From positions 32,001 through 96,000 of IMG/VR virus record IMGVR_UViG_3300026085_000093: a DNA stretch of 64,000 nucleotides. One strand, written 5' to 3'. Below are positions 1 to 64,000 of the stretch, piece after piece. A program made the translations under genes and the position numbers. The DNA is from a virus (lineage: Duplodnaviria > Caudoviricetes). Position 1 is the first letter of the stretch. Every line of letters starts with the position of its first letter. The notes beneath the pieces were generated by a model. The model was not told the DNA's origin, ran no database searches, and saw only the letters and a program-made list of their open reading frames with translations.

Positions 1-2
1 TG

Positions 3-131
3 CGTAGTGAATGTGCTTATTTTCGAGATCAAGGATTTCGTTATTTAATACTAGGAGATTTGTATTCTTACAAACAAGAACTACAAGGCTTTGAACATAT
101 TACTTTAGATAGTCATTTAGCGTTTTCATAA
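3..131 (+). CDS. 3' end of a CDS truncated by the window edge; resembles the C-terminus of arginyl-tRNA-protein transferase-like (GNAT) proteins
   Basis: Open frame 3-131 translates RSECAYFRDQGFRYLILGDLYSYKQELQGFE...*; the G-x-x-Y-L-x-L-G...YK pattern recalls ATE/Bpt C-termini. Not in the ORF track. Confidence 0.4.
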   Translation, partial: RSECAYFRDQGFRYLILGDLYSYKQELQGFEHITLDSHLAFS

Positions 132-145
132 TATACGCATTTAAT

Positions 146-153
146 GATAAATA
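146..153 (+). promoter_or_regulatory. T4-late-like promoter motif GATAAATA, 4 nt before ATG 158
   Basis: Same octamer recurs at 20413, 24265 and 29993 upstream of gene starts; similar to the T4 late consensus TATAAATA. Confidence 0.6.
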
Positions 154-157
154 CTAC

Positions 158-1279
158 ATGAAGTATAATGCATGGAATTATAACGATCTAAATGCTTTTC
201 ACGTAGAATTAAGTACACGATGCAATGCAGCGTGTCCAGGCTGTCCAAGATTCTTACGTAATAGCACTAATGTCGATCCGGAAGTTGTGCAAACGGATAT
301 TACAATTGATTTGTTTAAAAGATGGTTTCCATTAGATCTTGTACAAAAATCTAAAAGTTGGATATTTTGCGGAACACATGGAGATCCATTGGCCTGTAAT
401 GATATATATGATATATTAGATTACATATGTTCTAACAGTATAGCAACTATACAAATTAACACCAATGGAGGCTTGCGCACTCCGGATCATTTCCGTGCAA
501 TAGGAGAATTGTTTTTAGAAACAACAAATGGTTTAAACCCAAAACCAATGCGTAAAATTACATTTAGTATAGACGGCTTAGAAGATACTAACCATATATA
601 CAGAAGAAATGTTATTTGGGATAAAGCATGGAATAACATGATTGCATATGCATTTACAGGTGCGCACACTGATTGGGACTTTTTACAATTCAAACACAAC
701 AAACATCAGGTAGAACTTAGCAGAAAAATTGCACAAGAAAATGGTATTAATTTTGTATTAAAAAATCCATTCGGTGTCGACGGCACAGGTATGCCAGCAT
801 ATGACAAAGACTACAACTTAGAATATGTCCTAGAACATGCTACAGACAACGGACATGATCATTACACTCCTGCTCCATTAGGTTGGGAAGCAGATATGCC
901 AGCGCCAGTAACAGAAGAAGGTGTAATTGCTTGTAACAGTTTTAGAACTTTGCCATATCCATACCATGAAGAACCAATGGTCGAACTATATATAGATGCA
1001 TTAGGAAGAGTTCATCCTTGTTGCTTTGTAGGAAATAAAATGCAAGGCCCTAGATATGTTCCTGAAGCAAGAGAAATGCAAACACTACAAAAAACACTAG
1101 GCGATGCAAATAATTTACATCATCATAGACTTGATCAGATTATAGACGGAGGCGTACTTGCAGTTTATTCAGAAAGTTGGCAATCAAAATCAATCAGTCA
1201 ATGCTGGGTCCAATGCGGAAAGTCCTGTGGAAAAGTCAGAGAAATTGACAAACTCTTCGAACTCTCCGAAGAAATGTAA
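158..1279 (+). CDS. Radical SAM protein with C-terminal SPASM/twitch-like domain
   Basis: CNAACPGC (CxxxCxxC), GTHGDP, TNGG, FSIDG, C-terminal GRVHPCC and CWVQC. Confidence 0.9.
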   Translation: MKYNAWNYNDLNAFHVELSTRCNAACPGCPRFLRNSTNVDPEVVQTDITIDLFKRWFPLDLVQKSKSWIFCGTHGDPLACNDIYDILDYICSNSIATIQINTNGGLRTPDHFRAIGELFLETTNGLNPKPMRKITFSIDGLEDTNHIYRRNVIWDKAWNNMIAYAFTGAHTDWDFLQFKHNKHQVELSRKIAQENGINFVLKNPFGVDGTGMPAYDKDYNLEYVLEHATDNGHDHYTPAPLGWEADMPAPVTEEGVIACNSFRTLPYPYHEEPMVELYIDALGRVHPCCFVGNKMQGPRYVPEAREMQTLQKTLGDANNLHHHRLDQIIDGGVLAVYSESWQSKSISQCWVQCGKSCGKVREIDKLFELSEEM

Positions 1280-2327
1280 ATGGCTAGATAATCACATCAG
1301 TATGGATACTTTGGGTAACTTACGGCCTTGCTGTAATTGGGATGACCGTGACAGAAACGATCTTGTAAAAGTTTCAGATATCAAAAAATACAAAGACAGT
1401 GACTTTTTAGCAAGTGTTAGGAAAGATCTTGATAATGGAATATTTCCCGAAGGATGTAGAGATTGTGAGGAAGAAGAATCTTATGGCTTTGAAAGTTTAC
1501 GATTGCAAAGCGATAGAAAATATAAGAACAATCGCAAAGACGCTGAGATAAAATTTGGAAACAAATGTAATCTTTCGTGTTCAATGTGTGGTCCTGTTAA
1601 CAGTAGTTTAATAGATACAGAACTAAGAAAATTAGATTCGCAAGATATACAACACAAACTGATACAAAGACAAAAATATTCATTTGATTTATGGTATGAA
1701 GACGAAAAAAATATACAAAAACTTGCCGAATTTTTACATGATAGAGATGAAATACGTTTCACAGGTGGAGAACCAACTGTAAATAATTATCTTCAAAAAT
1801 TTTGCGAATATTTGTTAGTATATGATAGTAAACCTAGTTTGCGTATTACTACAAATGGAAATAACTTACCTACGAAATTACTTTCAATCTTAGAAAAATT
1901 TGACGTTGAATGGCATTTTAGCATTGACGGTTATAAAGAAGTAAACGAATATATAAGGTATCCTAGCAATTGGGATAAAATTATAAAAAACATAGCAAAA
2001 GCACAACAAATCGGTACAAGTGATGTTTGTACAACTGTAAGTTGGTTGAATGTAAAACACATGGAACCATTAGGCGAATGGATCATGTCAAATAATTTTG
2101 AACGATGGGAAGTTTATCCTGTAAACAGTCCTAAAGAATTTGCACCTTGTCATGCACCTGATAATCATAAACAGATTTATGTAGATTTGTGTGCCACATA
2201 TACAGATCTTAAAAGAAGCTTGCCGGCAGTAATCCGAGAACGGAACATTGATTATTTTGATCAAGGTATGAGTTATCAAAAACATTTAGATAGATTGAGA
2301 GGAACATCTATTGAAACGGTATTTTGA
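1245..2327 (+). CDS. Radical SAM protein with N-terminal SPASM/twitch-like Cys domain
   Basis: KCKW...GNLRPCC...CRDC precedes CNLSCSMC, FTGGEP, TTNG, SIDG. Start placed at TTG 1245 (track start 1158 overlaps the previous gene by over 120 nt). Confidence 0.88.
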   Translation: MTNSSNSPKKCKWLDNHISMDTLGNLRPCCNWDDRDRNDLVKVSDIKKYKDSDFLASVRKDLDNGIFPEGCRDCEEEESYGFESLRLQSDRKYKNNRKDAEIKFGNKCNLSCSMCGPVNSSLIDTELRKLDSQDIQHKLIQRQKYSFDLWYEDEKNIQKLAEFLHDRDEIRFTGGEPTVNNYLQKFCEYLLVYDSKPSLRITTNGNNLPTKLLSILEKFDVEWHFSIDGYKEVNEYIRYPSNWDKIIKNIAKAQQIGTSDVCTTVSWLNVKHMEPLGEWIMSNNFERWEVYPVNSPKEFAPCHAPDNHKQIYVDLCATYTDLKRSLPAVIRERNIDYFDQGMSYQKHLDRLRGTSIETVF

Positions 2328-2367
2328 TAATGTTAGCGCTCAATTGTAACAAATATGTAAATACGTT

Positions 2368-2589
2368 ATGTTAAAAAATGATCTCAAAGAACAATACAGA
2401 TTATTTTACATGGTCAAGGGCCACCTTGACGCTTCCCCTGAAACAGTAATAGCAAGTGCAAATGGATATTTCAAACGCCTCTGGTATGATGGCGGCGATG
2501 GTGCACCTCTTTATGAATACAGTGAACAATTTGAACAAGCATGGAGACATAAACAGAATGGTTTCACAGAAGATACAAGAACTGAGTGA
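2368..2589 (+). CDS. Hypothetical protein (73 aa)
   Basis: ATG 4 nt after TAAATA (2358-2363); fills the gap in the gene run. Confidence 0.7.
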   Translation: MLKNDLKEQYRLFYMVKGHLDASPETVIASANGYFKRLWYDGGDGAPLYEYSEQFEQAWRHKQNGFTEDTRTE

Positions 2590-2776
2590 TGACGACTTGT
2601 CCTACTTAGAAAAACTACTTGGTGAGCAATTTGCCAAAGAGTTAGAAGCAGATAAAACTTGGATACAAAAGAATAACTATCATCGTCCAGGTGAAAAGAA
2701 AAGCAAAATCATTCGTCTTATGAATGCCATCCGTGCTCAAAGAGATGTCAAAAAAAGAACATCATTAAAGTGGTAA
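2558..2776 (+). CDS. Hypothetical protein
   Basis: ATG 2558 after GGAG, in the track ORF 2456-2776; MVSQKIQELSDDDL... Confidence 0.65.
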   Translation: MVSQKIQELSDDDLSYLEKLLGEQFAKELEADKTWIQKNNYHRPGEKKSKIIRLMNAIRAQRDVKKRTSLKW

Positions 2777-2783
2777 TTACTTC

Positions 2784-2811
2784 TTGACTTTTTTCTTATA
2801 AGTTGTATAAT
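2784..2811 (+). promoter_or_regulatory. Sigma70-type early promoter
   Basis: TTGACT-16 nt-TATAAT, followed by AGGAG and ATG 2832. Confidence 0.7.
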
Positions 2812-2831
2812 ACAAATAAAGGAGAAATCTT

Positions 2832-3092
2832 ATGAGTGATCGAGTATATGGTGCTGAAGAAAAGCAAAAACTAGAACGCCTAGTCAATGAAGGTGTGACT
2901 GTGCTTCAAGAAATTGAGGACCTACAAGCAGGTTTAAAAGACACAATAAAAGCAGTAGCAGAAGAACTTAACATTAAGCCAAGTTTGATCAACAAGGCTA
3001 TTAAAGTTGCACAAAAAGGAGATTGGGATAGACACCAAGACGAGTTTGAAGACCTCGAAACACTTGTTGTAACTGTTGGTAAGGACAAATGA
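2832..3092 (+). CDS. Small dsDNA-binding protein, T4 DsbA / GapR (DUF2312)-like
   Basis: 86 aa helical: LERLVNEG...LQEIEDLQAGLKDTIKAVAEELNIKPSLINKAIKVA fits the DsbA/GapR pattern; strong RBS. Confidence 0.6.
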   Translation: MSDRVYGAEEKQKLERLVNEGVTVLQEIEDLQAGLKDTIKAVAEELNIKPSLINKAIKVAQKGDWDRHQDEFEDLETLVVTVGKDK

Positions 3093-3370
3093 TTAAGTCT
3101 ATAATTGATTTCTGTAAAGAAAGTTATAGACTTTCTCCACTAGCATTTTATTGCGAAATGGCGGAAACCTTAATTTTAATTTCTGCAAGTGCTGTACTAA
3201 CATTTACAGTGTTAGATCCTGCAACAGAAATTTTTATTCCGATGTATCTAATTGGAAGTATACTTGGAGTTATTAGCACTGTAATTCGTAAAGCAGCGTT
3301 TGCAATAGTATTGTGTGCATGGTTTGTTGTTATGAACTCAATAGCAATGGTGCAATTATTCTTGCTGTAA
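3089..3370 (+). CDS. Small membrane protein (about 3 TM segments)
   Basis: ATGA overlap with the upstream gene; three hydrophobic stretches. Confidence 0.75.
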   Translation: MIKSIIDFCKESYRLSPLAFYCEMAETLILISASAVLTFTVLDPATEIFIPMYLIGSILGVISTVIRKAAFAIVLCAWFVVMNSIAMVQLFLL

Positions 3371-3386
3371 TATATAATAATGAGTC

Positions 3387-3437
3387 GCTCACATTACGAG
3401 CATGTAGAAGGTCCGTTGGCCAGAAACAACGAAGGAG
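3387..3437 (+). promoter_or_regulatory. Structured leader of the DNA polymerase gene (possible translational operator)
   Basis: Hairpins GCTC/GAGC (3387-3401) and CGTTG-8 nt loop-CAACG (3414-3431) directly 5' of the SD AAGGAG. Confidence 0.4.
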
Positions 3438-3442
3438 AATAA

Positions 3443-6142
3443 ATGAGTTATGTAGATGCATTCTTTGACCGTGATCAAGATATCATTCGTGTTGTAGAAC
3501 GCAAAGATGGAAAGCGACATTTCCACGAATATCAAGCAAAATATACATTTTATTATGAAGATCCTAGAGGCAAATATAAAAGTGTCTATGGCGATCCTCT
3601 TACACGTATTGTGTGTAAAAACACAAAAGACTTTAGAAAAGAAGTTGCTATTAACAAAGGCAAGAACTTGTTCGAAAGCGACATTAATCCTATCTTTCAA
3701 TGTTTAAGTGAAAATTATCTTAATCAAGATGCACCCAAACTAAACATTGCGTTTTGGGATATTGAGACGGACTTTGATCCAGAGCGTGGCTTTGCTCCAG
3801 TTGAAGATCCGTTTATGCCAATTACTGCTATTACTGTATGTTTACAATGGCTAAACAGTGCGCTAATTACACTTGCTGTTCCACCTAAAGGTATGAAGCA
3901 TGAAGATGCTGTTGCTATGTGTAAAGAACGTTGGGGAGACGAAGTAATACTTTTCACTAATGATAAGAACGGCGATGGTGAAAGACAAATGTTACAGACG
4001 TTCTTAGACTTAATTGAAGATGCAGATGTACAAAGTGGTTGGAACTCAGAAGGTTATGATGTTCCGTATACTGTTAATAGAATTAAACGTGTACTCAGCA
4101 ACGATGATACAAGACGTTTTTGTTTATGGGGACAGTTGCCCAAGAAGCGTGAATATGAAAAATTTGGTAAAACGTCAGAAACATATGACTTTGTAGGTCG
4201 TGTGCATTTAGACAGTTTGGAACTATATCGAAAATACACATATGAAGAACGTCATACATATAGACTAGATGCGATTGGTGAAATTGAAGTAGGCGAAAAC
4301 AAAACTGTTTATGAAGGCACACTTGATCAATTGTATAATCAAGACTTTGAAACATTTATTGAATATAACAGACAAGACGTTGCACTACTTGACAAACTAG
4401 ATAAGAAATTACGTTTTATTGATTTAAGCAATTCAATTGCACATGAAAATACAGTGCTTCTACAAACAACAATGGGTGCTGTTGCTGTAACAGAGCAAGG
4501 TATTATCAACGAAGCACACAACAGAGACTTACGTGTACCAAATCGGCCAAAGCGTGATGACACAGAAAGCACACAAGCCGCTGGTGCTTATGTTGCGTTT
4601 CCTAAAAAAGGTGTACACAAATGGATCGGTTCAATGGACTTGAACTCACTGTATCCAAGTGTGATTCGTGCGTTGAATATGGCTCCAGAAACTATCATAG
4701 GACAAATACGTCCTGAAATTTCTGAAGCTCGTGTTACTGAAGATATGGGGTTAAAGAAAAAGTCGTTCGCAGGTAGTTGGGAAGGACGTTTCAGCACAGA
4801 AGAATACGAAGCAGTTATGGAACAACGCAAAGATGTTGCACTAACTGTTGACTGGGAAGATGGTCGTTCAGATGTATTAAGTGCTGCCGAAATACATAAA
4901 CTTGTTTTTGATTCAAACATGCCTTGGATGCTTAGTTCAAATGGCACTATTTTTACTACAGAATTTGAAGGCGTTATTCCAGGTATCCTAAAGCGTTGGT
5001 ATGCAGAGCGTAAAGACATGCAAAAGATGCTTAAGAAAGCAAAAGACGCTAAAAATGATGCGGAAATTGAATACTGGGATAAAAGGCAACTTGTTAAAAA
5101 AATTAACTTGAACAGTTTGTATGGTGCTATTTTGAATCCAGGTTGTAGATTTTTTGATAAGCGTATCGGTCAATCAACTACACTCACAGGTCGTACTATT
5201 GTTAAGCACATGAGTGCAGAAGTAAACAAAGTTATCACAGGCAAATACGATCACGTAGGAGAAAGTGTTATCTATGGTGACACAGACTCTGTGTACTTTA
5301 GTGCATATCCGACATTACGTAAAGAAATCGAAGCAGGTAATATTCCTTGGAGTAAAGACAATGTAATTACATTATATGATCAAGTAGCAGAAGCAGCAAA
5401 TGCTACGTTCCAAGAATTTATGCTAAAGGCATTTCATTGTCCAAAGAGTCGTTCAGATGTTATTGCCGCAGGTAGAGAAATTGTTGCAGAAAGCGGATTG
5501 TATATTACAAAGAAGCGTTATGCGGCACTAGTGTATGATGTAGAAGGTTTCCGTTCAGATGTAGATGGCAAACCAGGTAAAGTAAAAGCAATGGGCTTGG
5601 ACTTGCGTAGATCAGATACTCCAGTGTTTATGCAAGAGTTCTTAAGTGAAATTCTTCTTATGGTGCTACAAGACAAACCAGAAAAAGAAATCCTAGATCG
5701 TATTACTACGTTCAGAAAAGAATTTTCACAACGTCCAGGTTGGGAAAAAGGCACACCAAAACGTGCAAACAAGATTGGACACTATCAGCGTCTTGAAGAA
5801 CGCCAAGGCAAGGCCAATATGCCAGGGCACGTTAGAGCAAGCATCAATTGGAATACGCTAAAACGCATGAACGGCGACAAGTATTCGCAAGAGATTGTAG
5901 ATGGCATGAAAGTTATTGTTTGTAAATTAAAGCAAAATCCATTAGGGTTTACTTCAGTAGCATATCCTACAGATGAACTACGTATTCCAGAATGGTTTAA
6001 GGAACTACCATTTGATGATGCAGCAATGGCAGAAACTATTATTGACAACAAACTAGATAACTTGATCGGTGTGTTGAACTATCCACTAGAAGATACAAAA
6101 CAGCACACTACATTTAACAGTTTGTTTGAATTTGGAGTATAG
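3443..6142 (+). CDS. polB: DNA polymerase, family B (899 aa)
   Basis: Exo motifs WDIET, GWNSEGYD; polymerase motifs SMDLNSLYPS, KINLNSLYG, YGDTDS, KKRY. No intein-sized insertion. Confidence 0.97.
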   Translation: MSYVDAFFDRDQDIIRVVERKDGKRHFHEYQAKYTFYYEDPRGKYKSVYGDPLTRIVCKNTKDFRKEVAINKGKNLFESDINPIFQCLSENYLNQDAPKLNIAFWDIETDFDPERGFAPVEDPFMPITAITVCLQWLNSALITLAVPPKGMKHEDAVAMCKERWGDEVILFTNDKNGDGERQMLQTFLDLIEDADVQSGWNSEGYDVPYTVNRIKRVLSNDDTRRFCLWGQLPKKREYEKFGKTSETYDFVGRVHLDSLELYRKYTYEERHTYRLDAIGEIEVGENKTVYEGTLDQLYNQDFETFIEYNRQDVALLDKLDKKLRFIDLSNSIAHENTVLLQTTMGAVAVTEQGIINEAHNRDLRVPNRPKRDDTESTQAAGAYVAFPKKGVHKWIGSMDLNSLYPSVIRALNMAPETIIGQIRPEISEARVTEDMGLKKKSFAGSWEGRFSTEEYEAVMEQRKDVALTVDWEDGRSDVLSAAEIHKLVFDSNMPWMLSSNGTIFTTEFEGVIPGILKRWYAERKDMQKMLKKAKDAKNDAEIEYWDKRQLVKKINLNSLYGAILNPGCRFFDKRIGQSTTLTGRTIVKHMSAEVNKVITGKYDHVGESVIYGDTDSVYFSAYPTLRKEIEAGNIPWSKDNVITLYDQVAEAANATFQEFMLKAFHCPKSRSDVIAAGREIVAESGLYITKKRYAALVYDVEGFRSDVDGKPGKVKAMGLDLRRSDTPVFMQEFLSEILLMVLQDKPEKEILDRITTFRKEFSQRPGWEKGTPKRANKIGHYQRLEERQGKANMPGHVRASINWNTLKRMNGDKYSQEIVDGMKVIVCKLKQNPLGFTSVAYPTDELRIPEWFKELPFDDAAMAETIIDNKLDNLIGVLNYPLEDTKQHTTFNSLFEFGV

Positions 6143-6143
6143 C

Positions 6144-6422
6144 ATGAAAAGTCCTATAAATGAACTACAACAACTAATGATTATCACCAGTGAAGAATGT
6201 GGCGAATTAATCCAAGTTTGTAGCAAAATTACGAGAAAGTATAAAAACGCTGGACAAGTTAATAAAGAATGGCGGCAGAAATTATTAGAAGAACTTGGCG
6301 ATGTACAGTGTATGATTGAACTTATGATTGATCATGGAATTGTTAATCATGTTGAAATTGCTAAACGCTCTAATGTAAAGCGTGAAAAATTAAAAAAGTG
6401 GAGTACTATAATCAATGAGTGA
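6144..6422 (+). CDS. mazG: MazG-like nucleotide pyrophosphohydrolase
   Basis: SEECGEL ... EELGDV acidic motifs; ATG 6144 just after the polB stop. Confidence 0.8.
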   Translation: MKSPINELQQLMIITSEECGELIQVCSKITRKYKNAGQVNKEWRQKLLEELGDVQCMIELMIDHGIVNHVEIAKRSNVKREKLKKWSTIINE

Positions 6423-6666
6423 AGAATCAAAACTTATTCTTATTACAGACTTTATAGAACAAAAGTTACGCAAAGAAAAAGAACTAGAATATTATCTAGA
6501 AGAACTCCAAAAATTACAAACCAAGATTGGATACTTACGTAGAGAAGTTGATCTAACTAACACTATAATTAACTTGATTAAACATGAGCAGGTTTATGAC
6601 ATTAAAGACAATATGTTAGAAAATAACAAGGATAAACTAATAGGGAGCAATGAAGAAATATCTTAG
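6415..6666 (+). CDS. Hypothetical coiled-coil protein
   Basis: Overlap-coupled ORF, 83 aa. Confidence 0.75.
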   Translation: MSEESKLILITDFIEQKLRKEKELEYYLEELQKLQTKIGYLRREVDLTNTIINLIKHEQVYDIKDNMLENNKDKLIGSNEEIS

Positions 6667-6919
6667 AAGACTTTTTATAGCATTTAGTATTTTCATAAAT
6701 GTTATACTTGGAGGCAGGATTAATCAAACATTTAGTGCAAGGAACTGGCAAAGAAAACGTGACAATAAAATAAATCTAGTGTATATTATTAATACAATAT
6801 TTAGGAATAATGATCACTGTTGGGAAAGTTGGGTAAAATGGACAATAATAAATGGTGCAATAAAAAGGTATGATGAAGAAATGGGTTTTGATAGAAAGAG
6901 GAGGCATTGGTACGAATGA
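6650..6919 (+). CDS. Hypothetical protein
   Basis: GGAG RBS, 89 aa, coupled to its neighbours. Confidence 0.7.
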   Translation: MKKYLRRLFIAFSIFINVILGGRINQTFSARNWQRKRDNKINLVYIINTIFRNNDHCWESWVKWTIINGAIKRYDEEMGFDRKRRHWYE

Positions 6920-7341
6920 AAGTAGGATTTACCGCATCGACCTTCGATTTACTTCACGCCGGGCATATACAAATGCTACGTGAAGCAAAAGAACAGTGTG
7001 ACTATCTTATATGCGGATTACAAATGGATCCCAGTGTAGATAGGCCAGAAAAGAATCCACCTGTACAAACAATAGTGGAACGTTATACACAACTCAAAGG
7101 AGTTAGTTATGTAAATGAAATAATTCCTTATGCAACTGAACAAGACTTAGAAGATATCTTGACAATGTATCATATTGATGTTAGAATACTAGGTGAAGAG
7201 TATCGTGAAAAGGATTTTACTGGCAAGGATATTTGCAAGAAGCGGGGTATCCAGCTACATTTCAATAAAAGAGATCACCGCTTCTCAAGCAGCGATTTAA
7301 GAAAACGAGTATGCGAAAGGGAAAGAAATGCCACTACCTGA
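6916..7341 (+). CDS. Cytidylyltransferase (glycerol-3-phosphate cytidylyltransferase/TagD-like)
   Basis: FTASTFDLLHAGH (HxGH), C-terminal RxxxxSSS; ATGA overlap at 6916. Confidence 0.88.
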   Translation: MKVGFTASTFDLLHAGHIQMLREAKEQCDYLICGLQMDPSVDRPEKNPPVQTIVERYTQLKGVSYVNEIIPYATEQDLEDILTMYHIDVRILGEEYREKDFTGKDICKKRGIQLHFNKRDHRFSSSDLRKRVCERERNATT

Positions 7342-7495
7342 AGGACGTAAAGCACTAACTGATCAAGATATGGTAATCTTGCTACACAATATAGCAAGAG
7401 ATTTAGAAAACACAGACCTTAGACTTACAGCAGATAGGTTTAGTGAACTAGCCAAAGCAGCAAGCGAAGCACAGCATAGGGCGAAGCAAGGATGA
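7328..7495 (+). CDS. Small hypothetical protein (55 aa; not in track)
   Basis: MPLPEGRKALTDQDMVILLHNIARD...QG*; tiles the gap with coupled overlaps. Confidence 0.65.
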   Translation: MPLPEGRKALTDQDMVILLHNIARDLENTDLRLTADRFSELAKAASEAQHRAKQG

Positions 7496-7647
7496 TACGA
7501 AATACTGATCCAACATGTGATGAACTTAGAAAAATTTTTATAGAAAATGGATTACAATTTTATATCAAAAAAGAAAAGAAGGGTATTGTAAAAGTACACT
7601 TTATAACTAGAGAGGAAGAAAATGATGTGGACACTGTTGATAATTAG
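7492..7647 (+). CDS. Small hypothetical protein (51 aa; not in track)
   Basis: ATGA overlap; MIRNTDPTCDELRKIFIENG...VDN*. Confidence 0.6.
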   Translation: MIRNTDPTCDELRKIFIENGLQFYIKKEKKGIVKVHFITREEENDVDTVDN

Positions 7648-7783
7648 TTCACTTGTAGATATTAATGAATACAAAGTTACAAGATTTAATGATTATCCTA
7701 CAGAAAAACAATGCAGCATTAATGCAGCAGTTCTTGAAGCATTGTTTACAGAAGGAGAAAAGGCGGTATGCATAAATGAATAA
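7622..7783 (+). CDS. Small protein with hydrophobic N-terminus and two Cys (53 aa; not in track)
   Basis: GAGG RBS; MMWTLLIISSLV...QCS...AVCINE*. Confidence 0.6.
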   Translation: MMWTLLIISSLVDINEYKVTRFNDYPTEKQCSINAAVLEALFTEGEKAVCINE

Positions 7784-8492
7784 GTTTATTTTTGATGTCG
7801 ACGGAACACTAACTCCAAGTAGACAAACTATCGATCCTGAGTTCAACAAATTCTTTTTTGATTTTGTAACAACTAATGATGTATATTTGATTACAGGCAG
7901 TGACAAAGATAAAACAGTTGAACAAATTGGTAATGTTTTGTTTTGTACAGCAAAAGTTGTTTATAATTGTTCTGGAAACGATGTTTGGAGTCACGGTGTT
8001 AATGTAAAAACCAATGACTGGACGGCACCAAAAGAACTTATGGATCTAATGCATGGTTGGCTACAAGCAAGTAATTTTCCTTTACGCACAGGTAACCACA
8101 TCGAAGTGCGTCCAGGTTGTGTTAACTTTAGTATAGTTGGACGTAACTGCACACTAGGCGAACGTAAATTATATATTAAACACGATCTCGAAAGTAGAGA
8201 ACGTGAAAGTATTGCTTATCAAATTAACACAGAATTTGAAAACATAACAGCAAAAGTAGGAGGAGAAACAGGTATTGATATCTATCCTACAGGTTGTGAC
8301 AAATCACAAATTATTAATGATTTTAACGACCATGACAAACTAATCTTTTTTGGCGATAGACAAGAACCTGGTGGTAATGACGAACCATTATCAACTGCGA
8401 TTGCCAAGAGAGGCAATGGTAAATCCTATCATGTCAAAGACTGGAAGGATACAATGGAGATCTTAAATGAAAGTTATGTTAACAGGCCATAG
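7776..8492 (+). CDS. HAD-family phosphomannomutase (eukaryote-type PMM)
   Basis: FDVDGTLT, NFSIVGRN, GGETGIDI, FFGD...GGND as in PMM-type HAD IIB enzymes. Confidence 0.85.
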   Translation: MNKFIFDVDGTLTPSRQTIDPEFNKFFFDFVTTNDVYLITGSDKDKTVEQIGNVLFCTAKVVYNCSGNDVWSHGVNVKTNDWTAPKELMDLMHGWLQASNFPLRTGNHIEVRPGCVNFSIVGRNCTLGERKLYIKHDLESRERESIAYQINTEFENITAKVGGETGIDIYPTGCDKSQIINDFNDHDKLIFFGDRQEPGGNDEPLSTAIAKRGNGKSYHVKDWKDTMEILNESYVNRP

Positions 8493-9243
8493 AGGCTTTA
8501 TTGGGAGTCATTTACTAAAAAGACTTACAAAAAAACATAGTGTTGTAGGGTTTGATCTTAAGGACGGTTGGGATAGAGACAAACTTAACAACAGCCAAGA
8601 TCTAACAACTTGTGACCTAAAAGAAGAATTTGATTTAATTATACACCTAGCAGGAAAAAGTGGTGTTCGTGAATCAATGAAGGATCCTGCAGGTTATTGG
8701 CTTCATAATGTAGAAGTCACCAAAAGACTTTTAGAACGCTATCCAGACACACGTATGTTGATTGCAAGTTCAAGTTCAGCATATGAGCCACATCTAAATC
8801 CATATGCAGCAAGCAAGTATATCGTAGAAGAAGCAGCATCATGTTATTCCAATACGCTATGTATGAGATTCCATACAGTTTATTCTGATAATCCTCGAAA
8901 AGGTATGTTTATGCAAAAGTATCTAGATGGAGAACTTGAATATGTTACAAACCATTACAGAGATTTTATACATATTGAAGATTTATGCGATGCAATAGAA
9001 TTATGTATGAATAGCAAGTATAAAGGAGAAATTGATATAGGTACAGGACATCCTTTTCGTATCCGTGACTTTGTAGAAGATTTGCCCATCCGTCTAAATA
9101 CCCCAAACGAAAGACAATGGACTTGTGCAAATACGGAAAAAATTAAAACACTAGGCTTTAAACCTAAATACTCAGTAGAAAAACTATTGACAAACAGCAG
9201 ATTAGGCAATATAATAGAATTTAACAATGGAGAAACAGTATGA
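8467..9243 (+). CDS. NAD-dependent epimerase/dehydratase (extended SDR)
   Basis: TGHRGFIG, HLAG, SSS, YAASK, RDFIHI. Confidence 0.92.
   Translation: MKVMLTGHRGFIGSHLLKRLTKKHSVVGFDLKDGWDRDKLNNSQDLTTCDLKEEFDLIIHLAGKSGVRESMKDPAGYWLHNVEVTKRLLERYPDTRMLIASSSSAYEPHLNPYAASKYIVEEAASCYSNTLCMRFHTVYSDNPRKGMFMQKYLDGELEYVTNHYRDFIHIEDLCDAIELCMNSKYKGEIDIGTGHPFRIRDFVEDLPIRLNTPNERQWTCANTEKIKTLGFKPKYSVEKLLTNSRLGNIIEFNNGETV
9187..9215 (+). promoter_or_regulatory. Perfect-consensus sigma70 promoter upstream of the clamp/TGT-like pair
   Basis: TTGACA(9187)-17 nt-TATAAT(9210), then GGAG and ATG 9240. Confidence 0.85.
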
Positions 9244-9968
9244 AAGATATCTTACAAGATGTTGTGTCGCACACACATAGTCTCGGTTTTATTACAACAT
9301 TAAAAGTTGTTGCAGAACAAGAGACTAGTATCGAAAGTATGGCAGAAGATAGAAGTGTTGTACTTAGTGCAACAACTCATTCGCCTGTGTCGGAATTTGT
9401 AGGTACATTTGGTATGCCAGATTTAAATAAACTTGCATATCATTTGAAGAACCCAGAATACCAGGACAAAGCAAAAATTGATGTGGTACAGGAAGAACGC
9501 AACGGAGAAATTATTCCAACACATATTCATTTTGAAAATGAAGTTGGCGACTTCCAAAACGACTATCGCTTTATGAATAAAGCAATTATCGAAGAAAAAT
9601 TAAAAAGTGTTAAATTCAAAGGTAGCACATGGGATGTAGAATTTACTCCAAGTGTTGCAGCAATTGCACGTATGAAACTAATGGCTGGTGCTCATTCAGA
9701 AGAACCAGTATTCCAGGTCAAAACAGAAGATGGAAATCTAAACTTTTACTTCGGTGACTTGAATACACACGCAGGTAAGTTTACATTCCAACACGATGTA
9801 GGTGGAACCTTGCAACACACTTGGGCATGGCCAGTTGCGCAAACTATTTCTATTTTAGGACTAGATGGCGATAAGAAAATTAGCATCACAGATCAAGGTG
9901 CTATGATGATTACAGTAGACAGTGGTATGGCCAAGTATGACTATATCCTGCCAGCACAAAGTAAATAA
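9240..9968 (+). CDS. Putative DNA polymerase sliding clamp (T4 gp45-like)
   Basis: 242 aa, two-domain beta/alpha pattern and size typical of gp45/PCNA-like clamps, C-terminal YILPA; replication-gene context. Fold-level call. Confidence 0.6.
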   Translation: MKDILQDVVSHTHSLGFITTLKVVAEQETSIESMAEDRSVVLSATTHSPVSEFVGTFGMPDLNKLAYHLKNPEYQDKAKIDVVQEERNGEIIPTHIHFENEVGDFQNDYRFMNKAIIEEKLKSVKFKGSTWDVEFTPSVAAIARMKLMAGAHSEEPVFQVKTEDGNLNFYFGDLNTHAGKFTFQHDVGGTLQHTWAWPVAQTISILGLDGDKKISITDQGAMMITVDSGMAKYDYILPAQSK

Positions 9969-11425
9969 TGAATACAAATTTAACTGCAACACAAAATGAC
10001 TATGCTGTTTTTCTGCCTGCGTTGAGTGGCTTTTATGCTACTTACGTGGGCAAACAGCGTTTTGAAAACTATGTTGATCCTGCTAGAATACCAAGCAATT
10101 TAAATAATGGCGTTGAAAGTCTTAACTATCTAAATAAAGATCAAGGACAGTTTCAATATAAGTGGACATTGTACTCAGCAGGACATGCTGACTTAGATAC
10201 TACAAAACATGCACCTAAGGAAGATATGGTGCGTAACAGAGATAGAGCAAACACTTGGCTACTTGGTGACTCAGGTGGCTTCCAGATTGGTAAGGGTGTT
10301 TGGGAAGGTGACTGGAAAGATCCAAACTGTCCAAAAGCACAAAAGAAACGTGATGGTGTATTGCGTTGGATGGATGCTTATATGGATTATGGTATGATAC
10401 TTGATATTCCCGCCTGGGTTGCACGTTCACCTGCAGGTGCAAAAGCAACAGGCATTAGTACATATGCAGAAGCAGTTAAAGCAACACGTATTAATAATGA
10501 TTATTGGATGAAGCATCGTACAGGTGCCTGTAAGTTTTTGAACGTACTACAAGGCGAAAATCATGCAGATGCAGATGACTGGTACGATCAAATGAAAGAC
10601 TACTGTGATCCAAAAAAATATGAAGATCATTTTAACGGATGGTCAATGGGTGGACAAAATATGTGCGATGTACACCTTGCTCTTAAACGTGTTGTTTCAC
10701 TACGTTTTGACGGATTGCTTGAAAAGGGCAAACATGATTTTATGCACTTCTTAGGAACTTCAAAACTTGAGTGGGCTACACTACTAACAGACATTCAACG
10801 AGCAGTGCGCAAATATCATAACGAAAACTTTACTATCACATTTGATTGTGCTAGTCCTTTCCTTGCAACTGCTAATGGACAAATCTACTGTGAACTGGAA
10901 ACAGAAGACAGAAGTAAATGGGTATATCGAATGGTGCCAAGCATTGACGATAAAGCACTAGCAAACGATACTACTCCGTTTAGTCAAGCATTTGTAAGAG
11001 AAGGAAAACACCCTAGTTTCTTAGATTCACCAATAACAACAGGATTACAAGCCAAAGATATTTGTATCTATGGTCCGGGTGATCTAAATAAAATAGGCAA
11101 AGAAGGCAAGACCTCATGGGACAGTTTTTCATATGCTGTTATGATGGGTCATAATGTATGGATGCACATTAACGCAGTGCAGGAAGCAAACCGCCAATAT
11201 GATGCAGGTATTATTCCTAATATGTTAATACAAGAAAAGTTTGATAGAATTGCGTTTAGAGATATTGTTGATGCAATTTTTGAAACCGATAACAGACAAA
11301 AAGCCGAATCTCTCATTTTAGAATTTTCTAAATATTGGGACAGTATTATAGGTACTAGAGGCAATACAGGAAAGCGTATTGTAAATGCACAAACGCAATT
11401 CAACAATCTATTTGAGGAACTATAA
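9968..11425 (+). CDS. dpdA: tRNA-guanine transglycosylase-fold protein, probable DNA 7-deazaguanine transglycosylase (DpdA-like)
   Basis: TGT motifs DSGGFQ, ILD, VLQG, SMGG, HFLG, FDCASP; clustered with queD/folE/queE-like genes. The CxCxxC zinc site is absent. Confidence 0.78.
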   Translation: MNTNLTATQNDYAVFLPALSGFYATYVGKQRFENYVDPARIPSNLNNGVESLNYLNKDQGQFQYKWTLYSAGHADLDTTKHAPKEDMVRNRDRANTWLLGDSGGFQIGKGVWEGDWKDPNCPKAQKKRDGVLRWMDAYMDYGMILDIPAWVARSPAGAKATGISTYAEAVKATRINNDYWMKHRTGACKFLNVLQGENHADADDWYDQMKDYCDPKKYEDHFNGWSMGGQNMCDVHLALKRVVSLRFDGLLEKGKHDFMHFLGTSKLEWATLLTDIQRAVRKYHNENFTITFDCASPFLATANGQIYCELETEDRSKWVYRMVPSIDDKALANDTTPFSQAFVREGKHPSFLDSPITTGLQAKDICIYGPGDLNKIGKEGKTSWDSFSYAVMMGHNVWMHINAVQEANRQYDAGIIPNMLIQEKFDRIAFRDIVDAIFETDNRQKAESLILEFSKYWDSIIGTRGNTGKRIVNAQTQFNNLFEEL

Positions 11426-11607
11426 TGATGGGACATAAAGAACATTTAGTTGAACTGAAAAGAAAACATAGAAAACTAGATGAAGAAATTATTGAACTTG
11501 AAAAATCGTATGTTGTAGATGACGAAATTAGAAAATTAAAAACAAAAAAACTTTGGTATAAAGATGAAATTCATAGACTGGAGAATATAATTGCGTTCAG
11601 AGAATGA
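11425..11607 (+). CDS. DUF465/YdcH-like small coiled-coil protein
   Basis: L..KH..LD..I...E....D..I..LK..KL..KDEI pattern. Confidence 0.7.
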   Translation: MMGHKEHLVELKRKHRKLDEEIIELEKSYVVDDEIRKLKTKKLWYKDEIHRLENIIAFRE

Positions 11608-11767
11608 AATTAGATTAGAAGCATTACAAATGGCCCTAGAAGAAATTGAAAAAATCATTGACAGTATGCATAAAAACAATTATACTAATGAAGAAATTAA
11701 TGAATACAACAAAAAACGTTGGGACATTTGGAACGAAATGTATAAGGTAAAAAATGGCAAAGGTTGA
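11591..11767 (+). CDS. Small hypothetical protein (58 aa, TTG start; not in track)
   Basis: (M)RSENEIRLEALQMALEEIEKIIDSMHK...KG*; fills the gap. Confidence 0.55.
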   Translation: MRSENEIRLEALQMALEEIEKIIDSMHKNNYTNEEINEYNKKRWDIWNEMYKVKNGKG

Positions 11768-12068
11768 AGAAACAGTAGCAGCCCTAAAGGGTATACCTAC
11801 AAAAGATGAATTAGTTGCATTGTTAGAAAAGCAAGTCGTTGAAGTAACTTTTAATAAATTAGACGGCACTGAAAGAGTAATGCCTTGTACTCTTATGCCT
11901 TCATTCTTTCCAGATCCAAAGAAAGATACAACACAAAAACACGAAAAAAATGTTGTTGTGTGGGCAATTGAATCAAACGCTTTTAGAAGTTTTAGGTACG
12001 ATCGTGTTAAAAAAGTAGAAGTTATTCAATATGGCAACGGCGGCAACGAATGGGAGGCTCAATATTAA
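11754..12068 (+). CDS. WYL_2/DUF2693-like SH3-type beta-barrel protein
   Basis: VTFNKLDGTERVM..TL ... VVW.....FRSFRYD signature of T4-like phage WYL_2 proteins. Confidence 0.7.
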   Translation: MAKVEETVAALKGIPTKDELVALLEKQVVEVTFNKLDGTERVMPCTLMPSFFPDPKKDTTQKHEKNVVVWAIESNAFRSFRYDRVKKVEVIQYGNGGNEWEAQY

Positions 12069-12622
12069 TGAATAGAGATTATTCTACAGGTTCTGCAGAT
12101 GATGCTATTTACTTTATCGGTAACGAAGTAGAACGCACACCTGCATTTGGCTTAAAAACTTTGTTTATTACAGGCAAACAGCCTTTAGAAGAAATTAAAG
12201 GCATTGCTAATGTGAATAAAATCAAGCATTTGTTTTTTGGTTCTAATCATAGTTTTAAACCCGAGACTAGTGAAGATTGGGACTGGTGGGAATCGATGAT
12301 CAAGGATTGTCTAGATGAAGGTTACTATTGCAGTTTAGATATTCCTATTGCACTTGCAGAAGAATTTCTCGAAAGTGGTTTGACAGAATACGAAAATTTT
12401 ATTCCACAACTAAGAGTTCCTATTCCATATATTAAACTATGGAATTATAACACTATGTTAAAAATCGATGATAAAGATTTTAAGGCAACTAATCCAGGTG
12501 TTTGGTGTCATAGTTTACACGACTTAATGGATAGGAAAAAATTTACTGACTGGTCTAATTATGCATCAGATGAAATTATTGAGTTGACAACTATCGAAAA
12601 TGGTACTATAGTAAATGAGTAA
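12068..12622 (+). CDS. Hypothetical protein inside the deazaguanine cluster
   Basis: TAATG overlap at 12068; FIGNEVERTPAFGLKTLF...HLFFGSNHSF; no family recognised. Confidence 0.8.
   Translation: MNRDYSTGSADDAIYFIGNEVERTPAFGLKTLFITGKQPLEEIKGIANVNKIKHLFFGSNHSFKPETSEDWDWWESMIKDCLDEGYYCSLDIPIALAEEFLESGLTEYENFIPQLRVPIPYIKLWNYNTMLKIDDKDFKATNPGVWCHSLHDLMDRKKFTDWSNYASDEIIELTTIENGTIVNE
12584..12612 (+). promoter_or_regulatory. Sigma70-type promoter directly before the queD-like gene
   Basis: TTGACA(12584)-17 nt-TATAGT(12607); ATG at 12615 implies a near-leaderless transcript or use of a downstream ATG. Confidence 0.6.
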
Positions 12623-13076
12623 CAACAAAGAACCCGAGCGCTATTATGATTGGATGCTTTGGAAAATGCGACAGGAAGATAATAAATTGGCAAATAGTTT
12701 AGAAAATGCAAAACGTAGTATTTGGGTAACATTCCGTAAAGAAGGTATCCATTTGTATCCTGCGGCAAAAGACGACCCGGCACTTGCAACAGGTGGTTGG
12801 GATGATGTAAGTTTCTTAGGTGTAGCACATAGACACATCTTTCATTTCAAAGTACAAATTCAAGTAACACACAATGATAGAGATATTGAATTTATTCAGT
12901 TCAAGCGTTGGCTCGAAAGTCTTTATGATGATAAGGTTATTGAACTTAATCACAAGTCTTGCGAAATGATCGCAGACGACTTGTATATCCAGATTAACAA
13001 CAAATATCCCGGCCGCTTTGTTGTTATTGATGTCGCCGAAGATGGCGAAAATGGCTGTCAAATTGTTTACCCATAG
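12615..13076 (+). CDS. queD: QueD-like T-fold enzyme (6-carboxytetrahydropterin synthase-like)
   Basis: HRHIFHF metal-binding His motif, IEFIQFK, SCEMIA (cf. T/SxExxA in PTPS/QueD); pathway context. Confidence 0.65.
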   Translation: MSNNKEPERYYDWMLWKMRQEDNKLANSLENAKRSIWVTFRKEGIHLYPAAKDDPALATGGWDDVSFLGVAHRHIFHFKVQIQVTHNDRDIEFIQFKRWLESLYDDKVIELNHKSCEMIADDLYIQINNKYPGRFVVIDVAEDGENGCQIVYP

Positions 13077-13094
13077 AAAAAAGGATTAAGGTAA

Positions 13095-13307
13095 ATGACT
13101 ATTACATTCAATCGTGACGCTTACAATAAAGTGTTTAATGATTTGGATAAATTCCGCGACTACTGTCGTTTCGAAGGAAAGGTCTTTAACGAGGCTGATT
13201 TATATAAAAAGGATTCGCCTATTTGGCAGTCTTATATTAAACATCAAAATTATATTCGTGCTAAGTCACGTAACGCAAGCCGAAGTTTTAACAATCGGAG
13301 AAACTAA
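13095..13307 (+). CDS. Hypothetical protein (70 aa)
   Basis: AAGG RBS; coupled to the next gene. Confidence 0.75.
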   Translation: MTITFNRDAYNKVFNDLDKFRDYCRFEGKVFNEADLYKKDSPIWQSYIKHQNYIRAKSRNASRSFNNRRN

Positions 13308-14356
13308 TGACAATTTACATTGTAGATATCGAAGCAGTTGATACACGCTACACAAAGCAATGGAAAGACTATCTTCCGAAGCAACTACAACGATCTACAA
13401 ACGAAAATGTAAAAGTCATTAGTGGTGGGGAAACGCCTCAGGCAACAACGCCTGGGGCATTTCTCAATTTTGGTGGAACTAATGTTTATAAGTCCAAACA
13501 ACTAGAAATTATAGGCGAAATGTTTTGCAAAGGGCAAATTCAAAGTGGAGATTATTTTTTATATACCGATGCTTGGAACCCTACTGTTATTCAGTTACGT
13601 TATATGGCAGAACTCTTGGACGTTGATGTTAGCATCGGCGGGCTTTGGCATGCTGGTAGTTATGACCCTCATGACTTTCTTGGCAGGTTAATTGGAGATA
13701 AACCGTGGGTACGTCATGCAGAACAGGCAATGTATGAATGTTACGATGATAACTTTTTTGCAAGTAATTTTCATATTGAATTATTTGCACAAAGTTTAGA
13801 CATTGATCCAGATAAAACACATCGTGTAGGCTGGCCTATGGAATATTTACGTAGTAGTTTAGATCAATACAAAGGTATGGAGAAGCGTAATCTTATTCTT
13901 TTCCCACATCGTCTTGCCCCAGAAAAACAAGTTGATGTATTCCATGATTTGAAACAGCAACTTCCGCAATATGAATTTGTTGTATGTCAAGAGCAAATGC
14001 TTTCTAAAAATGAATATCACAACTTGTTAGGAGAAGCAAAACTTGTGTTTAGTGCTAACTTACAAGAAACACTTGGTATTAGTTGGTACGAAGGCGCACT
14101 TGTTGATGCTATTCCTATGGTTCCTGATCGCCTTTCTTACAGTGAAATGGCATTGCCTGAATTTAAATATCCTAGCCAATGGACTGAAGATTATAGTGCA
14201 TATAGAAAACATAGAGGAGATATTGCTGCCAAGATTGTTGACTATATGGAAAACTACAATGACTATCTTATAAGTTTAGAAAAACAGCGTATTAGACTTA
14301 ACAAAGAATTTTTTGACGGAACAGAACTATACAGGAATATTGCAGATGGGCAATGA
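13307..14356 (+). CDS. GT-B glycosyltransferase (GT4-like)
   Basis: LWHAGSYD, ILFPHRLAPEKQ, LQETLGISWYEG (ExxGxxxxE donor-binding motif), PDRLSY. Confidence 0.8.
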   Translation: MTIYIVDIEAVDTRYTKQWKDYLPKQLQRSTNENVKVISGGETPQATTPGAFLNFGGTNVYKSKQLEIIGEMFCKGQIQSGDYFLYTDAWNPTVIQLRYMAELLDVDVSIGGLWHAGSYDPHDFLGRLIGDKPWVRHAEQAMYECYDDNFFASNFHIELFAQSLDIDPDKTHRVGWPMEYLRSSLDQYKGMEKRNLILFPHRLAPEKQVDVFHDLKQQLPQYEFVVCQEQMLSKNEYHNLLGEAKLVFSANLQETLGISWYEGALVDAIPMVPDRLSYSEMALPEFKYPSQWTEDYSAYRKHRGDIAAKIVDYMENYNDYLISLEKQRIRLNKEFFDGTELYRNIADGQ

Positions 14357-14666
14357 TGATGATTATATTTTTAGTGTAAGTACAGACCACACTTATTCAG
14401 TTAGCATAAGTGATATCACAACAACAACTATAGACACTAGTACATTTGATGATCTAATTACATTAGATGGAGATAACGGTATTACACTTATCATGGACGA
14501 TCCTGTTGATTTTGTAGATCAAATGCCTTCATTAGATAAAATAAAAGATATGTGTCAACATTATCCTGGCTTAAAAAAAGCTTTTAAAAACTTTGAATCA
14601 GTTTACAAAATGGTTCATCAAGACTATAAAGGTAATCACGAACCAAAAATAGAGGTACCATTTTAA
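14346..14666 (+). CDS. Hypothetical acidic protein
   Basis: ATG 14346 in the track ORF 14313-14666. Confidence 0.7.
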   Translation: MGNDDDYIFSVSTDHTYSVSISDITTTTIDTSTFDDLITLDGDNGITLIMDDPVDFVDQMPSLDKIKDMCQHYPGLKKAFKNFESVYKMVHQDYKGNHEPKIEVPF

Positions 14667-14893
14667 TGCAACATCCAATTGAAGAATGGATCAGACGTAT
14701 CAATGCAATGAAAGATTTATGCATACAAGCACATAGAGTGCGTAACGAATTTGCAGAAATCAGTTATAAACAATATGACGAATCTACTTGTAAGCACTTA
14801 CTAGAACAAGTTCAATCAATGGCAGCAGGTATTGCAAACGAAAAAATAACTGATATAAAAACTGAAATGGATGAGTGGAAAAAGAATGATTAA
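14666..14893 (+). CDS. Hypothetical protein (75 aa)
   Basis: TAATG coupling. Confidence 0.7.
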   Translation: MQHPIEEWIRRINAMKDLCIQAHRVRNEFAEISYKQYDESTCKHLLEQVQSMAAGIANEKITDIKTEMDEWKKND

Positions 14894-15467
14894 GAAACAT
14901 TATTATTCGTGGCAAGACGTAGAAAAGATGTGTGCAAGTATTGTCATGCAGATGTATAAAGATAATTGGCGTCCTGATTACATTGTAGGTATTACACGAG
15001 GTGGTAACATTCCTGCTACTATTATTAGTAACATGACAGGCATCCGTTGTGAAGCACTTAAAGTAAGTTTGCGTGATAACGGTAATGGCGAAAGCGAAAG
15101 CAACTGTTGGATGGCAGAAGATGCATTTGGATATGAAGATATGAAACTTCAAACCCATAACCAAGACATTCAAGCAAGTGCAAATGTTGATATTATCACT
15201 ATAGAAAACAAAAGTAATATCCTTATTGTAGACGATATTAACGACACTGGTGCAACATTTAACTGGATTGTTAATGACTGGCAAGCCAGTTGTTTACCTG
15301 ATCATGATCGATGGAGCAGAGTTTGGGACGAAAACGTTCGTTTCGCAACATTAACTGAAAACTTATCAAGTGCCTGCGGATTAGTGCGTTATTATGCACA
15401 CGAAATTAATAAAGCAGAAGAAAACGTTTGGTTAGTTTATCCTTGGGAGAATGTAAATGAGTACTGA
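14886..15467 (+). CDS. Type I purine phosphoribosyltransferase (Gpt/XGPRT-like)
   Basis: IVGITRGG, PRPP loop ILIVDDINDTGATF, W.VYPWE. Confidence 0.88.
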   Translation: MIKKHYYSWQDVEKMCASIVMQMYKDNWRPDYIVGITRGGNIPATIISNMTGIRCEALKVSLRDNGNGESESNCWMAEDAFGYEDMKLQTHNQDIQASANVDIITIENKSNILIVDDINDTGATFNWIVNDWQASCLPDHDRWSRVWDENVRFATLTENLSSACGLVRYYAHEINKAEENVWLVYPWENVNEY

Positions 15468-15708
15468 ATATAAAGAATATAGATGCAAGTATAAAGCAGA
15501 ATGGCCTGTAGACAAATTTGGCAGACTTGGTGGAATGTATAGCATGGCAGATCTTCCAGTTAAGGCATATGTCGAACTAGAAAGAGAAGGTCTTTTAGTA
15601 TCACAAGATAGCAAAAAAGAACTGTACGAAATTAAAGATGCTGAAAAACAATTTATCAAACGTGTAGTTCCTTTTAGTGATGTAACAGATATTGAAGAAA
15701 TATCTTGA
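15457..15708 (+). CDS. Hypothetical protein (83 aa)
   Basis: GGGAG RBS; coupled ORF. Confidence 0.7.
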   Translation: MSTEYKEYRCKYKAEWPVDKFGRLGGMYSMADLPVKAYVELEREGLLVSQDSKKELYEIKDAEKQFIKRVVPFSDVTDIEEIS

Positions 15709-15733
15709 CAAAAACCTAAATACATGGTATATT
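15705..15733 (+). promoter_or_regulatory. Sigma70-type promoter upstream of folE, with an embedded CTAAATA late-like motif
   Basis: TTGACA(15705)-17 nt-TGn-TATATT(15728); CTAAATA at 15716-15722. Confidence 0.75.
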
Positions 15734-15772
15734 AAATTAATAGACATCCCCGTCTATAACTCGGAGAAATAA

Positions 15773-16456
15773 ATGAGCAAATCAAAACAAATTACAGCCC
15801 GCTTGCAAGATGCAGGCATTCGCTATTGGGCCGGCGACAACATTTCAGAAGTCCTACAAGCAGGCGACAAAGAAGAACTTATTGAAGATGCTACAGTAGC
15901 ATTTGAAGGTGTACTAGATGCACTACTAATCGATCGACATAACGATCCTAATTCACAAGGTACTGCAAGGCGTCTTGCTAAGATGTACTTTAATGAAATT
16001 ATGGCAGGACGATATGATCCTATTCCAAGTGCTACAGCATTTCCAAACCATGTAGATGAAGGTTACAAAGGTATGTTAGTTGTAAGAAGCGAACTTAAAA
16101 GTATGTGTTCGCATCATCATCAACCAGTAAACGGTGTAGCATATATTGGTATTATTGCCGCTGATACACTTATCGGACTTTCAAAGTATACACGTATTGC
16201 ACAATGGTGTGCTAGACGTGGTACACTACAAGAAGAACTTAATAATGTTATTGCAAATGAAATACAGAAAGCAACAGGAAGTCCTAACGTAGGTGTGTAC
16301 ATTCAAGCAACACATGGTTGTTGTGAAAATAGAGGTATTGGTGCACACAGCAGTCTTACACAAACAACTGTACTACGTGGTGCATTCTATGATGATCCTA
16401 GTACTAAGAAAGAGTTTATGGATAATATAAAACTACAACAGGAATTTGCTTGCTAA
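15773..16456 (+). CDS. folE: GTP cyclohydrolase I
   Basis: SMCSHH, GLSKYTRI, LQEEL, HGCCENRG. Confidence 0.96.
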   Translation: MSKSKQITARLQDAGIRYWAGDNISEVLQAGDKEELIEDATVAFEGVLDALLIDRHNDPNSQGTARRLAKMYFNEIMAGRYDPIPSATAFPNHVDEGYKGMLVVRSELKSMCSHHHQPVNGVAYIGIIAADTLIGLSKYTRIAQWCARRGTLQEELNNVIANEIQKATGSPNVGVYIQATHGCCENRGIGAHSSLTQTTVLRGAFYDDPSTKKEFMDNIKLQQEFAC

Positions 16457-16562
16457 TGTTTGAAATTAATTATTCTTTTACACAACCTTACTACAATACA
16501 TTCATTGTTAATCTGCAACCTAAATACGATCTAGCAGAAAGATTTATCAAGGCAAAAGCAGA

Positions 16563-17201
16563 ATGTCAAGGTTAATTGCATTTGGTTGTAGTTTGACATA
16601 CGGCGATAATTTAAAAGATATATGGCCGCACAATGAAGAGTCGAGCAAACTTGCTTGGCCTTCTGTTGTTTCTAAACTATTAAATTTAGAATGCATTAAC
16701 AAAGGAGTAAGTGGTTATTCAAATAAAGAAATACTTAACGATTTGTTGACATTTGAATACCAAAAAGGTGACACAGTTATTTGTTTATGGACATTTCATC
16801 AGAGACATGCAATACTTACTGAAGAATTATCAACACCTGCAATTTCAATTAAACCGTGGGAAATGAAAAACAATAAAGCAATTAAGTCATATTTTAAAAA
16901 TCTTTACACAGATTATGATTCTAATTGGACAACTAACTTATACATGAGAGTAGCGAAATCTTACTTTGACGAGCATAACATAATTAATTACCATGCTAAT
17001 GCAAAACCATGGATCTTCCAACAGGAAAAATGGAATAACATAAATTTTATTCCAGTAGAAGACATTGATACAATTCGAAACAAAGAAAGCAGTGATTTGG
17101 CAAAAGACAAACGTCATCCAGGTTACAGAGTGCATAAAGAGTTTGGTACAAATATTGCAAATTATATAAAGGAACAGACACATGAAATTACGTTACAGTG
17201 A
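16563..17201 (+). CDS. SGNH/GDSL-like hydrolase or acyltransferase
   Basis: FGCSLTYG (block I Ser), GVSGYSN, C-terminal DxxHPG. Confidence 0.6.
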   Translation: MSRLIAFGCSLTYGDNLKDIWPHNEESSKLAWPSVVSKLLNLECINKGVSGYSNKEILNDLLTFEYQKGDTVICLWTFHQRHAILTEELSTPAISIKPWEMKNNKAIKSYFKNLYTDYDSNWTTNLYMRVAKSYFDEHNIINYHANAKPWIFQQEKWNNINFIPVEDIDTIRNKESSDLAKDKRHPGYRVHKEFGTNIANYIKEQTHEITLQ

Positions 17202-18075
17202 AGCATTTTATAGTGTACAAGGTGAGGGTAAATACGTAGGAGTACCTAGCGTATTTTTACGTACATTTGGTTGCAACTTTCGTTGTATGAATTTTGGATT
17301 ACCTAAGGACAAAGATCGTTGGGAGCAACACGCAGAAGGCAATCGGTACAATCCAGAAGTAAAGGCACTACTTGACGCAGGCGTACACGAAACTACAGAA
17401 AAATTTGAAGATTTACCTATTATTCACACAGGCTGTGATACATATGCTAGTATCTATCCAGAGTTTAAACACTTTAACAAACTTGCAGAAGTAGACGAAG
17501 TTGTAGATCATTTGATTAGTTTATTGCCAGAAGGCAAATGGACACAAGACAATGGACAAGATATTCATTTGATTATGACAGGTGGTGAACCATTACTTGC
17601 ATGGCAACGACTTTACGTAGAGTTGTTTGAACATCCGAAAATGAAAGATTTAAAAAATGTCACGTTTGAAACAAACACTACACAATTTTTACATGATGAT
17701 TTGTTCGATTACATCAACAATAATGACAGAATTGAATGGACATTTAGTTGTTCTCCTAAACTTTCCGTCAGCGGAGAAACTTGGGAGTCAGCTATCAAAC
17801 CTGATGTCCTGCGGGATTACGCTCGTTGTGACAGCAGTTCTGTTTATCTTAAATTTGTTGTTGCTGATATGGATGATGTTGATGAAGTTAGTAGAGCAGT
17901 TAGTGAATATCGTGCAGCGGGTGTGGAATGCCCTGTCTATCTTATGCCGCTTGGCGGTCGCTCGGAAGGGTACAACATCACGGTACAAGAGGTGGCGAAG
18001 CTCTGTATGGAACGAGGCTGGAGGTTCACTCCGAGACTCCACATTAGCCTATTCGGAAATGCCTGGGGAACATAA
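17182..18075 (+). CDS. queE: 7-carboxy-7-deazaguanine synthase (radical SAM) with an expanded cluster loop
   Basis: FYSVQGEG..G.PSVFLRTFGCNFRC...GCDT, TGGEP, ETN, SPK, PRLH. Confidence 0.92.
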   Translation: MKLRYSEAFYSVQGEGKYVGVPSVFLRTFGCNFRCMNFGLPKDKDRWEQHAEGNRYNPEVKALLDAGVHETTEKFEDLPIIHTGCDTYASIYPEFKHFNKLAEVDEVVDHLISLLPEGKWTQDNGQDIHLIMTGGEPLLAWQRLYVELFEHPKMKDLKNVTFETNTTQFLHDDLFDYINNNDRIEWTFSCSPKLSVSGETWESAIKPDVLRDYARCDSSSVYLKFVVADMDDVDEVSRAVSEYRAAGVECPVYLMPLGGRSEGYNITVQEVAKLCMERGWRFTPRLHISLFGNAWGT

Positions 18076-18144
18076 GGAAACTAGTAAGTATGCTAGTGGG
18101 ATATACACTGAAGAACAATATAACAAACTAAGGAAACACTTATA

Positions 18145-18534
18145 ATGGGATGGTGGAATAAACTTGTTAGAGACAAAAAAGCCGAAGAAGAAAAGGCAAA
18201 GTTTGAGGAAGAAAAACTTGAGTTTCTAAAAAAGAAAGATCCAAAAGAATATGCAACAAAAAGAAAACAGCCATGGGTAAGTGTTTTAGATGTACAAGTA
18301 AACGAAGAAAATATTCGCAACGGATTCTTTGAACTAGATTGGAATGAATATTTTATTCAACAACTTTTAGAAGCAGGTTATGGAACAGATGCTGATCCTG
18401 AAGAAGAAATTGTTGATAGATGGTTTAAAGATATTGTTTACAATATGCTTGTAGATGAAGGTTTAGACACAGATAGAGGTGCAGGTTATATTAATGTTGT
18501 ACCTATAGATAAAAGAAGAAGTGAAGTATCATAA
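18145..18534 (+). CDS. Hypothetical protein (129 aa)
   Basis: Clean ORF; PWVSVLDV...GFFELDWN. Confidence 0.8.
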   Translation: MGWWNKLVRDKKAEEEKAKFEEEKLEFLKKKDPKEYATKRKQPWVSVLDVQVNEENIRNGFFELDWNEYFIQQLLEAGYGTDADPEEEIVDRWFKDIVYNMLVDEGLDTDRGAGYINVVPIDKRRSEVS

Positions 18535-18540
18535 TAGTGC

Positions 18541-19776
18541 ATGACGAATGAAATAGAAGATTTATACAAAAATTTTTGTGTCCATCCTTTTGTTAAAATG
18601 TTTGTGACAACAACAGGGCATATGAAAGCCTGTTGTTATGCAAAACAATTAGATTCAGACGATATTAATATTCTAGGCAAGGATGTCGATGAAGTATGGA
18701 ACAGCAAGACTTTACAAAAATTAAGACACAAATTCAATCAAAGAATCATCCCTAAAAATATCTGTAAAAGTTGTATTGAAAGTGAAGAACAGGGAATCAT
18801 TTCAAACCGACAGTATGAAAATCATAAATGGAAATCATTAGCCGATTATTATTATAAAAATGCCCATACAGTTGTTCCTAGTCCTCTGAGTTTTGATTTG
18901 AGAATGAGCAACGAATGTAACTTGCAGTGCGTGATGTGCCTCCCTACATTGAGCAATCAAATTGCAAAGAACATGCTAGAATATAATAAATTCGGCAAAA
19001 GCAATCCTTATACCAATAGTAAAGACCTAGAAGTTCTTTCTACATCATCTAATAATTTCAACCAGCGATTTGTTGACCATATACTTGAAAATGCAAAAAG
19101 AACTCAAGAGATTGTGGCAGTCGGCGGCGAGCCGTTTGTGATGAAGGGATTTACATCTTTGATAGAAGAATTAGTGAATAGAAAAGAAAGCGGTCATATA
19201 AAGGTACACATAATTTCAAATGGCACAATTATCAAAGAATCATGGATAGAAAAATACCTTACAAAGTTTAAGCATGTAAACTTATCAATAAGTTTGGATG
19301 CTACTGGAAAAGTTTTAGAATATGTTCGATACCCTAGTTCTTGGTCTGCATTGGAAAGCAAGATTTTAAGATCTAAAAAAATATGCGACCAATATGAGAA
19401 TTTTCAAATTACCTTAGAGCCTACAATACAATTGCTAAATCTAAAAGATTTGCCAAATTTGCTTGACTTTATTAAACAAAATAAGTTTCCTTTTAATACA
19501 ACATTTTTAGATTGGCCAGAGCCATTACATTTTGCCAACTCACCCATTGATTACAGAATTGAAATTGTAAAAAAAATTGAAACTTTCTTACCAGAGTTAA
19601 AAACTTTAGACCTAATAGACGACTACAACTGGTTAGATTGGATTAAAACGGAGCCACAAAAAACTTTATCAGATAAACAACGTGATTATTTTAGATACAT
19701 GTTGGATTATTTTGACAGTACAAGAGCAACAAAATTCTTAGATCTTTATCCTGAATTTGGTTTTTTAAAAGATTGA
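18541..19776 (+). CDS. Radical SAM protein with N-terminal SPASM/twitch-like domain
   Basis: FCVHPF...KACC...CKSC, then CNLQCVMC, VGGEP, SNG, SLD. Confidence 0.9.
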   Translation: MTNEIEDLYKNFCVHPFVKMFVTTTGHMKACCYAKQLDSDDINILGKDVDEVWNSKTLQKLRHKFNQRIIPKNICKSCIESEEQGIISNRQYENHKWKSLADYYYKNAHTVVPSPLSFDLRMSNECNLQCVMCLPTLSNQIAKNMLEYNKFGKSNPYTNSKDLEVLSTSSNNFNQRFVDHILENAKRTQEIVAVGGEPFVMKGFTSLIEELVNRKESGHIKVHIISNGTIIKESWIEKYLTKFKHVNLSISLDATGKVLEYVRYPSSWSALESKILRSKKICDQYENFQITLEPTIQLLNLKDLPNLLDFIKQNKFPFNTTFLDWPEPLHFANSPIDYRIEIVKKIETFLPELKTLDLIDDYNWLDWIKTEPQKTLSDKQRDYFRYMLDYFDSTRATKFLDLYPEFGFLKD

Positions 19777-19801
19777 CATTTGAGTGTTAATGTGTTATAT
19801 T
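19773..19801 (+). promoter_or_regulatory. Sigma70-type promoter
   Basis: TTGACA(19773)-17 nt-TGn-TATATT(19796); GGAG before ATG 19835. Confidence 0.8.
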
Positions 19802-19834
19802 GTATAAAGTTAGATTATACGGAGTAGCACATAA

Positions 19835-20398
19835 ATGACAAGTAATACACAATCAGTTGCAGAAGAACTGTCTAAGGAAGTCAATTGGAATGGATTTTTC
19901 CAAATGGTCAAAGACCTAGGACCGCAATTGAATGAACGTCAATTGAGATTTTTAAAAGCACGTTTGATTGAAAAAGGTATTGCAAACCTAAGTAAAAATA
20001 TTAAATGGGTTGACACAATTGGACAAGATCATCAATTACGTGACATACGTATTGAAACAAAATTTGCTACAAACTCAATTACCACTGGCAAAGGTGCTTG
20101 GAAGAAAAATAATAAAACAAGCGATATTAAACTAACAAATACACTAGGCAGCAGTGATGGAAGAAACTTGCCAGAAACATTTGACTTCCTTATGATTGTA
20201 GATACCGACTGTGTTGGTTTAGTTGCACACAAAGATATCAATGCTGTAAGTGCAGGAGACGGACTTAAAGCAAGCATTCCATATGAAAACTTGTCTATCG
20301 TTGTAAAAAACAATGCAATACTTAGAGAATCAAAAAATATCAATATTCTCGAAAAATTAGATTCAATGTTAGATAATATTATTTCAGAATATAACTAA
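19835..20398 (+). CDS. Hypothetical protein, possible PD-(D/E)xK (restriction-like) nuclease
   Basis: GQD-x7-ETK candidate catalytic motif; function is a weak call, the ORF itself is solid. Confidence 0.4.
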   Translation: MTSNTQSVAEELSKEVNWNGFFQMVKDLGPQLNERQLRFLKARLIEKGIANLSKNIKWVDTIGQDHQLRDIRIETKFATNSITTGKGAWKKNNKTSDIKLTNTLGSSDGRNLPETFDFLMIVDTDCVGLVAHKDINAVSAGDGLKASIPYENLSIVVKNNAILRESKNINILEKLDSMLDNIISEYN

Positions 20399-20412
20399 TG
20401 TACTTCAACTAT

Positions 20413-20420
20413 GATAAATA
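20413..20420 (+). promoter_or_regulatory. T4-late-like promoter motif GATAAATA
   Basis: Intergenic, upstream of the RBS AAGGAG and ATG 20493. Confidence 0.55.
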
Positions 20421-20492
20421 GTTATGTAGACAGTAAACGCTTATGCAACTTCTGTTTACCCCAAACGCATAGAGCAATGAAGGAGATATACT

Positions 20493-21515
20493 ATGGCGAA
20501 ACCAAAAATCGCGGGCACCTCATCGGTGACAGGATTTAACAATCACGGAACAATTAACTTAAACGAATACGGATATGAACATATCCGCGAGCAAAAGAAC
20601 GCTGAGTTTCAGCATTTTGAATTTATAGATTTAGATACAATTGACGAAAATAATCCAGATCTTTGGAATATGTCAATTAGACAAGAACAGAATACAGAAG
20701 AGCGCATCGAAAGTATTCAGGCTAGTTTTTTCTATCATGGATTTTCAACAAAATATGCACCGCCTTGTTTAGGTACAGATGGTAAATTTAGAGATGGTAG
20801 AGGTCGTGTTATTGCTGCAAAACGCAATGAAGAAAGATGGCTTCCAGTAGCAGTATTTGATTACGAAGACGATAGTGAACGTAACTATGTAACTAATGGA
20901 CTTATTGCAAACGAGCATCCGCCAGCAGTTCCTACACTAAGAAAAGACTTTGAAACAGCGGGCATCGAGCTTTGTAGAATAGGACAACTAAAACCAATTG
21001 CAGAAGAAATCGAATGGTGGCTGTATAACGATGTAGATATTGAAAAGTTTTTTAATAACAAAAGTGGTAACATTACAAAAATTATAAACAATATTATTTC
21101 TGGTTACGAAGCAGGTCAAGATTTAGGACTTGTAAGAACACAAAGCAGATCAGGTTGGGTGCAATGGTGTAAACAAAATGGTTACGAAATAAATGACAAA
21201 AATCGTATTCTAGTAAGTGTAGATAATGATACATACCCTTTAAGAACATTTGTACACATCCTCGAAGCATGTAACAAAAAGTTTGATCCGGTTGAGATTA
21301 TTCTTTTTACAAATTCTTATAATCCAAAGAAAGCAAAAGATGGTGTAAGAAACTTCGAAAAAACACTTGAAAAATTATACACTTTGTCGTATAATATGGC
21401 ATATGCAGTTATTAGAGATAGCGAACGCCCTTGGAAAATATTAGGTGCAGTTCCGCAGATCAAAGATAAACATGCACTAGAAGGCAACAAGTTAGTAGAC
21501 ACAAAGGACTATTAA
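20493..21515 (+). CDS. ParB/Srx-like N-terminal domain protein
   Basis: IESIQASF..HG....PP.....RDGRGRVIAA....W.PV pattern of ParB-N domains. Confidence 0.65.
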   Translation: MAKPKIAGTSSVTGFNNHGTINLNEYGYEHIREQKNAEFQHFEFIDLDTIDENNPDLWNMSIRQEQNTEERIESIQASFFYHGFSTKYAPPCLGTDGKFRDGRGRVIAAKRNEERWLPVAVFDYEDDSERNYVTNGLIANEHPPAVPTLRKDFETAGIELCRIGQLKPIAEEIEWWLYNDVDIEKFFNNKSGNITKIINNIISGYEAGQDLGLVRTQSRSGWVQWCKQNGYEINDKNRILVSVDNDTYPLRTFVHILEACNKKFDPVEIILFTNSYNPKKAKDGVRNFEKTLEKLYTLSYNMAYAVIRDSERPWKILGAVPQIKDKHALEGNKLVDTKDY

Positions 21516-22387
21516 TGACTTATAAAGTTTACAACCAGGACTGTATTTCTGGTATGCGTGAACATGTAGCAGACGGGTCAGTGGATTTGATATTCACTGA
21601 TCCTCCTTATGGTATCGAAGGCGATAAACTTGATGTTGTTTATCACAGAGATGAAAGCAATGTAGTTCCAGGTTATGTAGAAGTTCCGTTAGAAACATAC
21701 GATACATTCAGCAAAGATTGGATTTCAGAGTGTGCAAGATGTTTGCGACCAGGTGGTAGCATTTACATTGTAAGCGGATATACTAATCTACACCATGTGT
21801 TAAATGCATTACATGCAACAGACTTACAAGAAATTAATCATATAATTGCAAAGTATTCATTCGGTGTAAGCACTAAAAAGAAATGGGTAAGCAGTCACTA
21901 TCATGTGCTGTTTTGGCAAAAGCCAGACAAAGGTAAACAAAAACGTACATTCAATACAAATGTATATTACTCAGATCAAAAAGACAGTTATCATGATAGA
22001 TTAACTGTGCAAGATCTGCCACGTGATTACAAGCCAGGACAAATAAAAAACAAAAATCAACTTAGCGAAGATTTTATTGAAAAATTTGTTTTATACAGCA
22101 GTAATAGAGAAGAAACTGTAATGGACCCATTTTGTGGCGGATTTACAACTGCACGTACTGCACTACGTTATGGTAGAAACTTTATTGGCTTCGAATTAAA
22201 CAAAAATGCATATGATGCTTTTTTGCCAACACTAGGTCAAGTGAATCCAAAAGATGATCCTATCCCAATCAATCCTAGTCCAGAAGAACTTGCAAAACGT
22301 AACAAAATGCGTGAAGGCTGGGCAAATAAAAGAGCACAACGTAAAGCAGAACTAGACAATAATTTATTTGAGACTGACGATGGCTAG
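21515..22387 (+). CDS. DNA amino-methyltransferase (m6A/m4C, beta-class order)
   Basis: TDPPY motif IV N-terminal; MDPFCG motif I C-terminal; GFELN. Confidence 0.92.
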   Translation: MTYKVYNQDCISGMREHVADGSVDLIFTDPPYGIEGDKLDVVYHRDESNVVPGYVEVPLETYDTFSKDWISECARCLRPGGSIYIVSGYTNLHHVLNALHATDLQEINHIIAKYSFGVSTKKKWVSSHYHVLFWQKPDKGKQKRTFNTNVYYSDQKDSYHDRLTVQDLPRDYKPGQIKNKNQLSEDFIEKFVLYSSNREETVMDPFCGGFTTARTALRYGRNFIGFELNKNAYDAFLPTLGQVNPKDDPIPINPSPEELAKRNKMREGWANKRAQRKAELDNNLFETDDG

Positions 22388-22583
22388 ACTAGTTGCAAAG
22401 AATATGGTTATAACAAAAGACAAGGATTCAATGGTATTTGCTGTAAGACGTAAACACAATCGTGTAACTATCGATTGTTATAAAGATTATGAATTTTCCA
22501 AAACAATTGAAACAGATCTTGACAAAGGAACAGAATTGTATTATAATGCTATTAACAATGAAGGATATCAAGAGGCTTTTTAA
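22380..22583 (+). CDS. Hypothetical protein
   Basis: ATG 22380 in the track ORF; coupled. Confidence 0.65.
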   Translation: MARLVAKNMVITKDKDSMVFAVRRKHNRVTIDCYKDYEFSKTIETDLDKGTELYYNAINNEGYQEAF

Positions 22584-23566
22584 TGGCAACCTATGTACTA
22601 GTAGACACACTTAACACATTCTTTCGTGCTCGTCATGTTGTGCGCGGCGACATCGATACTAAAGTTGGTATGGCACTACATATTACCCTTAACAGTGTAA
22701 AGAAAGCATGGAATGACTTTGATGCAGATCATGTTGTGTTTTGTTTAGAAGGACGCAGTTGGCGTAAGGACTATTATGAGCCTTACAAACGTAATCGCAA
22801 AGAACACCGCGATGCTATGAGTTCACGTGAAGCAGAAGAAGATAAGATCTTTTTTGAAGTGTTTGACGAGTTTAAACAGTTTGTAGATACAAAAACAAAC
22901 TGCACTGTGTTACAAAATTCTGTACTAGAAGCAGACGACTTGATTGCAGGCTGGATACAGAATCATCCAAATGACAATCATGTTATTGTTTCTACTGACG
23001 GCGACTTTGCACAGTTGATTGCTCCGAATGTACGTCAGTACAATGGGGTAAGTAATACTACTATTACATATGAAGGATATTTTGATGACAAAGGTAAGCC
23101 CGTGGTGGACAAGAAAACCGGCGAAGCAAAACCTGCTCCAGAACCTCAATACATGCTGTTCGAGAAATGTATGCGTGGAGATACTAGTGACAATGTGTTT
23201 AGTGCCTATCCGGGTGTTAGAAAGAAGGGCACGAAAAACAAAGTTGGACTAGTTGAAGCATTTGCTGATAAACAGACTAAAGGCTACAACTGGAATAACA
23301 TGATGCTACAGCGTTGGGTAGATCATGAAGGTGTTGAGCATCGTGTGCTTGACGATTACACACGTAATGTTACATTGTGTGATTTGACTGCACAGCCAGA
23401 TGATATTAGAGAACAGATTGATACAACTATACAAACTGTAGAATCGAAAAACATTTCACAAGTAGGTATGCGTCTTATGAAATTTTGTGCAAAATGGGAT
23501 ATGCAACGTGTAGCAGATCAAGCAGCAACATTTGCAGAACCTTTACAAGCGAGGTATATTAAATGA
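22583..23566 (+). CDS. 5'-3' exonuclease / T4 RNase H-like (FEN/PIN fold)
   Basis: LVDTLN, EADDLI, STDGDF.QL, GD.SDNV. Confidence 0.9.
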   Translation: MATYVLVDTLNTFFRARHVVRGDIDTKVGMALHITLNSVKKAWNDFDADHVVFCLEGRSWRKDYYEPYKRNRKEHRDAMSSREAEEDKIFFEVFDEFKQFVDTKTNCTVLQNSVLEADDLIAGWIQNHPNDNHVIVSTDGDFAQLIAPNVRQYNGVSNTTITYEGYFDDKGKPVVDKKTGEAKPAPEPQYMLFEKCMRGDTSDNVFSAYPGVRKKGTKNKVGLVEAFADKQTKGYNWNNMMLQRWVDHEGVEHRVLDDYTRNVTLCDLTAQPDDIREQIDTTIQTVESKNISQVGMRLMKFCAKWDMQRVADQAATFAEPLQARYIK

Positions 23567-24036
23567 CAATGAATGTAAAACCAGTATTACAAGATAAATT
23601 TTGGATTGTTGAAGATGAAGGCATCCGTGTCGGCACACTTACTAAAGACGAAGATAAATTCATATATACAAAAAAAGGTGTAGTAACATTTCATAGTGAA
23701 ACACAAATTAAAAAACAATTTGGCAAAAGTTTCTTAACAGCAAAAATTACGACTCCTGACGTAGATGAAGACACAAGAGAAATACACGGCTTTCCTACAA
23801 AGAATCAACCTTACAATAGTATGTTTGATATAAGCAGAAACTTACCACTATTTACAAAAAGTGAAAAGTCTAAGAGTGTATATTGTGCAGGATATTATTT
23901 GATTAAATTTAACAAAAATTGGTTAAAGAGTTTTTGTCCAAAATTAATTACTATTGAACGCAACAAATATAAAGGGCCGTATAAAACTGAATTAGAAATG
24001 AAATTAATGTTAAGCAATGTCAACAGAACCTCTTAA
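23563..24036 (+). CDS. Hypothetical protein (157 aa)
   Basis: ATGA overlap. Confidence 0.8.
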   Translation: MTMNVKPVLQDKFWIVEDEGIRVGTLTKDEDKFIYTKKGVVTFHSETQIKKQFGKSFLTAKITTPDVDEDTREIHGFPTKNQPYNSMFDISRNLPLFTKSEKSKSVYCAGYYLIKFNKNWLKSFCPKLITIERNKYKGPYKTELEMKLMLSNVNRTS

Positions 24037-24259
24037 TACACAACCTATACAGCAATTTATAAAACAAGTACAGGCTGCTGAAAACAGTAGAGCCAAGGAC
24101 TTACGTTTAGACATTGCAACCGCAAAAAACTTGGCTTTTACAATGGGCATTGTAATGAGTAGATTACAAGGCGATTTAGAAAAATTTGTTAAAGAAAACA
24201 GCGGCGGACTAGGAGATCAAGTCATAAAAATTGACTTAGATACTGGAGATTCTTGGTAA
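24017..24259 (+). CDS. Hypothetical protein (80 aa)
   Basis: Coupled ORF. Confidence 0.75.
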   Translation: MSTEPLNTQPIQQFIKQVQAAENSRAKDLRLDIATAKNLAFTMGIVMSRLQGDLEKFVKENSGGLGDQVIKIDLDTGDSW

Positions 24260-24264
24260 AAATA

Positions 24265-24302
24265 GATAAATATATACGTAGTTTTTAAAAGGATACGTAT
24301 AT
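24265..24302 (+). promoter_or_regulatory. Late-like promoter GATAAATA plus a 9-bp inverted repeat covering the start region
   Basis: GATAAATA 24265-24272; ATATACGTA (24272-24280) / TACGTATAT (24294-24302). Confidence 0.55.
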
Positions 24303-24588
24303 GTCAAGACCAAAGCCTACAGTACTGTTAGATTATACAAATAGTGCAACATATAAATGTGAACAAATTTTAGATGCTGATGCTATCTGGGCAGTATTCT
24401 ACGACGGTAAACCTTTTAATTTAAAAAGCAGTAATTCAATTACAAACTATCCAGGTCCTAAGTATAAGAAAACTTCTTTTTCTAATCCAGGACATGCACA
24501 CAATCTTGCAAAAAGATTAAATCAGCAATTCAAAACAGACAAATTTGTAGTAATAAAGTTAACACAAGGTGAAGTTGTATCTGAATGA
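24301..24588 (+). CDS. Hypothetical protein (95 aa)
   Basis: AAGGA RBS; MSRPKPTVLL...YKKTSFSNPGHA. Confidence 0.8.
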   Translation: MSRPKPTVLLDYTNSATYKCEQILDADAIWAVFYDGKPFNLKSSNSITNYPGPKYKKTSFSNPGHAHNLAKRLNQQFKTDKFVVIKLTQGEVVSE

Positions 24589-25495
24589 TAATGTAGATAT
24601 TTTATCTACAACACCAAAAGGTGGATATACCTTAGAAAAAGGCCCTTATGCATGGATTGATGATCTAGAAAACTATAAAGGAAAAAAGCCGTTAGTTATT
24701 AATCAAATGACAGAAGGTTTTCCTTTATTAGATAAAGATTACGAAAGAATCCACAAAAGTTTTCCAAGAAAAAGAATTTTTTATATCACTAGTAATTTAC
24801 TAGAGCCTAAAAGGTATAAAAGATGGTGGAAGAATCAAAACAAATTCTCTACTAAGATACAAATAGTTGCACAGCCTGTATGGGCAGAAATTGTCAAAAC
24901 AGACTTTACACCTATAGATATAAAAGAATATAATGATACTAGAGAATGTTTTTATAATTGTTTAAACAGACAACCTAGAGAATACAGACTATACTTAGTG
25001 CAAAATCTGCAAAAAAAGAATTTAATAAAAAATAACTTTGTAAGTTTTCCTTATCATTCTTTATTACCTGATAGTCCTCTTATTGTAGATAGAAATGATT
25101 TTTGTACAAACTGGGCAACAAACATGAATAAAGACATCTATTTAAATAGTTGGTTTTCGATAGTGAACGAAACGTTTTATGAAGAAGACGCTGAATATAC
25201 TATGTTCCATTCAGAAAAGATATTTAAAACTATACTTGCAGGACATCCTTTTATTTTATTTGGTCAACACAAAAGTTTAAGAAGTTTAAAAAGAATGGGT
25301 TTTAAAACTTTTGGTAAATTATGGCCTGAAGACTATGATAGTATAGTTGATCCAAAAGAACGTCTACAAAAAATTATAGATACAATAGAATACATGTGTA
25401 AGTTAGACTGGAAAGAAATTTGGCCTAGCGTACAAAAAATTGTAGAATATAATCAATCATTCTTATTGAAGAATACATTTTCAGATTACGATTAA
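24569..25495 (+). CDS. Putative glycosyltransferase-like protein
   Basis: GTG start; CLNR..R, FSIVNET, SEKIFK.I..GHPFI: resembles a GT-B C-terminal domain (GT10/GT47-like); fold-level call only. Confidence 0.45.
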   Translation: MKLYLNDNVDILSTTPKGGYTLEKGPYAWIDDLENYKGKKPLVINQMTEGFPLLDKDYERIHKSFPRKRIFYITSNLLEPKRYKRWWKNQNKFSTKIQIVAQPVWAEIVKTDFTPIDIKEYNDTRECFYNCLNRQPREYRLYLVQNLQKKNLIKNNFVSFPYHSLLPDSPLIVDRNDFCTNWATNMNKDIYLNSWFSIVNETFYEEDAEYTMFHSEKIFKTILAGHPFILFGQHKSLRSLKRMGFKTFGKLWPEDYDSIVDPKERLQKIIDTIEYMCKLDWKEIWPSVQKIVEYNQSFLLKNTFSDYD

Positions 25496-25502
25496 ATACC
25501 AT

Positions 25503-25898
25503 ATGAAATGGAAAGAAGCATATACAAAGATATTTTTAAAACAACTAGGGGAAGTAGACTCTTCTAGTAATGTAAAAATACATTTGCCTATATGGTGGAA
25601 AAATACTAGAGAAAAAGACGAAGGCGGACTACGTCTAACCGACGAAGGATGGAATGCCATACAAAGTATTGAACTAGCAAACTATGAGATACCTTTTCCA
25701 TTAGACATGCCTCTTACAACACAAATTATAATTTGGTTGGACCATTTTATAGATTGCCCGTATTATCTTACATCAAGAGCAGTGTACGTAACAAATGAAA
25801 AAAAGGCAGTCGAACTTACTCTTTTTTCAGGCGATATTAGAAAATATGGTTTAGCAAAAGCTTTAAAAAGATCAGAAAAAATAGAAAATAATGGTTGA
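25503..25898 (+). CDS. Hypothetical protein (131 aa)
   Basis: ATG 4 nt after ATTAAATA (25491-25498). Confidence 0.8.
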   Translation: MKWKEAYTKIFLKQLGEVDSSSNVKIHLPIWWKNTREKDEGGLRLTDEGWNAIQSIELANYEIPFPLDMPLTTQIIIWLDHFIDCPYYLTSRAVYVTNEKKAVELTLFSGDIRKYGLAKALKRSEKIENNG

Positions 25899-25943
25899 CA
25901 CTTTCTTGTTTGGTGCTATATTAGTTGTATAGGCACTGATAAA
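25895..25943 (+). promoter_or_regulatory. Sigma70-type promoter plus leader box TAGGCACTGATAAA
   Basis: atggTTGACA-16 nt-TATATT; box at 25930-25943 is repeated at 27138-27151. Confidence 0.75.
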
Positions 25944-25962
25944 AATTGAAAGGAATACACAG

Positions 25963-27051
25963 ATGAGTGTTGCAGAGATCGCACGTACTGTAAGCCCTAA
26001 CAAGGCTAAATCACGAATTCAGCGAGCAATCGCTAAAAAACGTCCAATTTTCCTGTGGGGGCCTCCGGGTATTGGAAAATCAGAAATTGTTGAACAGATT
26101 CAAACTTCAACACCTAATTCATATCTCATTGACGTTCGTTTGTCACTTTGGGAACCTACAGACATTAAAGGTATGCCCTACTATGCTGCAAATGACAACA
26201 CAATGAAATGGGCACCTCCTGTAGAACTGCCAAGCGAAGAATTTGCTAAACAGTTCTCGAGAATCTATTTGTTCTTAGATGAGTTGAATTCGGCAGCGCC
26301 TGCTGTACAGGCAGCGGCTTATCAACTTATTCTTAACCGTAAGGTTGGTACATATGTACTACCTGACAATGTAGTAATCATTGCGGCTGGCAACCGTGAA
26401 GCAGACAAAGGTGTTACTTATCGAATGCCTGCTCCGCTTGCTAACCGTTTTGTACACTTAGAATTAGCCGTTGATTTCAATGACTGGTTTGAGTGGGCTG
26501 TCGCTAACAAGATACACAAAGATGTGGTTGGTTATCTTCAGTTTGCAAAAAAAGATTTGTTTGACTTTGATCCTCGTAGTCCAAGTCGTTCGTTCGCAAC
26601 ACCACGAACATGGACGTTTGTGAGCGAATTGCTCGACGATGAAGATGATCAAGAAGTTATTACAGATCTTGTAGCGGGTTCGGTTGGCGAAGGACTTGCT
26701 GTTAAGTTTATGGCACACCGCAAAGTTGCATCAAGTATGCCAAATCCGACTGACATCTTAGATGGTAAAGTAAAAGAGTTGAACACAAAAGAAATCAGTG
26801 CCATGTATTCCTTGACTGTTTCACTTTGTTACGAACTTCAAGATGCAGATGCAAAAAATGACAAAAAGTTTGATGCTAAGGTTAATAACTTTTTGCGTTT
26901 TGCAATGGATAATTTCGATACGGAATTGGTTGTTATGGGTATTAAACTTGCTCTTACTCAATACAGTCTTCCAATCGATCCAGACGCTGTTGAATGTTTT
27001 GATGAGTTCCACGATCGTTATGGAAAGTATATCAAAGCAGCACAACAGTAG
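25963..27051 (+). CDS. MoxR-like AAA+ ATPase
   Basis: Walker A GPPGIGKS, Walker B FLDELN, AAGN, L.NRF arginine finger. Confidence 0.9.
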   Translation: MSVAEIARTVSPNKAKSRIQRAIAKKRPIFLWGPPGIGKSEIVEQIQTSTPNSYLIDVRLSLWEPTDIKGMPYYAANDNTMKWAPPVELPSEEFAKQFSRIYLFLDELNSAAPAVQAAAYQLILNRKVGTYVLPDNVVIIAAGNREADKGVTYRMPAPLANRFVHLELAVDFNDWFEWAVANKIHKDVVGYLQFAKKDLFDFDPRSPSRSFATPRTWTFVSELLDDEDDQEVITDLVAGSVGEGLAVKFMAHRKVASSMPNPTDILDGKVKELNTKEISAMYSLTVSLCYELQDADAKNDKKFDAKVNNFLRFAMDNFDTELVVMGIKLALTQYSLPIDPDAVECFDEFHDRYGKYIKAAQQ

Positions 27052-27064
27052 ATGTGTCATAGGC

Positions 27065-27099
27065 GGGCAGGGTGTAAACTCTGCCCATTTTTCTTTTTT
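27065..27099 (+). terminator. Rho-independent terminator
   Basis: GGGCAGGGT-GTAA-ACTCTGCCC 9-bp stem with a GNRA loop, followed by a T-rich tract. Confidence 0.85.
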
Positions 27100-27104
27100 A
27101 ATGG

Positions 27105-27151
27105 TTGACAAAAAACGTAAATATGTTATATTAATGTTAGGCACTGATAAA
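27105..27151 (+). promoter_or_regulatory. Sigma70-type promoter plus second copy of the leader box
   Basis: atggTTGACA-16 nt-TATATT; TAGGCACTGATAAA 27138-27151; GAGG RBS. Confidence 0.75.
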
Positions 27152-27161
27152 GAGGTATAAT

Positions 27162-28490
27162 ATGTCTTATCCATTTGGTAGTAAAAGTTTTAAAGTTGCA
27201 ATGCAAATGTCTACAGACAAGACTGCAAGTAAACTTAAAAACTGGCAACCTGATCCGGACATAACAGAAGGCGCTCTTTCTGTTATGCGTGAAGAAGTAT
27301 TAGATCGCATTATTGTTGCAAGAGTAGGATTATTGCTAAGACATCCGTTTTTTGGTAATATGGCAACACGTCTTAAAATTGTTGCTGCTGACGACTGGAT
27401 TCCGACTGCGGCTGTAGATGGGCGTAACTTATATTTTAATACTCAATTCTTTAATGCAATGGATAATAAAGAAATTGAGTTTGTAATTGCACACGAAATC
27501 CTACACTGTGTATTTGATCACTTAGGTCGTAGAGATGATCGTCATCCTATGCTTTATAATATTTCAGCAGATTATATTGTTAACAATTTACTTGTTCGCG
27601 ATCGTATTGGTAATAAACCCAGCATTGTTGATTGTTTTCAAGACTTTAAATACGAAGGTTGGACTTCAGAAGAAGTATACGATGATTTGTTTCCAGAGTT
27701 TGAAAAACAAGGCCAAAAATTCCTAAAACAGTTAGGTGAGATGCTAGACGAACACCTTGATTTAGAAGGCGAAGACGGTGACGAGGACGGCGAAGGCAAA
27801 GGTAAAGCACCTAAGTATTCAAAAGAAGAAATGAAACAAATTCGCGACGAAATCAAAGAAAGTATGATTTCGGCAGCAAACGCCGCTGGTGCAGGTAACA
27901 CTCCAGGCGAGATTACAAGAATTATTAAAGATCTTACTGAACCTAAAATGAACTGGGGCGAAATTATTCGTCAACAAATTCAAAGTACAGTAAAAAATGA
28001 TTTTACATTTATGCGTCCTTCACGCAAAGGCTGGCACACTGGTGTTATTTTGCCAGGTATGAACTTCCAAGAAACTATTGATGTTTGTATTGGTGTTGAC
28101 ATGTCGGGTTCTATTGGAAACGAACAAGCAAACATTTTTCTAAGCGAAGTACAAGGTATTATGGACCAATTCAAAGACTACAATATTAAATTGTGGTGTT
28201 TTGATACTAAAGTATATAACGAACAAGATTTTAGTGCCGATTGCGGCGAAAGGCTCACTGACTACGAAGTCATGGGTGGCGGTGGCACTGATTTCGATGC
28301 TAACTGGACCTACATGAAAGAAAACGATATTACGCCTAAAAAGTTTATTATGTTTACAGATGGCTATCCTTGGGGTAGCTGGGGCGATCCAGATTACTGT
28401 GATACTATTTTTATTATCCATGGGCATCATGATAAAGGACTAGAAGCACCATTTGGTCTTACTGCACACTACGAAGAGTTACATGGATAA
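27162..28490 (+). CDS. DUF2201-type putative metallopeptidase-VWA protein (MoxR partner)
   Basis: HEILH (HExxH), acidic linker, MIDAS DMSGS, GGGGTDF, FTDG. Confidence 0.85.
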   Translation: MSYPFGSKSFKVAMQMSTDKTASKLKNWQPDPDITEGALSVMREEVLDRIIVARVGLLLRHPFFGNMATRLKIVAADDWIPTAAVDGRNLYFNTQFFNAMDNKEIEFVIAHEILHCVFDHLGRRDDRHPMLYNISADYIVNNLLVRDRIGNKPSIVDCFQDFKYEGWTSEEVYDDLFPEFEKQGQKFLKQLGEMLDEHLDLEGEDGDEDGEGKGKAPKYSKEEMKQIRDEIKESMISAANAAGAGNTPGEITRIIKDLTEPKMNWGEIIRQQIQSTVKNDFTFMRPSRKGWHTGVILPGMNFQETIDVCIGVDMSGSIGNEQANIFLSEVQGIMDQFKDYNIKLWCFDTKVYNEQDFSADCGERLTDYEVMGGGGTDFDANWTYMKENDITPKKFIMFTDGYPWGSWGDPDYCDTIFIIHGHHDKGLEAPFGLTAHYEELHG

Positions 28491-28764
28491 AATTAAAATT
28501 AACCCTTTAAACGTTTTTGATATTAGACGGGTGGATTTTTGTCCACCCTATTGGGAATCTATGATTATTCCTCAAAAGTATAATATCCAAAAGGCACTAG
28601 AAGAGTGGGTGCATACTAATCTTAAAGGAAGATACTATATTAATAAAGAAGTTGTATATGAAGAAGAACAACCGTTATCAAGTAAAGTAAAAATTGCATT
28701 TGAAGAATCAAAAGAACTTAGTTATTTTGCTCTTGCTTGTCCACTTTTAAAATATAGAAACTAG
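28483..28764 (+). CDS. Hypothetical protein
   Basis: ATG 28483 in the track ORF. Confidence 0.7.
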   Translation: MDKIKINPLNVFDIRRVDFCPPYWESMIIPQKYNIQKALEEWVHTNLKGRYYINKEVVYEEEQPLSSKVKIAFEESKELSYFALACPLLKYRN

Positions 28765-28800
28765 ACATCAAATAATTACATTGTAAAGGAGATTTCGAAT

Positions 28801-29067
28801 ATGTCTGAACAAGAACAACAACAGCCAAATCCAATGGATCTTAACATTCAAGATTTAGCAGTTATGAAAGGTATCATTGATATTGCCAGCGAGCGCGGAT
28901 CATTTAAACCAGGTGAGATGGCTGCGGTAGGTACAGTGTACAATAAACTAGATGCGTTTTTAAAGAACGTAGAAGAACAACAGAAAGCAGCACAGGCTGC
29001 AAAAGAAGCCGCATCTGGTCCAGATGCGCCGAAACCAACAGAGGAAGTAGAAGAAGATGCCGCTTAA
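28801..29067 (+). CDS. Hypothetical protein (88 aa)
   Basis: AAGGAG RBS. Confidence 0.8.
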   Translation: MSEQEQQQPNPMDLNIQDLAVMKGIIDIASERGSFKPGEMAAVGTVYNKLDAFLKNVEEQQKAAQAAKEAASGPDAPKPTEEVEEDAA

Positions 29068-29665
29068 ACACGTAGGAAGACTTGCTAGAAATAAAAAGTC
29101 TGTGGTTGTGGCTTATAGAACAATTCCAAATGATCCAGAAAATTGTTTAGTTGTTACAACCGAAACACTAATGTCAGACGAGCATGACGCATTAATGAGA
29201 CTTGTTGAATCACCAGCAGGTCAAAGTTCAAATGAACTTGCAGAAGCAATGGCGCGAGATACTCTACCAGATGGTAGAAACATGCTTGCAGCTTTTCATT
29301 CAACAGGAAAATTAAATAAATTTCCAACTAAAGAAGTTGAAATGGTGCCTGACAGATCAACAACAATTATGTTAAACGAACTTAACAAAATCATTGCTGA
29401 ACAAAAAGGTATTGCACTAGAAGATCTTGCAATTAAACCTGAAATTAGGTCAGCAAATCCAACTCAGGCACCAGAAAGTGCTTATATACAAGAACCAGTC
29501 GCTCAACCTACCGCTGCACCAGTAGATGGTGTGTTATCTGATGAAGATCTAGCAGCAAGTTATAGATCTCAAGCAGACAGGCTTTTTAAAGAGGCCAAAG
29601 CATTAAGAGAACAAGCAGAAGAACTTGTTCCTACTAAAAAGAAAAAAACAGTAAGCAGTGCCTAA
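29057..29665 (+). CDS. Hypothetical protein (202 aa)
   Basis: Coupled ORF. Confidence 0.8.
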   Translation: MPLKHVGRLARNKKSVVVAYRTIPNDPENCLVVTTETLMSDEHDALMRLVESPAGQSSNELAEAMARDTLPDGRNMLAAFHSTGKLNKFPTKEVEMVPDRSTTIMLNELNKIIAEQKGIALEDLAIKPEIRSANPTQAPESAYIQEPVAQPTAAPVDGVLSDEDLAASYRSQADRLFKEAKALREQAEELVPTKKKKTVSSA

Positions 29666-29975
29666 AAAATTAATTGATTACGAAGCAGATACGGAAACAC
29701 ATTGGGATGACATATTCGAATCCATTGAAATGGAAGTGCTTCCTATTGAATATCTAAGTAGAATTGTAATTAAATTTCATAGTGGCACCCAATGGGATAT
29801 AGATATCGACGATAGTAAGAAAAAACAAACTATTGATCAAATTGAAGAAACTTTAGACAATCTGTTTATGCAATACGAAGATGATATCGATCTTGTTGAT
29901 TTTAGACTAGATGTCAAACAGTTAAAGAACGATCTTGCTAAAAGAGTTCATAAATTCCTTAAACTAAATCGATAA
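29658..29975 (+). CDS. Hypothetical acidic protein (105 aa)
   Basis: GTG start overlapping the previous stop. Confidence 0.75.
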   Translation: MPKKLIDYEADTETHWDDIFESIEMEVLPIEYLSRIVIKFHSGTQWDIDIDDSKKKQTIDQIEETLDNLFMQYEDDIDLVDFRLDVKQLKNDLAKRVHKFLKLNR

Positions 29976-29982
29976 ACAAAAC

Positions 29983-30028
29983 CTCCTAAGGTGATAAATA
30001 CATACAAATACTATTATCACCTTAGGAG
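29983..30028 (+). promoter_or_regulatory. Perfect 15-bp inverted repeat that sequesters the RBS, overlapping a late-like promoter
   Basis: CTCCTAAGGTGATAA (29983-29997) / TTATCACCTTAGGAG (30014-30028); GATAAATA 29993-30000; SD AGGAG 30024-30028; ATG 30037. Confidence 0.85.
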
Positions 30029-30036
30029 AACATAAA

Positions 30037-32013
30037 ATGACATTAAGACTTCGCCGCGGAACAAACCTTGAAAGGTTGGGCGTTACGTTTGCAGAAGGCG
30101 AACTAGTTTACACAACTGATACACAAGAAATTTACGTGGGCGATGGTAGCACACTAGGCGGTATCAGAGTTACAGGTAGTGTAAGCGGTTCCCCAGCAGT
30201 ACTAAGCCAAAATTTAGATCTTAATAACTTTGACATTGTAGGAACTGGTAACATAACAATTGCCGGTAGTATTATTCCTACTTCAGTAGCGGCTGCTTCA
30301 ACAATTAGCGCAACTGCAATGACTGCAAGTGGTTCGATCACAGCCGGATCATTTATAGGTGACGGTAGCGGACTAACAAACTTACCAATTTCCGGCGGTG
30401 GCGGCGGTGGTACAGGCATTCTTGAAGGCCAAACATATGATATTAGTATTACAGGTGATGTAATAGCAGATGATTCAACTATAATGGTTGACACGTTCTC
30501 TAAAACAGTAACAGCAAACTTTTTCGTAGGTGATGGTAGTCTTTTAACAAATCTTCCAAGCACTGGCGGTGGTGGTGGCGAAGGTGTTGTAGGTGGTGGT
30601 AACTATAACATTAATATCGTTGCTGATGATAGCACACTATTGTTAGATGCAACTAACCAAACGTTTTATGGTTTAGGATTAACAATTAGTGGAAATGGAA
30701 TCTTCACAGGTAACGTTGAATCTAGTCAATTCTTTGGTCCTTTAGATGGTGATGTAACAGGTAGTATTTTCTCTGACAGTAGTTTTGTTATGATTGACAG
30801 CATTGCCGGTAAAGTAAGAGCAGACACACAGTATGTCGGCTCAGGTATTATTACTTCACCATCTGGTAATATTGACGTAACAGCACCTAGCGGCGCTGTT
30901 AACATAAATGGTGTTAACTTTTTAAGTAACAAAGATGTTGTACCTCTTGTAAGCGGACAAGGTAAAATTGGTAGAGCAGGAACTAGATTTGAAGAAGTCA
31001 ACGCAATAACTGGTAACTTTGGTGCCATAACAGGCGATGCAAGTGGATTGTATAACTTTCCTCCTACTATTGGCATTGTTGACGGACAAACATACACTAT
31101 TGATGTACAAGGTAATCTAATCGGAGAAGATTCTACAATACTTGTTGACGCTGTAAGTAATCGACTTAATGGTAACGTGCAAGGTAATGTTATTGCAGAT
31201 GATTTATCAGTAATAGTAGATGCGTTAGACAAAAGAGTAACAGCAAACTTATTTATAGGTGGATTTGAATGCTCACCGACAGGAGTTTTCCAAGGTGATC
31301 TAATTGGTAATACATTCGGAGATTTATACGACGAATCATCTGTTAATTTAACAACAGTAGAACTATCAGAAATGCACTTTACTAGATGGTTGCCAAATGA
31401 TTTAACAGTTATATTTGAAAACAGATCTCAAACAACAGGTGACCAAGTTATCCAATTTAATTCTTTTGAAGGAAGAATGCAACTAGACCTCAAAAAGAAT
31501 AAAGCAGATGCAGGACTAGATGATGGAATTTTTGATATTAGAGGCGAAGTTAAATTTGGTGCATTATCAGACATAGACGGCGATATCAACAGTGCTAAAA
31601 TTACAGTTGGACACGATGCATTATTCATAGGCACTGCTAAAAACAACGATTTGACAATTGACGAAAAGTTTGTTATGTTTACAACAAACGATTCAGATCA
31701 AATTAAAGTAGGTATCGGTAAGACAGCAGTTAATGCAGAATTAGATGTAAACGGTTCAGGTATTTTTGAAGGTGATGTTACAGCAGCAGCATTTAAAGGT
31801 AGTTTAGTTGCTGATGATTCTACAATTATAGTGGATGCAGTAAACAACACAATCACATCAGGCGGTTACATACAGTTTGGTCAATATACAACAGCAAATA
31901 GAAATGCATTAGCAGCAGCAAACGGTATGGTTATTTACAACGAATCAGTAGACAGATTCCAAGGCTACCAAAACGGTGCTTGGATTAACTTAGACGATGG
32001 CACGGCTGCATAA
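30037..32013 (+). CDS. Virion fibre/adhesin-like structural protein with Mtd_N-like N-terminus and internal repeats
   Basis: LRLRRGT...FAEGEL.YTTDT..IYVGDG (Mtd_N-like); GDGSxLTNLP x2 (plus a GDASGLYNFP variant), poly-Gly hinges, about six ADDST-type repeats; C-terminal G..IYN....FQGY..G.W. Confidence 0.75.
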   Translation: MTLRLRRGTNLERLGVTFAEGELVYTTDTQEIYVGDGSTLGGIRVTGSVSGSPAVLSQNLDLNNFDIVGTGNITIAGSIIPTSVAAASTISATAMTASGSITAGSFIGDGSGLTNLPISGGGGGGTGILEGQTYDISITGDVIADDSTIMVDTFSKTVTANFFVGDGSLLTNLPSTGGGGGEGVVGGGNYNINIVADDSTLLLDATNQTFYGLGLTISGNGIFTGNVESSQFFGPLDGDVTGSIFSDSSFVMIDSIAGKVRADTQYVGSGIITSPSGNIDVTAPSGAVNINGVNFLSNKDVVPLVSGQGKIGRAGTRFEEVNAITGNFGAITGDASGLYNFPPTIGIVDGQTYTIDVQGNLIGEDSTILVDAVSNRLNGNVQGNVIADDLSVIVDALDKRVTANLFIGGFECSPTGVFQGDLIGNTFGDLYDESSVNLTTVELSEMHFTRWLPNDLTVIFENRSQTTGDQVIQFNSFEGRMQLDLKKNKADAGLDDGIFDIRGEVKFGALSDIDGDINSAKITVGHDALFIGTAKNNDLTIDEKFVMFTTNDSDQIKVGIGKTAVNAELDVNGSGIFEGDVTAAAFKGSLVADDSTIIVDAVNNTITSGGYIQFGQYTTANRNALAAANGMVIYNESVDRFQGYQNGAWINLDDGTAA

Positions 32014-32673
32014 TTGATACCAATTGTAATATCTCACGGAAGTGGAGGCATTGGTAATTGTGAGTATAAACTTAAAAAAGAATTTGAAGAATTGGGGCAC
32101 GAAGTAATCTTAAATGATTACTTCACTCCTCACGGTATAAATTGCTTGTATTGGACATTAGAAGATGAACACGATGTAACACTACAAGAAATGATATACG
32201 ACATACCTTTTCCTGAAGAGTGTATACACATTGGGCTTAGTTTAGGCGGCTATTTAGGATTAGTGCATTCAGAAAAGTTTGTTCGTAATCATATATTTTA
32301 TCCAGGTATGCTAGGTTTTACAAAGGAAGATTTATCAAAAGATTATTCAAACACCACTGTCTACAGTGCAGAATTAGACAATTGGTGTGACAACATTACT
32401 GAATTTTGCGATCAAGCAAAAAACATCAGCCACATAAGGCTTGCAAACTGTTATCACGGCTTTATGAACAAAAATAATTCATTTGAAGTTATTAAGCCAA
32501 TAATTCCATTAGAAGAAGATACTAGACAAAATACATTTAACATGTCAAAAACCATACAAAAATATCCGTACAAAGAAGAAAAAATTAGGTTGCAATATTC
32601 TAAAAATGCGTATATAATGTGTATGAATATGATAAAGCATGACATAAATGAAAACACTAATAATATCACATGA
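32014..32673 (+). CDS. Alpha/beta hydrolase (dienelactone hydrolase-like)
   Basis: HGSGG, GLSLGG nucleophile elbow, ELD, YHGF; TTG start. Confidence 0.7.
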   Translation: MIPIVISHGSGGIGNCEYKLKKEFEELGHEVILNDYFTPHGINCLYWTLEDEHDVTLQEMIYDIPFPEECIHIGLSLGGYLGLVHSEKFVRNHIFYPGMLGFTKEDLSKDYSNTTVYSAELDNWCDNITEFCDQAKNISHIRLANCYHGFMNKNNSFEVIKPIIPLEEDTRQNTFNMSKTIQKYPYKEEKIRLQYSKNAYIMCMNMIKHDINENTNNIT

Positions 32674-33967
32674 ACGAAGTTTAAACAAGTGCGAAGGACT
32701 TGTCACGGCATTAGGAAAAAATTGTAGTATTGTAACTGATTTTGACCCTGCGCCCGATCATAAACATTTTATAGATCTACCACAAGAAGTTTTTATTTGT
32801 AAAGGATTTGACATTCTCGACATTACAAAACGCTTTCATCATGTAGACAGAATTTATACTATTAGTGAAAACTTACTTCCTATTCAAGCACAACTAGAAT
32901 CATTTTACGGCATTAAAAATATCAGTGCATTTGCAGCAGAAGTCTTAAGCAACAAACAGAAGTTTGACGACTTCTGTAGACAAATTGGTATGGATACATT
33001 AGTACCCAAAAGTATTACTCCTACTTTTTACAACCAACTCAAAACATTTAAAAACAAAGAAATGTTTAGTAAGCCAGACATTGGTACAGGAAGTAACGTT
33101 TTTTATCCAGGTGACGATGCAAGCAATCCTGTAATAGAATATAGAAGATGGAATAACATGCATCATTTCTTGGATCATATTAAATCTAAGAATATACACA
33201 ATGAATTTTTTGATTTTAACAGACAAGGTATACATGCACAACGTTTTAATTTTAAACCTTGTAAAATTATGTTTCAAGAATACATATGGAGTGAAGAACC
33301 TAGCATTAGTCCTTACGGCTATGTGAAAGATGGTAGAGTAAACATTGCATTCTATGTAAAAAATAGTAAGATAAAATATGGCGACAAATTAGATCATAAT
33401 AGCAATCCAATCGAAAGTCATAGTAAAAGTAAAAAAAGTGATATTGTTAGGGAACGTGCTGTATGGATTGTAACAGCAGACGAAGTTCCTGTAGACTTTC
33501 CGAAACTATGTCAATTCTTTTTACAAACTATTGTAGACAAACTAGCAATCAAGGATATGTTTTTTGCAGGTCCTGACTTTCATTTTAATAAAGGTAGAAA
33601 AGTTGCAATTGACTTTAATCCACGACCAGGACAATTTGTTAACATATTAGACAGATTGAATGATGGCAAAATTATTAGTAATATGTTGCAAGGAAAAGAA
33701 ATAAATTTACAAAAAAGATTATTGTGGGGATGTGCTGTATTAGAACCTGGAAAAGTTAAAGAGGTAAAAGACTTAGAAAATATTTCACCTTATTTGAATA
33801 AACAAAATACAGAAATAAAAAAGGGTATACGTATTCCAGAATTTCAAAATCTACAAGACAAAAATTTTAATGTAAATTTAGATATTACAGGAACAAATGA
33901 ACAAGAATTATTTGATAATTATATTTCTGTAAATAATTCATTAAGAGCAAATATATTGGTCGAGTAA
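32648..33967 (+). CDS. ATP-grasp ligase
   Basis: SNKQKF, KPDIGTGS, FQEYI, IDFNPRPG. Confidence 0.8.
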   Translation: MKTLIISHERSLNKCEGLVTALGKNCSIVTDFDPAPDHKHFIDLPQEVFICKGFDILDITKRFHHVDRIYTISENLLPIQAQLESFYGIKNISAFAAEVLSNKQKFDDFCRQIGMDTLVPKSITPTFYNQLKTFKNKEMFSKPDIGTGSNVFYPGDDASNPVIEYRRWNNMHHFLDHIKSKNIHNEFFDFNRQGIHAQRFNFKPCKIMFQEYIWSEEPSISPYGYVKDGRVNIAFYVKNSKIKYGDKLDHNSNPIESHSKSKKSDIVRERAVWIVTADEVPVDFPKLCQFFLQTIVDKLAIKDMFFAGPDFHFNKGRKVAIDFNPRPGQFVNILDRLNDGKIISNMLQGKEINLQKRLLWGCAVLEPGKVKEVKDLENISPYLNKQNTEIKKGIRIPEFQNLQDKNFNVNLDITGTNEQELFDNYISVNNSLRANILVE

Positions 33968-34582
33968 AGCTTTAAAGCAGTCTGTATCAAACTTTAAACA
34001 CACTACAAGCATAATACAATCATCAACTGTGCTGAAAACAGTGTGTCTTTTATTAGCATTAAAGTAAAACAAATTACTATCATCATACTGTGGTATTGTA
34101 TCTTCATAAACAAATTTTAAAAAGTGTTTATTACAATTATGTACAAAACCAATTAATCGTATTTCATCGTAATCATATGTTGTTTTATTAATATCATAGT
34201 GTTCAGGAAAAAACCCACCTTCATCTAATTTTAAAAAATGACAGCGTCCTAGCCATGGTTTAAAAGGTTCTAAAATACTTTGTAATGTAGGACTAGCCTC
34301 ATATACAGGTGTAGGCTTATCTATGTCATGATTGGTAATATTAGTATTATATTTTTTATTATATTCTGAAAGACTATCTAAATCAGGAATACCAGAAAGT
34401 CCGCCATCTAAACTAGTAACACTTAATCCCCATCTATTGTTTGGTTTTCTAGTGTTATATGGCTTCCAATCATCTTTGAATGGTGCAATTTCTTCCATAA
34501 GTTTGTCATGATTAAAAATATCTAATTCTAACCAATCTCCCATCATAGATAATCGTTGCATTGCAATTAATTGTTCGTTCAT
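33941..34582 (-). CDS. 2OG-Fe(II) oxygenase (Asp/Asn beta-hydroxylase-like)
   Basis: GGFFPEHYD (HxD) ... RHTV; ATGA overlap start 34582. Confidence 0.72.
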   Translation of the reverse strand: MNEQLIAMQRLSMMGDWLELDIFNHDKLMEEIAPFKDDWKPYNTRKPNNRWGLSVTSLDGGLSGIPDLDSLSEYNKKYNTNITNHDIDKPTPVYEASPTLQSILEPFKPWLGRCHFLKLDEGGFFPEHYDINKTTYDYDEIRLIGFVHNCNKHFLKFVYEDTIPQYDDSNLFYFNANKRHTVFSTVDDCIMLVVCLKFDTDCFKALLDQYICS

Positions 34583-35100
34583 ATCACTTCCCAAATATTT
34601 TGCTTCGTATAGAAGACTTCTACATCTTTTTCAACTAATTTACATAATCCTTGCGGAATAAAAACTTTTTCAACAACTTTATTTGTTCTAAAACTGTTTG
34701 GACTTTTATCAACTTCGCTATTTGTTGTAAAAACTATTCTTTTAGCATCTTTGCTTTTCGCATACTCAATTTGATAAGGAAGTATATGACCCCAATTAAA
34801 ATCATTATGCATCTTTTTGATACTTCCTGGTGCTTTTCCTCTGTATTCTTTAAGTGTTGCAGTGCGCAAACAAACTCTGTAACTATCTGGTATATAATCG
34901 TCAAAAGCGTGGCAGCCGCTTATGCTAACAATTTTATTGTCAACCCAAGTACACCACCACGCTTCATCTTTCCATTTGCCGAACTTCATAGACGCCTCTG
35001 AAACATTATTTTCTAATCCTTGTTCGGCACACGACTTCATAAAGTCATATATCTCACTAGGTAGATTGTCTACATAAAGGCGTCTAATTTCGAAGTTCAT
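34579..35100 (-). CDS. GNAT-like acyltransferase
   Basis: KIVSISGCH, RTATLKEYRG (motif A-like); 173 aa. Confidence 0.5.
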   Translation of the reverse strand: MNFEIRRLYVDNLPSEIYDFMKSCAEQGLENNVSEASMKFGKWKDEAWWCTWVDNKIVSISGCHAFDDYIPDSYRVCLRTATLKEYRGKAPGSIKKMHNDFNWGHILPYQIEYAKSKDAKRIVFTTNSEVDKSPNSFRTNKVVEKVFIPQGLCKLVEKDVEVFYTKQNIWEVI

Positions 35101-35864
35101 TGTGAAAAGTTTACTACTGCTTCTTCAAACATGGCTAGATTCTCTGGCGTGCCGCCAACATAAGTTGTTGTACCAGAAAATTTGTCTTGCCATTCTGGTG
35201 TCATAGATAGATTACCTACGATAGCACGAAGTTCTGTTGTAGTGTTGTTGTCTAACAAAACCGTGTTAATTGCATCAACAAAGCGGAAACCTAGATCACC
35301 TGCTTGGCTAAATGCAAAACATGTTGTATTGGCATCTTCTTCAATAGCAGATTGTCTAGTTGTAATAGTAAAGACTGTATCTGCATCACCTGCAAGATAC
35401 CCTTTTGTTGTACTACCGCTGCCTCCGAATGGTACCACTATAAACTTTGCACCAGTTGTTTGTTCTAGGTTACCTAAGAATTTTGCTACTGGCGCACTTC
35501 CCCATGTTGCAATTTTAACTTCTTTTCCGTTAAGATCTTCTAGTGTTGTAAATTCTCTACTACACATCATAGTTTCATATGTCATTAGAGCAACAAGTGT
35601 GTCTTCACTTACTTCTACTGATGGCATTTTAGGATCTCCAGGCCATTCACTACTCCAAATAGTAAGTGCATTGCCTTTTGCTAAATAGGTTGATGCTGTT
35701 ACAGGATTATTTGCTTGTACAAATTGATGATCAATTTTGTTTCCAATTTCAGTTAATACTTGTCTAAAAGCACCTTCTTCTGAACCTGGATTTACAATTA
35801 AAATTTCTGCGTTTGCAGATGTTGCAATAAACATTGCTGTTAGTGCTGTGATAAATTTTTTCAT
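35097..35864 (-). CDS. tctC: Periplasmic solute-binding protein, TctC/Bug-like
   Basis: Signal peptide (MKKF...ANA), VVPFGGSG...GDAD; adjacent to TctA. Confidence 0.6.
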   Translation of the reverse strand: MKKFITALTAMFIATSANAEILIVNPGSEEGAFRQVLTEIGNKIDHQFVQANNPVTASTYLAKGNALTIWSSEWPGDPKMPSVEVSEDTLVALMTYETMMCSREFTTLEDLNGKEVKIATWGSAPVAKFLGNLEQTTGAKFIVVPFGGSGSTTKGYLAGDADTVFTITTRQSAIEEDANTTCFAFSQAGDLGFRFVDAINTVLLDNNTTTELRAIVGNLSMTPEWQDKFSGTTTYVGGTPENLAMFEEAVVNFSQ

Positions 35865-35872
35865 TTTTTCTC

Positions 35873-37162
35873 CTAAGATAATATTATAACAGTCCTTACA
35901 AAACTTTCATAGAACAAGTCACTAAGGAAATATCCATAAATGACTGGGCTCGTATCGTAATTTCGTAGAAAATATCCTAGTACCATTGCAATCAGTATAC
36001 ATGCTATCATCCATTCGTGTATAGGAAAGATAACAACACTTATTACACTTATAGTAGTTAGGATCAATGTATTTGCATATACTCTATATTGCTTATAAAG
36101 ATACACTATTTGACCTAACAGATTAAAACCATACCAACTTAAAAGTAAACATATCAATGTCACTACAGGTATAAAGTAAAGTATAGAAGACAGTTTGTTT
36201 ACTGTGTTTTCTATATTAAATTGATAACCACTTTCTAACATCAAGTAGTATACAATTACTTCACTACCCGTAATAGGTATAGCAAGGATTAGCAAAGGCA
36301 ACAAACTAGATAATGCTCCGCTATTGTTAGCAGCCTCTGCGGCAGCAATGCTTTTAAGTACAGGCTTTTTAAAAAAGCGTTTTACAATGCCTGCACTAGC
36401 ATAACTACCAAGAATATTTGTTATGCCAGGAATAAGACCGCACCAAAATCCAATAAAGCTACCTAACAGGCTTGGACCAAATGTGCCTTTTCCTATTGCA
36501 TACTTACTTATCTTGCTAGGTTGGGAAATAGAAATGTTATGAATTTTTAGTATCTCAGGAAACAGATATAATCCAATCATTACACTTGCAAAAGGTATTC
36601 CTAAACTAAGATAAAAATTGTTAAAAACAAGAAACTGATCAAATGTAATTGGATCAATTCCTTGATGTGATATTAATCCTCCAAAACAAAACAGTAATAA
36701 TGTCAAAAGTTTATTCTGTTTTGTAAAAAATGTAATCATACATATTGCAACTAGTATTACAATTGTTTGTATAATACTGTTATAAAATTTGAATACATGC
36801 ATAATACTAGGCAAGGCAACTAAAAACAAACACATTGCAAATGCTACACCAACGGTGCTACTAATTGCGTTACTTGTTACAGCAAGGCCGCCTGCGCCTT
36901 TTTGAAACATTTTATGTCCGTATCTTGCTGTGCTAATTGCAGTAGCATCTCCGGGTATACCGTATAAGATTGCTGTAACACTATTAGTATAGTTAGTAGT
37001 AATAAGTATAGCAACATAACACGCCATAATATTAACCGCACTAGTTGACGCTAAAAACGGGTATAAGACACCAATAGCAACAAATGGACCAGCACCAGGT
37101 ACTAAACCGGCTAAAAGACCAGTTAGTAAACCGATACCACTCCAAATTCCTAATTCAATCAT
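35873..37162 (-). CDS. tctA: Tripartite tricarboxylate transporter large subunit
   Basis: GL.PG.G, YGIPGDATA..T, G.IPG, AAEAANNS; about 11-12 TM helices. Confidence 0.85.
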   Translation of the reverse strand: MIELGIWSGIGLLTGLLAGLVPGAGPFVAIGVLYPFLASTSAVNIMACYVAILITTNYTNSVTAILYGIPGDATAISTARYGHKMFQKGAGGLAVTSNAISSTVGVAFAMCLFLVALPSIMHVFKFYNSIIQTIVILVAICMITFFTKQNKLLTLLLFCFGGLISHQGIDPITFDQFLVFNNFYLSLGIPFASVMIGLYLFPEILKIHNISISQPSKISKYAIGKGTFGPSLLGSFIGFWCGLIPGITNILGSYASAGIVKRFFKKPVLKSIAAAEAANNSGALSSLLPLLILAIPITGSEVIVYYLMLESGYQFNIENTVNKLSSILYFIPVVTLICLLLSWYGFNLLGQIVYLYKQYRVYANTLILTTISVISVVIFPIHEWMIACILIAMVLGYFLRNYDTSPVIYGYFLSDLFYESFVRTVIILS

Positions 37163-38090
37163 TAACTATTATTTTTCTATCAACTACGCTGTTTGGTGTA
37201 ATCATTTCTTTATCGTTGTTGCTAATTTTACAACACATTTCTCTGCATACTTCAGGACATTTACCCCAAGTTAACAAGTTACTAAAGTTTAAAAATTTAT
37301 CTTTAATACTATCTAAACCTTCTGATATGTGTCCTAGAGAACTTATGTCGTTATCTATCCAACAACAAGGATAATAGTTACCTTGAGAATTTATATAATG
37401 CATATCGCCAGTATAACAGAAGGGTGCTAATTCGTCAAGTGTTTCTCTTTTTACATAGTCGAACCATTCTGGATTATAATAGTCTTTAATTTGACCATTA
37501 TTCGACATGTCATCATGTATAGTCCAACTTTTTTTAATTTTAAATTCATTCATGCCTATTTTTTTACTTAAGGCTATTGCTTCTTCAACTTGATGATGAT
37601 TGTGTTCAAAAACAATATACTTCCATCTAATCTGACATTTGCGTTTAGTAGTTGCTATAAGTTCAAAAAGTTCTTGTATTTTGTTCCAATTGCTGTTAAC
37701 TCGGTATATGCTATTAGTGTCTTGCAGTCCATCGATGCTAAGTTCAACAATACTAGACTCGGGCCATGTTTCTAGTACTCTTTGCCAAAACTCTTTTGTT
37801 TGCATACCGTTTGTTGTAACTTGCAATTCATTTGCCGAGAAAAAATGTTCTGAAATTTTGTGGAAATCAGGATGATATATAGGATCTCCTAAATTGCCTT
37901 GAAAAAATATGTAATCATATTTTTCAGGATTGGGCAAAAAATTTAGTAGCAAATCACTATCAATGTCTGACTTAGAACCAGGCCCGTGCATAGTTCTAAT
38001 ACATGCAGGACATGCTAATGGACATCTGTTGGTTAGTTCAATGTGCCAGCCTGTATATTTAAACTCGTCCAAAGGCCCATCTACGTTCAT
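37155..38090 (-). CDS. Radical SAM protein with C-terminal SPASM/twitch-like domain
   Basis: CPLACPAC, GNLGDP, TNG, SIDG, YPCCW; start ATG 38090 after GGTGG. Confidence 0.88.
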   Translation of the reverse strand: MNVDGPLDEFKYTGWHIELTNRCPLACPACIRTMHGPGSKSDIDSDLLLNFLPNPEKYDYIFFQGNLGDPIYHPDFHKISEHFFSANELQVTTNGMQTKEFWQRVLETWPESSIVELSIDGLQDTNSIYRVNSNWNKIQELFELIATTKRKCQIRWKYIVFEHNHHQVEEAIALSKKIGMNEFKIKKSWTIHDDMSNNGQIKDYYNPEWFDYVKRETLDELAPFCYTGDMHYINSQGNYYPCCWIDNDISSLGHISEGLDSIKDKFLNFSNLLTWGKCPEVCREMCCKISNNDKEMITPNSVVDRKIIVND

Positions 38091-38802
38091 AACACCACCA
38101 ACATTCTGTTTCACAATGATCTTCGAAATCGTTTAGTGCAGGACCATTTCTATTTTCACAAGACCTTGTAATGTCAAATAATTCCATAATATCATAGTGA
38201 TGATATAATTCTGCTACTTTCCTTTTATCATGACTAATAAAAGGTCTTACCATAGGAAACTTTTCGTCTTTTCCTCTCCAACTAGACCAATGGACTGCGT
38301 TTTCAGGTTCGTCTCTTTCTGCTGCCCTTGTATTCCAATCAGCATTAGAGATATCATCAGGATGTCCATCAAAATCAAACTCTATAGGTCTTGTGTATTT
38401 AGGATTACAAGGCCAAAAGTTTTTTCCTTCTTCTTCGGGAGGATTTGCTGTAATGCCTGCAAATGTAATATCAATATCTCTGTTTAAAATTAAATTCCTA
38501 ACAAGTTCTTCTTGTTTAGAATTATATTCTTCATATCTGCATACAGCACAATGTGTATCTTTGATTTCAATATTAGGATATCTATTTCGCATCCATTCAA
38601 TTACTCTTCTGGCAAATTTTATATTGTACGGTTTAACATCTGCTGTAGCAGTGATTGGTTGAATATATTCAATATCTATATTCTCATCAGTTATTTTTTT
38701 ACAAATCATATAAAGAATCATTGCACTGTCAGGTCCACCTGACAATTTTATACCAATTCGTTTAGTTCCATGTAAATCTATTGTAACTCCTTTTTCAATC
38801 AT
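38059..38802 (-). CDS. QueC-like PP-loop ATPase (7-cyano-7-deazaguanine synthase-like)
   Basis: LSGGPDSA PP-loop; RPF...DK; TRSC...HC..ECWWCYER zinc motif as in QueC. Confidence 0.65.
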   Translation of the reverse strand: MIEKGVTIDLHGTKRIGIKLSGGPDSAMILYMICKKITDENIDIEYIQPITATADVKPYNIKFARRVIEWMRNRYPNIEIKDTHCAVCRYEEYNSKQEELVRNLILNRDIDITFAGITANPPEEEGKNFWPCNPKYTRPIEFDFDGHPDDISNADWNTRAAERDEPENAVHWSSWRGKDEKFPMVRPFISHDKRKVAELYHHYDIMELFDITRSCENRNGPALNDFEDHCETECWWCYERRWAFGRV

Positions 38803-38821
38803 AACTTCTCCTATACACTAA

Positions 38822-39931
38822 TTAGTTTTTGTATTCATAAATCCACTCAAACCTGGGCTCTACATCTAAAAGGTGTTGTCCTCTAATATTGTCTAATGTT
38901 GTTGTGTAAGAATACAAATTGTGTAACAGTTCGTATTGTTTGTCTATGCTTATACTAAATAAATCAACTGCACTAGTTGCAAAATATTTTTTCCAATGAG
39001 AATAGTTTGTAGTTTCTAATATTTTTTGTTTTATATGTAAAGGTGTAATCAACGGATTTAGATACATAGGATCAAGAACTTGATGTCCAAGATCAATAGC
39101 GTGTTCTATTTTACTCTGCAAACTATCAAAATTATAGATACCATAAATGTTTGCAGTATAAATCCATCCAATTTCATTTGCATTAGGAAACGTTTTGTAA
39201 GATTTCCAATTATATAATGATTCTTCAAATGTAAATTTTCCGCCTCTAATGTATTGATACATCTCTCCATCAGATTCTACTGAAAAGAAAATATTGAGTT
39301 TATCAAATTTAGCAAACAATTTCTTTTCATCTTTGGTCAATCTATGTGTACCATTAGTGATAATCTGTAATGTTACGTTATGCTTGTTTGGAATACATTC
39401 TATAAACTCAAAGAATCTTGGATGCATAAAAGGTTCACCGCCTTTGATAATAACATACCTTAAAAAATCTAAACTAGATACAAATTTTATCATATCGCCA
39501 TCTATATTATCAAGAATCTTATTATTATCAAAATCGTCTAATGTAAAATTAACTTTATCTTTGAGTTGTCTATCTATTATCCAACTAGACGACTGTCCAG
39601 GATTACACATTCTACATTTGAGATTGCATAGATTGCCTATATCAATATCTAAAAATTCTATATCAAAATTTACCTGTTGACTGAACCAATCGTAATGATA
39701 TAAACGTCTACTTTGTTCGTTTCTCACTTCTCTATTTGTACAAGAAATGCACCCTTTCGGAACATGTTGATCAAAATCTTTTATAGCATTTGTTCTGTCA
39801 ACATTCAAAGAGTTGTAGTCAGTAAATTTTCCAAACTTATAAGTGCTATGGCCGCAAGGATTTAGGTTGCCTGTAGAATCTACAGATAGACCTTTATAAG
39901 CAAACCAGCAACTAGGTTTAGATTCCAACAA
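38822..39931 (-). CDS. Radical SAM protein with N-terminal SPASM/twitch-like domain
   Basis: SCWF...NPC...CISC; CNLKCRMC, GGEP, TNG; TTG start near 39931 (track start 40030). Confidence 0.88.
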   Translation of the reverse strand: MLESKPSCWFAYKGLSVDSTGNLNPCGHSTYKFGKFTDYNSLNVDRTNAIKDFDQHVPKGCISCTNREVRNEQSRRLYHYDWFSQQVNFDIEFLDIDIGNLCNLKCRMCNPGQSSSWIIDRQLKDKVNFTLDDFDNNKILDNIDGDMIKFVSSLDFLRYVIIKGGEPFMHPRFFEFIECIPNKHNVTLQIITNGTHRLTKDEKKLFAKFDKLNIFFSVESDGEMYQYIRGGKFTFEESLYNWKSYKTFPNANEIGWIYTANIYGIYNFDSLQSKIEHAIDLGHQVLDPMYLNPLITPLHIKQKILETTNYSHWKKYFATSAVDLFSISIDKQYELLHNLYSYTTTLDNIRGQHLLDVEPRFEWIYEYKN

Positions 39932-40577
39932 ACTCTTTATACCTTTGCGTAACTTTACCTGTAATTTTTGCAATGTTTCTAGGCCATGGTCCAGTGTTAG
40001 CAGTGCTATGTGGTATGTTTGCCCAATCAAACCAAATTACATCTCCTGCATGCCAAGGTGGTACGTAGGTATTACCAAATTGAATAATATGTCCAGGTGC
40101 CCAATCATCAAGCATTACAAAGCATCTACCCCATTCATCGTCTGTTGCTCTACTACTTGTTTGATCTGTACGTTCTTTTCGTAAACCAGTTAAACTATCT
40201 ATATGCAAGTGTAGCATCATTCCTGTATGTTGAGTTTGAATGTTTGTTTGTGCATTTTCTAAACCAATTTGTTCGGCTAAACTGTTTAGTATTGGTGTTT
40301 CATCCGTTGTTGTCCACTGCCTGTATACAACAAAGTCTAGGGGTATCCCCCAATCCTTGCAAAGCAATTCTTCATAGTCATAATTAAAACTGTCACCTTC
40401 TGGAGACACAGGTGAAGGCCAATAAAAGTCATATTGATTAGCATTTGCAATAGGTATTTCATCTTTCCATGTAGGTTCAATATTTCCTACAGTTCTAAAG
40501 CTTTTGCCATGGTCGCTTTCTCTGAACGGATTGAAATCATAATTGCTTTGCTTAACTGTAACATCCCATCTGTTCAT
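39918..40577 (-). CDS. 2OG-Fe(II) oxygenase-like (cupin/DSBH)
   Basis: LHIDS (HxD) ... PHSTAN ... R; paralog of the next gene. Confidence 0.7.
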   Translation of the reverse strand: MNRWDVTVKQSNYDFNPFRESDHGKSFRTVGNIEPTWKDEIPIANANQYDFYWPSPVSPEGDSFNYDYEELLCKDWGIPLDFVVYRQWTTTDETPILNSLAEQIGLENAQTNIQTQHTGMMLHLHIDSLTGLRKERTDQTSSRATDDEWGRCFVMLDDWAPGHIIQFGNTYVPPWHAGDVIWFDWANIPHSTANTGPWPRNIAKITGKVTQRYKEFVGI

Positions 40578-41146
40578 TTTATTAATTCCATAAATTTATC
40601 ATTTACTCCATTTTTTGCAGTAATTTTAGCGATAGTTCTTGAATAAGGACTTAAATTAGCAGTGCTGTGTGGAGTCTCTGAAGCAGGCCAGTATAGAACG
40701 TCTCCTGCTGTCCAGTTATGTAAAACAGTATTACCAAATTGTAAAATTTGCCCCCAATACCAATCTTGTAACATAACTATTACTCTAACAAGTTCTTTAT
40801 AGGCAAAATCTATATGTAGAGGAACATTCATACCTGTTGTTTGTGTTTGAATGGTCGTTACATATCCATCATTAAACCCTAATTGTTTTCCTATATATGC
40901 AAGATTAGGAAAAAAGAAATCATCTTCTATTGTATAGTTCATATACAAAATTTGTCCTTGTTCGATATGACCCTCATATCCTTCGCCTTCTGCTATGATA
41001 GGAGTTTGCATCGGTATAATCTGTTTTATTTCATTGATGTATGCATTACCTCCTACATTCTTAATAATTCTAACATCTTTTGTATCATCTATACTAGGAT
41101 TCCAATGATAGTCGGACTGAGATTTTAAATATTCCCACCTATCCAT
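40574..41146 (-). CDS. 2OG-Fe(II) oxygenase-like (cupin/DSBH)
   Basis: PLHIDF ... PHSTAN ... R; start ATG 41146. Confidence 0.7.
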   Translation of the reverse strand: MDRWEYLKSQSDYHWNPSIDDTKDVRIIKNVGGNAYINEIKQIIPMQTPIIAEGEGYEGHIEQGQILYMNYTIEDDFFFPNLAYIGKQLGFNDGYVTTIQTQTTGMNVPLHIDFAYKELVRVIVMLQDWYWGQILQFGNTVLHNWTAGDVLYWPASETPHSTANLSPYSRTIAKITAKNGVNDKFMELIK

Positions 41147-42053
41147 GAGACATCTCCACAAATATTCTATACATAGGCGGTCTATATAAATTACAATGAT
41201 CGTAATCCACTTTATCTATAGACAATCCTACATGTTTAGCAAGTGTTTCTACTGCATGTTCAGTCCAATTGAAATACCAAGTATATTTCCAATCGCGATC
41301 ATAAAAATAAAAAGCACTATTACGTTGAGCATGATCCATGTCTCCGTGTATCCAAGTGTGCGCATAAAGATGATCGGGCTGAAATACTTTATAATAGTGA
41401 TGTACGTGCGACCACAAAAGTAACCCGCCCGGTGCCAAACATTCTTTGAGTTTTTTGAAGTTTCTAAATTGTTCATCGTAAGTATACCAATTCTGTGGGC
41501 CAAAGCAAATGATTATATCCCAAGTTTTACCTTCAGTAATAAAATCACTTTGCTTGGACAAAATATCTGCTTCTTCTCTATACGGATCAACTCCAGTAAC
41601 ATTATTTAAATGTTTTTTGTATTCGTTAACTCCGCAACCCATATCTAAAATTGTTAAATTAGGATTTTCTTTTTGCATAGCCTGTAATCTGTCTACAAGT
41701 GCTTGTCCTCTAATATTCCATTTGTTTGTAATAGGTTTTTCGTCAACATCATATATAGTTCCTACTACACCCGTTGTGCTTGTACCATTTTCGCCAACAA
41801 AATAATTGTGTTGATACTGCTTATCAATTTCTTTTACAAAATCTTGCATACGTTTACCAAACCATTGATCAACTTTTCCTAAATGGATAGGATAATGCAT
41901 ATCACGAACAGTCATTGAAAATTCTTGTTCACAAGCATCAATAAATTCTTGTGTAAACGGCAATTGGCATATTGGAGATTCTGGTGCTATGTTCCAATAA
42001 AACATTTCTTGCACTTTATCCCAAATTAATTTATTAAGAGGGTTGTTATACAT
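41139..42053 (-). CDS. Class I SAM-dependent methyltransferase
   Basis: ILDMGCG, GVDPY, DIIICFG, L..GG. Confidence 0.82.
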   Translation of the reverse strand: MYNNPLNKLIWDKVQEMFYWNIAPESPICQLPFTQEFIDACEQEFSMTVRDMHYPIHLGKVDQWFGKRMQDFVKEIDKQYQHNYFVGENGTSTTGVVGTIYDVDEKPITNKWNIRGQALVDRLQAMQKENPNLTILDMGCGVNEYKKHLNNVTGVDPYREEADILSKQSDFITEGKTWDIIICFGPQNWYTYDEQFRNFKKLKECLAPGGLLLWSHVHHYYKVFQPDHLYAHTWIHGDMDHAQRNSAFYFYDRDWKYTWYFNWTEHAVETLAKHVGLSIDKVDYDHCNLYRPPMYRIFVEMSHG

Positions 42054-42055
42054 GT

Positions 42056-43054
42056 TTACCTTTCTATACTAAACACTGCAAAATTATTATCTATACTACA
42101 AGGATTATAAACTTTACAATCTATTTTAAATTCAAATTCTAAAACATTTTTTAATTTGGATACGTCATGATAATTTACAGCATTTCCTAACTTGTTTTTT
42201 AGTTCTTTGTTGTTATAATCAAATACACTAAAAACAACTTTTTTATTTGTAATTTTAAGAATATTTGACATTATATGCATTATAGTGTCGTGATCACAAC
42301 TGGTAAAAACACTGTTAACAAATGTAAAGTCATGTGGACTGACTTTTGGAAATTCCAAAAGAGCATATCCTGTTTTATTATAGTATTTGTTGTACCTATT
42401 CCAATGTATAAAATTATGCTCAGGATAAATTTCTTTACCTAATTTAATTGCTTTTTCATTTACATCTATACATGTGTATTGTGCTATAGGTACATAGTAT
42501 AATAAATTACCTGCTGCGCCTCCAATATCTAAAACACTACCTTGTCCTTTAAAATAATGTTGGAATACTTTACCTTGCTTTGCAGTTCCAATTTTTTGCT
42601 TTGTTGTTTTTGTTATTGGATAGACACTTATAAATTTGTCTAATTTTTCTTCTGGATAATTTTTATAATAATCTCCTTTTTCATATAACATACGCTGTTT
42701 CAACATAAATTCTTTTTTATTATGAATTATTATACACTGAAAGGGATTATTATCTTTTATTCCTTTAATAGGTGCAGTGTAGAAAAAAACTTTACTAGGA
42801 TCGTTAGCCCTTGCTTTATATATTTTTTCCATTATTATTTCTTTGTCTACATCTTGTCCAAGATACACTACACCCATTTCTTTAGAAGAATCCCAATCTT
42901 GAATAACATCAAAATTAGAACTACCATCTAAAAATTGTATTTGATTTTTAACACGTGAAGTTTTTGCAAATGGACAAGCATTTTTTGGTTCAACACTAGT
43001 TTTGCTCCATTGTAAAAAATCATGCACAAAAGAATCAAATAATTTAGTCGACAT
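42056..43054 (-). CDS. CPFA-domain (DUF1415-like) / class I methyltransferase fusion
   Basis: N-terminal ACPFAK..R.KN.IQF.DG; C-terminal VLDIGGAAG, CIDVN, NSVFT. Confidence 0.75.
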   Translation of the reverse strand: MSTKLFDSFVHDFLQWSKTSVEPKNACPFAKTSRVKNQIQFLDGSSNFDVIQDWDSSKEMGVVYLGQDVDKEIIMEKIYKARANDPSKVFFYTAPIKGIKDNNPFQCIIIHNKKEFMLKQRMLYEKGDYYKNYPEEKLDKFISVYPITKTTKQKIGTAKQGKVFQHYFKGQGSVLDIGGAAGNLLYYVPIAQYTCIDVNEKAIKLGKEIYPEHNFIHWNRYNKYYNKTGYALLEFPKVSPHDFTFVNSVFTSCDHDTIMHIMSNILKITNKKVVFSVFDYNNKELKNKLGNAVNYHDVSKLKNVLEFEFKIDCKVYNPCSIDNNFAVFSIER

Positions 43055-43535
43055 AAAATATCTCGTTATTTTTAAAATCTCTATCTCTTACATTTCTAAA
43101 TGGCTCGTAAAAACTTACACTTAAAACAATTCTATCATGTTCTGTTTTATTTGTAACACCATGAAACTGTCTTGTATTAAGTAACGCTACTTCTTCTCCA
43201 TTAAATCTTTCAATTTCGTCATCAAAATCATCTACAAAAATATTATAACTATTTTCAAAATCTCCTGTGACAGGAAAATTTAATGCACATAATCTATTAT
43301 GATCTCTATGTATAGGCAAACCGCCCCAATGAATCTTACTAAAAAACATTCTTTTGACGTGTTGCCCGGTGAAGTCTTGCAGGGCTTCTGACCATTCACA
43401 TTTAGGAACTCTCGATTCTTCTACAGGCCAAAGAATGCCTGCTTTGTCTTGACCTCTTTCAAAATTGCATTCTAATGCTGTTTTTAATACATCTTTTTTT
43501 GGCCAAACTATATCGTACTTGTAATAATATCTCAT
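43044..43535 (-). CDS. 2OG-Fe(II) oxygenase-like
   Basis: PIHRD..R..ALNFP ... FHGV ... R. Confidence 0.68.
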   Translation of the reverse strand: MRYYYKYDIVWPKKDVLKTALECNFERGQDKAGILWPVEESRVPKCEWSEALQDFTGQHVKRMFFSKIHWGGLPIHRDHNRLCALNFPVTGDFENSYNIFVDDFDDEIERFNGEEVALLNTRQFHGVTNKTEHDRIVLSVSFYEPFRNVRDRDFKNNEIFYVD

Positions 43536-44173
43536 AAAAATTTGATCCTTTTATTCTTTTCGTTTTGTTCCCAGTTAATAATACTACCGTCTAACATCCC
43601 TTGTTCTATTTCAGAATAACTATTATGGCGCCAACAACTTGTAATAATAACTCTGTCCTCATCTGCATCATTATCTACTCCATGTATTTCTGGACCTTTA
43701 AACATCCATGGAGCAAATTCATTAGTTTTTTCGCTGACACTGTAAGGCATTACATATTTTTTAGTGCTTCTATCAAAATCTTCATAAAATGTTTGCGGAC
43801 TTACATCTTCAAACTTTCCACGCACAGCAAAGTTAAGAACAGCAGGTCTGTTTCTGTCTTGATGCGGTGGTGTGCCTCCTATAGGCGTGCTTGTGTATAA
43901 CATTGTGTCAGGTGTAATAGCAGGCTTAAACAACATTGCAAGTTCATAATGAAACTCGCTCCATTTATAGTTTTTACATTCTAATCTTGGATTAAACGCT
44001 TCATGCACTGTCCATCTAATATGGCCGCAATCAAATTGATACCAATCTTCATTATCAATATTTTCTAAATGATCTAGCAAATATTCTCTATCGTACCAAA
44101 GTGTCGGAAGTTCACGACAGTACGGTGTTGATTTTGTCTCTTCCGAGAACATCGACTTTGTCTCTTGCGTCAT
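43532..44173 (-). CDS. 2OG-Fe(II) oxygenase-like
   Basis: PPHQD.NR.AVLNF ... IHGV ... R; start ATG 44173 after GGTGG. Confidence 0.68.
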   Translation of the reverse strand: MTQETKSMFSEETKSTPYCRELPTLWYDREYLLDHLENIDNEDWYQFDCGHIRWTVHEAFNPRLECKNYKWSEFHYELAMLFKPAITPDTMLYTSTPIGGTPPHQDRNRPAVLNFAVRGKFEDVSPQTFYEDFDRSTKKYVMPYSVSEKTNEFAPWMFKGPEIHGVDNDADEDRVIITSCWRHNSYSEIEQGMLDGSIINWEQNEKNKRIKFL

Positions 44174-44699
44174 CGTTCCACCTTTCATAATTTGTTTGTA
44201 TAATTTCAAAATACTTTATCATTGTATCTGCATCTGTTACTTGAAAACAGGTCATAGGGTTGTGTGTAAAATCTTCGTACTTCATATGTTTCATAATCAA
44301 ATTATCGATTACCATCGCATATCTATGACTACGCTTTTCTCCTAAACCTTCTCTGCTCATATCTTCTGCCATTCCTATAGTTTCTGCCCATTTGCCTGTA
44401 GGATCTGGCAACGCTTGTATATTTTGCAAACCATCGTTTTTAATCCATGCACGTTGTACATATGTGTCATCTATACTTGTAAACCAAATTTCGTCTAAAC
44501 CTAGTTCTTTAAATCTATCATAATAAAAATCATAAGTTCTTGCTTGACTTGCAGCGTATTCGACTAAAAATAATCCAGGTAAACCTAACAACAATATTTT
44601 TTTGTTTTCAAATAATTCGTACGTATCAATCCACCGTGTTGTTGTACCAACTTTGTGCATAGTCTTTATGTTAGGTATTTTATCTCCTACTCTAATCAT
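44112..44699 (-). CDS. Peroxiredoxin (Prx5/redoxin)-fold protein lacking the peroxidatic Cys
   Basis: VGD.IP, LPGLF (cf. PGAFTPTC), SIDD.YV..AW, DP.G, S.RYAMVI. Confidence 0.75.
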   Translation of the reverse strand: MIRVGDKIPNIKTMHKVGTTTRWIDTYELFENKKILLLGLPGLFLVEYAASQARTYDFYYDRFKELGLDEIWFTSIDDTYVQRAWIKNDGLQNIQALPDPTGKWAETIGMAEDMSREGLGEKRSHRYAMVIDNLIMKHMKYEDFTHNPMTCFQVTDADTMIKYFEIIQTNYERWNDDARDKVDVLGRDKINTVLS

Positions 44700-46545
44700 T
44701 AATTTCCTCCGTAGATTTTAAAAAACATCTTTTACTTTTACGTCCATACCAAAATAAATGTCTTGCATGATCTGTTATACTATGATATACATTTGGCTTA
44801 ACCGAAACACTTGTGTTTACATCTTTTAATGGCTTGCTATCAAAAAACCAACTGTGCCAATTTTTTGTAAATGTTTCTACATTCCTTTTTTTACCATATA
44901 AATCTAAAATGTGTTTGTTAAATTTTAGTGCTTCTTCAACATCAACATTGTATTTTGCTAAACAAAGCATTTTAATTTGTTTGTAAAAATCATCTATATT
45001 TTTATAAAGTGTTGCAGCAGTAGCACCATTGTCTTGAAAGTGGAAATCGTCGCCTCCTTCAATAGGTCTGCCCCATGTTTTCATATTAAACAAACTACTC
45101 TTTAAACTATTTGTATGATCTTCATATTCTTTATTAAACACAGTACCACTATTTTTACTCCAATCAAATAATAATTTGTAAAATTCAATTAATGGTATGT
45201 CATGTTCTCTTTGCAAATATGTTGCAACTACTTGTGATACTCCATGATAATGATGCGGAATAACAATGCCTTTTGCAAAGAAATACATATCTATATAATC
45301 TTGAGTCGTAAAACTATTGCTTTGGTGACAGACAAAATCAATTTCTCCTTCGCTTGCGTCAGGATATGTATTACCGCCTGCAGGTGCAGGTGTTGGCACA
45401 TATTTTAATCCGTATTTGTCTTTATACTCCTCTTTTGCAAAAGGTGTGTTAGGAACAATACTTAGAGGGTGTACAGTTAAAGCATGATCACTACCTAGTT
45501 CGAGTATTTTTCCTATACCTTCTATCCAACTGTCTAGTGTTTCTTCTGGCAAGCCAACTATGAGTTCGCAATAATTATCAACACCTGCTGCATTGTATTC
45601 TCCTACCATTTCCTCTAATTTAGTATTAGCAATGTTGATACGCTTAATAGCTTTAAGAGTATCAGGATTCATACTTTGTAATGCAATTGTTACACCACGT
45701 TTTATATTTGCTTCTTGATTTAATATACGTCCTAATTCTACAATGCGTTTAGGTTGTTGTTTTGCAGTGCTGTAATCTATCTGTCTAGGAAATCCTGTCG
45801 CTTTTCGACAATGTGCAATGTATTTTATAAAATCAACATCTCTGTCAAATATGCCTACATTACTATCTGCAAAATACAAAAAGTCAATATTATGATCAAC
45901 TACCCAATCTATTTCTCTTATAACTCTAGCGTATTCAAATTTTGCAATTTTATTATAATACAATGCTTCTTGATCACAAAATGTGCAAGCATATGGGCAA
46001 CCTCTGTTAGTTTCAATGATTGCACTATATTGTCTGTCAGGCTTCATGAGGCTATCCATTAGCCCGCTTAGATAAGGACTAGGAATGTCTGTAATGTCTT
46101 TATCTGGTTTAGGAGGTATATAACTTTCTACAGTCATAATACCAGGTGCATCTAAATTACCCTTTAATATTTCTGCAAAAGTTCTTTCTCCTGCATAGGT
46201 AACAATAACATCACAGATGTCTTTGTTTTTTGAAAGCCATGTTTGATCGTATGGCACTTGTGGGCCTCCCATTACAATCAAACAATTAGGAAATTTGTTT
46301 TTTACTGCTCGTGCAAGTTCTTGGCTAATATTCCAATTCCAAACATATGTGCTAATTGCAAATACATCAGGATCGTTTATATTCTCCATATAATTTTCTA
46401 CAGTGTCACGTTCGAATATAATGTCACCCAGTTCCCAACCTTCAACATTAGCCCTACAGTATTCCCATACATAAGCAACACTGAGAGGCAGAAAAGTTGC
46501 TTCAGCAATAACATTATTAATTTGAGTGAAATATACTTTCTTCAT
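44692..46545 (-). CDS. Cobalamin-binding radical SAM protein (class B-like)
   Basis: N-terminal B12-binding domain (S.YVWN, MGGPQ), ETNRGCPYACTFC, IVGLP.ET. Confidence 0.9.
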   Translation of the reverse strand: MKKVYFTQINNVIAEATFLPLSVAYVWEYCRANVEGWELGDIIFERDTVENYMENINDPDVFAISTYVWNWNISQELARAVKNKFPNCLIVMGGPQVPYDQTWLSKNKDICDVIVTYAGERTFAEILKGNLDAPGIMTVESYIPPKPDKDITDIPSPYLSGLMDSLMKPDRQYSAIIETNRGCPYACTFCDQEALYYNKIAKFEYARVIREIDWVVDHNIDFLYFADSNVGIFDRDVDFIKYIAHCRKATGFPRQIDYSTAKQQPKRIVELGRILNQEANIKRGVTIALQSMNPDTLKAIKRINIANTKLEEMVGEYNAAGVDNYCELIVGLPEETLDSWIEGIGKILELGSDHALTVHPLSIVPNTPFAKEEYKDKYGLKYVPTPAPAGGNTYPDASEGEIDFVCHQSNSFTTQDYIDMYFFAKGIVIPHHYHGVSQVVATYLQREHDIPLIEFYKLLFDWSKNSGTVFNKEYEDHTNSLKSSLFNMKTWGRPIEGGDDFHFQDNGATAATLYKNIDDFYKQIKMLCLAKYNVDVEEALKFNKHILDLYGKKRNVETFTKNWHSWFFDSKPLKDVNTSVSVKPNVYHSITDHARHLFWYGRKSKRCFLKSTEEIND

Positions 46546-47695
46546 ATGTCTTATCTCCCGGAAATAACGGGATCTTTTCTCCTGCTCTACGCTTTGGTAT
46601 TTTACTATCTGCTGAACTTACACAACTTTGTGTTGTACAAGGCATTGGCTTATCAAACAGTTTAAATCCTGTTTCAATATTGCCAAGCGGAGCATCATGA
46701 CAAGAATATGATCGTTTTATAGAACCATCTGGTTCGCGGATGATAATGCTTCTGAATCCTGAACTACATTCCCATCCGCAGAATTTATTAAAATTAAAAG
46801 CATTAAAACGTTCTGCTTGGTCCATGTACCAAGTTTTTCCTTTAGAGTCTTTAAACTCTACCTGCATGTGCCAAGGAACACTCTTTTGCTGATGTAAATA
46901 TTTATCGTCTTTATCTACTCTGAAGTTTGGCTTTGGGCGTTCCGCCCATTTACGCTTTTCTTCTGTGTAGGCTCTTTGTGGCATTCCGTTCCAGAGTCTT
47001 TTAAGCATATCCCCAGTGTATCCATCAACCACTCTTGACGCAGTCGGATCCGATTGAGGCTTGAGGGTGACATTAATTCCTTGCTCGTGGAAGAATAGTG
47101 CGTTTTCCCAGTCTCTTTCAAACCAGTCTGGAACCATGACTTGATTAATTGTAACTTGAACATCGTTTTCCTGACATAAAATTAATTTATCTGCAAAGTC
47201 TTGCAACTTATCAACAGTATTTAAGTGTTCGGTATGTAGACTTGCAGTAATGCTTGCTCTATGAAACGGCTTAACACGTTCTACATATTCTTCAAACCAC
47301 TTCATTGGTCGAGAGCAGTTTGATGTCATATGTATGGAAGTATAATTAGTATTAGGCACATCATCAGCCAGATGCCGAAGAATATCCAAGTATCCTGGAT
47401 GAAAAGTAGGCTCACCCCCAGACAAACTAAAATGAAAGCTATTAAAACCGTTATCACGTGCTTGCCTCTTTATTTCATCTATTGTTCTTAAACATAACTC
47501 AGTTGGTCTATGATCTTTGCGATCTGATCTAGCGTAAGGCCAACAATAACTGCAACGATAATTACAAAACCTGCCAAGAAGCCAAGACACAGTAAACAAA
47601 TCTCTATATAACATAGTGCGTTGGCCGACGCTAACGAGGTCATCGAACGGAATTTTTGTAAAATCGTATTCGCTCCACTTTAAATCTTCAGTCAT
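46517..47695 (-). CDS. Radical SAM protein with C-terminal twitch-like domain
   Basis: CNYRCSYC, SGGEPT, TSN; C..G...PDG...SC...C...C. Confidence 0.9.
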   Translation of the reverse strand: MTEDLKWSEYDFTKIPFDDLVSVGQRTMLYRDLFTVSWLLGRFCNYRCSYCWPYARSDRKDHRPTELCLRTIDEIKRQARDNGFNSFHFSLSGGEPTFHPGYLDILRHLADDVPNTNYTSIHMTSNCSRPMKWFEEYVERVKPFHRASITASLHTEHLNTVDKLQDFADKLILCQENDVQVTINQVMVPDWFERDWENALFFHEQGINVTLKPQSDPTASRVVDGYTGDMLKRLWNGMPQRAYTEEKRKWAERPKPNFRVDKDDKYLHQQKSVPWHMQVEFKDSKGKTWYMDQAERFNAFNFNKFCGWECSSGFRSIIIREPDGSIKRSYSCHDAPLGNIETGFKLFDKPMPCTTQSCVSSADSKIPKRRAGEKIPLFPGDKTYEESIFHSN

Positions 47696-48855
47696 AGTGT
47701 ATTATAACGCAATTCAGGTAAAATGTCAAACAAATTTTCATTTCTACTTTTATCTAACTGTGCTGTATATTCATAAAACTGCGGCAACTTATCGCTCCAG
47801 TCTTCTGCATACATGTAATCAATTATACCTTGTACCTTTTCTAAATGCTTATATCTACAAAGCATAATGTTTGCTTGTGTCTTAAGTTCTTTAGGTAAGC
47901 ATCTTATATTTAGATATTCAGGATGATTTAAAATATTAAAATAAATTTTATGTCCGTAAGGTTCTGCCCAATCTATAAGTTTGTCTAATCTTAAAATATT
48001 ATACATTTGTACTGTGCAATGTATTTCTATATTTGCATTAGGCAATTGTCGTATTGTTTCAAAGTTTTCTACAATTTTTTTCCAATTGCTCGGATATCTG
48101 ATATATCTATCTAAATCGTCTGTTGCATCAATAGAACAGTTTAATTGTATTTGTTTAAACTCACTCCATTTGTCAATTAAATGCTGCGGAACATTTGTTA
48201 AGTTTGTGTTATATTTTAATTTTATTTTATGTGCAGTACCATTATCAATATAATAGTCTAATAGCTTATGCTGTTCTTTGATAATTGTAGGCTCGCCGCC
48301 TGTTAGATATATTTCTTCTACTGTGTTTGCAATGCTAAAAAGATTTTCCCAAGTTTTTTCATTTTCAGGCCAATCCATTTTGCTAAGACGTTCGTACTCA
48401 CTAGGCTCTAATGCATCTTCTACTAATGCCCATTCTTTAACCCATTGATTACTTGCATAAGGGTTACACATACGACATTTTAAATTACACAAATTACCCA
48501 ATCGTATGTCTACATACTTTACATCAAAAGGTGCTTTTTCTGTATAATTGTTCTCTTGCTGCCATTTATCATTCCATGCTTGTCTTGCACTACGAACACC
48601 AGCGTCTTCTTCTCTAAAACAACGCTGACACATATCCGGTCGTTCGCCATTTAACATCTGTTTTCTAATGTTTGTATAAACTTCGCTATTCCATGCTTCT
48701 TGTAAATCGTCTTTATAAACTTTGTAAGGTTTACCGTCTGGCTTTGTTATAAAATTCTTACCAGGAGTACTGTTACAGCATACACGAAGATTGCCGCTTG
48801 CATTTGTAGCAAGGTGCATCCATGGCAAAATACAAAATGTATTATCCAAATTCAA
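47692..48855 (-). CDS. Radical SAM protein with N-terminal SPASM/twitch-like domain
   Basis: FCILPW.H...GNLRVCC...CQRC; CNLKCRMC, TGGEP, NTN, SID. Confidence 0.92.
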   Translation of the reverse strand: MNLDNTFCILPWMHLATNASGNLRVCCNSTPGKNFITKPDGKPYKVYKDDLQEAWNSEVYTNIRKQMLNGERPDMCQRCFREEDAGVRSARQAWNDKWQQENNYTEKAPFDVKYVDIRLGNLCNLKCRMCNPYASNQWVKEWALVEDALEPSEYERLSKMDWPENEKTWENLFSIANTVEEIYLTGGEPTIIKEQHKLLDYYIDNGTAHKIKLKYNTNLTNVPQHLIDKWSEFKQIQLNCSIDATDDLDRYIRYPSNWKKIVENFETIRQLPNANIEIHCTVQMYNILRLDKLIDWAEPYGHKIYFNILNHPEYLNIRCLPKELKTQANIMLCRYKHLEKVQGIIDYMYAEDWSDKLPQFYEYTAQLDKSRNENLFDILPELRYNTL

Positions 48856-49915
48856 AAGTTTGTTTCCTTAATCTGTCTTTAATTTCTTTTTGTTTCAAAA
48901 ATTCTTTATATAACTTTTCATCATACGGTTTCATAAACTTTACTACATCTGCTAGATCATCTAACAAATGATTATTGTAATATTCAAATTTGTCTATGAT
49001 TTGATTCCTTAAACTTTCAGGATAAACCCAAGGATGCTGCCAAATAGGTTCATCAACAAAATTTAAATCATACATAAAACCTTTCTTTTTAAAATATAAT
49101 ATTGTCTCAGGTAAGTGCCAAATGTTCCATGCACTAACTGATATGCAAATATTAATTCTCCAGCGTTTTTTTGTTGCAAGTAAATTTAATTTAGGTTCTA
49201 GATCTTCCCATTTACCAGGCCAACGAACATAACTGTAATGATCTTTGATTGCATCTACACTTACATTAACTAATACATCTTTCCAGCCATCTAAATCATT
49301 TGCCAATTCTTCAGTAAAAAGTAAACCATTTGTTACAATATCAATATTAATATCTTTTTTATTAGGATGGTTTTTTATTAAATTTTTTACTTTAGGAATG
49401 TATAAAGGTTCACCGCCTGTGAACTTTAATTGTTTTAGTCCTTCCATATGTTCAATTTTTTCTAGTGCAGCATCTACCCAATTGTCTCCACTAAAATTAA
49501 TACGTGCATCAGACACTTGTGTTTCTGTCCAATCTTCGTCAGGATTTCTGTTTATTTCTGATTGTAATACACTACTACTATTTGCTTCACAATGCCTGCA
49601 CCCTAAATTACATTTATTGCCTAATTTTAAATCAATTGCATTGTAAGTTTTGCCTTTTTCGTGCAAATGTCGTGTTCTTTGACTTTCTAGACCACGTTCT
49701 TCTCTATCCCAACAACGTTTACATTCTACAGGTTTTTCGTTATTTAACAGTTGTTGTTTTATAGGTTCGATATATTCTTCATATAATGCAATATCTTGAT
49801 GCCATAAGACTCGTTTTTTATTATCTTGGGAAACAAATTCACAACAAGGTCTATAAGATCCATTAGTAGTACTTGTTAACATTGTCCACGGTAACGGGCA
49901 ATAAGTATCAGACAT
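48842..49915 (-). CDS. Radical SAM protein with N-terminal SPASM/twitch-like domain
   Basis: YCPLPW...RPCC...CKRC; CNLGCRHC, TGGEP, TNG. Confidence 0.9.
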   Translation of the reverse strand: MSDTYCPLPWTMLTSTTNGSYRPCCEFVSQDNKKRVLWHQDIALYEEYIEPIKQQLLNNEKPVECKRCWDREERGLESQRTRHLHEKGKTYNAIDLKLGNKCNLGCRHCEANSSSVLQSEINRNPDEDWTETQVSDARINFSGDNWVDAALEKIEHMEGLKQLKFTGGEPLYIPKVKNLIKNHPNKKDINIDIVTNGLLFTEELANDLDGWKDVLVNVSVDAIKDHYSYVRWPGKWEDLEPKLNLLATKKRWRINICISVSAWNIWHLPETILYFKKKGFMYDLNFVDEPIWQHPWVYPESLRNQIIDKFEYYNNHLLDDLADVVKFMKPYDEKLYKEFLKQKEIKDRLRKQTFEFG

Positions 49916-50390
49916 TATTCATAATCTCAAAGAAGTATTGTTCTGGCCAATCTTTGTAATATTCTGTTGACGCAAGATATTTACGTTTAACTTGAATATC
50001 TCCTTTGTCTTGTATAAAAATACAATTACAAGGATTTTTAGCAAAATGTCCAGAAGTAGGTGTACTTAAAAAATAAATTAATTCTCTACCCTTTAATCTG
50101 TTTACAAATTTTTGCGCTTCTAAAAGATTTGCATTAGGGCCAAGCCAAACAATACCTATATCATAATTACGTCTGTCAAATTGATATATGTCATGCTGAT
50201 AGTTTTCTCTACCGTCTATAAATTGTATTTTATTATCTAATCGAGCCCGTCGTGCAAAAGGACAAATAGGAAAGCCGCTATCAGGTCGCACTTTTTCTAT
50301 TTTTTCTACTACCCAATCTAAAAACTCTTTTTGAAAACTGTCAAAATCAGTCTTCGTTATAACTTTTGTAAAATTGTACGTTAATTGCAT
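49908..50390 (-). CDS. Stand-alone CPFA-domain protein (DUF1415-like)
   Basis: ICPFARRAR.DNKIQF.DG, same domain as the N-terminus of 42056-43054; start uncertain. Confidence 0.65.
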   Translation of the reverse strand: MQLTYNFTKVITKTDFDSFQKEFLDWVVEKIEKVRPDSGFPICPFARRARLDNKIQFIDGRENYQHDIYQFDRRNYDIGIVWLGPNANLLEAQKFVNRLKGRELIYFLSTPTSGHFAKNPCNCIFIQDKGDIQVKRKYLASTEYYKDWPEQYFFEIMNNV

Positions 50391-51120
50391 TTTTTAACCA
50401 AGGCTCTTTATCTATTACAATACTTGCATGTACTTGACATGCATCAAAAACTAAAATACTGCCTACATCCTGTTCTAGTATAGTTTCATGACTTAACCCA
50501 CGAAAACTATTTTCACTTATATGTGGATATTTATTTGGATCCCATTCACCATAATCTTTTTCCGGGTCCATAAACTCGCCATTTATATCAATAAAATTAT
50601 TATAATTTCTTGATATTTCATACATTGCTGTATCTTGGCTTTTTTCTGCATCTCTGTCTAAAATAACACTATAACCGATTCTACGTTGGTGCATAAAAGC
50701 AGTATGTGCTTGTGCTCCTTTTGTTAAAAACAAAGGAATAATTACACTCTTAAAAGGTATAACATTATCAAAATATGGATCTTCAGGTGCACCTTCTTCT
50801 TCAGTAATCAAATCAAGATGTGCATCATGCGGTTGATTAGAAATAAAATAGTTACCCGAATGATTGCCACTAAAGTCTCCAAAAATTTCTAAAAACTTTT
50901 GTCTAAGCCATTTTTCATTTCTAAATAACATAGGAATACTTGCCAGTGGCTGAATGTTGCTGCTCGATGCTTGATATTTTACTGTTCTTGCATTTTGAAA
51001 TTGATAAAGTCTCAGAATTTCTATTTCTTCTTCTGTAAAAAAATTGTCAATCTTTTTTGCAGGACTAAAGTTATGGATTATGTTGTTTTTATAATATTCA
51101 CAGCATTCTATGTATTTCAT
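50347..51120 (-). CDS. Probable 2OG-Fe(II) oxygenase-like protein
   Basis: HDAHLD (HxD) ... FDA..VHAS. Confidence 0.5.
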   Translation of the reverse strand: MKYIECCEYYKNNIIHNFSPAKKIDNFFTEEEIEILRLYQFQNARTVKYQASSSNIQPLASIPMLFRNEKWLRQKFLEIFGDFSGNHSGNYFISNQPHDAHLDLITEEEGAPEDPYFDNVIPFKSVIIPLFLTKGAQAHTAFMHQRRIGYSVILDRDAEKSQDTAMYEISRNYNNFIDINGEFMDPEKDYGEWDPNKYPHISENSFRGLSHETILEQDVGSILVFDACQVHASIVIDKEPWLKNAINVQFYKSYNED

Positions 51121-52024
51121 CTTCTAATTTTCCTTGCCTTGCATCTAATAAAGGTAACCTAATATTAATTCTATTATATGCTTTATCTCTATGGAAATAT
51201 TTCCATTCTTCATTTCCTAATGCAATATGCACTGTATTAGTAGGTGTAAGTCCAAATTTTTTGCAAACTTGTGTTTGATGTTCTTTGTATATATTTGCAG
51301 CCAAATCTGGTGAAAATTCTTTCATTAGCATTAACCCTGCATATGTATTTGCATGTATTCCGTGATGCCATTCAGTTTGTACAGCAAGAGAACCGTGTGT
51401 CCATTTACTAAAACATATACCGCTACGAAAATTGCCTGTTTGCAAACCTTTTGTTGTACTAAATGCAACTACTTTAACGCAATCATAATCTACTCTCCAT
51501 TCTAAATCGTAGCAAGTGCCAAACCAAGCACAATCAACCATTACAGGAATATCAAGTTTTGTACAAGTTTCCATTATTTCTTCGTACATTGGATGCACAT
51601 TGCCCGAGCCACTAAACGGCACACTAATAATTACTGCATCTCCACGCTCTAATGGTGCATCATCGATATAGGTATCCCAATCAAAGTCAAACACATCTCT
51701 GTTGTAAGGATATTCTCCACGTAACAAACGCATACGCCAGCCATTTCTAGCACACTCTAAATGAAACCAGTCTAGTGTTTGTGTTACACCAAGGCTTACA
51801 TAACGATTAGGTAAAGTTTCTAATCCTCTAACCTTTGTAGATACAGATGATTCAATCCATTTAGGATAAAAATTCAAATATTCGTCTTGTACGTTAAAAT
51901 CTCTATTGAACCACCCGTGCTCTTTAACATGTCTTGATAAGAATTTAGGACACTCGTGTATCTTAGCACTATTTCCCGTTGTTCCTAAATACTTTTTATA
52001 TAGTGATTCCCATTGTTTACTCAT
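51098..52024 (-). CDS. Fold-type I PLP-dependent enzyme (aminotransferase-like)
   Basis: VMVDCAW (Asp binding the PLP pyridine N), AFSTTKG (Schiff-base Lys); start ATG 52024 after GGAG. Confidence 0.72.
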   Translation of the reverse strand: MSKQWESLYKKYLGTTGNSAKIHECPKFLSRHVKEHGWFNRDFNVQDEYLNFYPKWIESSVSTKVRGLETLPNRYVSLGVTQTLDWFHLECARNGWRMRLLRGEYPYNRDVFDFDWDTYIDDAPLERGDAVIISVPFSGSGNVHPMYEEIMETCTKLDIPVMVDCAWFGTCYDLEWRVDYDCVKVVAFSTTKGLQTGNFRSGICFSKWTHGSLAVQTEWHHGIHANTYAGLMLMKEFSPDLAANIYKEHQTQVCKKFGLTPTNTVHIALGNEEWKYFHRDKAYNRINIRLPLLDARQGKLEDEIHRML

Positions 52025-53237
52025 TCCAATACTCCTTAAATTGCGGAGCAGCACTAATAAAATCTGTATTTCTTATTTTATCTAAATCAATAATGTATTC
52101 TTTAAAATATTTCCACAATTTCTGTTGTTCTGCATGTTCTGGCTTTTTAAGTTGTTGTGCTAATTTGGTTATACCTACAGAATAGTAATTATCCTGGCCT
52201 GGCCATTTTATTTTATCATCAATATCTTCAATCATAGATGCTGCTTGTTCTTTCATTTCTGCACTTAACACATCTAAACTAAGATAGGCAGGATTAACAA
52301 CTGTATTTGAAAAACTAAAACTACAAAAATCTTTATATTTTTGAACAAAATTCCAAGCATCTCTAATGGCAAATACATTTGCAGCCATTGTTGTAAATGT
52401 TATACACACTTCTTCAAGGTTATCAAATGTTTTAAGTTTTTCAATCATGTTCTCAACAACAGATATGTCATAATTATTGCCGCCTCTTGTATAGTTGTAC
52501 AGTTCTCCTGTACCTTCTATACTAATATAAAATATAAGACTTTTAAACTGTCGTAAATGATCAAACAATTGCTCATCATCTACTGTAGCATTTGTGCTTA
52601 TGTCAATAGTAACTTGTTTATTAAGTCCTAAGTCAATTAGCTTTTGTAAAATTGCTCGATTTTTAGGCTCATACATTGGTTCGCCGCCGCGTATAGCAAC
52701 ATAACACAAATCTTCAAACACACTAGTATCGGCAAAAATGTTATCTATTACAGAATCATCTAACACAAAATGTCCATAATCGCTGTTTCTCCAATAACCT
52801 GTCATATTTTTAAGTAATTTTTTTTCATCTGCAACCCATGCTGTGCTAACTGCACCACTACAATGTATACATTTTAAGTTGCATTTGTTACTAGGAATAA
52901 CATCAAGCATTAAAAAACTAGGTGTGTTAATATCTGTTACTATAGGTTTATTATTATAGCAGGTTGCTCGGTCAACAAATAGTGTTTCAAAAAACAATCT
53001 ACGACTGTGTCCACTTAGTTCTTCTTTTTTATAACACTTTTCGCAGCCTTTGTTTTGTTGAAACTGTGAATGATCTTTTCTTAGTTGTGTCCAAGGATTG
53101 TCATTCCATATGTCCACTAAAGAATTATTATTTAAATTACCTAGTGGAACTTTATAAATTGCATCAGGCTTTACATTGCCATCATAATCAATGGCAACGC
53201 ATTTAAACGGCGCAATGCAGTTATAGTTATTAAGCAA
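52017..53237 (-). CDS. Radical SAM protein with a degenerate N-terminal SPASM/twitch-like domain
   Basis: NCIAPF...KPDAIY (CC lost)...CEKC; CNLKCIHC, GGEP, STNA. Confidence 0.9.
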   Translation of the reverse strand: MLNNYNCIAPFKCVAIDYDGNVKPDAIYKVPLGNLNNNSLVDIWNDNPWTQLRKDHSQFQQNKGCEKCYKKEELSGHSRRLFFETLFVDRATCYNNKPIVTDINTPSFLMLDVIPSNKCNLKCIHCSGAVSTAWVADEKKLLKNMTGYWRNSDYGHFVLDDSVIDNIFADTSVFEDLCYVAIRGGEPMYEPKNRAILQKLIDLGLNKQVTIDISTNATVDDEQLFDHLRQFKSLIFYISIEGTGELYNYTRGGNNYDISVVENMIEKLKTFDNLEEVCITFTTMAANVFAIRDAWNFVQKYKDFCSFSFSNTVVNPAYLSLDVLSAEMKEQAASMIEDIDDKIKWPGQDNYYSVGITKLAQQLKKPEHAEQQKLWKYFKEYIIDLDKIRNTDFISAAPQFKEYWNE

Positions 53238-54276
53238 AATAGTCCTCCTGAGAACCTTGTCTTGCTAAATCTTGTGTTACACAATGCACACCACCATCCC
53301 AAAAATACTGATGTCTAAAGTTCCAGTAGATAGGTGTAATACCTTGTTTTTCCATTCTTGCAAATGCTTCTTTGTTTGTGCCAGTGCAAATAACATACTC
53401 TTCAGACACACTTAACACATTTACATCAAAAACTGTTTCATCTACGTAACCTGTCCAATGACTAAAATATTCATCGATAAAATCTTTGTAAAAACGTTGT
53501 TTACGCATTTTATCAAATTCGTCTGGAAGTTCTGTTTCGCTAGACACTTCAATAATATCCCAGTTTTGTAATTTTTCTGGTATCCATTTTTTGTTCCATG
53601 TCATTAGTACACCCGGCTTTAATAGTGCAATCTTGCCGTCACAGTGTCCGCCAACAGCAACTTCGTTCCATCTAAACTCATCGCCTAGTTCTTTTTTCAG
53701 CCACTCTAATCCAACATCGGTACCTTTGCCTTTTTTAAGATCTTTATTACCACTTTGAGAATGAAACAAATCTTTACCACACTTAATAATGTTTGCAGCA
53801 TGGAACATAATTTGATCGTTTTCATTATATGGAGGTGCTTTGCTTGTAAGTTTTGCCATAGGCATACTTAACCATCTATAACCATTGTCGTAGAATTGCC
53901 TACTAATATCTGTATATGCAAGATTTTCAAAAAATCTGCCGCCGCTTGCTGTATAGTGCTCTACGATAGTGTTGCCAAACACACCTAAAACATCTCTTGG
54001 CATAAGTGGATGGTTAGGAAAATGACTACCAAACCATGGCGTTTGTACAGTTGCTTTATCCCAACTATATTGCATTAGATTGTTAGGACGATGTACTGTA
54101 ACATCTAAATCTTCAAGTATCTTTACTAAAGATTCTAAGTCTTCAGCAGTTTCTTCATTTACACGTTTAAGTAAATCTCTTGCATCTGGGTCAGGAACAT
54201 CGTTAAAATCTTCAGCATTGTAAGTGCCGCCTACAATGATATCAGTAAGTTTTTGAAATTCGGTAAAAGTTGCCAA
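53230..54276 (-). CDS. Amidinotransferase (glycine/inosamine-phosphate amidinotransferase family)
   Basis: PRD, HCDG, DVN, GGVHCVT catalytic Cys; TTG start after GGAG. Confidence 0.9.
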   Translation of the reverse strand: MATFTEFQKLTDIIVGGTYNAEDFNDVPDPDARDLLKRVNEETAEDLESLVKILEDLDVTVHRPNNLMQYSWDKATVQTPWFGSHFPNHPLMPRDVLGVFGNTIVEHYTASGGRFFENLAYTDISRQFYDNGYRWLSMPMAKLTSKAPPYNENDQIMFHAANIIKCGKDLFHSQSGNKDLKKGKGTDVGLEWLKKELGDEFRWNEVAVGGHCDGKIALLKPGVLMTWNKKWIPEKLQNWDIIEVSSETELPDEFDKMRKQRFYKDFIDEYFSHWTGYVDETVFDVNVLSVSEEYVICTGTNKEAFARMEKQGITPIYWNFRHQYFWDGGVHCVTQDLARQGSQEDYFA

Positions 54277-54302
54277 TATAGTTCTCCATTAATATTAGCA
54301 TA

Positions 54303-55490
54303 CTAGCACAAATTTCCTGTATTGTCAATAGGTAAAACCTTCTTATAGTCTAATCCTGTAACTGCATCCATATCTGCCGATCTTTTAAGAAGTTCATTCC
54401 ATAATTGTAAATTAGTTTCGCCGCCTTTTAATGCTTGCATAATTGCACGTTTATGAAACGGCTGTACATTACCCCAAGTTTCCATTTTGTCTATAAGGTG
54501 CTGTTTATACTTTTCTGGCATTGTACCAATAGATGTGTATTCTGGCCATCTAATACAATCTACTGAGTGCTTATCTTTGTGTATGATATTTTGCACCCAT
54601 TCAGATAATTCATTAAAACTCCAAATAGAAAATACACTTAAACAACTATGTACACCAAAAATTAAATTAACATCTAAATTTAAATAATTTTTTACATTTT
54701 CTTCAATTTCGTTCCAATTACTTAAAGTACGATTATAGTCATTACCATAACCGTAGCCATCAATTGAAAAACAAAGTTCAACACTTTTACATTTTTTCCA
54801 AACTTCGATATCTTCTTTTGTAGGAAATTTAGTTGCGTTTGTATGATAGACTATAGATACGTCAGACAAATCATCATATTTTCCTAAGTCTTGTAAAAAT
54901 GGCGAATGTTCTGGAGACATAAATGGTTCGCCTCCAAGTATTTTAATCATTGTTGGTTTGTTAAACTTAGTTAAATCAAAGTTTCGAACTGTATTAACTT
55001 CTGGTTTAACTTTACCACCTTGATTGTAATAATAATCAGGCACATGGTGCTTCATACTATCTGTTCTAGGAGCATCTTTCCATGCAGCATTATACAATCT
55101 TGCCCATGCTGTGCTTTCGTCTACATTACACATTCTACATGCAAGATTACAATGATTACTTAAAAATACTTCTAAATAGTCTAGTTCAAATTTATCTTCT
55201 ATATATCCGTAAAGTTGGTTAAAGTGCATACGCATATTGCGTCCACCTAGTTTTTCCTCTTCCCAACATTTAGAACATTCTTGCAATTTTTCGCCAGCCT
55301 TCATTCTGTCTCTAATTTTTTGGAAATATTCAGGATGATTTACTGCTTCTTCCGGAGGCAAAAACTTGTACTGTTTAAATTCGCTTTCTCCAAATGCTTT
55401 AAATCTACAACAAGGTAGAACTGTAGGTTTGCCATCAGCAGCGCCAATCGCCATATGCTTCCAAGGCAATACACAACTGTTCTTACTCAT
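54303..55490 (-). CDS. Radical SAM protein with N-terminal SPASM/twitch-like domain
   Basis: SCVLPW.H...PCC...CSKC; CNLACRMC, GGEP, TNAT, SIDG. Confidence 0.9.
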   Translation of the reverse strand: MSKNSCVLPWKHMAIGAADGKPTVLPCCRFKAFGESEFKQYKFLPPEEAVNHPEYFQKIRDRMKAGEKLQECSKCWEEEKLGGRNMRMHFNQLYGYIEDKFELDYLEVFLSNHCNLACRMCNVDESTAWARLYNAAWKDAPRTDSMKHHVPDYYYNQGGKVKPEVNTVRNFDLTKFNKPTMIKILGGEPFMSPEHSPFLQDLGKYDDLSDVSIVYHTNATKFPTKEDIEVWKKCKSVELCFSIDGYGYGNDYNRTLSNWNEIEENVKNYLNLDVNLIFGVHSCLSVFSIWSFNELSEWVQNIIHKDKHSVDCIRWPEYTSIGTMPEKYKQHLIDKMETWGNVQPFHKRAIMQALKGGETNLQLWNELLKRSADMDAVTGLDYKKVLPIDNTGNLC

Positions 55491-56892
55491 TAAATATATC
55501 TTTCATTTCAGGAAATGTTTCTGCAAATGTTATGCCACGTTGCTTGTCACATAAGTCTAAAAATTCTTTCATTTCAGGCAAACGTCTGCTCCAATCTTCT
55601 GATTCCATAAAGCTAAGAATACCATTAAGACGTTTTATTCCATATTCTGCACTACGAAATTGTTCGTATGTAACTTTACCTTTGTGCCAACTAGGAATAC
55701 CAAGTTCCCAATTTTGCTCCCACCAAGGATACCATGCTTCATACTTGCGTCTCGTTTCTTCTTTGAACCATTTGGGCAATACTTTTACGTTTAGATGCGC
55801 AGGCCAATAAACAAAGTGCTGACTAATACCACCTGCGCCGAAGGGCCACATGTTTATCTTTTTAAAACCTTGTTCTAATTTCCATTGAATAAAGTCTGGA
55901 AGATAATATACATTAAGTGCTTGTACTGCACATGCAATAGTAACTTCTACATTATCACTAGTTTGTGTATCTAAAATATGAAACACTTCTTCTTGACGTT
56001 TCCATTCGCTTGGATAACGAATGTAACTATTCATTTCTTTAATACTATCTATCGAATAGTGAAAACGCACAAGTTTGAATTCTCGCCATAAATCAAATAA
56101 ATCCTCTCTCCATTCAACTCCATTTGAGTTGTAACGTAGTTCAAGATCTTTTGCATAGCCCATTTTAATTGCATGTTCAAGTATTTCATAATGTTCCTCA
56201 ATAATAAGACTCTCGCCGCCAGCAAAATAAATCTGCTGCATACTTGGCATTTGTTCATAGAATTGTTCCCAGAACACAGGATTTTGTTTGTGCCAGTTGT
56301 AACTACTTCCGTTTGTACTACCTTTGTTTTCCCATTGCATAATTTCTTTGAGAGACTCATTTTTAACAGCAGGAAAAATTGCTTTCCAATCTTTAATCCA
56401 TCCTGAACTATCATGCGGTGAACACATTACACATGCAAGTTGGCATTTTGTTCCAAAACGTAAATCAATATATGCTAAGTTTGGAGGAACACTGCCGTCT
56501 TCATTTGTTTCTTGTAGAATTTTATCTACATCAACACGCTGACTCCAGTAGTCTGTTTCCCACATACGTTTACTACGATGACCTGCTGCTTCTTCCTTAA
56601 AACATTTTAAACAACTAGGTGGTTTTTCACCAGCAAGCATTTGCTTGCGTACATTCTTCATGTATGTGCTGTTCCAAGCACTTTGAAAGTCACTTACATT
56701 TAAATTGTTAGGTCGTCCTTCTTCATCTTTGAGAATACCTACTTGTCCGCCATGTTCTTTATCATTTGTTGCACCAACTGAACTTGCATTTGCTGTGCAA
56801 CATACCCGCATACTACCGTCTGGCCTTGTGCTTAAATGCACCCAAGGTAATAAACAAAATGTGTCGCTAATCTTTGTGTGTTTTGTATCCAT
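55483..56892 (-). CDS. Radical SAM protein with N-terminal SPASM/twitch-like domain
   Basis: FCLLPW.H...RVCC...CLKC; CQLACVMC, AGGE, NSNG, SID. Confidence 0.92.
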   Translation of the reverse strand: MDTKHTKISDTFCLLPWVHLSTRPDGSMRVCCTANASSVGATNDKEHGGQVGILKDEEGRPNNLNVSDFQSAWNSTYMKNVRKQMLAGEKPPSCLKCFKEEAAGHRSKRMWETDYWSQRVDVDKILQETNEDGSVPPNLAYIDLRFGTKCQLACVMCSPHDSSGWIKDWKAIFPAVKNESLKEIMQWENKGSTNGSSYNWHKQNPVFWEQFYEQMPSMQQIYFAGGESLIIEEHYEILEHAIKMGYAKDLELRYNSNGVEWREDLFDLWREFKLVRFHYSIDSIKEMNSYIRYPSEWKRQEEVFHILDTQTSDNVEVTIACAVQALNVYYLPDFIQWKLEQGFKKINMWPFGAGGISQHFVYWPAHLNVKVLPKWFKEETRRKYEAWYPWWEQNWELGIPSWHKGKVTYEQFRSAEYGIKRLNGILSFMESEDWSRRLPEMKEFLDLCDKQRGITFAETFPEMKDIFNE

Positions 56893-57145
56893 TGTTTATC
56901 GCTTTACAAAATTTTTTGCATATAGGATCAGGATTTGTTTCCCAACCTTCAGTATTAAAATGCTTACTGAATGCTTCACTATCTATTATAGCATCTAATC
57001 CATTTTTTGCAATAGAATTCCAATCTTTATTTAAACTTTTTATGTAAGGAGACATGTCAGGTTCAGTCAGTGTCCAGCAACATGGCCAGGCATGTCCGTC
57101 GGTATCTATAATAATGCCTTTTGTCCTACATTTAATTTTTGTCAT
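56867..57145 (-). CDS. Stand-alone SPASM/twitch-like domain
   Basis: KC...DG.AWPCCW...PICKKFC; no radical SAM core. Confidence 0.75.
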   Translation of the reverse strand: MTKIKCRTKGIIIDTDGHAWPCCWTLTEPDMSPYIKSLNKDWNSIAKNGLDAIIDSEAFSKHFNTEGWETNPDPICKKFCKAINNGYKTHKD

Positions 57146-57791
57146 ACCATTTCCATTCCCCTACTTGATCTGCCCAAGCAAAGACTTGTTCTTTCATTTC
57201 TTTATCTACAATTTTATAATCCCAATCTCTAGTGTTTAATTTTATGTCCATTTCTAATTTATTTTTTCTTGCTAATTCAATAGCTTTAGGTACACTTTCA
57301 TAATTAAACGTAAAAACTAAAAAGTCCCAACATACTACTGCACCCGATTTATTTGCAGCAATCATATGCTCCCATGCTCTGTCAAAATCTACATCAATTC
57401 TATATTTACTACTCTGTTCTGCTGTTATACCATCTATACCAAAATTTAAACGTAGTTGATCTTTCCAACGTTTTGCTATACTTACATACCAATCCTTCTG
57501 TCTTAGGCCGCCGTTTGTTGCTACTTGAACTTCTCTACCTGAAGCACATCCGTAATCTATCATTTCCTCTATATCAGGATGCATTAATGGATCGCCGTAG
57601 TCTCCGCAAAAATAAATTACCTTAACACCACTCGGTGTAGTGTCTATCATCTTCTTATAAGTTTCTAAGGGAAAATGTCTATATACTAATTTGCCCTCTG
57701 CATCTAACTCTGTTCTTGGACATAAAGGACATTTTGCTTGGCAGTAAGTTGTAGGACTAAATTCTAATGTTTCAAACTTTCTGTAATCCAC
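57132..57791 (-). CDS. Radical SAM core without an auxiliary domain
   Basis: CQAKCPLC, GDYGDP, TNGG, GIDG; paralogs continue into a SPASM domain at the point where this ORF stops. Confidence 0.85.
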   Translation of the reverse strand: MDYRKFETLEFSPTTYCQAKCPLCPRTELDAEGKLVYRHFPLETYKKMIDTTPSGVKVIYFCGDYGDPLMHPDIEEMIDYGCASGREVQVATNGGLRQKDWYVSIAKRWKDQLRLNFGIDGITAEQSSKYRIDVDFDRAWEHMIAANKSGAVVCWDFLVFTFNYESVPKAIELARKNKLEMDIKLNTRDWDYKIVDKEMKEQVFAWADQVGEWKWYDKN

Positions 57792-59116
57792 TAAACATAT
57801 TCCTCTAATTCAGGAAAATAATCTAACATTTTTTTATTGTTAATACGTTCACAGAGTTTAATATATTTTGTAGATCTTTCAGATAATTTTTCTTGACCGT
57901 TAAAATTATTTTTCATATAATTTAAACAATCATTTGTAAAGTATTCCCACCTGTCAATAAAATCTTTATTATTTGTCGACAGTTTTACTTTTTCAATACT
58001 GTCTTGCATTTCGTCTATACATCTTTGTCTAATAGAATCTGGTAATTCTAAACTAGATACAGGATTATCTAGTACTAGACTAGTATGAAACAATAAATCA
58101 TACTCTAACCAATTGTTTAAAATATCAGTCCAACGTAAAGCACTAAACATATTAAATGTTACAGTACCTTTTAGAATAATATTATTTAGATTGAAATTTT
58201 TTATTCTACGTAAGTTATTTTTTACAAGTTCAATATCTCCACGCATTCTAAAAAAATCATATGTATCAAACGATGCATCTATACTACAAACAATTTCTAC
58301 TTCTTTAAATTGCATCCAGTATTTTAAATATTTTGATATATCTTTGACGTTTAAATTTGTATTGTATACTAATTTTTGATCTTGCGGATTTTTACTTGTC
58401 ATATATTCTAGCCAGTCTATATGTTCTGGAGTGAGTAGAGGTTCGCCGCCTGTAAAATGAATCATAGACGCAGATGCAAGTAATTCTTTTATATCCTCTT
58501 TATAACTACTTTCGCTATTAAGAGCAACTTTAAATAATTTAGAAATATTTTTATGTGTAACAGGTTCGTATAAATCATCTACTTCTTTACCAACATCATA
58601 TGATGTTTCTTCATATATGTCAAAGGTTTCTTTATCAGTTAAACTTGTTACCCATAATGTACTACTATTCGGACCGCAATGCATACACTGTAAATTACAC
58701 AAGTTGCTAGGTCTTATTTCTATTCTTTCAAGATCAGTAAGTCTAGATTCGACTGGATTATTTTTAATAAAATCTATTAGGGCGTCTTTATCTTCAACTT
58801 GTCTTTCAAAATCACCAAAGAAATCCATTCTAGGAGATTTACTATTAGAGTCTTCTGCATTCCAACAACTTACACAATTTTTATTTCTTTCTCCGCAATA
58901 AAGATCATTTCTAATATCTTTATAGTCATCATTGTTAAAAAGTTGTGTAAAAGGTTGCTTCTTCCAATTACCTACACGTTCTCTACCTCTGTAACAAGTA
59001 TACACAGAACCAGACTGATCTAAGTCAGCATTTATATAAGGTGCAAAGCAAAAAGTATCAGGATTTAATCCTAATCTTTCTAATTCGCTTCGCATATCTT
59101 CGAGTGTTTTTATCAT
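57791..59116 (-). CDS. Radical SAM protein with N-terminal SPASM/twitch-like domain
   Basis: FCFAPY...YTC...CVSC; CNLQCMHC, TGGEP, NTN, SID. Confidence 0.9.
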   Translation of the reverse strand: MIKTLEDMRSELERLGLNPDTFCFAPYINADLDQSGSVYTCYRGRERVGNWKKQPFTQLFNNDDYKDIRNDLYCGERNKNCVSCWNAEDSNSKSPRMDFFGDFERQVEDKDALIDFIKNNPVESRLTDLERIEIRPSNLCNLQCMHCGPNSSTLWVTSLTDKETFDIYEETSYDVGKEVDDLYEPVTHKNISKLFKVALNSESSYKEDIKELLASASMIHFTGGEPLLTPEHIDWLEYMTSKNPQDQKLVYNTNLNVKDISKYLKYWMQFKEVEIVCSIDASFDTYDFFRMRGDIELVKNNLRRIKNFNLNNIILKGTVTFNMFSALRWTDILNNWLEYDLLFHTSLVLDNPVSSLELPDSIRQRCIDEMQDSIEKVKLSTNNKDFIDRWEYFTNDCLNYMKNNFNGQEKLSERSTKYIKLCERINNKKMLDYFPELEEYV

Positions 59117-60111
59117 ACGTCTTCGTATTCCATAGGATTGTGTTTTTCTAATATTTCTTCTGCTTTACAAAACAAAGGATCAGAATCATCTTTTCTAAAA
59201 ACCATATTATCATATCTTTCTGCATCCTTTTCTTTGATTACTATATATTCATCATGTTCAGGACTTAAAGGATTATCAGGAAAACACCCAGAAGGAATAA
59301 CAACAGGATCATATCCTCTTTCAATAAGATGGTATAGCAGCCTTTGTTTTTGTTCTTCATCTTTCCATTTTGTATGAAAAATATTTTCACAGTCTTTTGA
59401 AGCAAGCCATGCTTCTGTAAGATTGCCCATTCGCATACTCATTTTAATATAAGTCTTATCACTGTGCTTAATTGTATTATCAATAACAAATGCTAATTTA
59501 CTTTTACTTGGTCGTAACACACTTCTATGTCTGCGTTTAGCAAATCTAAATAATATAGATCTTTTGGTATCAACAATGTCATCTACACAATGCCAACTGT
59601 AATTAGTAGCAGGTATAGCATAAAAGAAGTTAGGTTTCTGAGGTACTTGACTGTGCATTTCTCCATGTTTGTCTACTGTCCATGCACCTTGATTACCGTA
59701 ATCAAAATAAATTTGACAAGTTACTAACCACCTAAAGTCTTTTAAATCATTGTGTGTTTCTATAAAACTACCGTCAAGGTCGTGATGATAATTTACATAA
59801 AAACTATCATGATCAAAATCTTTACCATAAATTACTTTTTTTAGTTTAGGCAATTCATCAAGTATAGTGTCAAATGCAGGATAAAATTGTTCTTGTTTTC
59901 CTTCATCAATACCGTCTTCATAATCTGCAATTTCTAATGGTAAAACATAATTATTTTCAGAAATACCTTTTGCTTCATGAGTGCCTTCGAGTTTTGCATA
60001 TTGATAAATTTTATCGTAAGGATACGTTTTATCTAGGTAAGAAAATGTCGCATCATTAAAAAACTTTTCTTTTGTGTAGTATGTAAACGGATCTGAATGT
60101 ATCTCTATCAT
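59113..60111 (-). CDS. 2OG-Fe(II) oxygenase (prolyl-hydroxylase-like) with an extra C-terminal domain
   Basis: ETHND (HxD), SWHCV, R.S. Confidence 0.72.
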   Translation of the reverse strand: MIEIHSDPFTYYTKEKFFNDATFSYLDKTYPYDKIYQYAKLEGTHEAKGISENNYVLPLEIADYEDGIDEGKQEQFYPAFDTILDELPKLKKVIYGKDFDHDSFYVNYHHDLDGSFIETHNDLKDFRWLVTCQIYFDYGNQGAWTVDKHGEMHSQVPQKPNFFYAIPATNYSWHCVDDIVDTKRSILFRFAKRRHRSVLRPSKSKLAFVIDNTIKHSDKTYIKMSMRMGNLTEAWLASKDCENIFHTKWKDEEQKQRLLYHLIERGYDPVVIPSGCFPDNPLSPEHDEYIVIKEKDAERYDNMVFRKDDSDPLFCKAEEILEKHNPMEYEDV

Positions 60112-60833
60112 ATTTTATCCTTCAATCTATCTAGTATTATATCAGAAAAAGCATCATGTGCTTCCTCAAGTGGATGCCCGCCGTAACCTATAGCATAATT
60201 GTTACGTTTAGCCCAATCTTCTAAACTATCGGTTTTTGGATCTAACAACCAAACTTTGTCACTCCAATCAATTTTATTATATATAGGACAACTATTTCTT
60301 AAATAGGAAAGATTATCAGGAAATATATCTAGATGTAGTTCTTTTAGTCCGTTTACCATAAAATAAGGTATATCTGCCAATCTTAAGGCTGTTTGAATTT
60401 GGTGTACTTGATATAAAAATTCTATACAGTTTGCCCTATAAGTTCTAACTAACACTGCATATTTTTTAAGTGCTAGATTTGTTTTACTATACTGGTTTGC
60501 ATGAAACATTCTCCATATAGTCCTATCATGATGTTTATCAATAGGTCCTAATTTTTGTAAAGTAACTTTTCTATATCCATCGGTTGTCTCTAAACTATCT
60601 TGTACAAAATGTTCAAATCTTGTAGGAGACGTCCATTGTATAACTGCTGCTTTAATATTTTCATCTAAATTTGCAAATGTAGTTCTTATAATCCTATGAT
60701 TACTGCCGCCGGGTGTTCCTAAATTTTTAAAATCTTGATTTAATTTTTTTCCTGCAAGTGCAGCAAAACATGTATTTTTAGGATCTCCTAATTCATCGCC
60801 GTATGTAAAACTGCATCCATTAAATAATATCAT
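60108..60833 (-). CDS. SGNH/GDSL-like hydrolase or acyltransferase
   Basis: NGCSFTYG, GGSN, GGHP; paralog of 16563-17201. Confidence 0.6.
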   Translation of the reverse strand: MILFNGCSFTYGDELGDPKNTCFAALAGKKLNQDFKNLGTPGGSNHRIIRTTFANLDENIKAAVIQWTSPTRFEHFVQDSLETTDGYRKVTLQKLGPIDKHHDRTIWRMFHANQYSKTNLALKKYAVLVRTYRANCIEFLYQVHQIQTALRLADIPYFMVNGLKELHLDIFPDNLSYLRNSCPIYNKIDWSDKVWLLDPKTDSLEDWAKRNNYAIGYGGHPLEEAHDAFSDIILDRLKDKI

Positions 60834-61897
60834 TTAAATTGCTCCGCAAATGGATCAAATTCTGCACCGCACTTCATAGCACAAACTTTTAATTTACCTG
60901 CAAAACAACTTGGCTTATCCCAACTATCTTGTATAGCGTCAAATATACCCGTTTCAAAAACTTTTTCTAATCCATTACGTGCATCTAGTTTAGTTTTATC
61001 TTCAATAAAATCCCATATCTGTTCTACCTTAGGATCTTTATGCCACCACTTGTACATACGTCCAGCAGTCCAACAACAAGGCAATGCTAATCCTTCTGCT
61101 GTTATAAACAGACTGTTTTCTTTTTTTACTTTACATATAACAGGAACAGCATTGTAGTATGCATCCATACTGCCATATTTTTCTATAATTTTATCCTGTT
61201 TAGTTAAAGCTTTGTTTTGATACTTTTCATCGGGCTTTTTTAGTTCAGTAGTTTCTTTGCCTTTACGATCAACTGCTTGGTGCGATTCTTTCTTTTTAGA
61301 ATCTTGTGTAATAAACCTGCCAGTTTTCTTTTTCATAAACTTTTCACACCCCCAAACATTAGCAAGTTTTTCTGCTTCTTCTACTTGATGTTGATTGTGT
61401 TCAAAAATAAGGAAATCCCAACGTGCTCTGCCACCAGCATCGATAAATGCTCGCATGTTGCGTTCTACATTGTCCCAGACAACACCCTGCCTGTATAAGT
61501 GATTAGTATCCCTAAGACCGTCCACGCTAAAAATAACAGTGCCCATTCTACCAAAGACTTGGGCCAATTCACGCCACCACGTTTCACTTTTTGCTCCTCC
61601 GTTTGTATTCATGCTTAACCACATATTAGGGTTATGCTTTCTAAAATATTTGAATATTTCAAGTGTATCTCGTGCAACAATAGGATCTCCTAAATTACCA
61701 CACATGTACATTGTGTCCAATTGTTTTATAAAGGAAGCATTAAATATCTTTACGCAATCTTCATAGTACAATTCATCAAGGTTAATATGAGGATTTATTC
61801 CTTCACCATTCATATTTCGATCACACATTGGACAACTGGCTTGACAGTTCTGTGTAACTTCTAAATGAATAGTTTTAATATCTTCATAATTATACAT
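60830..61897 (-). CDS. Radical SAM protein with C-terminal SPASM/twitch-like domain
   Basis: CQASCPMC, GNLGDP, TNGG, SVDG, LPCCW, VCAMKC. Confidence 0.92.
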   Translation of the reverse strand: MYNYEDIKTIHLEVTQNCQASCPMCDRNMNGEGINPHINLDELYYEDCVKIFNASFIKQLDTMYMCGNLGDPIVARDTLEIFKYFRKHNPNMWLSMNTNGGAKSETWWRELAQVFGRMGTVIFSVDGLRDTNHLYRQGVVWDNVERNMRAFIDAGGRARWDFLIFEHNQHQVEEAEKLANVWGCEKFMKKKTGRFITQDSKKKESHQAVDRKGKETTELKKPDEKYQNKALTKQDKIIEKYGSMDAYYNAVPVICKVKKENSLFITAEGLALPCCWTAGRMYKWWHKDPKVEQIWDFIEDKTKLDARNGLEKVFETGIFDAIQDSWDKPSCFAGKLKVCAMKCGAEFDPFAEQFK

Positions 61898-62117
61898 TAT
61901 CGTATACTAACTCCACATCCACGCCAGGGCCAACTTTACTAGGTAAATCACCATACTGATCGATATACCAGTGTATGACAGCACAATACCAGTTCCAACT
62001 ATTATGGTGTGCTTCTTTGTTAAACTGCCATATGTTGTTATTGGTTGCTTGCATTGTACTCAGTGCTCTTGCACATTCTAATTGCAACTGTCTAGTTGTA
62101 AACTTACTTAAATCCAA
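61890..62117 (-). CDS. Hypothetical protein (75 aa)
   Basis: Overlap-coupled on both sides. Confidence 0.75.
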   Translation of the reverse strand: MDLSKFTTRQLQLECARALSTMQATNNNIWQFNKEAHHNSWNWYCAVIHWYIDQYGDLPSKVGPGVDVELVYDNV

Positions 62118-63012
62118 TTAACATAAACCTCGTATACTTAGGTAATTCTCGCATACCCATATAACACAATTCACTCATTGGTGCCATTTGTTTAAATTCG
62201 TAAATATCATTTACACAATTTACGTGTTCTTTGATTTCAAAATAGTTGTTGCTTTGTAGCACAATTAATTTACCTTGTGGTATATTTTTATACCATTCTG
62301 CAAAGTTTTCTATATGTTCGCAACTGGTATTGATAATTGTATCTGGCGTATCGTAAAGCATACAGACACTACCGTCACTTCTAGATACAGGATAACTATG
62401 TCCGTCCCATTTAATTTCCATAATATCTTGTGTACACGCCTTAAACTGCCATTCTTCTTTTACCCAAGGCTTATTGAAAACTTCAGCAATATTTGCACAA
62501 GTAGGATCAATGTCAAAACTACGAATCTTTTCTACATTTACTTTACTCTCAAATAACATTGTAGCAAGTGTAGCATACCACCCTGCACATAAAAATACTG
62601 TGCCTAAATCAATTTTTTGTCTTTGTAATTCTTGTACTAACCAAAGTTTACTTTCAAGTTGTCCTCTACTAAAACAATCTGTGTCGTATTCAATATTGTT
62701 TATTTGTAGATTTTTAAACGCATCGATAAATCTTGTATCTTTAAATCTTTTCAATACTGGCCAAAGTTTATATGTATTGTTTTCTAATAATAACTTACGC
62801 AATTCTTCATCTTCGGCAAGTCTAAACAAACTATGTAAATTATTTTCCATCATTACTTTACGCAAATCATCTGTACTTCCACGTATGACAGTAGGAAGTA
62901 ATCTAAAGATACTACTCATATCTCTATCAATATATGCTCTACGCAAATCACTTAATCTAGTATCTCTAGGATACATCAATTCAAATCTATCAAGTAATTC
63001 ATGTGTCTGCAT
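62104..63012 (-). CDS. Rossmann-fold methyltransferase-like protein
   Basis: FLCAGWYA.L, RSFDID, INTSCEH. Confidence 0.6.
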   Translation of the reverse strand: MQTHELLDRFELMYPRDTRLSDLRRAYIDRDMSSIFRLLPTVIRGSTDDLRKVMMENNLHSLFRLAEDEELRKLLLENNTYKLWPVLKRFKDTRFIDAFKNLQINNIEYDTDCFSRGQLESKLWLVQELQRQKIDLGTVFLCAGWYATLATMLFESKVNVEKIRSFDIDPTCANIAEVFNKPWVKEEWQFKACTQDIMEIKWDGHSYPVSRSDGSVCMLYDTPDTIINTSCEHIENFAEWYKNIPQGKLIVLQSNNYFEIKEHVNCVNDIYEFKQMAPMSELCYMGMRELPKYTRFMLIGFK

Positions 63013-64000
63013 TAAACTTATCCTTTAGCCAATCAAAGTCATTAATAAGTTTTAATGCAGCAACGTTAGTTGCATTTTCTTTACCATATGCTGCTCCTGC
63101 TTTTGCACCTGCAATAGCATATTCGCCATACGGTTTGTCTACACCTTTTGTACACCAAATATCTAAACGTTCTTGTGTTTCTAAATCTTTTTGTCTATCA
63201 ATAACACCCGATGAAAGTTTACAACATTCTCTAAATGCTGATTTCCATGTTTCAAACGGTCCTGTGTTAAAACAAGTTAAATTTGATATTTGTTGTACAG
63301 CCTTAAATTTGTTTGTAATGCTTGTTGTCATGTCAGGCTTACTTGTATCCATATTAATAGTCAACATTCTCGGAAACAGTTTTAGTCCACCGTAGCCATA
63401 TACTAGATCATTAATTGGGTTTTGTGTACGCCATACATGCACCATATCTCTGTCCCAACGTGGAACACGATATTCAAAACTAAAATCATCTACAATTTGT
63501 GCATCACCATCAACAATCCAAAACATTTCAGTTTCGCAAAGTTTTGCTGCTTCAATGTGTGCTTGGTGAATGCCCTTTACTCCATGTACACGTTTTGCAT
63601 TTGGTACACGTTCTAGCAGTAGTTCATAATTTTCGTCTGCATTAGGTTCTTGATATGAAATAAACACAACATCATAAATTTTGTATTCGCTTGCAATAAT
63701 ATTCCAAGGCTTGTGGTTAACAACAAATCTGTGTTCAATTTCCTTTTTGGTAATAGGAGATTGTTTAGACAACAAAAACAATCCATTGTAACCTGTTTCA
63801 GAGCCATCTTTGTGTACAAATGCATGGTTTTGTTTTCTATCATATGTATTTGAATGATCAAAATACACATTAAATTTAAACTTGCTTGTATCAATATTAG
63901 GATCATCTGCATAAAACAATTCAGTTTTACTCATCTTAACTGCACGTAAATAATCTTCCCAAGATTCAACATTAAATCTATCGTATTGTGCAGGTCCACT
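62999..64000 (-). CDS. GT-A (GT2-like) glycosyltransferase-domain protein, 5'-truncated by the window edge
   Basis: Frame is open from 64000 to the stop at 62999; VFISYQEP.A..N, GI..AH, WIVDGD (DxD), YG.GG.KLF. Confidence 0.7.
   Translation of the reverse strand, partial: SGPAQYDRFNVESWEDYLRAVKMSKTELFYADDPNIDTSKFKFNVYFDHSNTYDRKQNHAFVHKDGSETGYNGLFLLSKQSPITKKEIEHRFVVNHKPWNIIASEYKIYDVVFISYQEPNADENYELLLERVPNAKRVHGVKGIHQAHIEAAKLCETEMFWIVDGDAQIVDDFSFEYRVPRWDRDMVHVWRTQNPINDLVYGYGGLKLFPRMLTINMDTSKPDMTTSITNKFKAVQQISNLTCFNTGPFETWKSAFRECCKLSSGVIDRQKDLETQERLDIWCTKGVDKPYGEYAIAGAKAGAAYGKENATNVAALKLINDFDWLKDKFNADT

Follow-up and report, generated by a model that had tools for sequence, protein, structure and literature searches.

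Why would a phage carry a long, one-strand run of tailoring-enzyme genes, and what would these enzymes modify? The question is raised by a stretch of 64,000 nucleotides (the window) from a 236-kb IMG/VR fragment of a huge, uncultured marine phage. Its origin from a phage is supported by that virus record and by PolB, whose nearest relatives are those of Phosso, Atu_ph07 and GAP32-type jumbo phages. An earlier note was right that the array has no known product, but this kind of region is already in the literature: a pelagimyophage "host recognition cluster" combines LPS-type glycosyltransferases with radical SAM (rSAM) cassettes (PMC7029224), a T4-like environmental viral genome holds 12 rSAM genes (PMC5332604), and a cyanophage paper labels a similar trio "antibiotic synthesis genes" (PMC12801897). 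New here are the recurrence of a collinear core, the dN/dS values, the strain-level cassette differences and the array's own sigma70 promoters.

Extent and setting of the array

About 35 mostly overlapping or abutting genes on one strand had been described, in agreement with the open reading frame (ORF) listing: 34 co-oriented minus-strand ORFs lie between 33941 and 64000, and their 33 junctions comprise 29 overlaps, two gaps of 0-10 nt and two of 19-26 nt. At ~34 kb the sign of both GC and AT skew is reversed, as a strand switch predicts. The proposed size of about 30 kb fits the window part, which is the distal 30 kb of an array that in full spans ~51 kb, with ~50 soluble tailoring enzymes and 15 rSAM enzymes. 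As anticipated, it runs past the window edge, where 22 kb more of enzyme genes are followed by 33 kb of structural genes. An 85-kb minus-strand block opens with baseplate and fibre genes and closes with the array. Genes for baseplate, spike and fibre proteins lie upstream of the array, and a fibre gene of the Mtd_N type converges with it; Mtd_N adjoins the array in relatives as well.

Features of the array in the window, with the evidence for each
Position	Strand	Feature	Basis
33941..34594	-	Fe(II)/2OG oxygenase-like, 217 aa, array's last gene	profile of 10 orthologs
34579..35100	-	173-aa protein, unknown family	previously called GNAT
35097..35864	-	secreted substrate-binding-protein-like, 255 aa, possible TctC	visible N-terminal signal peptide; adjoins TctA
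35873..37162	-	TctA-family transporter membrane subunit	Pfam PF01970, 193 bits
37155..38114	-	rSAM, 319 aa, CxxxCxxC at residue 31	paralog of 60830-61897 (34% identity) and 57132-57791
38059..38802	-	PP-loop ATPase, QueC-like, divergent	Pfam QueC 21.9 bits (cut-off 22); weak NAD_synthase match
38822..40030	-	N-terminal-twitch rSAM, marginal	NF033640 171 bits (cut-off 170)
39918..40577	-	219-aa protein	no family match
40574..41161	-	195-aa protein, HxD...H motif only	no significant family match
41139..42053	-	class I SAM methyltransferase	Methyltransf_23, E 3.6e-7
42056..43054	-	methyltransferase-like	Methyltransf_31, weak
43044..43535	-	Asp/Asn beta-hydroxylase-type cupin, strain-variable cassette	PF05118 (Asp_Arg_Hydrox) E 7e-4, below cut-off
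43532..44209	-	paralogous cupin, 225 aa	30% identity to 43044-43535, E 8e-11
44112..44699	-	Redoxin/AhpC-type thiol peroxidase-like	PF08534, E 4.6e-13
44692..46545	-	B12-binding rSAM, class B, probable C-methyltransferase	B12-binding and Radical_SAM domains
46517..47695	-	core rSAM, 392 aa	orthologs in 57/75 loci, identity up to 87%
47692..48855	-	core N-terminal-twitch rSAM, 387 aa	NF033640 407 bits
47701..47729	-	perfect sigma70 consensus promoter TTGACA-17-TATAAT	6 nt upstream of 392-aa rSAM start
48842..49915	-	N-terminal-twitch rSAM, 357 aa	NF033640 231 bits
49908..50390	-	160-aa protein, CPFA motif	homologous to N-terminus of 42056-43054; no family match
50347..51120	-	probable Fe(II) oxygenase, 257 aa	H101, D103, H231 invariant, 12 orthologs
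51098..52054	-	PLP-dependent aminotransferase-like, 318 aa	profile matches HisC-type aminotransferases, E 3e-4
52017..53237	-	N-terminal-twitch rSAM, 406 aa	NF033640 225 bits
53230..54276	-	amidinotransferase, StrB1-like, 348 aa	PDB 1bwd (StrB1), E 1.9e-25, full length
54303..55490	-	N-terminal-twitch rSAM, 395 aa	NF033640 250 bits
55483..56892	-	core N-terminal-twitch rSAM, 469 aa	NF033640 416 bits
56867..57145	-	free-standing SPASM/twitch protein, 92 aa	PF13186
57132..57791	-	rSAM core without auxiliary domain, 219 aa	PF04055, E 4e-11
57791..59116	-	N-terminal-twitch rSAM, 441 aa	NF033640 234 bits
59113..60111	-	332-aa protein, HxD...H motif only	PDB matches weak
60108..60833	-	DUF6071 protein (previously called SGNH)	PF19547, 31.9 bits
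60830..61897	-	core rSAM, 355 aa, 12 Cys	PF04055; orthologs up to 86% identity
61890..62117	-	conserved 75-aa core-cassette protein, candidate adaptor, carrier or substrate	orthologs in 29 loci
62104..63012	-	core methyltransferase-like, 302 aa	Atlas clusters with Methyltransf_31; 33/75 loci
62999..64000 (gene to 65563)	-	GT-A-like C-terminal domain (62999-~63700), 3' part of 854-aa gene	

Enzyme content

The count of 12 rSAM cores, one of them B12-dependent, was confirmed: exactly 12 ORFs in the window have an intact CxxxCxxC core together with Pfam and/or NCBIfam rSAM matches, and one adds a B12-binding domain. NCBIfam NF033640, defined by an N-terminal twitch domain, takes in seven of them; to our knowledge no member of this family has been characterised and a substrate is known for none. 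The nearest folds to an N-twitch rSAM model included the peptide maturases CteB, SkfB, SuiB and anSME and also viperin, BlsE and MoaA, all weak matches (TM 0.35-0.42) that include peptide and non-peptide enzymes equally. The 387-aa core enzyme has 4531 homologs in metagenomes and was modelled by AF2 with a pLDDT of 90. Bacterial neighbours of an N-twitch rSAM comprise GT2, GDSL, B12-rSAM and rSAM/SPASM genes, and in one bacterium Sel1 repeats are fused to an N-twitch rSAM, with TPR proteins on its flanks. For the B12-binding enzyme, which has a paralog outside the window (31% identity), the best NCBIfam match was KedN5 (191 bits, under the cut-off of 700), which we take to be a sugar C-methylase. 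The 92-aa SPASM/twitch gene and the rSAM gene upstream of it overlap, start on stop, a split retained in a relative at 41-47% identity.

About seven HxD...H oxygenases had been proposed, of which four are backed beyond the motif (the 217-aa protein, both cupins and the 257-aa protein), while the 195- and 332-aa proteins show the motif only and a seventh candidate was not found. The 217-aa profile matches L-proline cis-4-hydroxylase (4p7w, E 6.5e-6) and beta-hydroxylases, with H132, D134 and H184 unchanging. The 257-aa profile retrieved no match in the PDB; its family occurs in 21 of 75 loci.

The amidinotransferase was borne out by its full-length StrB1 match, ahead of HsvA, SxtG and AGAT; a C-terminal GGVHC motif is visible, and a paralog lies outside the window. 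All three methyltransferase-like genes were recovered, and the N-terminal domain of the second (42056-43054) is 32% identical to the 160-aa protein. Moderate support for the PLP enzyme comes from the HisC-type profile match and invariant D174 and K202; a homolog sits in an Oligoflexia rSAM cassette. The QueC-like ATPase also stands, on a weak, sub-threshold match limited to the C-terminal Zn motif, with SGGPDS and C-terminal Cys motifs visible, and its family is found in rSAM cassettes at 12 of 75 related loci. In the 854-aa gene, six ~115-aa repeats precede a C-terminus 34% identical to a paralog (L002:2304-3242). The AF2 model of that paralog (pLDDT 84) resembles GT-A transferases, with ThuS/SunS, BcsA, RmlT and TarP retrieved by Foldseek and Z 8-10 given by VIA, and supports reading the proposed GT-A glycosyltransferase as a GT-A-like domain; D64-x-D66 is invariant in the family, and the fold is also common to nucleotidyltransferases.

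TctA was upheld and is the only protein in the block with TM-like segments. Three further assignments found no confirmation: TctC has a signal peptide and, as its sole PDB match, an insignificant one to a TTT substrate-binding protein (E 0.65); the GNAT call was motif only, with no Pfam, PHROG or PDB match; and the SGNH call was likewise motif only, the family match being solely to DUF6071.

Conserved core and strain-variable cassettes

The GT-A-like gene, the methyltransferase-like gene, the 75-aa protein and four rSAMs, each with an auxiliary cluster, form a collinear core that recurs, at 55-89% identity, in over 50 viral contigs. The GT-A-like family gene, present in 37 of 75 loci, precedes the methyltransferase-like gene at the head of this core; the 355-aa rSAM family occurs in 47 of 75 loci, and orthologs of the 469-aa rSAM at no less than 50% identity in 63 loci (up to 89%). 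No obvious substrate or precursor gene had been seen in the window, but this overlooked the 75-aa ORF, which abuts a core rSAM gene and lies directly upstream of it in every case (29 loci, 51-75% identity). The protein is conserved over its whole length and has an acidic C-terminus; no leader/core split, conserved Cys or repeats were found in its orthologs.

Pseudogene-like evolution, which the earlier note had named as evidence against its proposal, was checked and no decay was found. Array genes have dN/dS values of 0.03-0.14 (0.04 for the 225-aa cupin), the catalytic and cluster cysteines of the rSAMs are invariant, and array orthologs among metagenome proteins number in the thousands; judged from these sequences, the genes are therefore functional and under purifying selection. 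Array-bearing contigs occur in RNA libraries, and the array-type block is widespread in ocean viromes.

Whole rSAM/cupin cassettes differ between strains that are 93-97% identical; in strain L028, a 2.9-kb cupin and rSAM cassette replaces 43044-43535. Cassette variability of the same pattern is described in the literature for the host recognition cluster of pelagimyophages (PMC7029224). FA_desaturase genes are common in related loci, where Asp_Arg_Hydrox cupins also recur. Genome-wide there are six perfect sigma70 consensus promoters, compared with 0.8 expected by chance; three of this type lie inside the array and the same type precedes the replication genes, suggesting that the array may be expressed early by host RNA polymerase.

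Candidate substrates

The idea of a phage hypermodification platform fits the density of tailoring enzymes in the block, where no scaffold-building enzyme was found, but its range of targets was too broad, since the evidence favours a sugar-type substrate. The same co-oriented array contains, outside the window, a UDP-glucose/GDP-mannose dehydrogenase and an NAD epimerase/dehydratase, and on an independent contig a UDP-sugar dehydrogenase lies inside the rSAM core. Together with the GT-A-like gene heading the core, the StrB1-like amidinotransferase and the bacterial GT2/GDSL neighbours, these genes point to sugars, and the amidinotransferase, PLP aminotransferase-like enzyme, KedN5-like B12-rSAM and PP-loop ATPase point to tailoring of a sugar or aminocyclitol type. 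The position, with genes for fibre, spike and baseplate on one side and the Mtd_N gene on the other, combined with cassette turnover, suggests a role in host recognition. Our best reading, which we hold tentatively and at somewhat less than even confidence, is a strain-variable sugar-tailoring factory for the host-recognition surface.

Such a factory would consist of two layers, the conserved core and variable cassettes spliced into it, the latter supplying N-terminal-twitch rSAMs, B12-rSAM C-methylases, Fe/2OG or cupin hydroxylases, StrB1-like amidinotransferases, the PLP aminotransferase-like enzyme, a PP-loop amidating ATPase and methyltransferases. We infer the substrate class, the acceptor and each individual reaction as follows. 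The UDP-sugar 6-dehydrogenase and SDR epimerase/dehydratase of the array would first act on host UDP-sugars, by oxidation and dehydration; amination, amidination, C- and O-methylation and hydroxylation would follow, with radical enzymes rearranging the sugars at unactivated carbons. GT-A-like enzymes would finally move the product onto an acceptor, most likely the phage's own fibre or baseplate protein, and the resulting strain-specific surface chemistry could affect adsorption or evasion. Against this reading, the window does not take in the nucleotide-sugar genes, which the conserved core also lacks, and the genome fragment yielded no canonical GT2 Pfam match, sugar-1-phosphate nucleotidyltransferase, Wzx, Wzy or priming transferase. 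We know of no such phage on which a glycan has been demonstrated.

Asp/Asn beta-hydroxylase-type cupins and FA_desaturase genes would fit protein or lipid targets too. The lipid A hydroxylase LpxO belongs to Asp_Arg_Hydrox. The recurrence of both gene types, along with TctA and its secreted neighbour as indicators of envelope-directed functions, speaks for the same sugar- or lipid-linked chemistry acting on the infected cell, whose LPS, capsule or aminolipids it would remodel. Glycosyltransferases of the pelagimyophage clusters have been read in this way (PMC7029224), and the three internal promoters would suit early expression. This target is nevertheless rather unlikely, as is its supposed purpose of blocking superinfection by competing phages or stopping progeny re-adsorption: only TctA among the array proteins has a membrane segment, no flippase, polymerase, ligase or priming transferase was found, and the array's surroundings are virion genes rather than an early or moron region. 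The peptide maturases among the nearest N-twitch folds and the bacterial Sel1/TPR arrangement, both of which count against sugars, hint instead at RiPP- or proteusin-like modification of side chains in a virion fibre protein or the 75-aa protein. The mix of rSAM, B12-rSAM C-methylase, Fe/2OG hydroxylase and methyltransferase parallels polytheonamide-type tailoring, the 75-aa ORF is invariably contiguous with a core rSAM gene, and for the GT-A-like protein Foldseek ranks two peptide S-glycosyltransferases, ThuS and SunS, first. We still regard a protein substrate as doubtful, because the fold comparison is weak and points just as much to non-peptide enzymes, the 75-aa protein shows end-to-end conservation, no RRE/PqqD, protease or exporter was found, and nucleotide-sugar and amidinotransferase genes are hard to fit into a peptide pathway.

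The sugar-type enzymes could also make a diffusible aminoglycoside-like or guanidino-type molecule during infection. The StrB1-like amidinotransferase, twitch-type rSAMs, PLP aminotransferase-like enzyme and KedN5-like B12-rSAM together resemble aminocyclitol-antibiotic tailoring, and the cyanophage annotation points the same way (PMC12801897). However, no inositol-phosphate or 2-deoxy-scyllo-inosose synthase, NRPS, PKS, exporter or resistance gene was found, and the location by fibre genes and strain-level cassette swaps better fit a surface structure, which makes this improbable. Hypermodification of phage DNA or nucleobases, suggested by the QueC-like ATPase and possible early expression, is highly unlikely: the QueC match covers the Zn motif alone, QueC-like genes recur in rSAM cassettes of the 12 other loci, and the oxygenase profile fits amino-acid hydroxylases, not TET/JBP. 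We are aware of no DNA-modification pathway with more than ten rSAMs, nucleotide-sugar dehydrogenases or amidinotransferases.

Genomic setting of the array

The window spans bases 32001-96000 of a 236,366-bp fragment, a single IMG/VR virus record classed as linear; CheckV puts its completeness at 66%, which implies a full genome of probably some 350 kb. Among cultured jumbo phages, Phosso (50%), Atu_ph07 (46%), Vibrio phage 2.275.O and GAP32 have the family-B DNA polymerases nearest to that of the fragment. A megablast search with a 25-kb query returned no cultured phage with nucleotide similarity to the fragment, and tblastn with a core radical SAM enzyme (rSAM) gave only three distant matches in cultured phages; remote N-twitch rSAMs (defined below) are carried by Vibrio phages K566/K567 and Ralstonia phage RsoM2USA. 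The 'moraphage' jumbo lineage was rejected, being a different, Bacteroidota-linked group whose description does not discuss rSAMs (PMC12619734).

The in-window part of the array comprises 34 minus-strand ORFs, with 29 of 33 junctions overlapping and only two exceeding 10 nt, which bears out the earlier description of about 35 single-strand genes with overlapping or abutting codons. The sign of the GC skew flips at the array boundary. The co-oriented block to which these genes belong starts, in transcriptional order, with a DUF2345 spike-like protein, a 4806-aa CBM_5_12 protein, a Collar-domain fibre and paralogous fibre-like proteins, and below about 118 kb of the record it turns into an enzyme array of about 51 kb in total. 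As the earlier note had anticipated, the array runs past the window edge, where a further 22 kb of enzymes includes three more rSAMs (one B12-dependent and two N-twitch, i.e., with the twitch/SPASM module at the N terminus), a second amidinotransferase-like gene, a 2OG-Fe(II) oxygenase, a second GT-A-like gene and, most importantly, a UDP-glucose/GDP-mannose dehydrogenase and an NAD-dependent epimerase/dehydratase. The opposite end of the array is convergent with an Mtd_N (major tropism determinant) gene encoding a 658-aa protein, which is accompanied by two ORFs without assigned family; in related contigs an Mtd_N/PTL_trimer gene likewise lies at the cassette end.

Coordinates of features in and around the array. 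Positions are those of the window unless another sequence is named; L001 and L003 are stretches of the same fragment that reach beyond the window, and loci are counted over 75 non-redundant loci.
Feature	Position	Strand	Loci	Remark
Array, in-window part	33941-64000	-		
Co-oriented block	genome 65941-151481			
rSAM genes outside the array	158-2327, 18541-19776	+		three genes
AAA_5 ATPase and DUF2201 genes	25963-28490	+		
Mtd_N-domain fibre-type gene	30037-32013	+		convergent with array end
Mtd_N gene plus two ORFs	30037-33967	+		
rSAMs slightly under Pfam gathering score	37155-38114, 54303-55490	-		
Marginal NF033640 member	38822-40030	-		
rSAM-392	46517-47695	-	57/75	core
N-twitch-387	47692-48855	-		core
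N-twitch-469	55483-56892	-		core
Split rSAM core and twitch ORFs	56867-57791	-		219 aa and 92 aa
rSAM-355	60830-61897	-	47/75	core
75-aa protein	61890-62117	-	29/75	core
MT-like	62104-63012	-	33/75	core
GT-A-like (854 aa)	62999-65563; L001:999-3563	-	37/75	core
4806-aa CBM_5_12 ORF	L003:141-14561; genome 125141-139561	-		
Perfect promoter	9187-9215	+		ORF starts at 9240
Perfect promoter	22519-22547	+		ORF starts at 22583
Perfect promoter	47729-47701	-		before rSAM-392
Perfect promoters	genome 29865-29893, 99105-99132, 107759-107787			
Sel1-rSAM fusion	L022:9188-11194			Elusimicrobiota MAG contig
FeS_assembly_P, aldehyde dehydrogenase and ClpP genes	L107:1084-3742			328-kb JGI contig

The closest known setting is the host recognition cluster (HRC) of pelagimyophages and cyanomyophages, a large hypervariable region in which tail-fibre genes are accompanied by many seemingly unrelated enzymes, including UDP-glucose 6-dehydrogenase, LPS-type glycosyltransferases and radical SAM cassettes, and in which such cassettes have come and gone between related genomes (mean size of the whole HRC, 44.6 kb; Zaragoza-Solas et al. 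2020, PMC7029224). Here, too, Collar-domain fibre, DUF2345 spike and Mtd_N genes flank an array with sugar enzymes, and rSAM cassettes have been gained or lost between the window and a near-identical strain (L028). In contrast to the HRC, the present fragment is not from a pelagimyophage, as judged by its jumbo-type polymerase, its enzyme part alone exceeds the mean whole HRC, and 15 rSAMs rather than GT8-type transferases dominate it. Neither a collinear core nor the N-twitch family is described in the HRC paper (PMC7029224).

By gene count and setting, the fragment also resembles TARA_ERS488813_N000010, a T4-like environmental viral genome with 12 radical SAM genes, which were treated as Fe-S-cluster clients alongside paaD, clpP and grx, with no pathway proposed (Nishimura et al. 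2017, PMC5332604). Both are marine, uncultured large myophages with a dozen or more rSAMs; no A-type Fe-S carrier was found in the present fragment. In a related 328-kb contig (L107), genes for a PaaD/SufT-like FeS_assembly_P protein, an aldehyde dehydrogenase and ClpP lie directly upstream of an rSAM cassette, echoing the same published gene set. A cyanophage study flagged a trio of amidinotransferase, aminotransferase and rSAM (PMC12801897). Earlier papers already describe marine T4-like viral genomes rich in rSAM genes (PMC5332604) as well as HRCs that contain rSAM cassettes (PMC7029224), and NF033640 catalogues the domain order; this kind of array is known. The present example is larger (51 kb, 15 rSAMs in the array), comes from another phage lineage and adds a defined collinear core, data on selection and cassette swapping, and sigma70-type promoters inside the array.

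Radical SAM families and companion enzymes

Exactly 12 in-window ORFs combine an intact CxxxCxxC motif with Pfam (PF04055) and/or NCBIfam matches, and one of them carries a B12-binding domain, in agreement with the count in the earlier note; the two that score slightly under the Pfam gathering threshold are backed by NCBIfam and by paralogy. All-against-all BLAST sorted the twelve into four groups, namely seven N-twitch enzymes, three short proteins with the motif near the N terminus, the B12 enzyme and a singleton. The whole fragment has 18 rSAM genes, 15 of them within the array, and 11 are members of NF033640 (N_Twi_rSAM). Seven in-window proteins score 407, 416, 250, 234, 231, 225 and 171 bits against the curated whole-protein cut-off of 170 bits, the last being marginal. 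They share the order that defines the family, a Cys-rich twitch/SPASM module at the N terminus followed by CxxxCxxC, with Pfam placing SPASM at residues ~7-97 ahead of Radical_SAM at ~113-314. Upstream of C123/C127/C130, residues C8, C76 and C79 are invariant and C26 nearly so. The cluster cysteines and a GGE motif are invariant among the paralogs, whose identity of only 20-35% marks the duplications as old.

To our knowledge NF033640, a family defined computationally, has no characterised member, so membership gives neither reaction nor substrate. A search of PDB sequences with an N-twitch rSAM returned no match, and the relatives that Foldseek retrieved for its AlphaFold model (pLDDT 90) were all generic ones, of the SPASM/twitch, viperin and MoaA types, at TM 0.35-0.42. 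BtrN, the twitch-type rSAM dehydrogenase of aminocyclitol tailoring, was not among the best fold matches. The model is about equally close to peptide maturases, viperin, BlsE and MoaA, and its fold therefore does not separate peptide, nucleotide and sugar substrates. The in-window B12 enzyme has the domain pair of class B, B12-binding and then radical SAM; its best family is the sugar C-methylase KedN5, at 191 bits against a cut-off of 700, which leaves it outside that subfamily.

At one position of the array, a radical SAM core and its SPASM/twitch module are divided over two ORFs that overlap in different reading frames. A distant relative (L085), at only 41-47% identity, has the same division, which makes it a conserved two-gene arrangement or a programmed frameshift rather than an assembly error. 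The first half of the window contains another three rSAM genes, on the plus strand and apart from the array; two of them belong to NF033640, and one match was reported with an internal TGA.

Several companion enzymes hold up as first described. TctA has a Pfam match of 193 bits, although for a TctABC system the adjoining secreted protein gave only an insignificant match to TTT-binding proteins and no TctB was found. The amidinotransferase is StrB1-like (1bwd, E 1.9e-25 over residues 37-346), with HsvA, SxtG and AGAT also matching, and a GGVHC motif close to its C terminus would supply the catalytic Cys. Three proteins have methyltransferase-like support, and a redoxin gene was confirmed in the array. 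Others stand in part. The QueC-like ATPase is divergent; it has a PP-loop and a Cys motif and is probably a PP-loop adenylating enzyme, but QueC proper (7-cyano-7-deazaguanine synthase) was rejected, as the PF06508 score of 21.9 bits falls below the gathering score of 22 and only profile positions 146-207 align. The PLP enzyme is aminotransferase-like with moderate support, and four of the roughly seven HxD...H oxygenases are backed beyond the motif, the others resting at most at motif level. The GNAT, SGNH and TctC calls of the earlier note stay putative: the first gene matched nothing in Pfam, PHROGs or the PDB, and the second only DUF6071.

The glycosyltransferase call also survives at the level of fold: the C-terminal domain of the 854-aa protein is predicted to be GT-A-like through a paralog whose AlphaFold model (pLDDT 84) matches GT-A transferases, and the DxD (D64/D66) is invariant among these proteins. 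Six tandem repeats of ~115 aa precede this domain, with the pattern ...TEMFW...F.FD.YF.H.N.YD...NH.F.H...YNG..L.SK...EIEHRF... By eye they resemble a GT core minus the DxD and may be degenerate transferase modules; hhalign aligned a repeat only to the N-terminal extensions of a GT-like profile. A PHROGs search with ten proteins without assigned family yielded nothing useful, and the homologs of a 721-aa protein were not informative either. Since all array proteins except TctA are free of membrane segments, the chemistry is expected to be cytoplasmic.

Conserved core, selection and signs of expression

IMG/VR contains at least 114 related stretches. Comparison of the block proteins with 90-odd loci revealed a collinear core in the order GT-A-like, MT-like, 75-aa protein, rSAM-355, N-twitch-469, N-twitch-387 and rSAM-392, with orthologs 55-89% identical and variable genes sitting between the core genes. 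The mean density of N-twitch genes in the 75 non-redundant loci is 4.5 per 20 kb; cupin families occur in 10-21 loci each, FA_desaturase in 15, B12-rSAM in about 14, QueC-like in 12, amidinotransferase in 10 and PLP-like in nine. Close homologs of the core enzymes number in the thousands across Tara and other marine metagenomes (4531 for N-twitch-387, many at 70-98% identity, Tara Oceans included). Ocean viruses thus invest heavily in iron for a pathway that is both abundant and under strong selection.

The 75-aa core protein, for which an atlas search returned no match, is conserved end to end with an acidic C terminus and has neither conserved Cys nor repeats. Conservation over its whole length and the acidic end make it unlike a leader-core precursor, and its role may be that of adaptor, carrier or substrate. 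A classical RiPP cluster was rejected because this is the only small conserved ORF and no leader/core precursor is present; Pfam scans of the other array proteins showed no PqqD, protease or exporter.

A single-protein search of genome contigs returned MAG contigs only, several of which are probably mis-binned phage. An Elusimicrobiota MAG contig (L022) encodes an N-twitch rSAM fused to three Sel1 repeats, a fusion for which there is no database record of the exact product. Its neighbours encode TPR proteins, a GT2, a pair of GDSL hydrolases, a B12-rSAM and an rSAM/SPASM protein; this set is a bacterial version of the enzyme association in the phage array. An Oligoflexia contig has three rSAMs and a PLP-like protein.

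Comparison of the array with L028 (93-97% identical) gave dN/dS values of 0.03-0.14 over 17 genes. Together with the invariant motifs, these values led us to reject pseudogene decay. The two strains nevertheless differ in content: in L028 two N-twitch genes are separated by an additional rSAM gene of 338 aa, and a 163-aa cupin gives way to 2.9 kb of sequence that codes for a cupin-like protein, an rSAM of 568 aa and a protein of 252 aa.

Three aquatic metatranscriptome runs yielded short unstranded contigs that together cover much of the array at an identity of at least 99%, which fits expression, with DNA carry-over as an alternative source. A generic promoter and terminator scan did not rise above shuffled controls. 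Perfect TTGACA-N16-18-TATAAT sites do occur six times in the 236-kb fragment, where chance would give 0.8, each 6-191 nt upstream of a same-strand gene. Three precede plus-strand genes, two of these within the first half of the window; the remaining three are internal to the array, before rSAM-392, N-twitch-507 and B12-rSAM-654 (the latter two beyond the window). Judged by these motifs, the array is probably not merely late read-through from the fibre operon. A T4-type TATAAATA was found ahead of a fibre-like gene.

Candidate products and acceptors

We tentatively favour a modular sugar-tailoring factory whose product is moved to a host-recognition surface, with fibre or baseplate proteins of the phage itself as the likeliest acceptors. 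Nucleotide sugars would be tailored by the array enzymes in the cytoplasm and the product then transferred to that surface. The reading is favoured by the nucleotide-sugar enzymes of the array, with one more inside the core of an independent contig, by the GT-A-like gene that heads the core, by the StrB1-like amidinotransferase and the sub-threshold KedN5 match, by the bacterial context, and by the HRC-like position and turnover. Against it, the fragment has no canonical GT2 (PF00535), nucleotidyltransferase (PF00483), flippase or polymerase, the GT-A fold is common to nucleotidyltransferases as well, and the fold of the N-twitch model does not tell the substrate classes apart. The tailoring of aminoglycosides and aminocyclitols offers a parallel in the StrB1-nearest amidinotransferase, the twitch-type auxiliary cluster, KedN5 as best B12-rSAM family and the PLP aminotransferase-like enzyme. 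It differs in that the array's twitch domain is N-terminal rather than C-terminal, the KedN5 score is far below its cut-off, and a cyclitol or scaffold synthase is missing; a small-molecule product seems improbable to us.

The Asp/Asn-hydroxylase-type cupins, the FA_desaturases of relatives and the Sel1/TPR fusions would instead fit protein or lipid targets. Direct modification of proteins, to which the similarity to peptide maturases would also be suited, is in our estimate unlikely, as the array also holds nucleotide-sugar genes. Remodelling of the host envelope is likewise doubtful: nucleotide-sugar genes and a fold-level GT-A-like protein are present, but a self-contained O-antigen or capsule cluster was rejected because membrane assembly is absent, TctA being the only membrane protein in the array and no priming transferase or Wzx/Wzy being found. 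Modification of DNA, for which a true QueC might have spoken, is very improbable. It is tempting to speculate, with little confidence, that the core, with its four auxiliary-cluster rSAMs, is a novel phage-borne radical pathway building a hypermodified moiety on a small carrier or fibre protein, with swappable rSAM and cupin cassettes diversifying the chemistry of strains. If so, it would be an enzymatic counterpart of tail-fibre sequence diversification, needing up to 18 oxygen-sensitive Fe-S enzymes in an oxic, iron-poor surface ocean.

Solving the pathway would provide the first reaction for NF033640, show whether phages decorate their host-recognition apparatus (or the host) through radical chemistry, and account for the exchange of enzyme cassettes between nearly identical strains; the conserved core is a small, defined target for heterologous reconstitution. 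For the acceptor proposed in the sugar-tailoring reading, the closest demonstrated precedent is the work of Freeman et al. in 2023, in which mycobacteriophage-encoded glycosyltransferases reportedly decorate the phage's own structural proteins, with a few glycosyltransferases and no radical SAM chemistry. The 4806-aa ORF, which combines a CBM_5_12 module with an FG-GAP repeat and heads the fibre part, is a possible acceptor or receptor-binding giant fibre. Elsewhere in the window, a MoxR-like AAA_5 ATPase gene is followed by one for a DUF2201 metallopeptidase/VWA protein, which is found near rSAM cassettes in nine other loci too.
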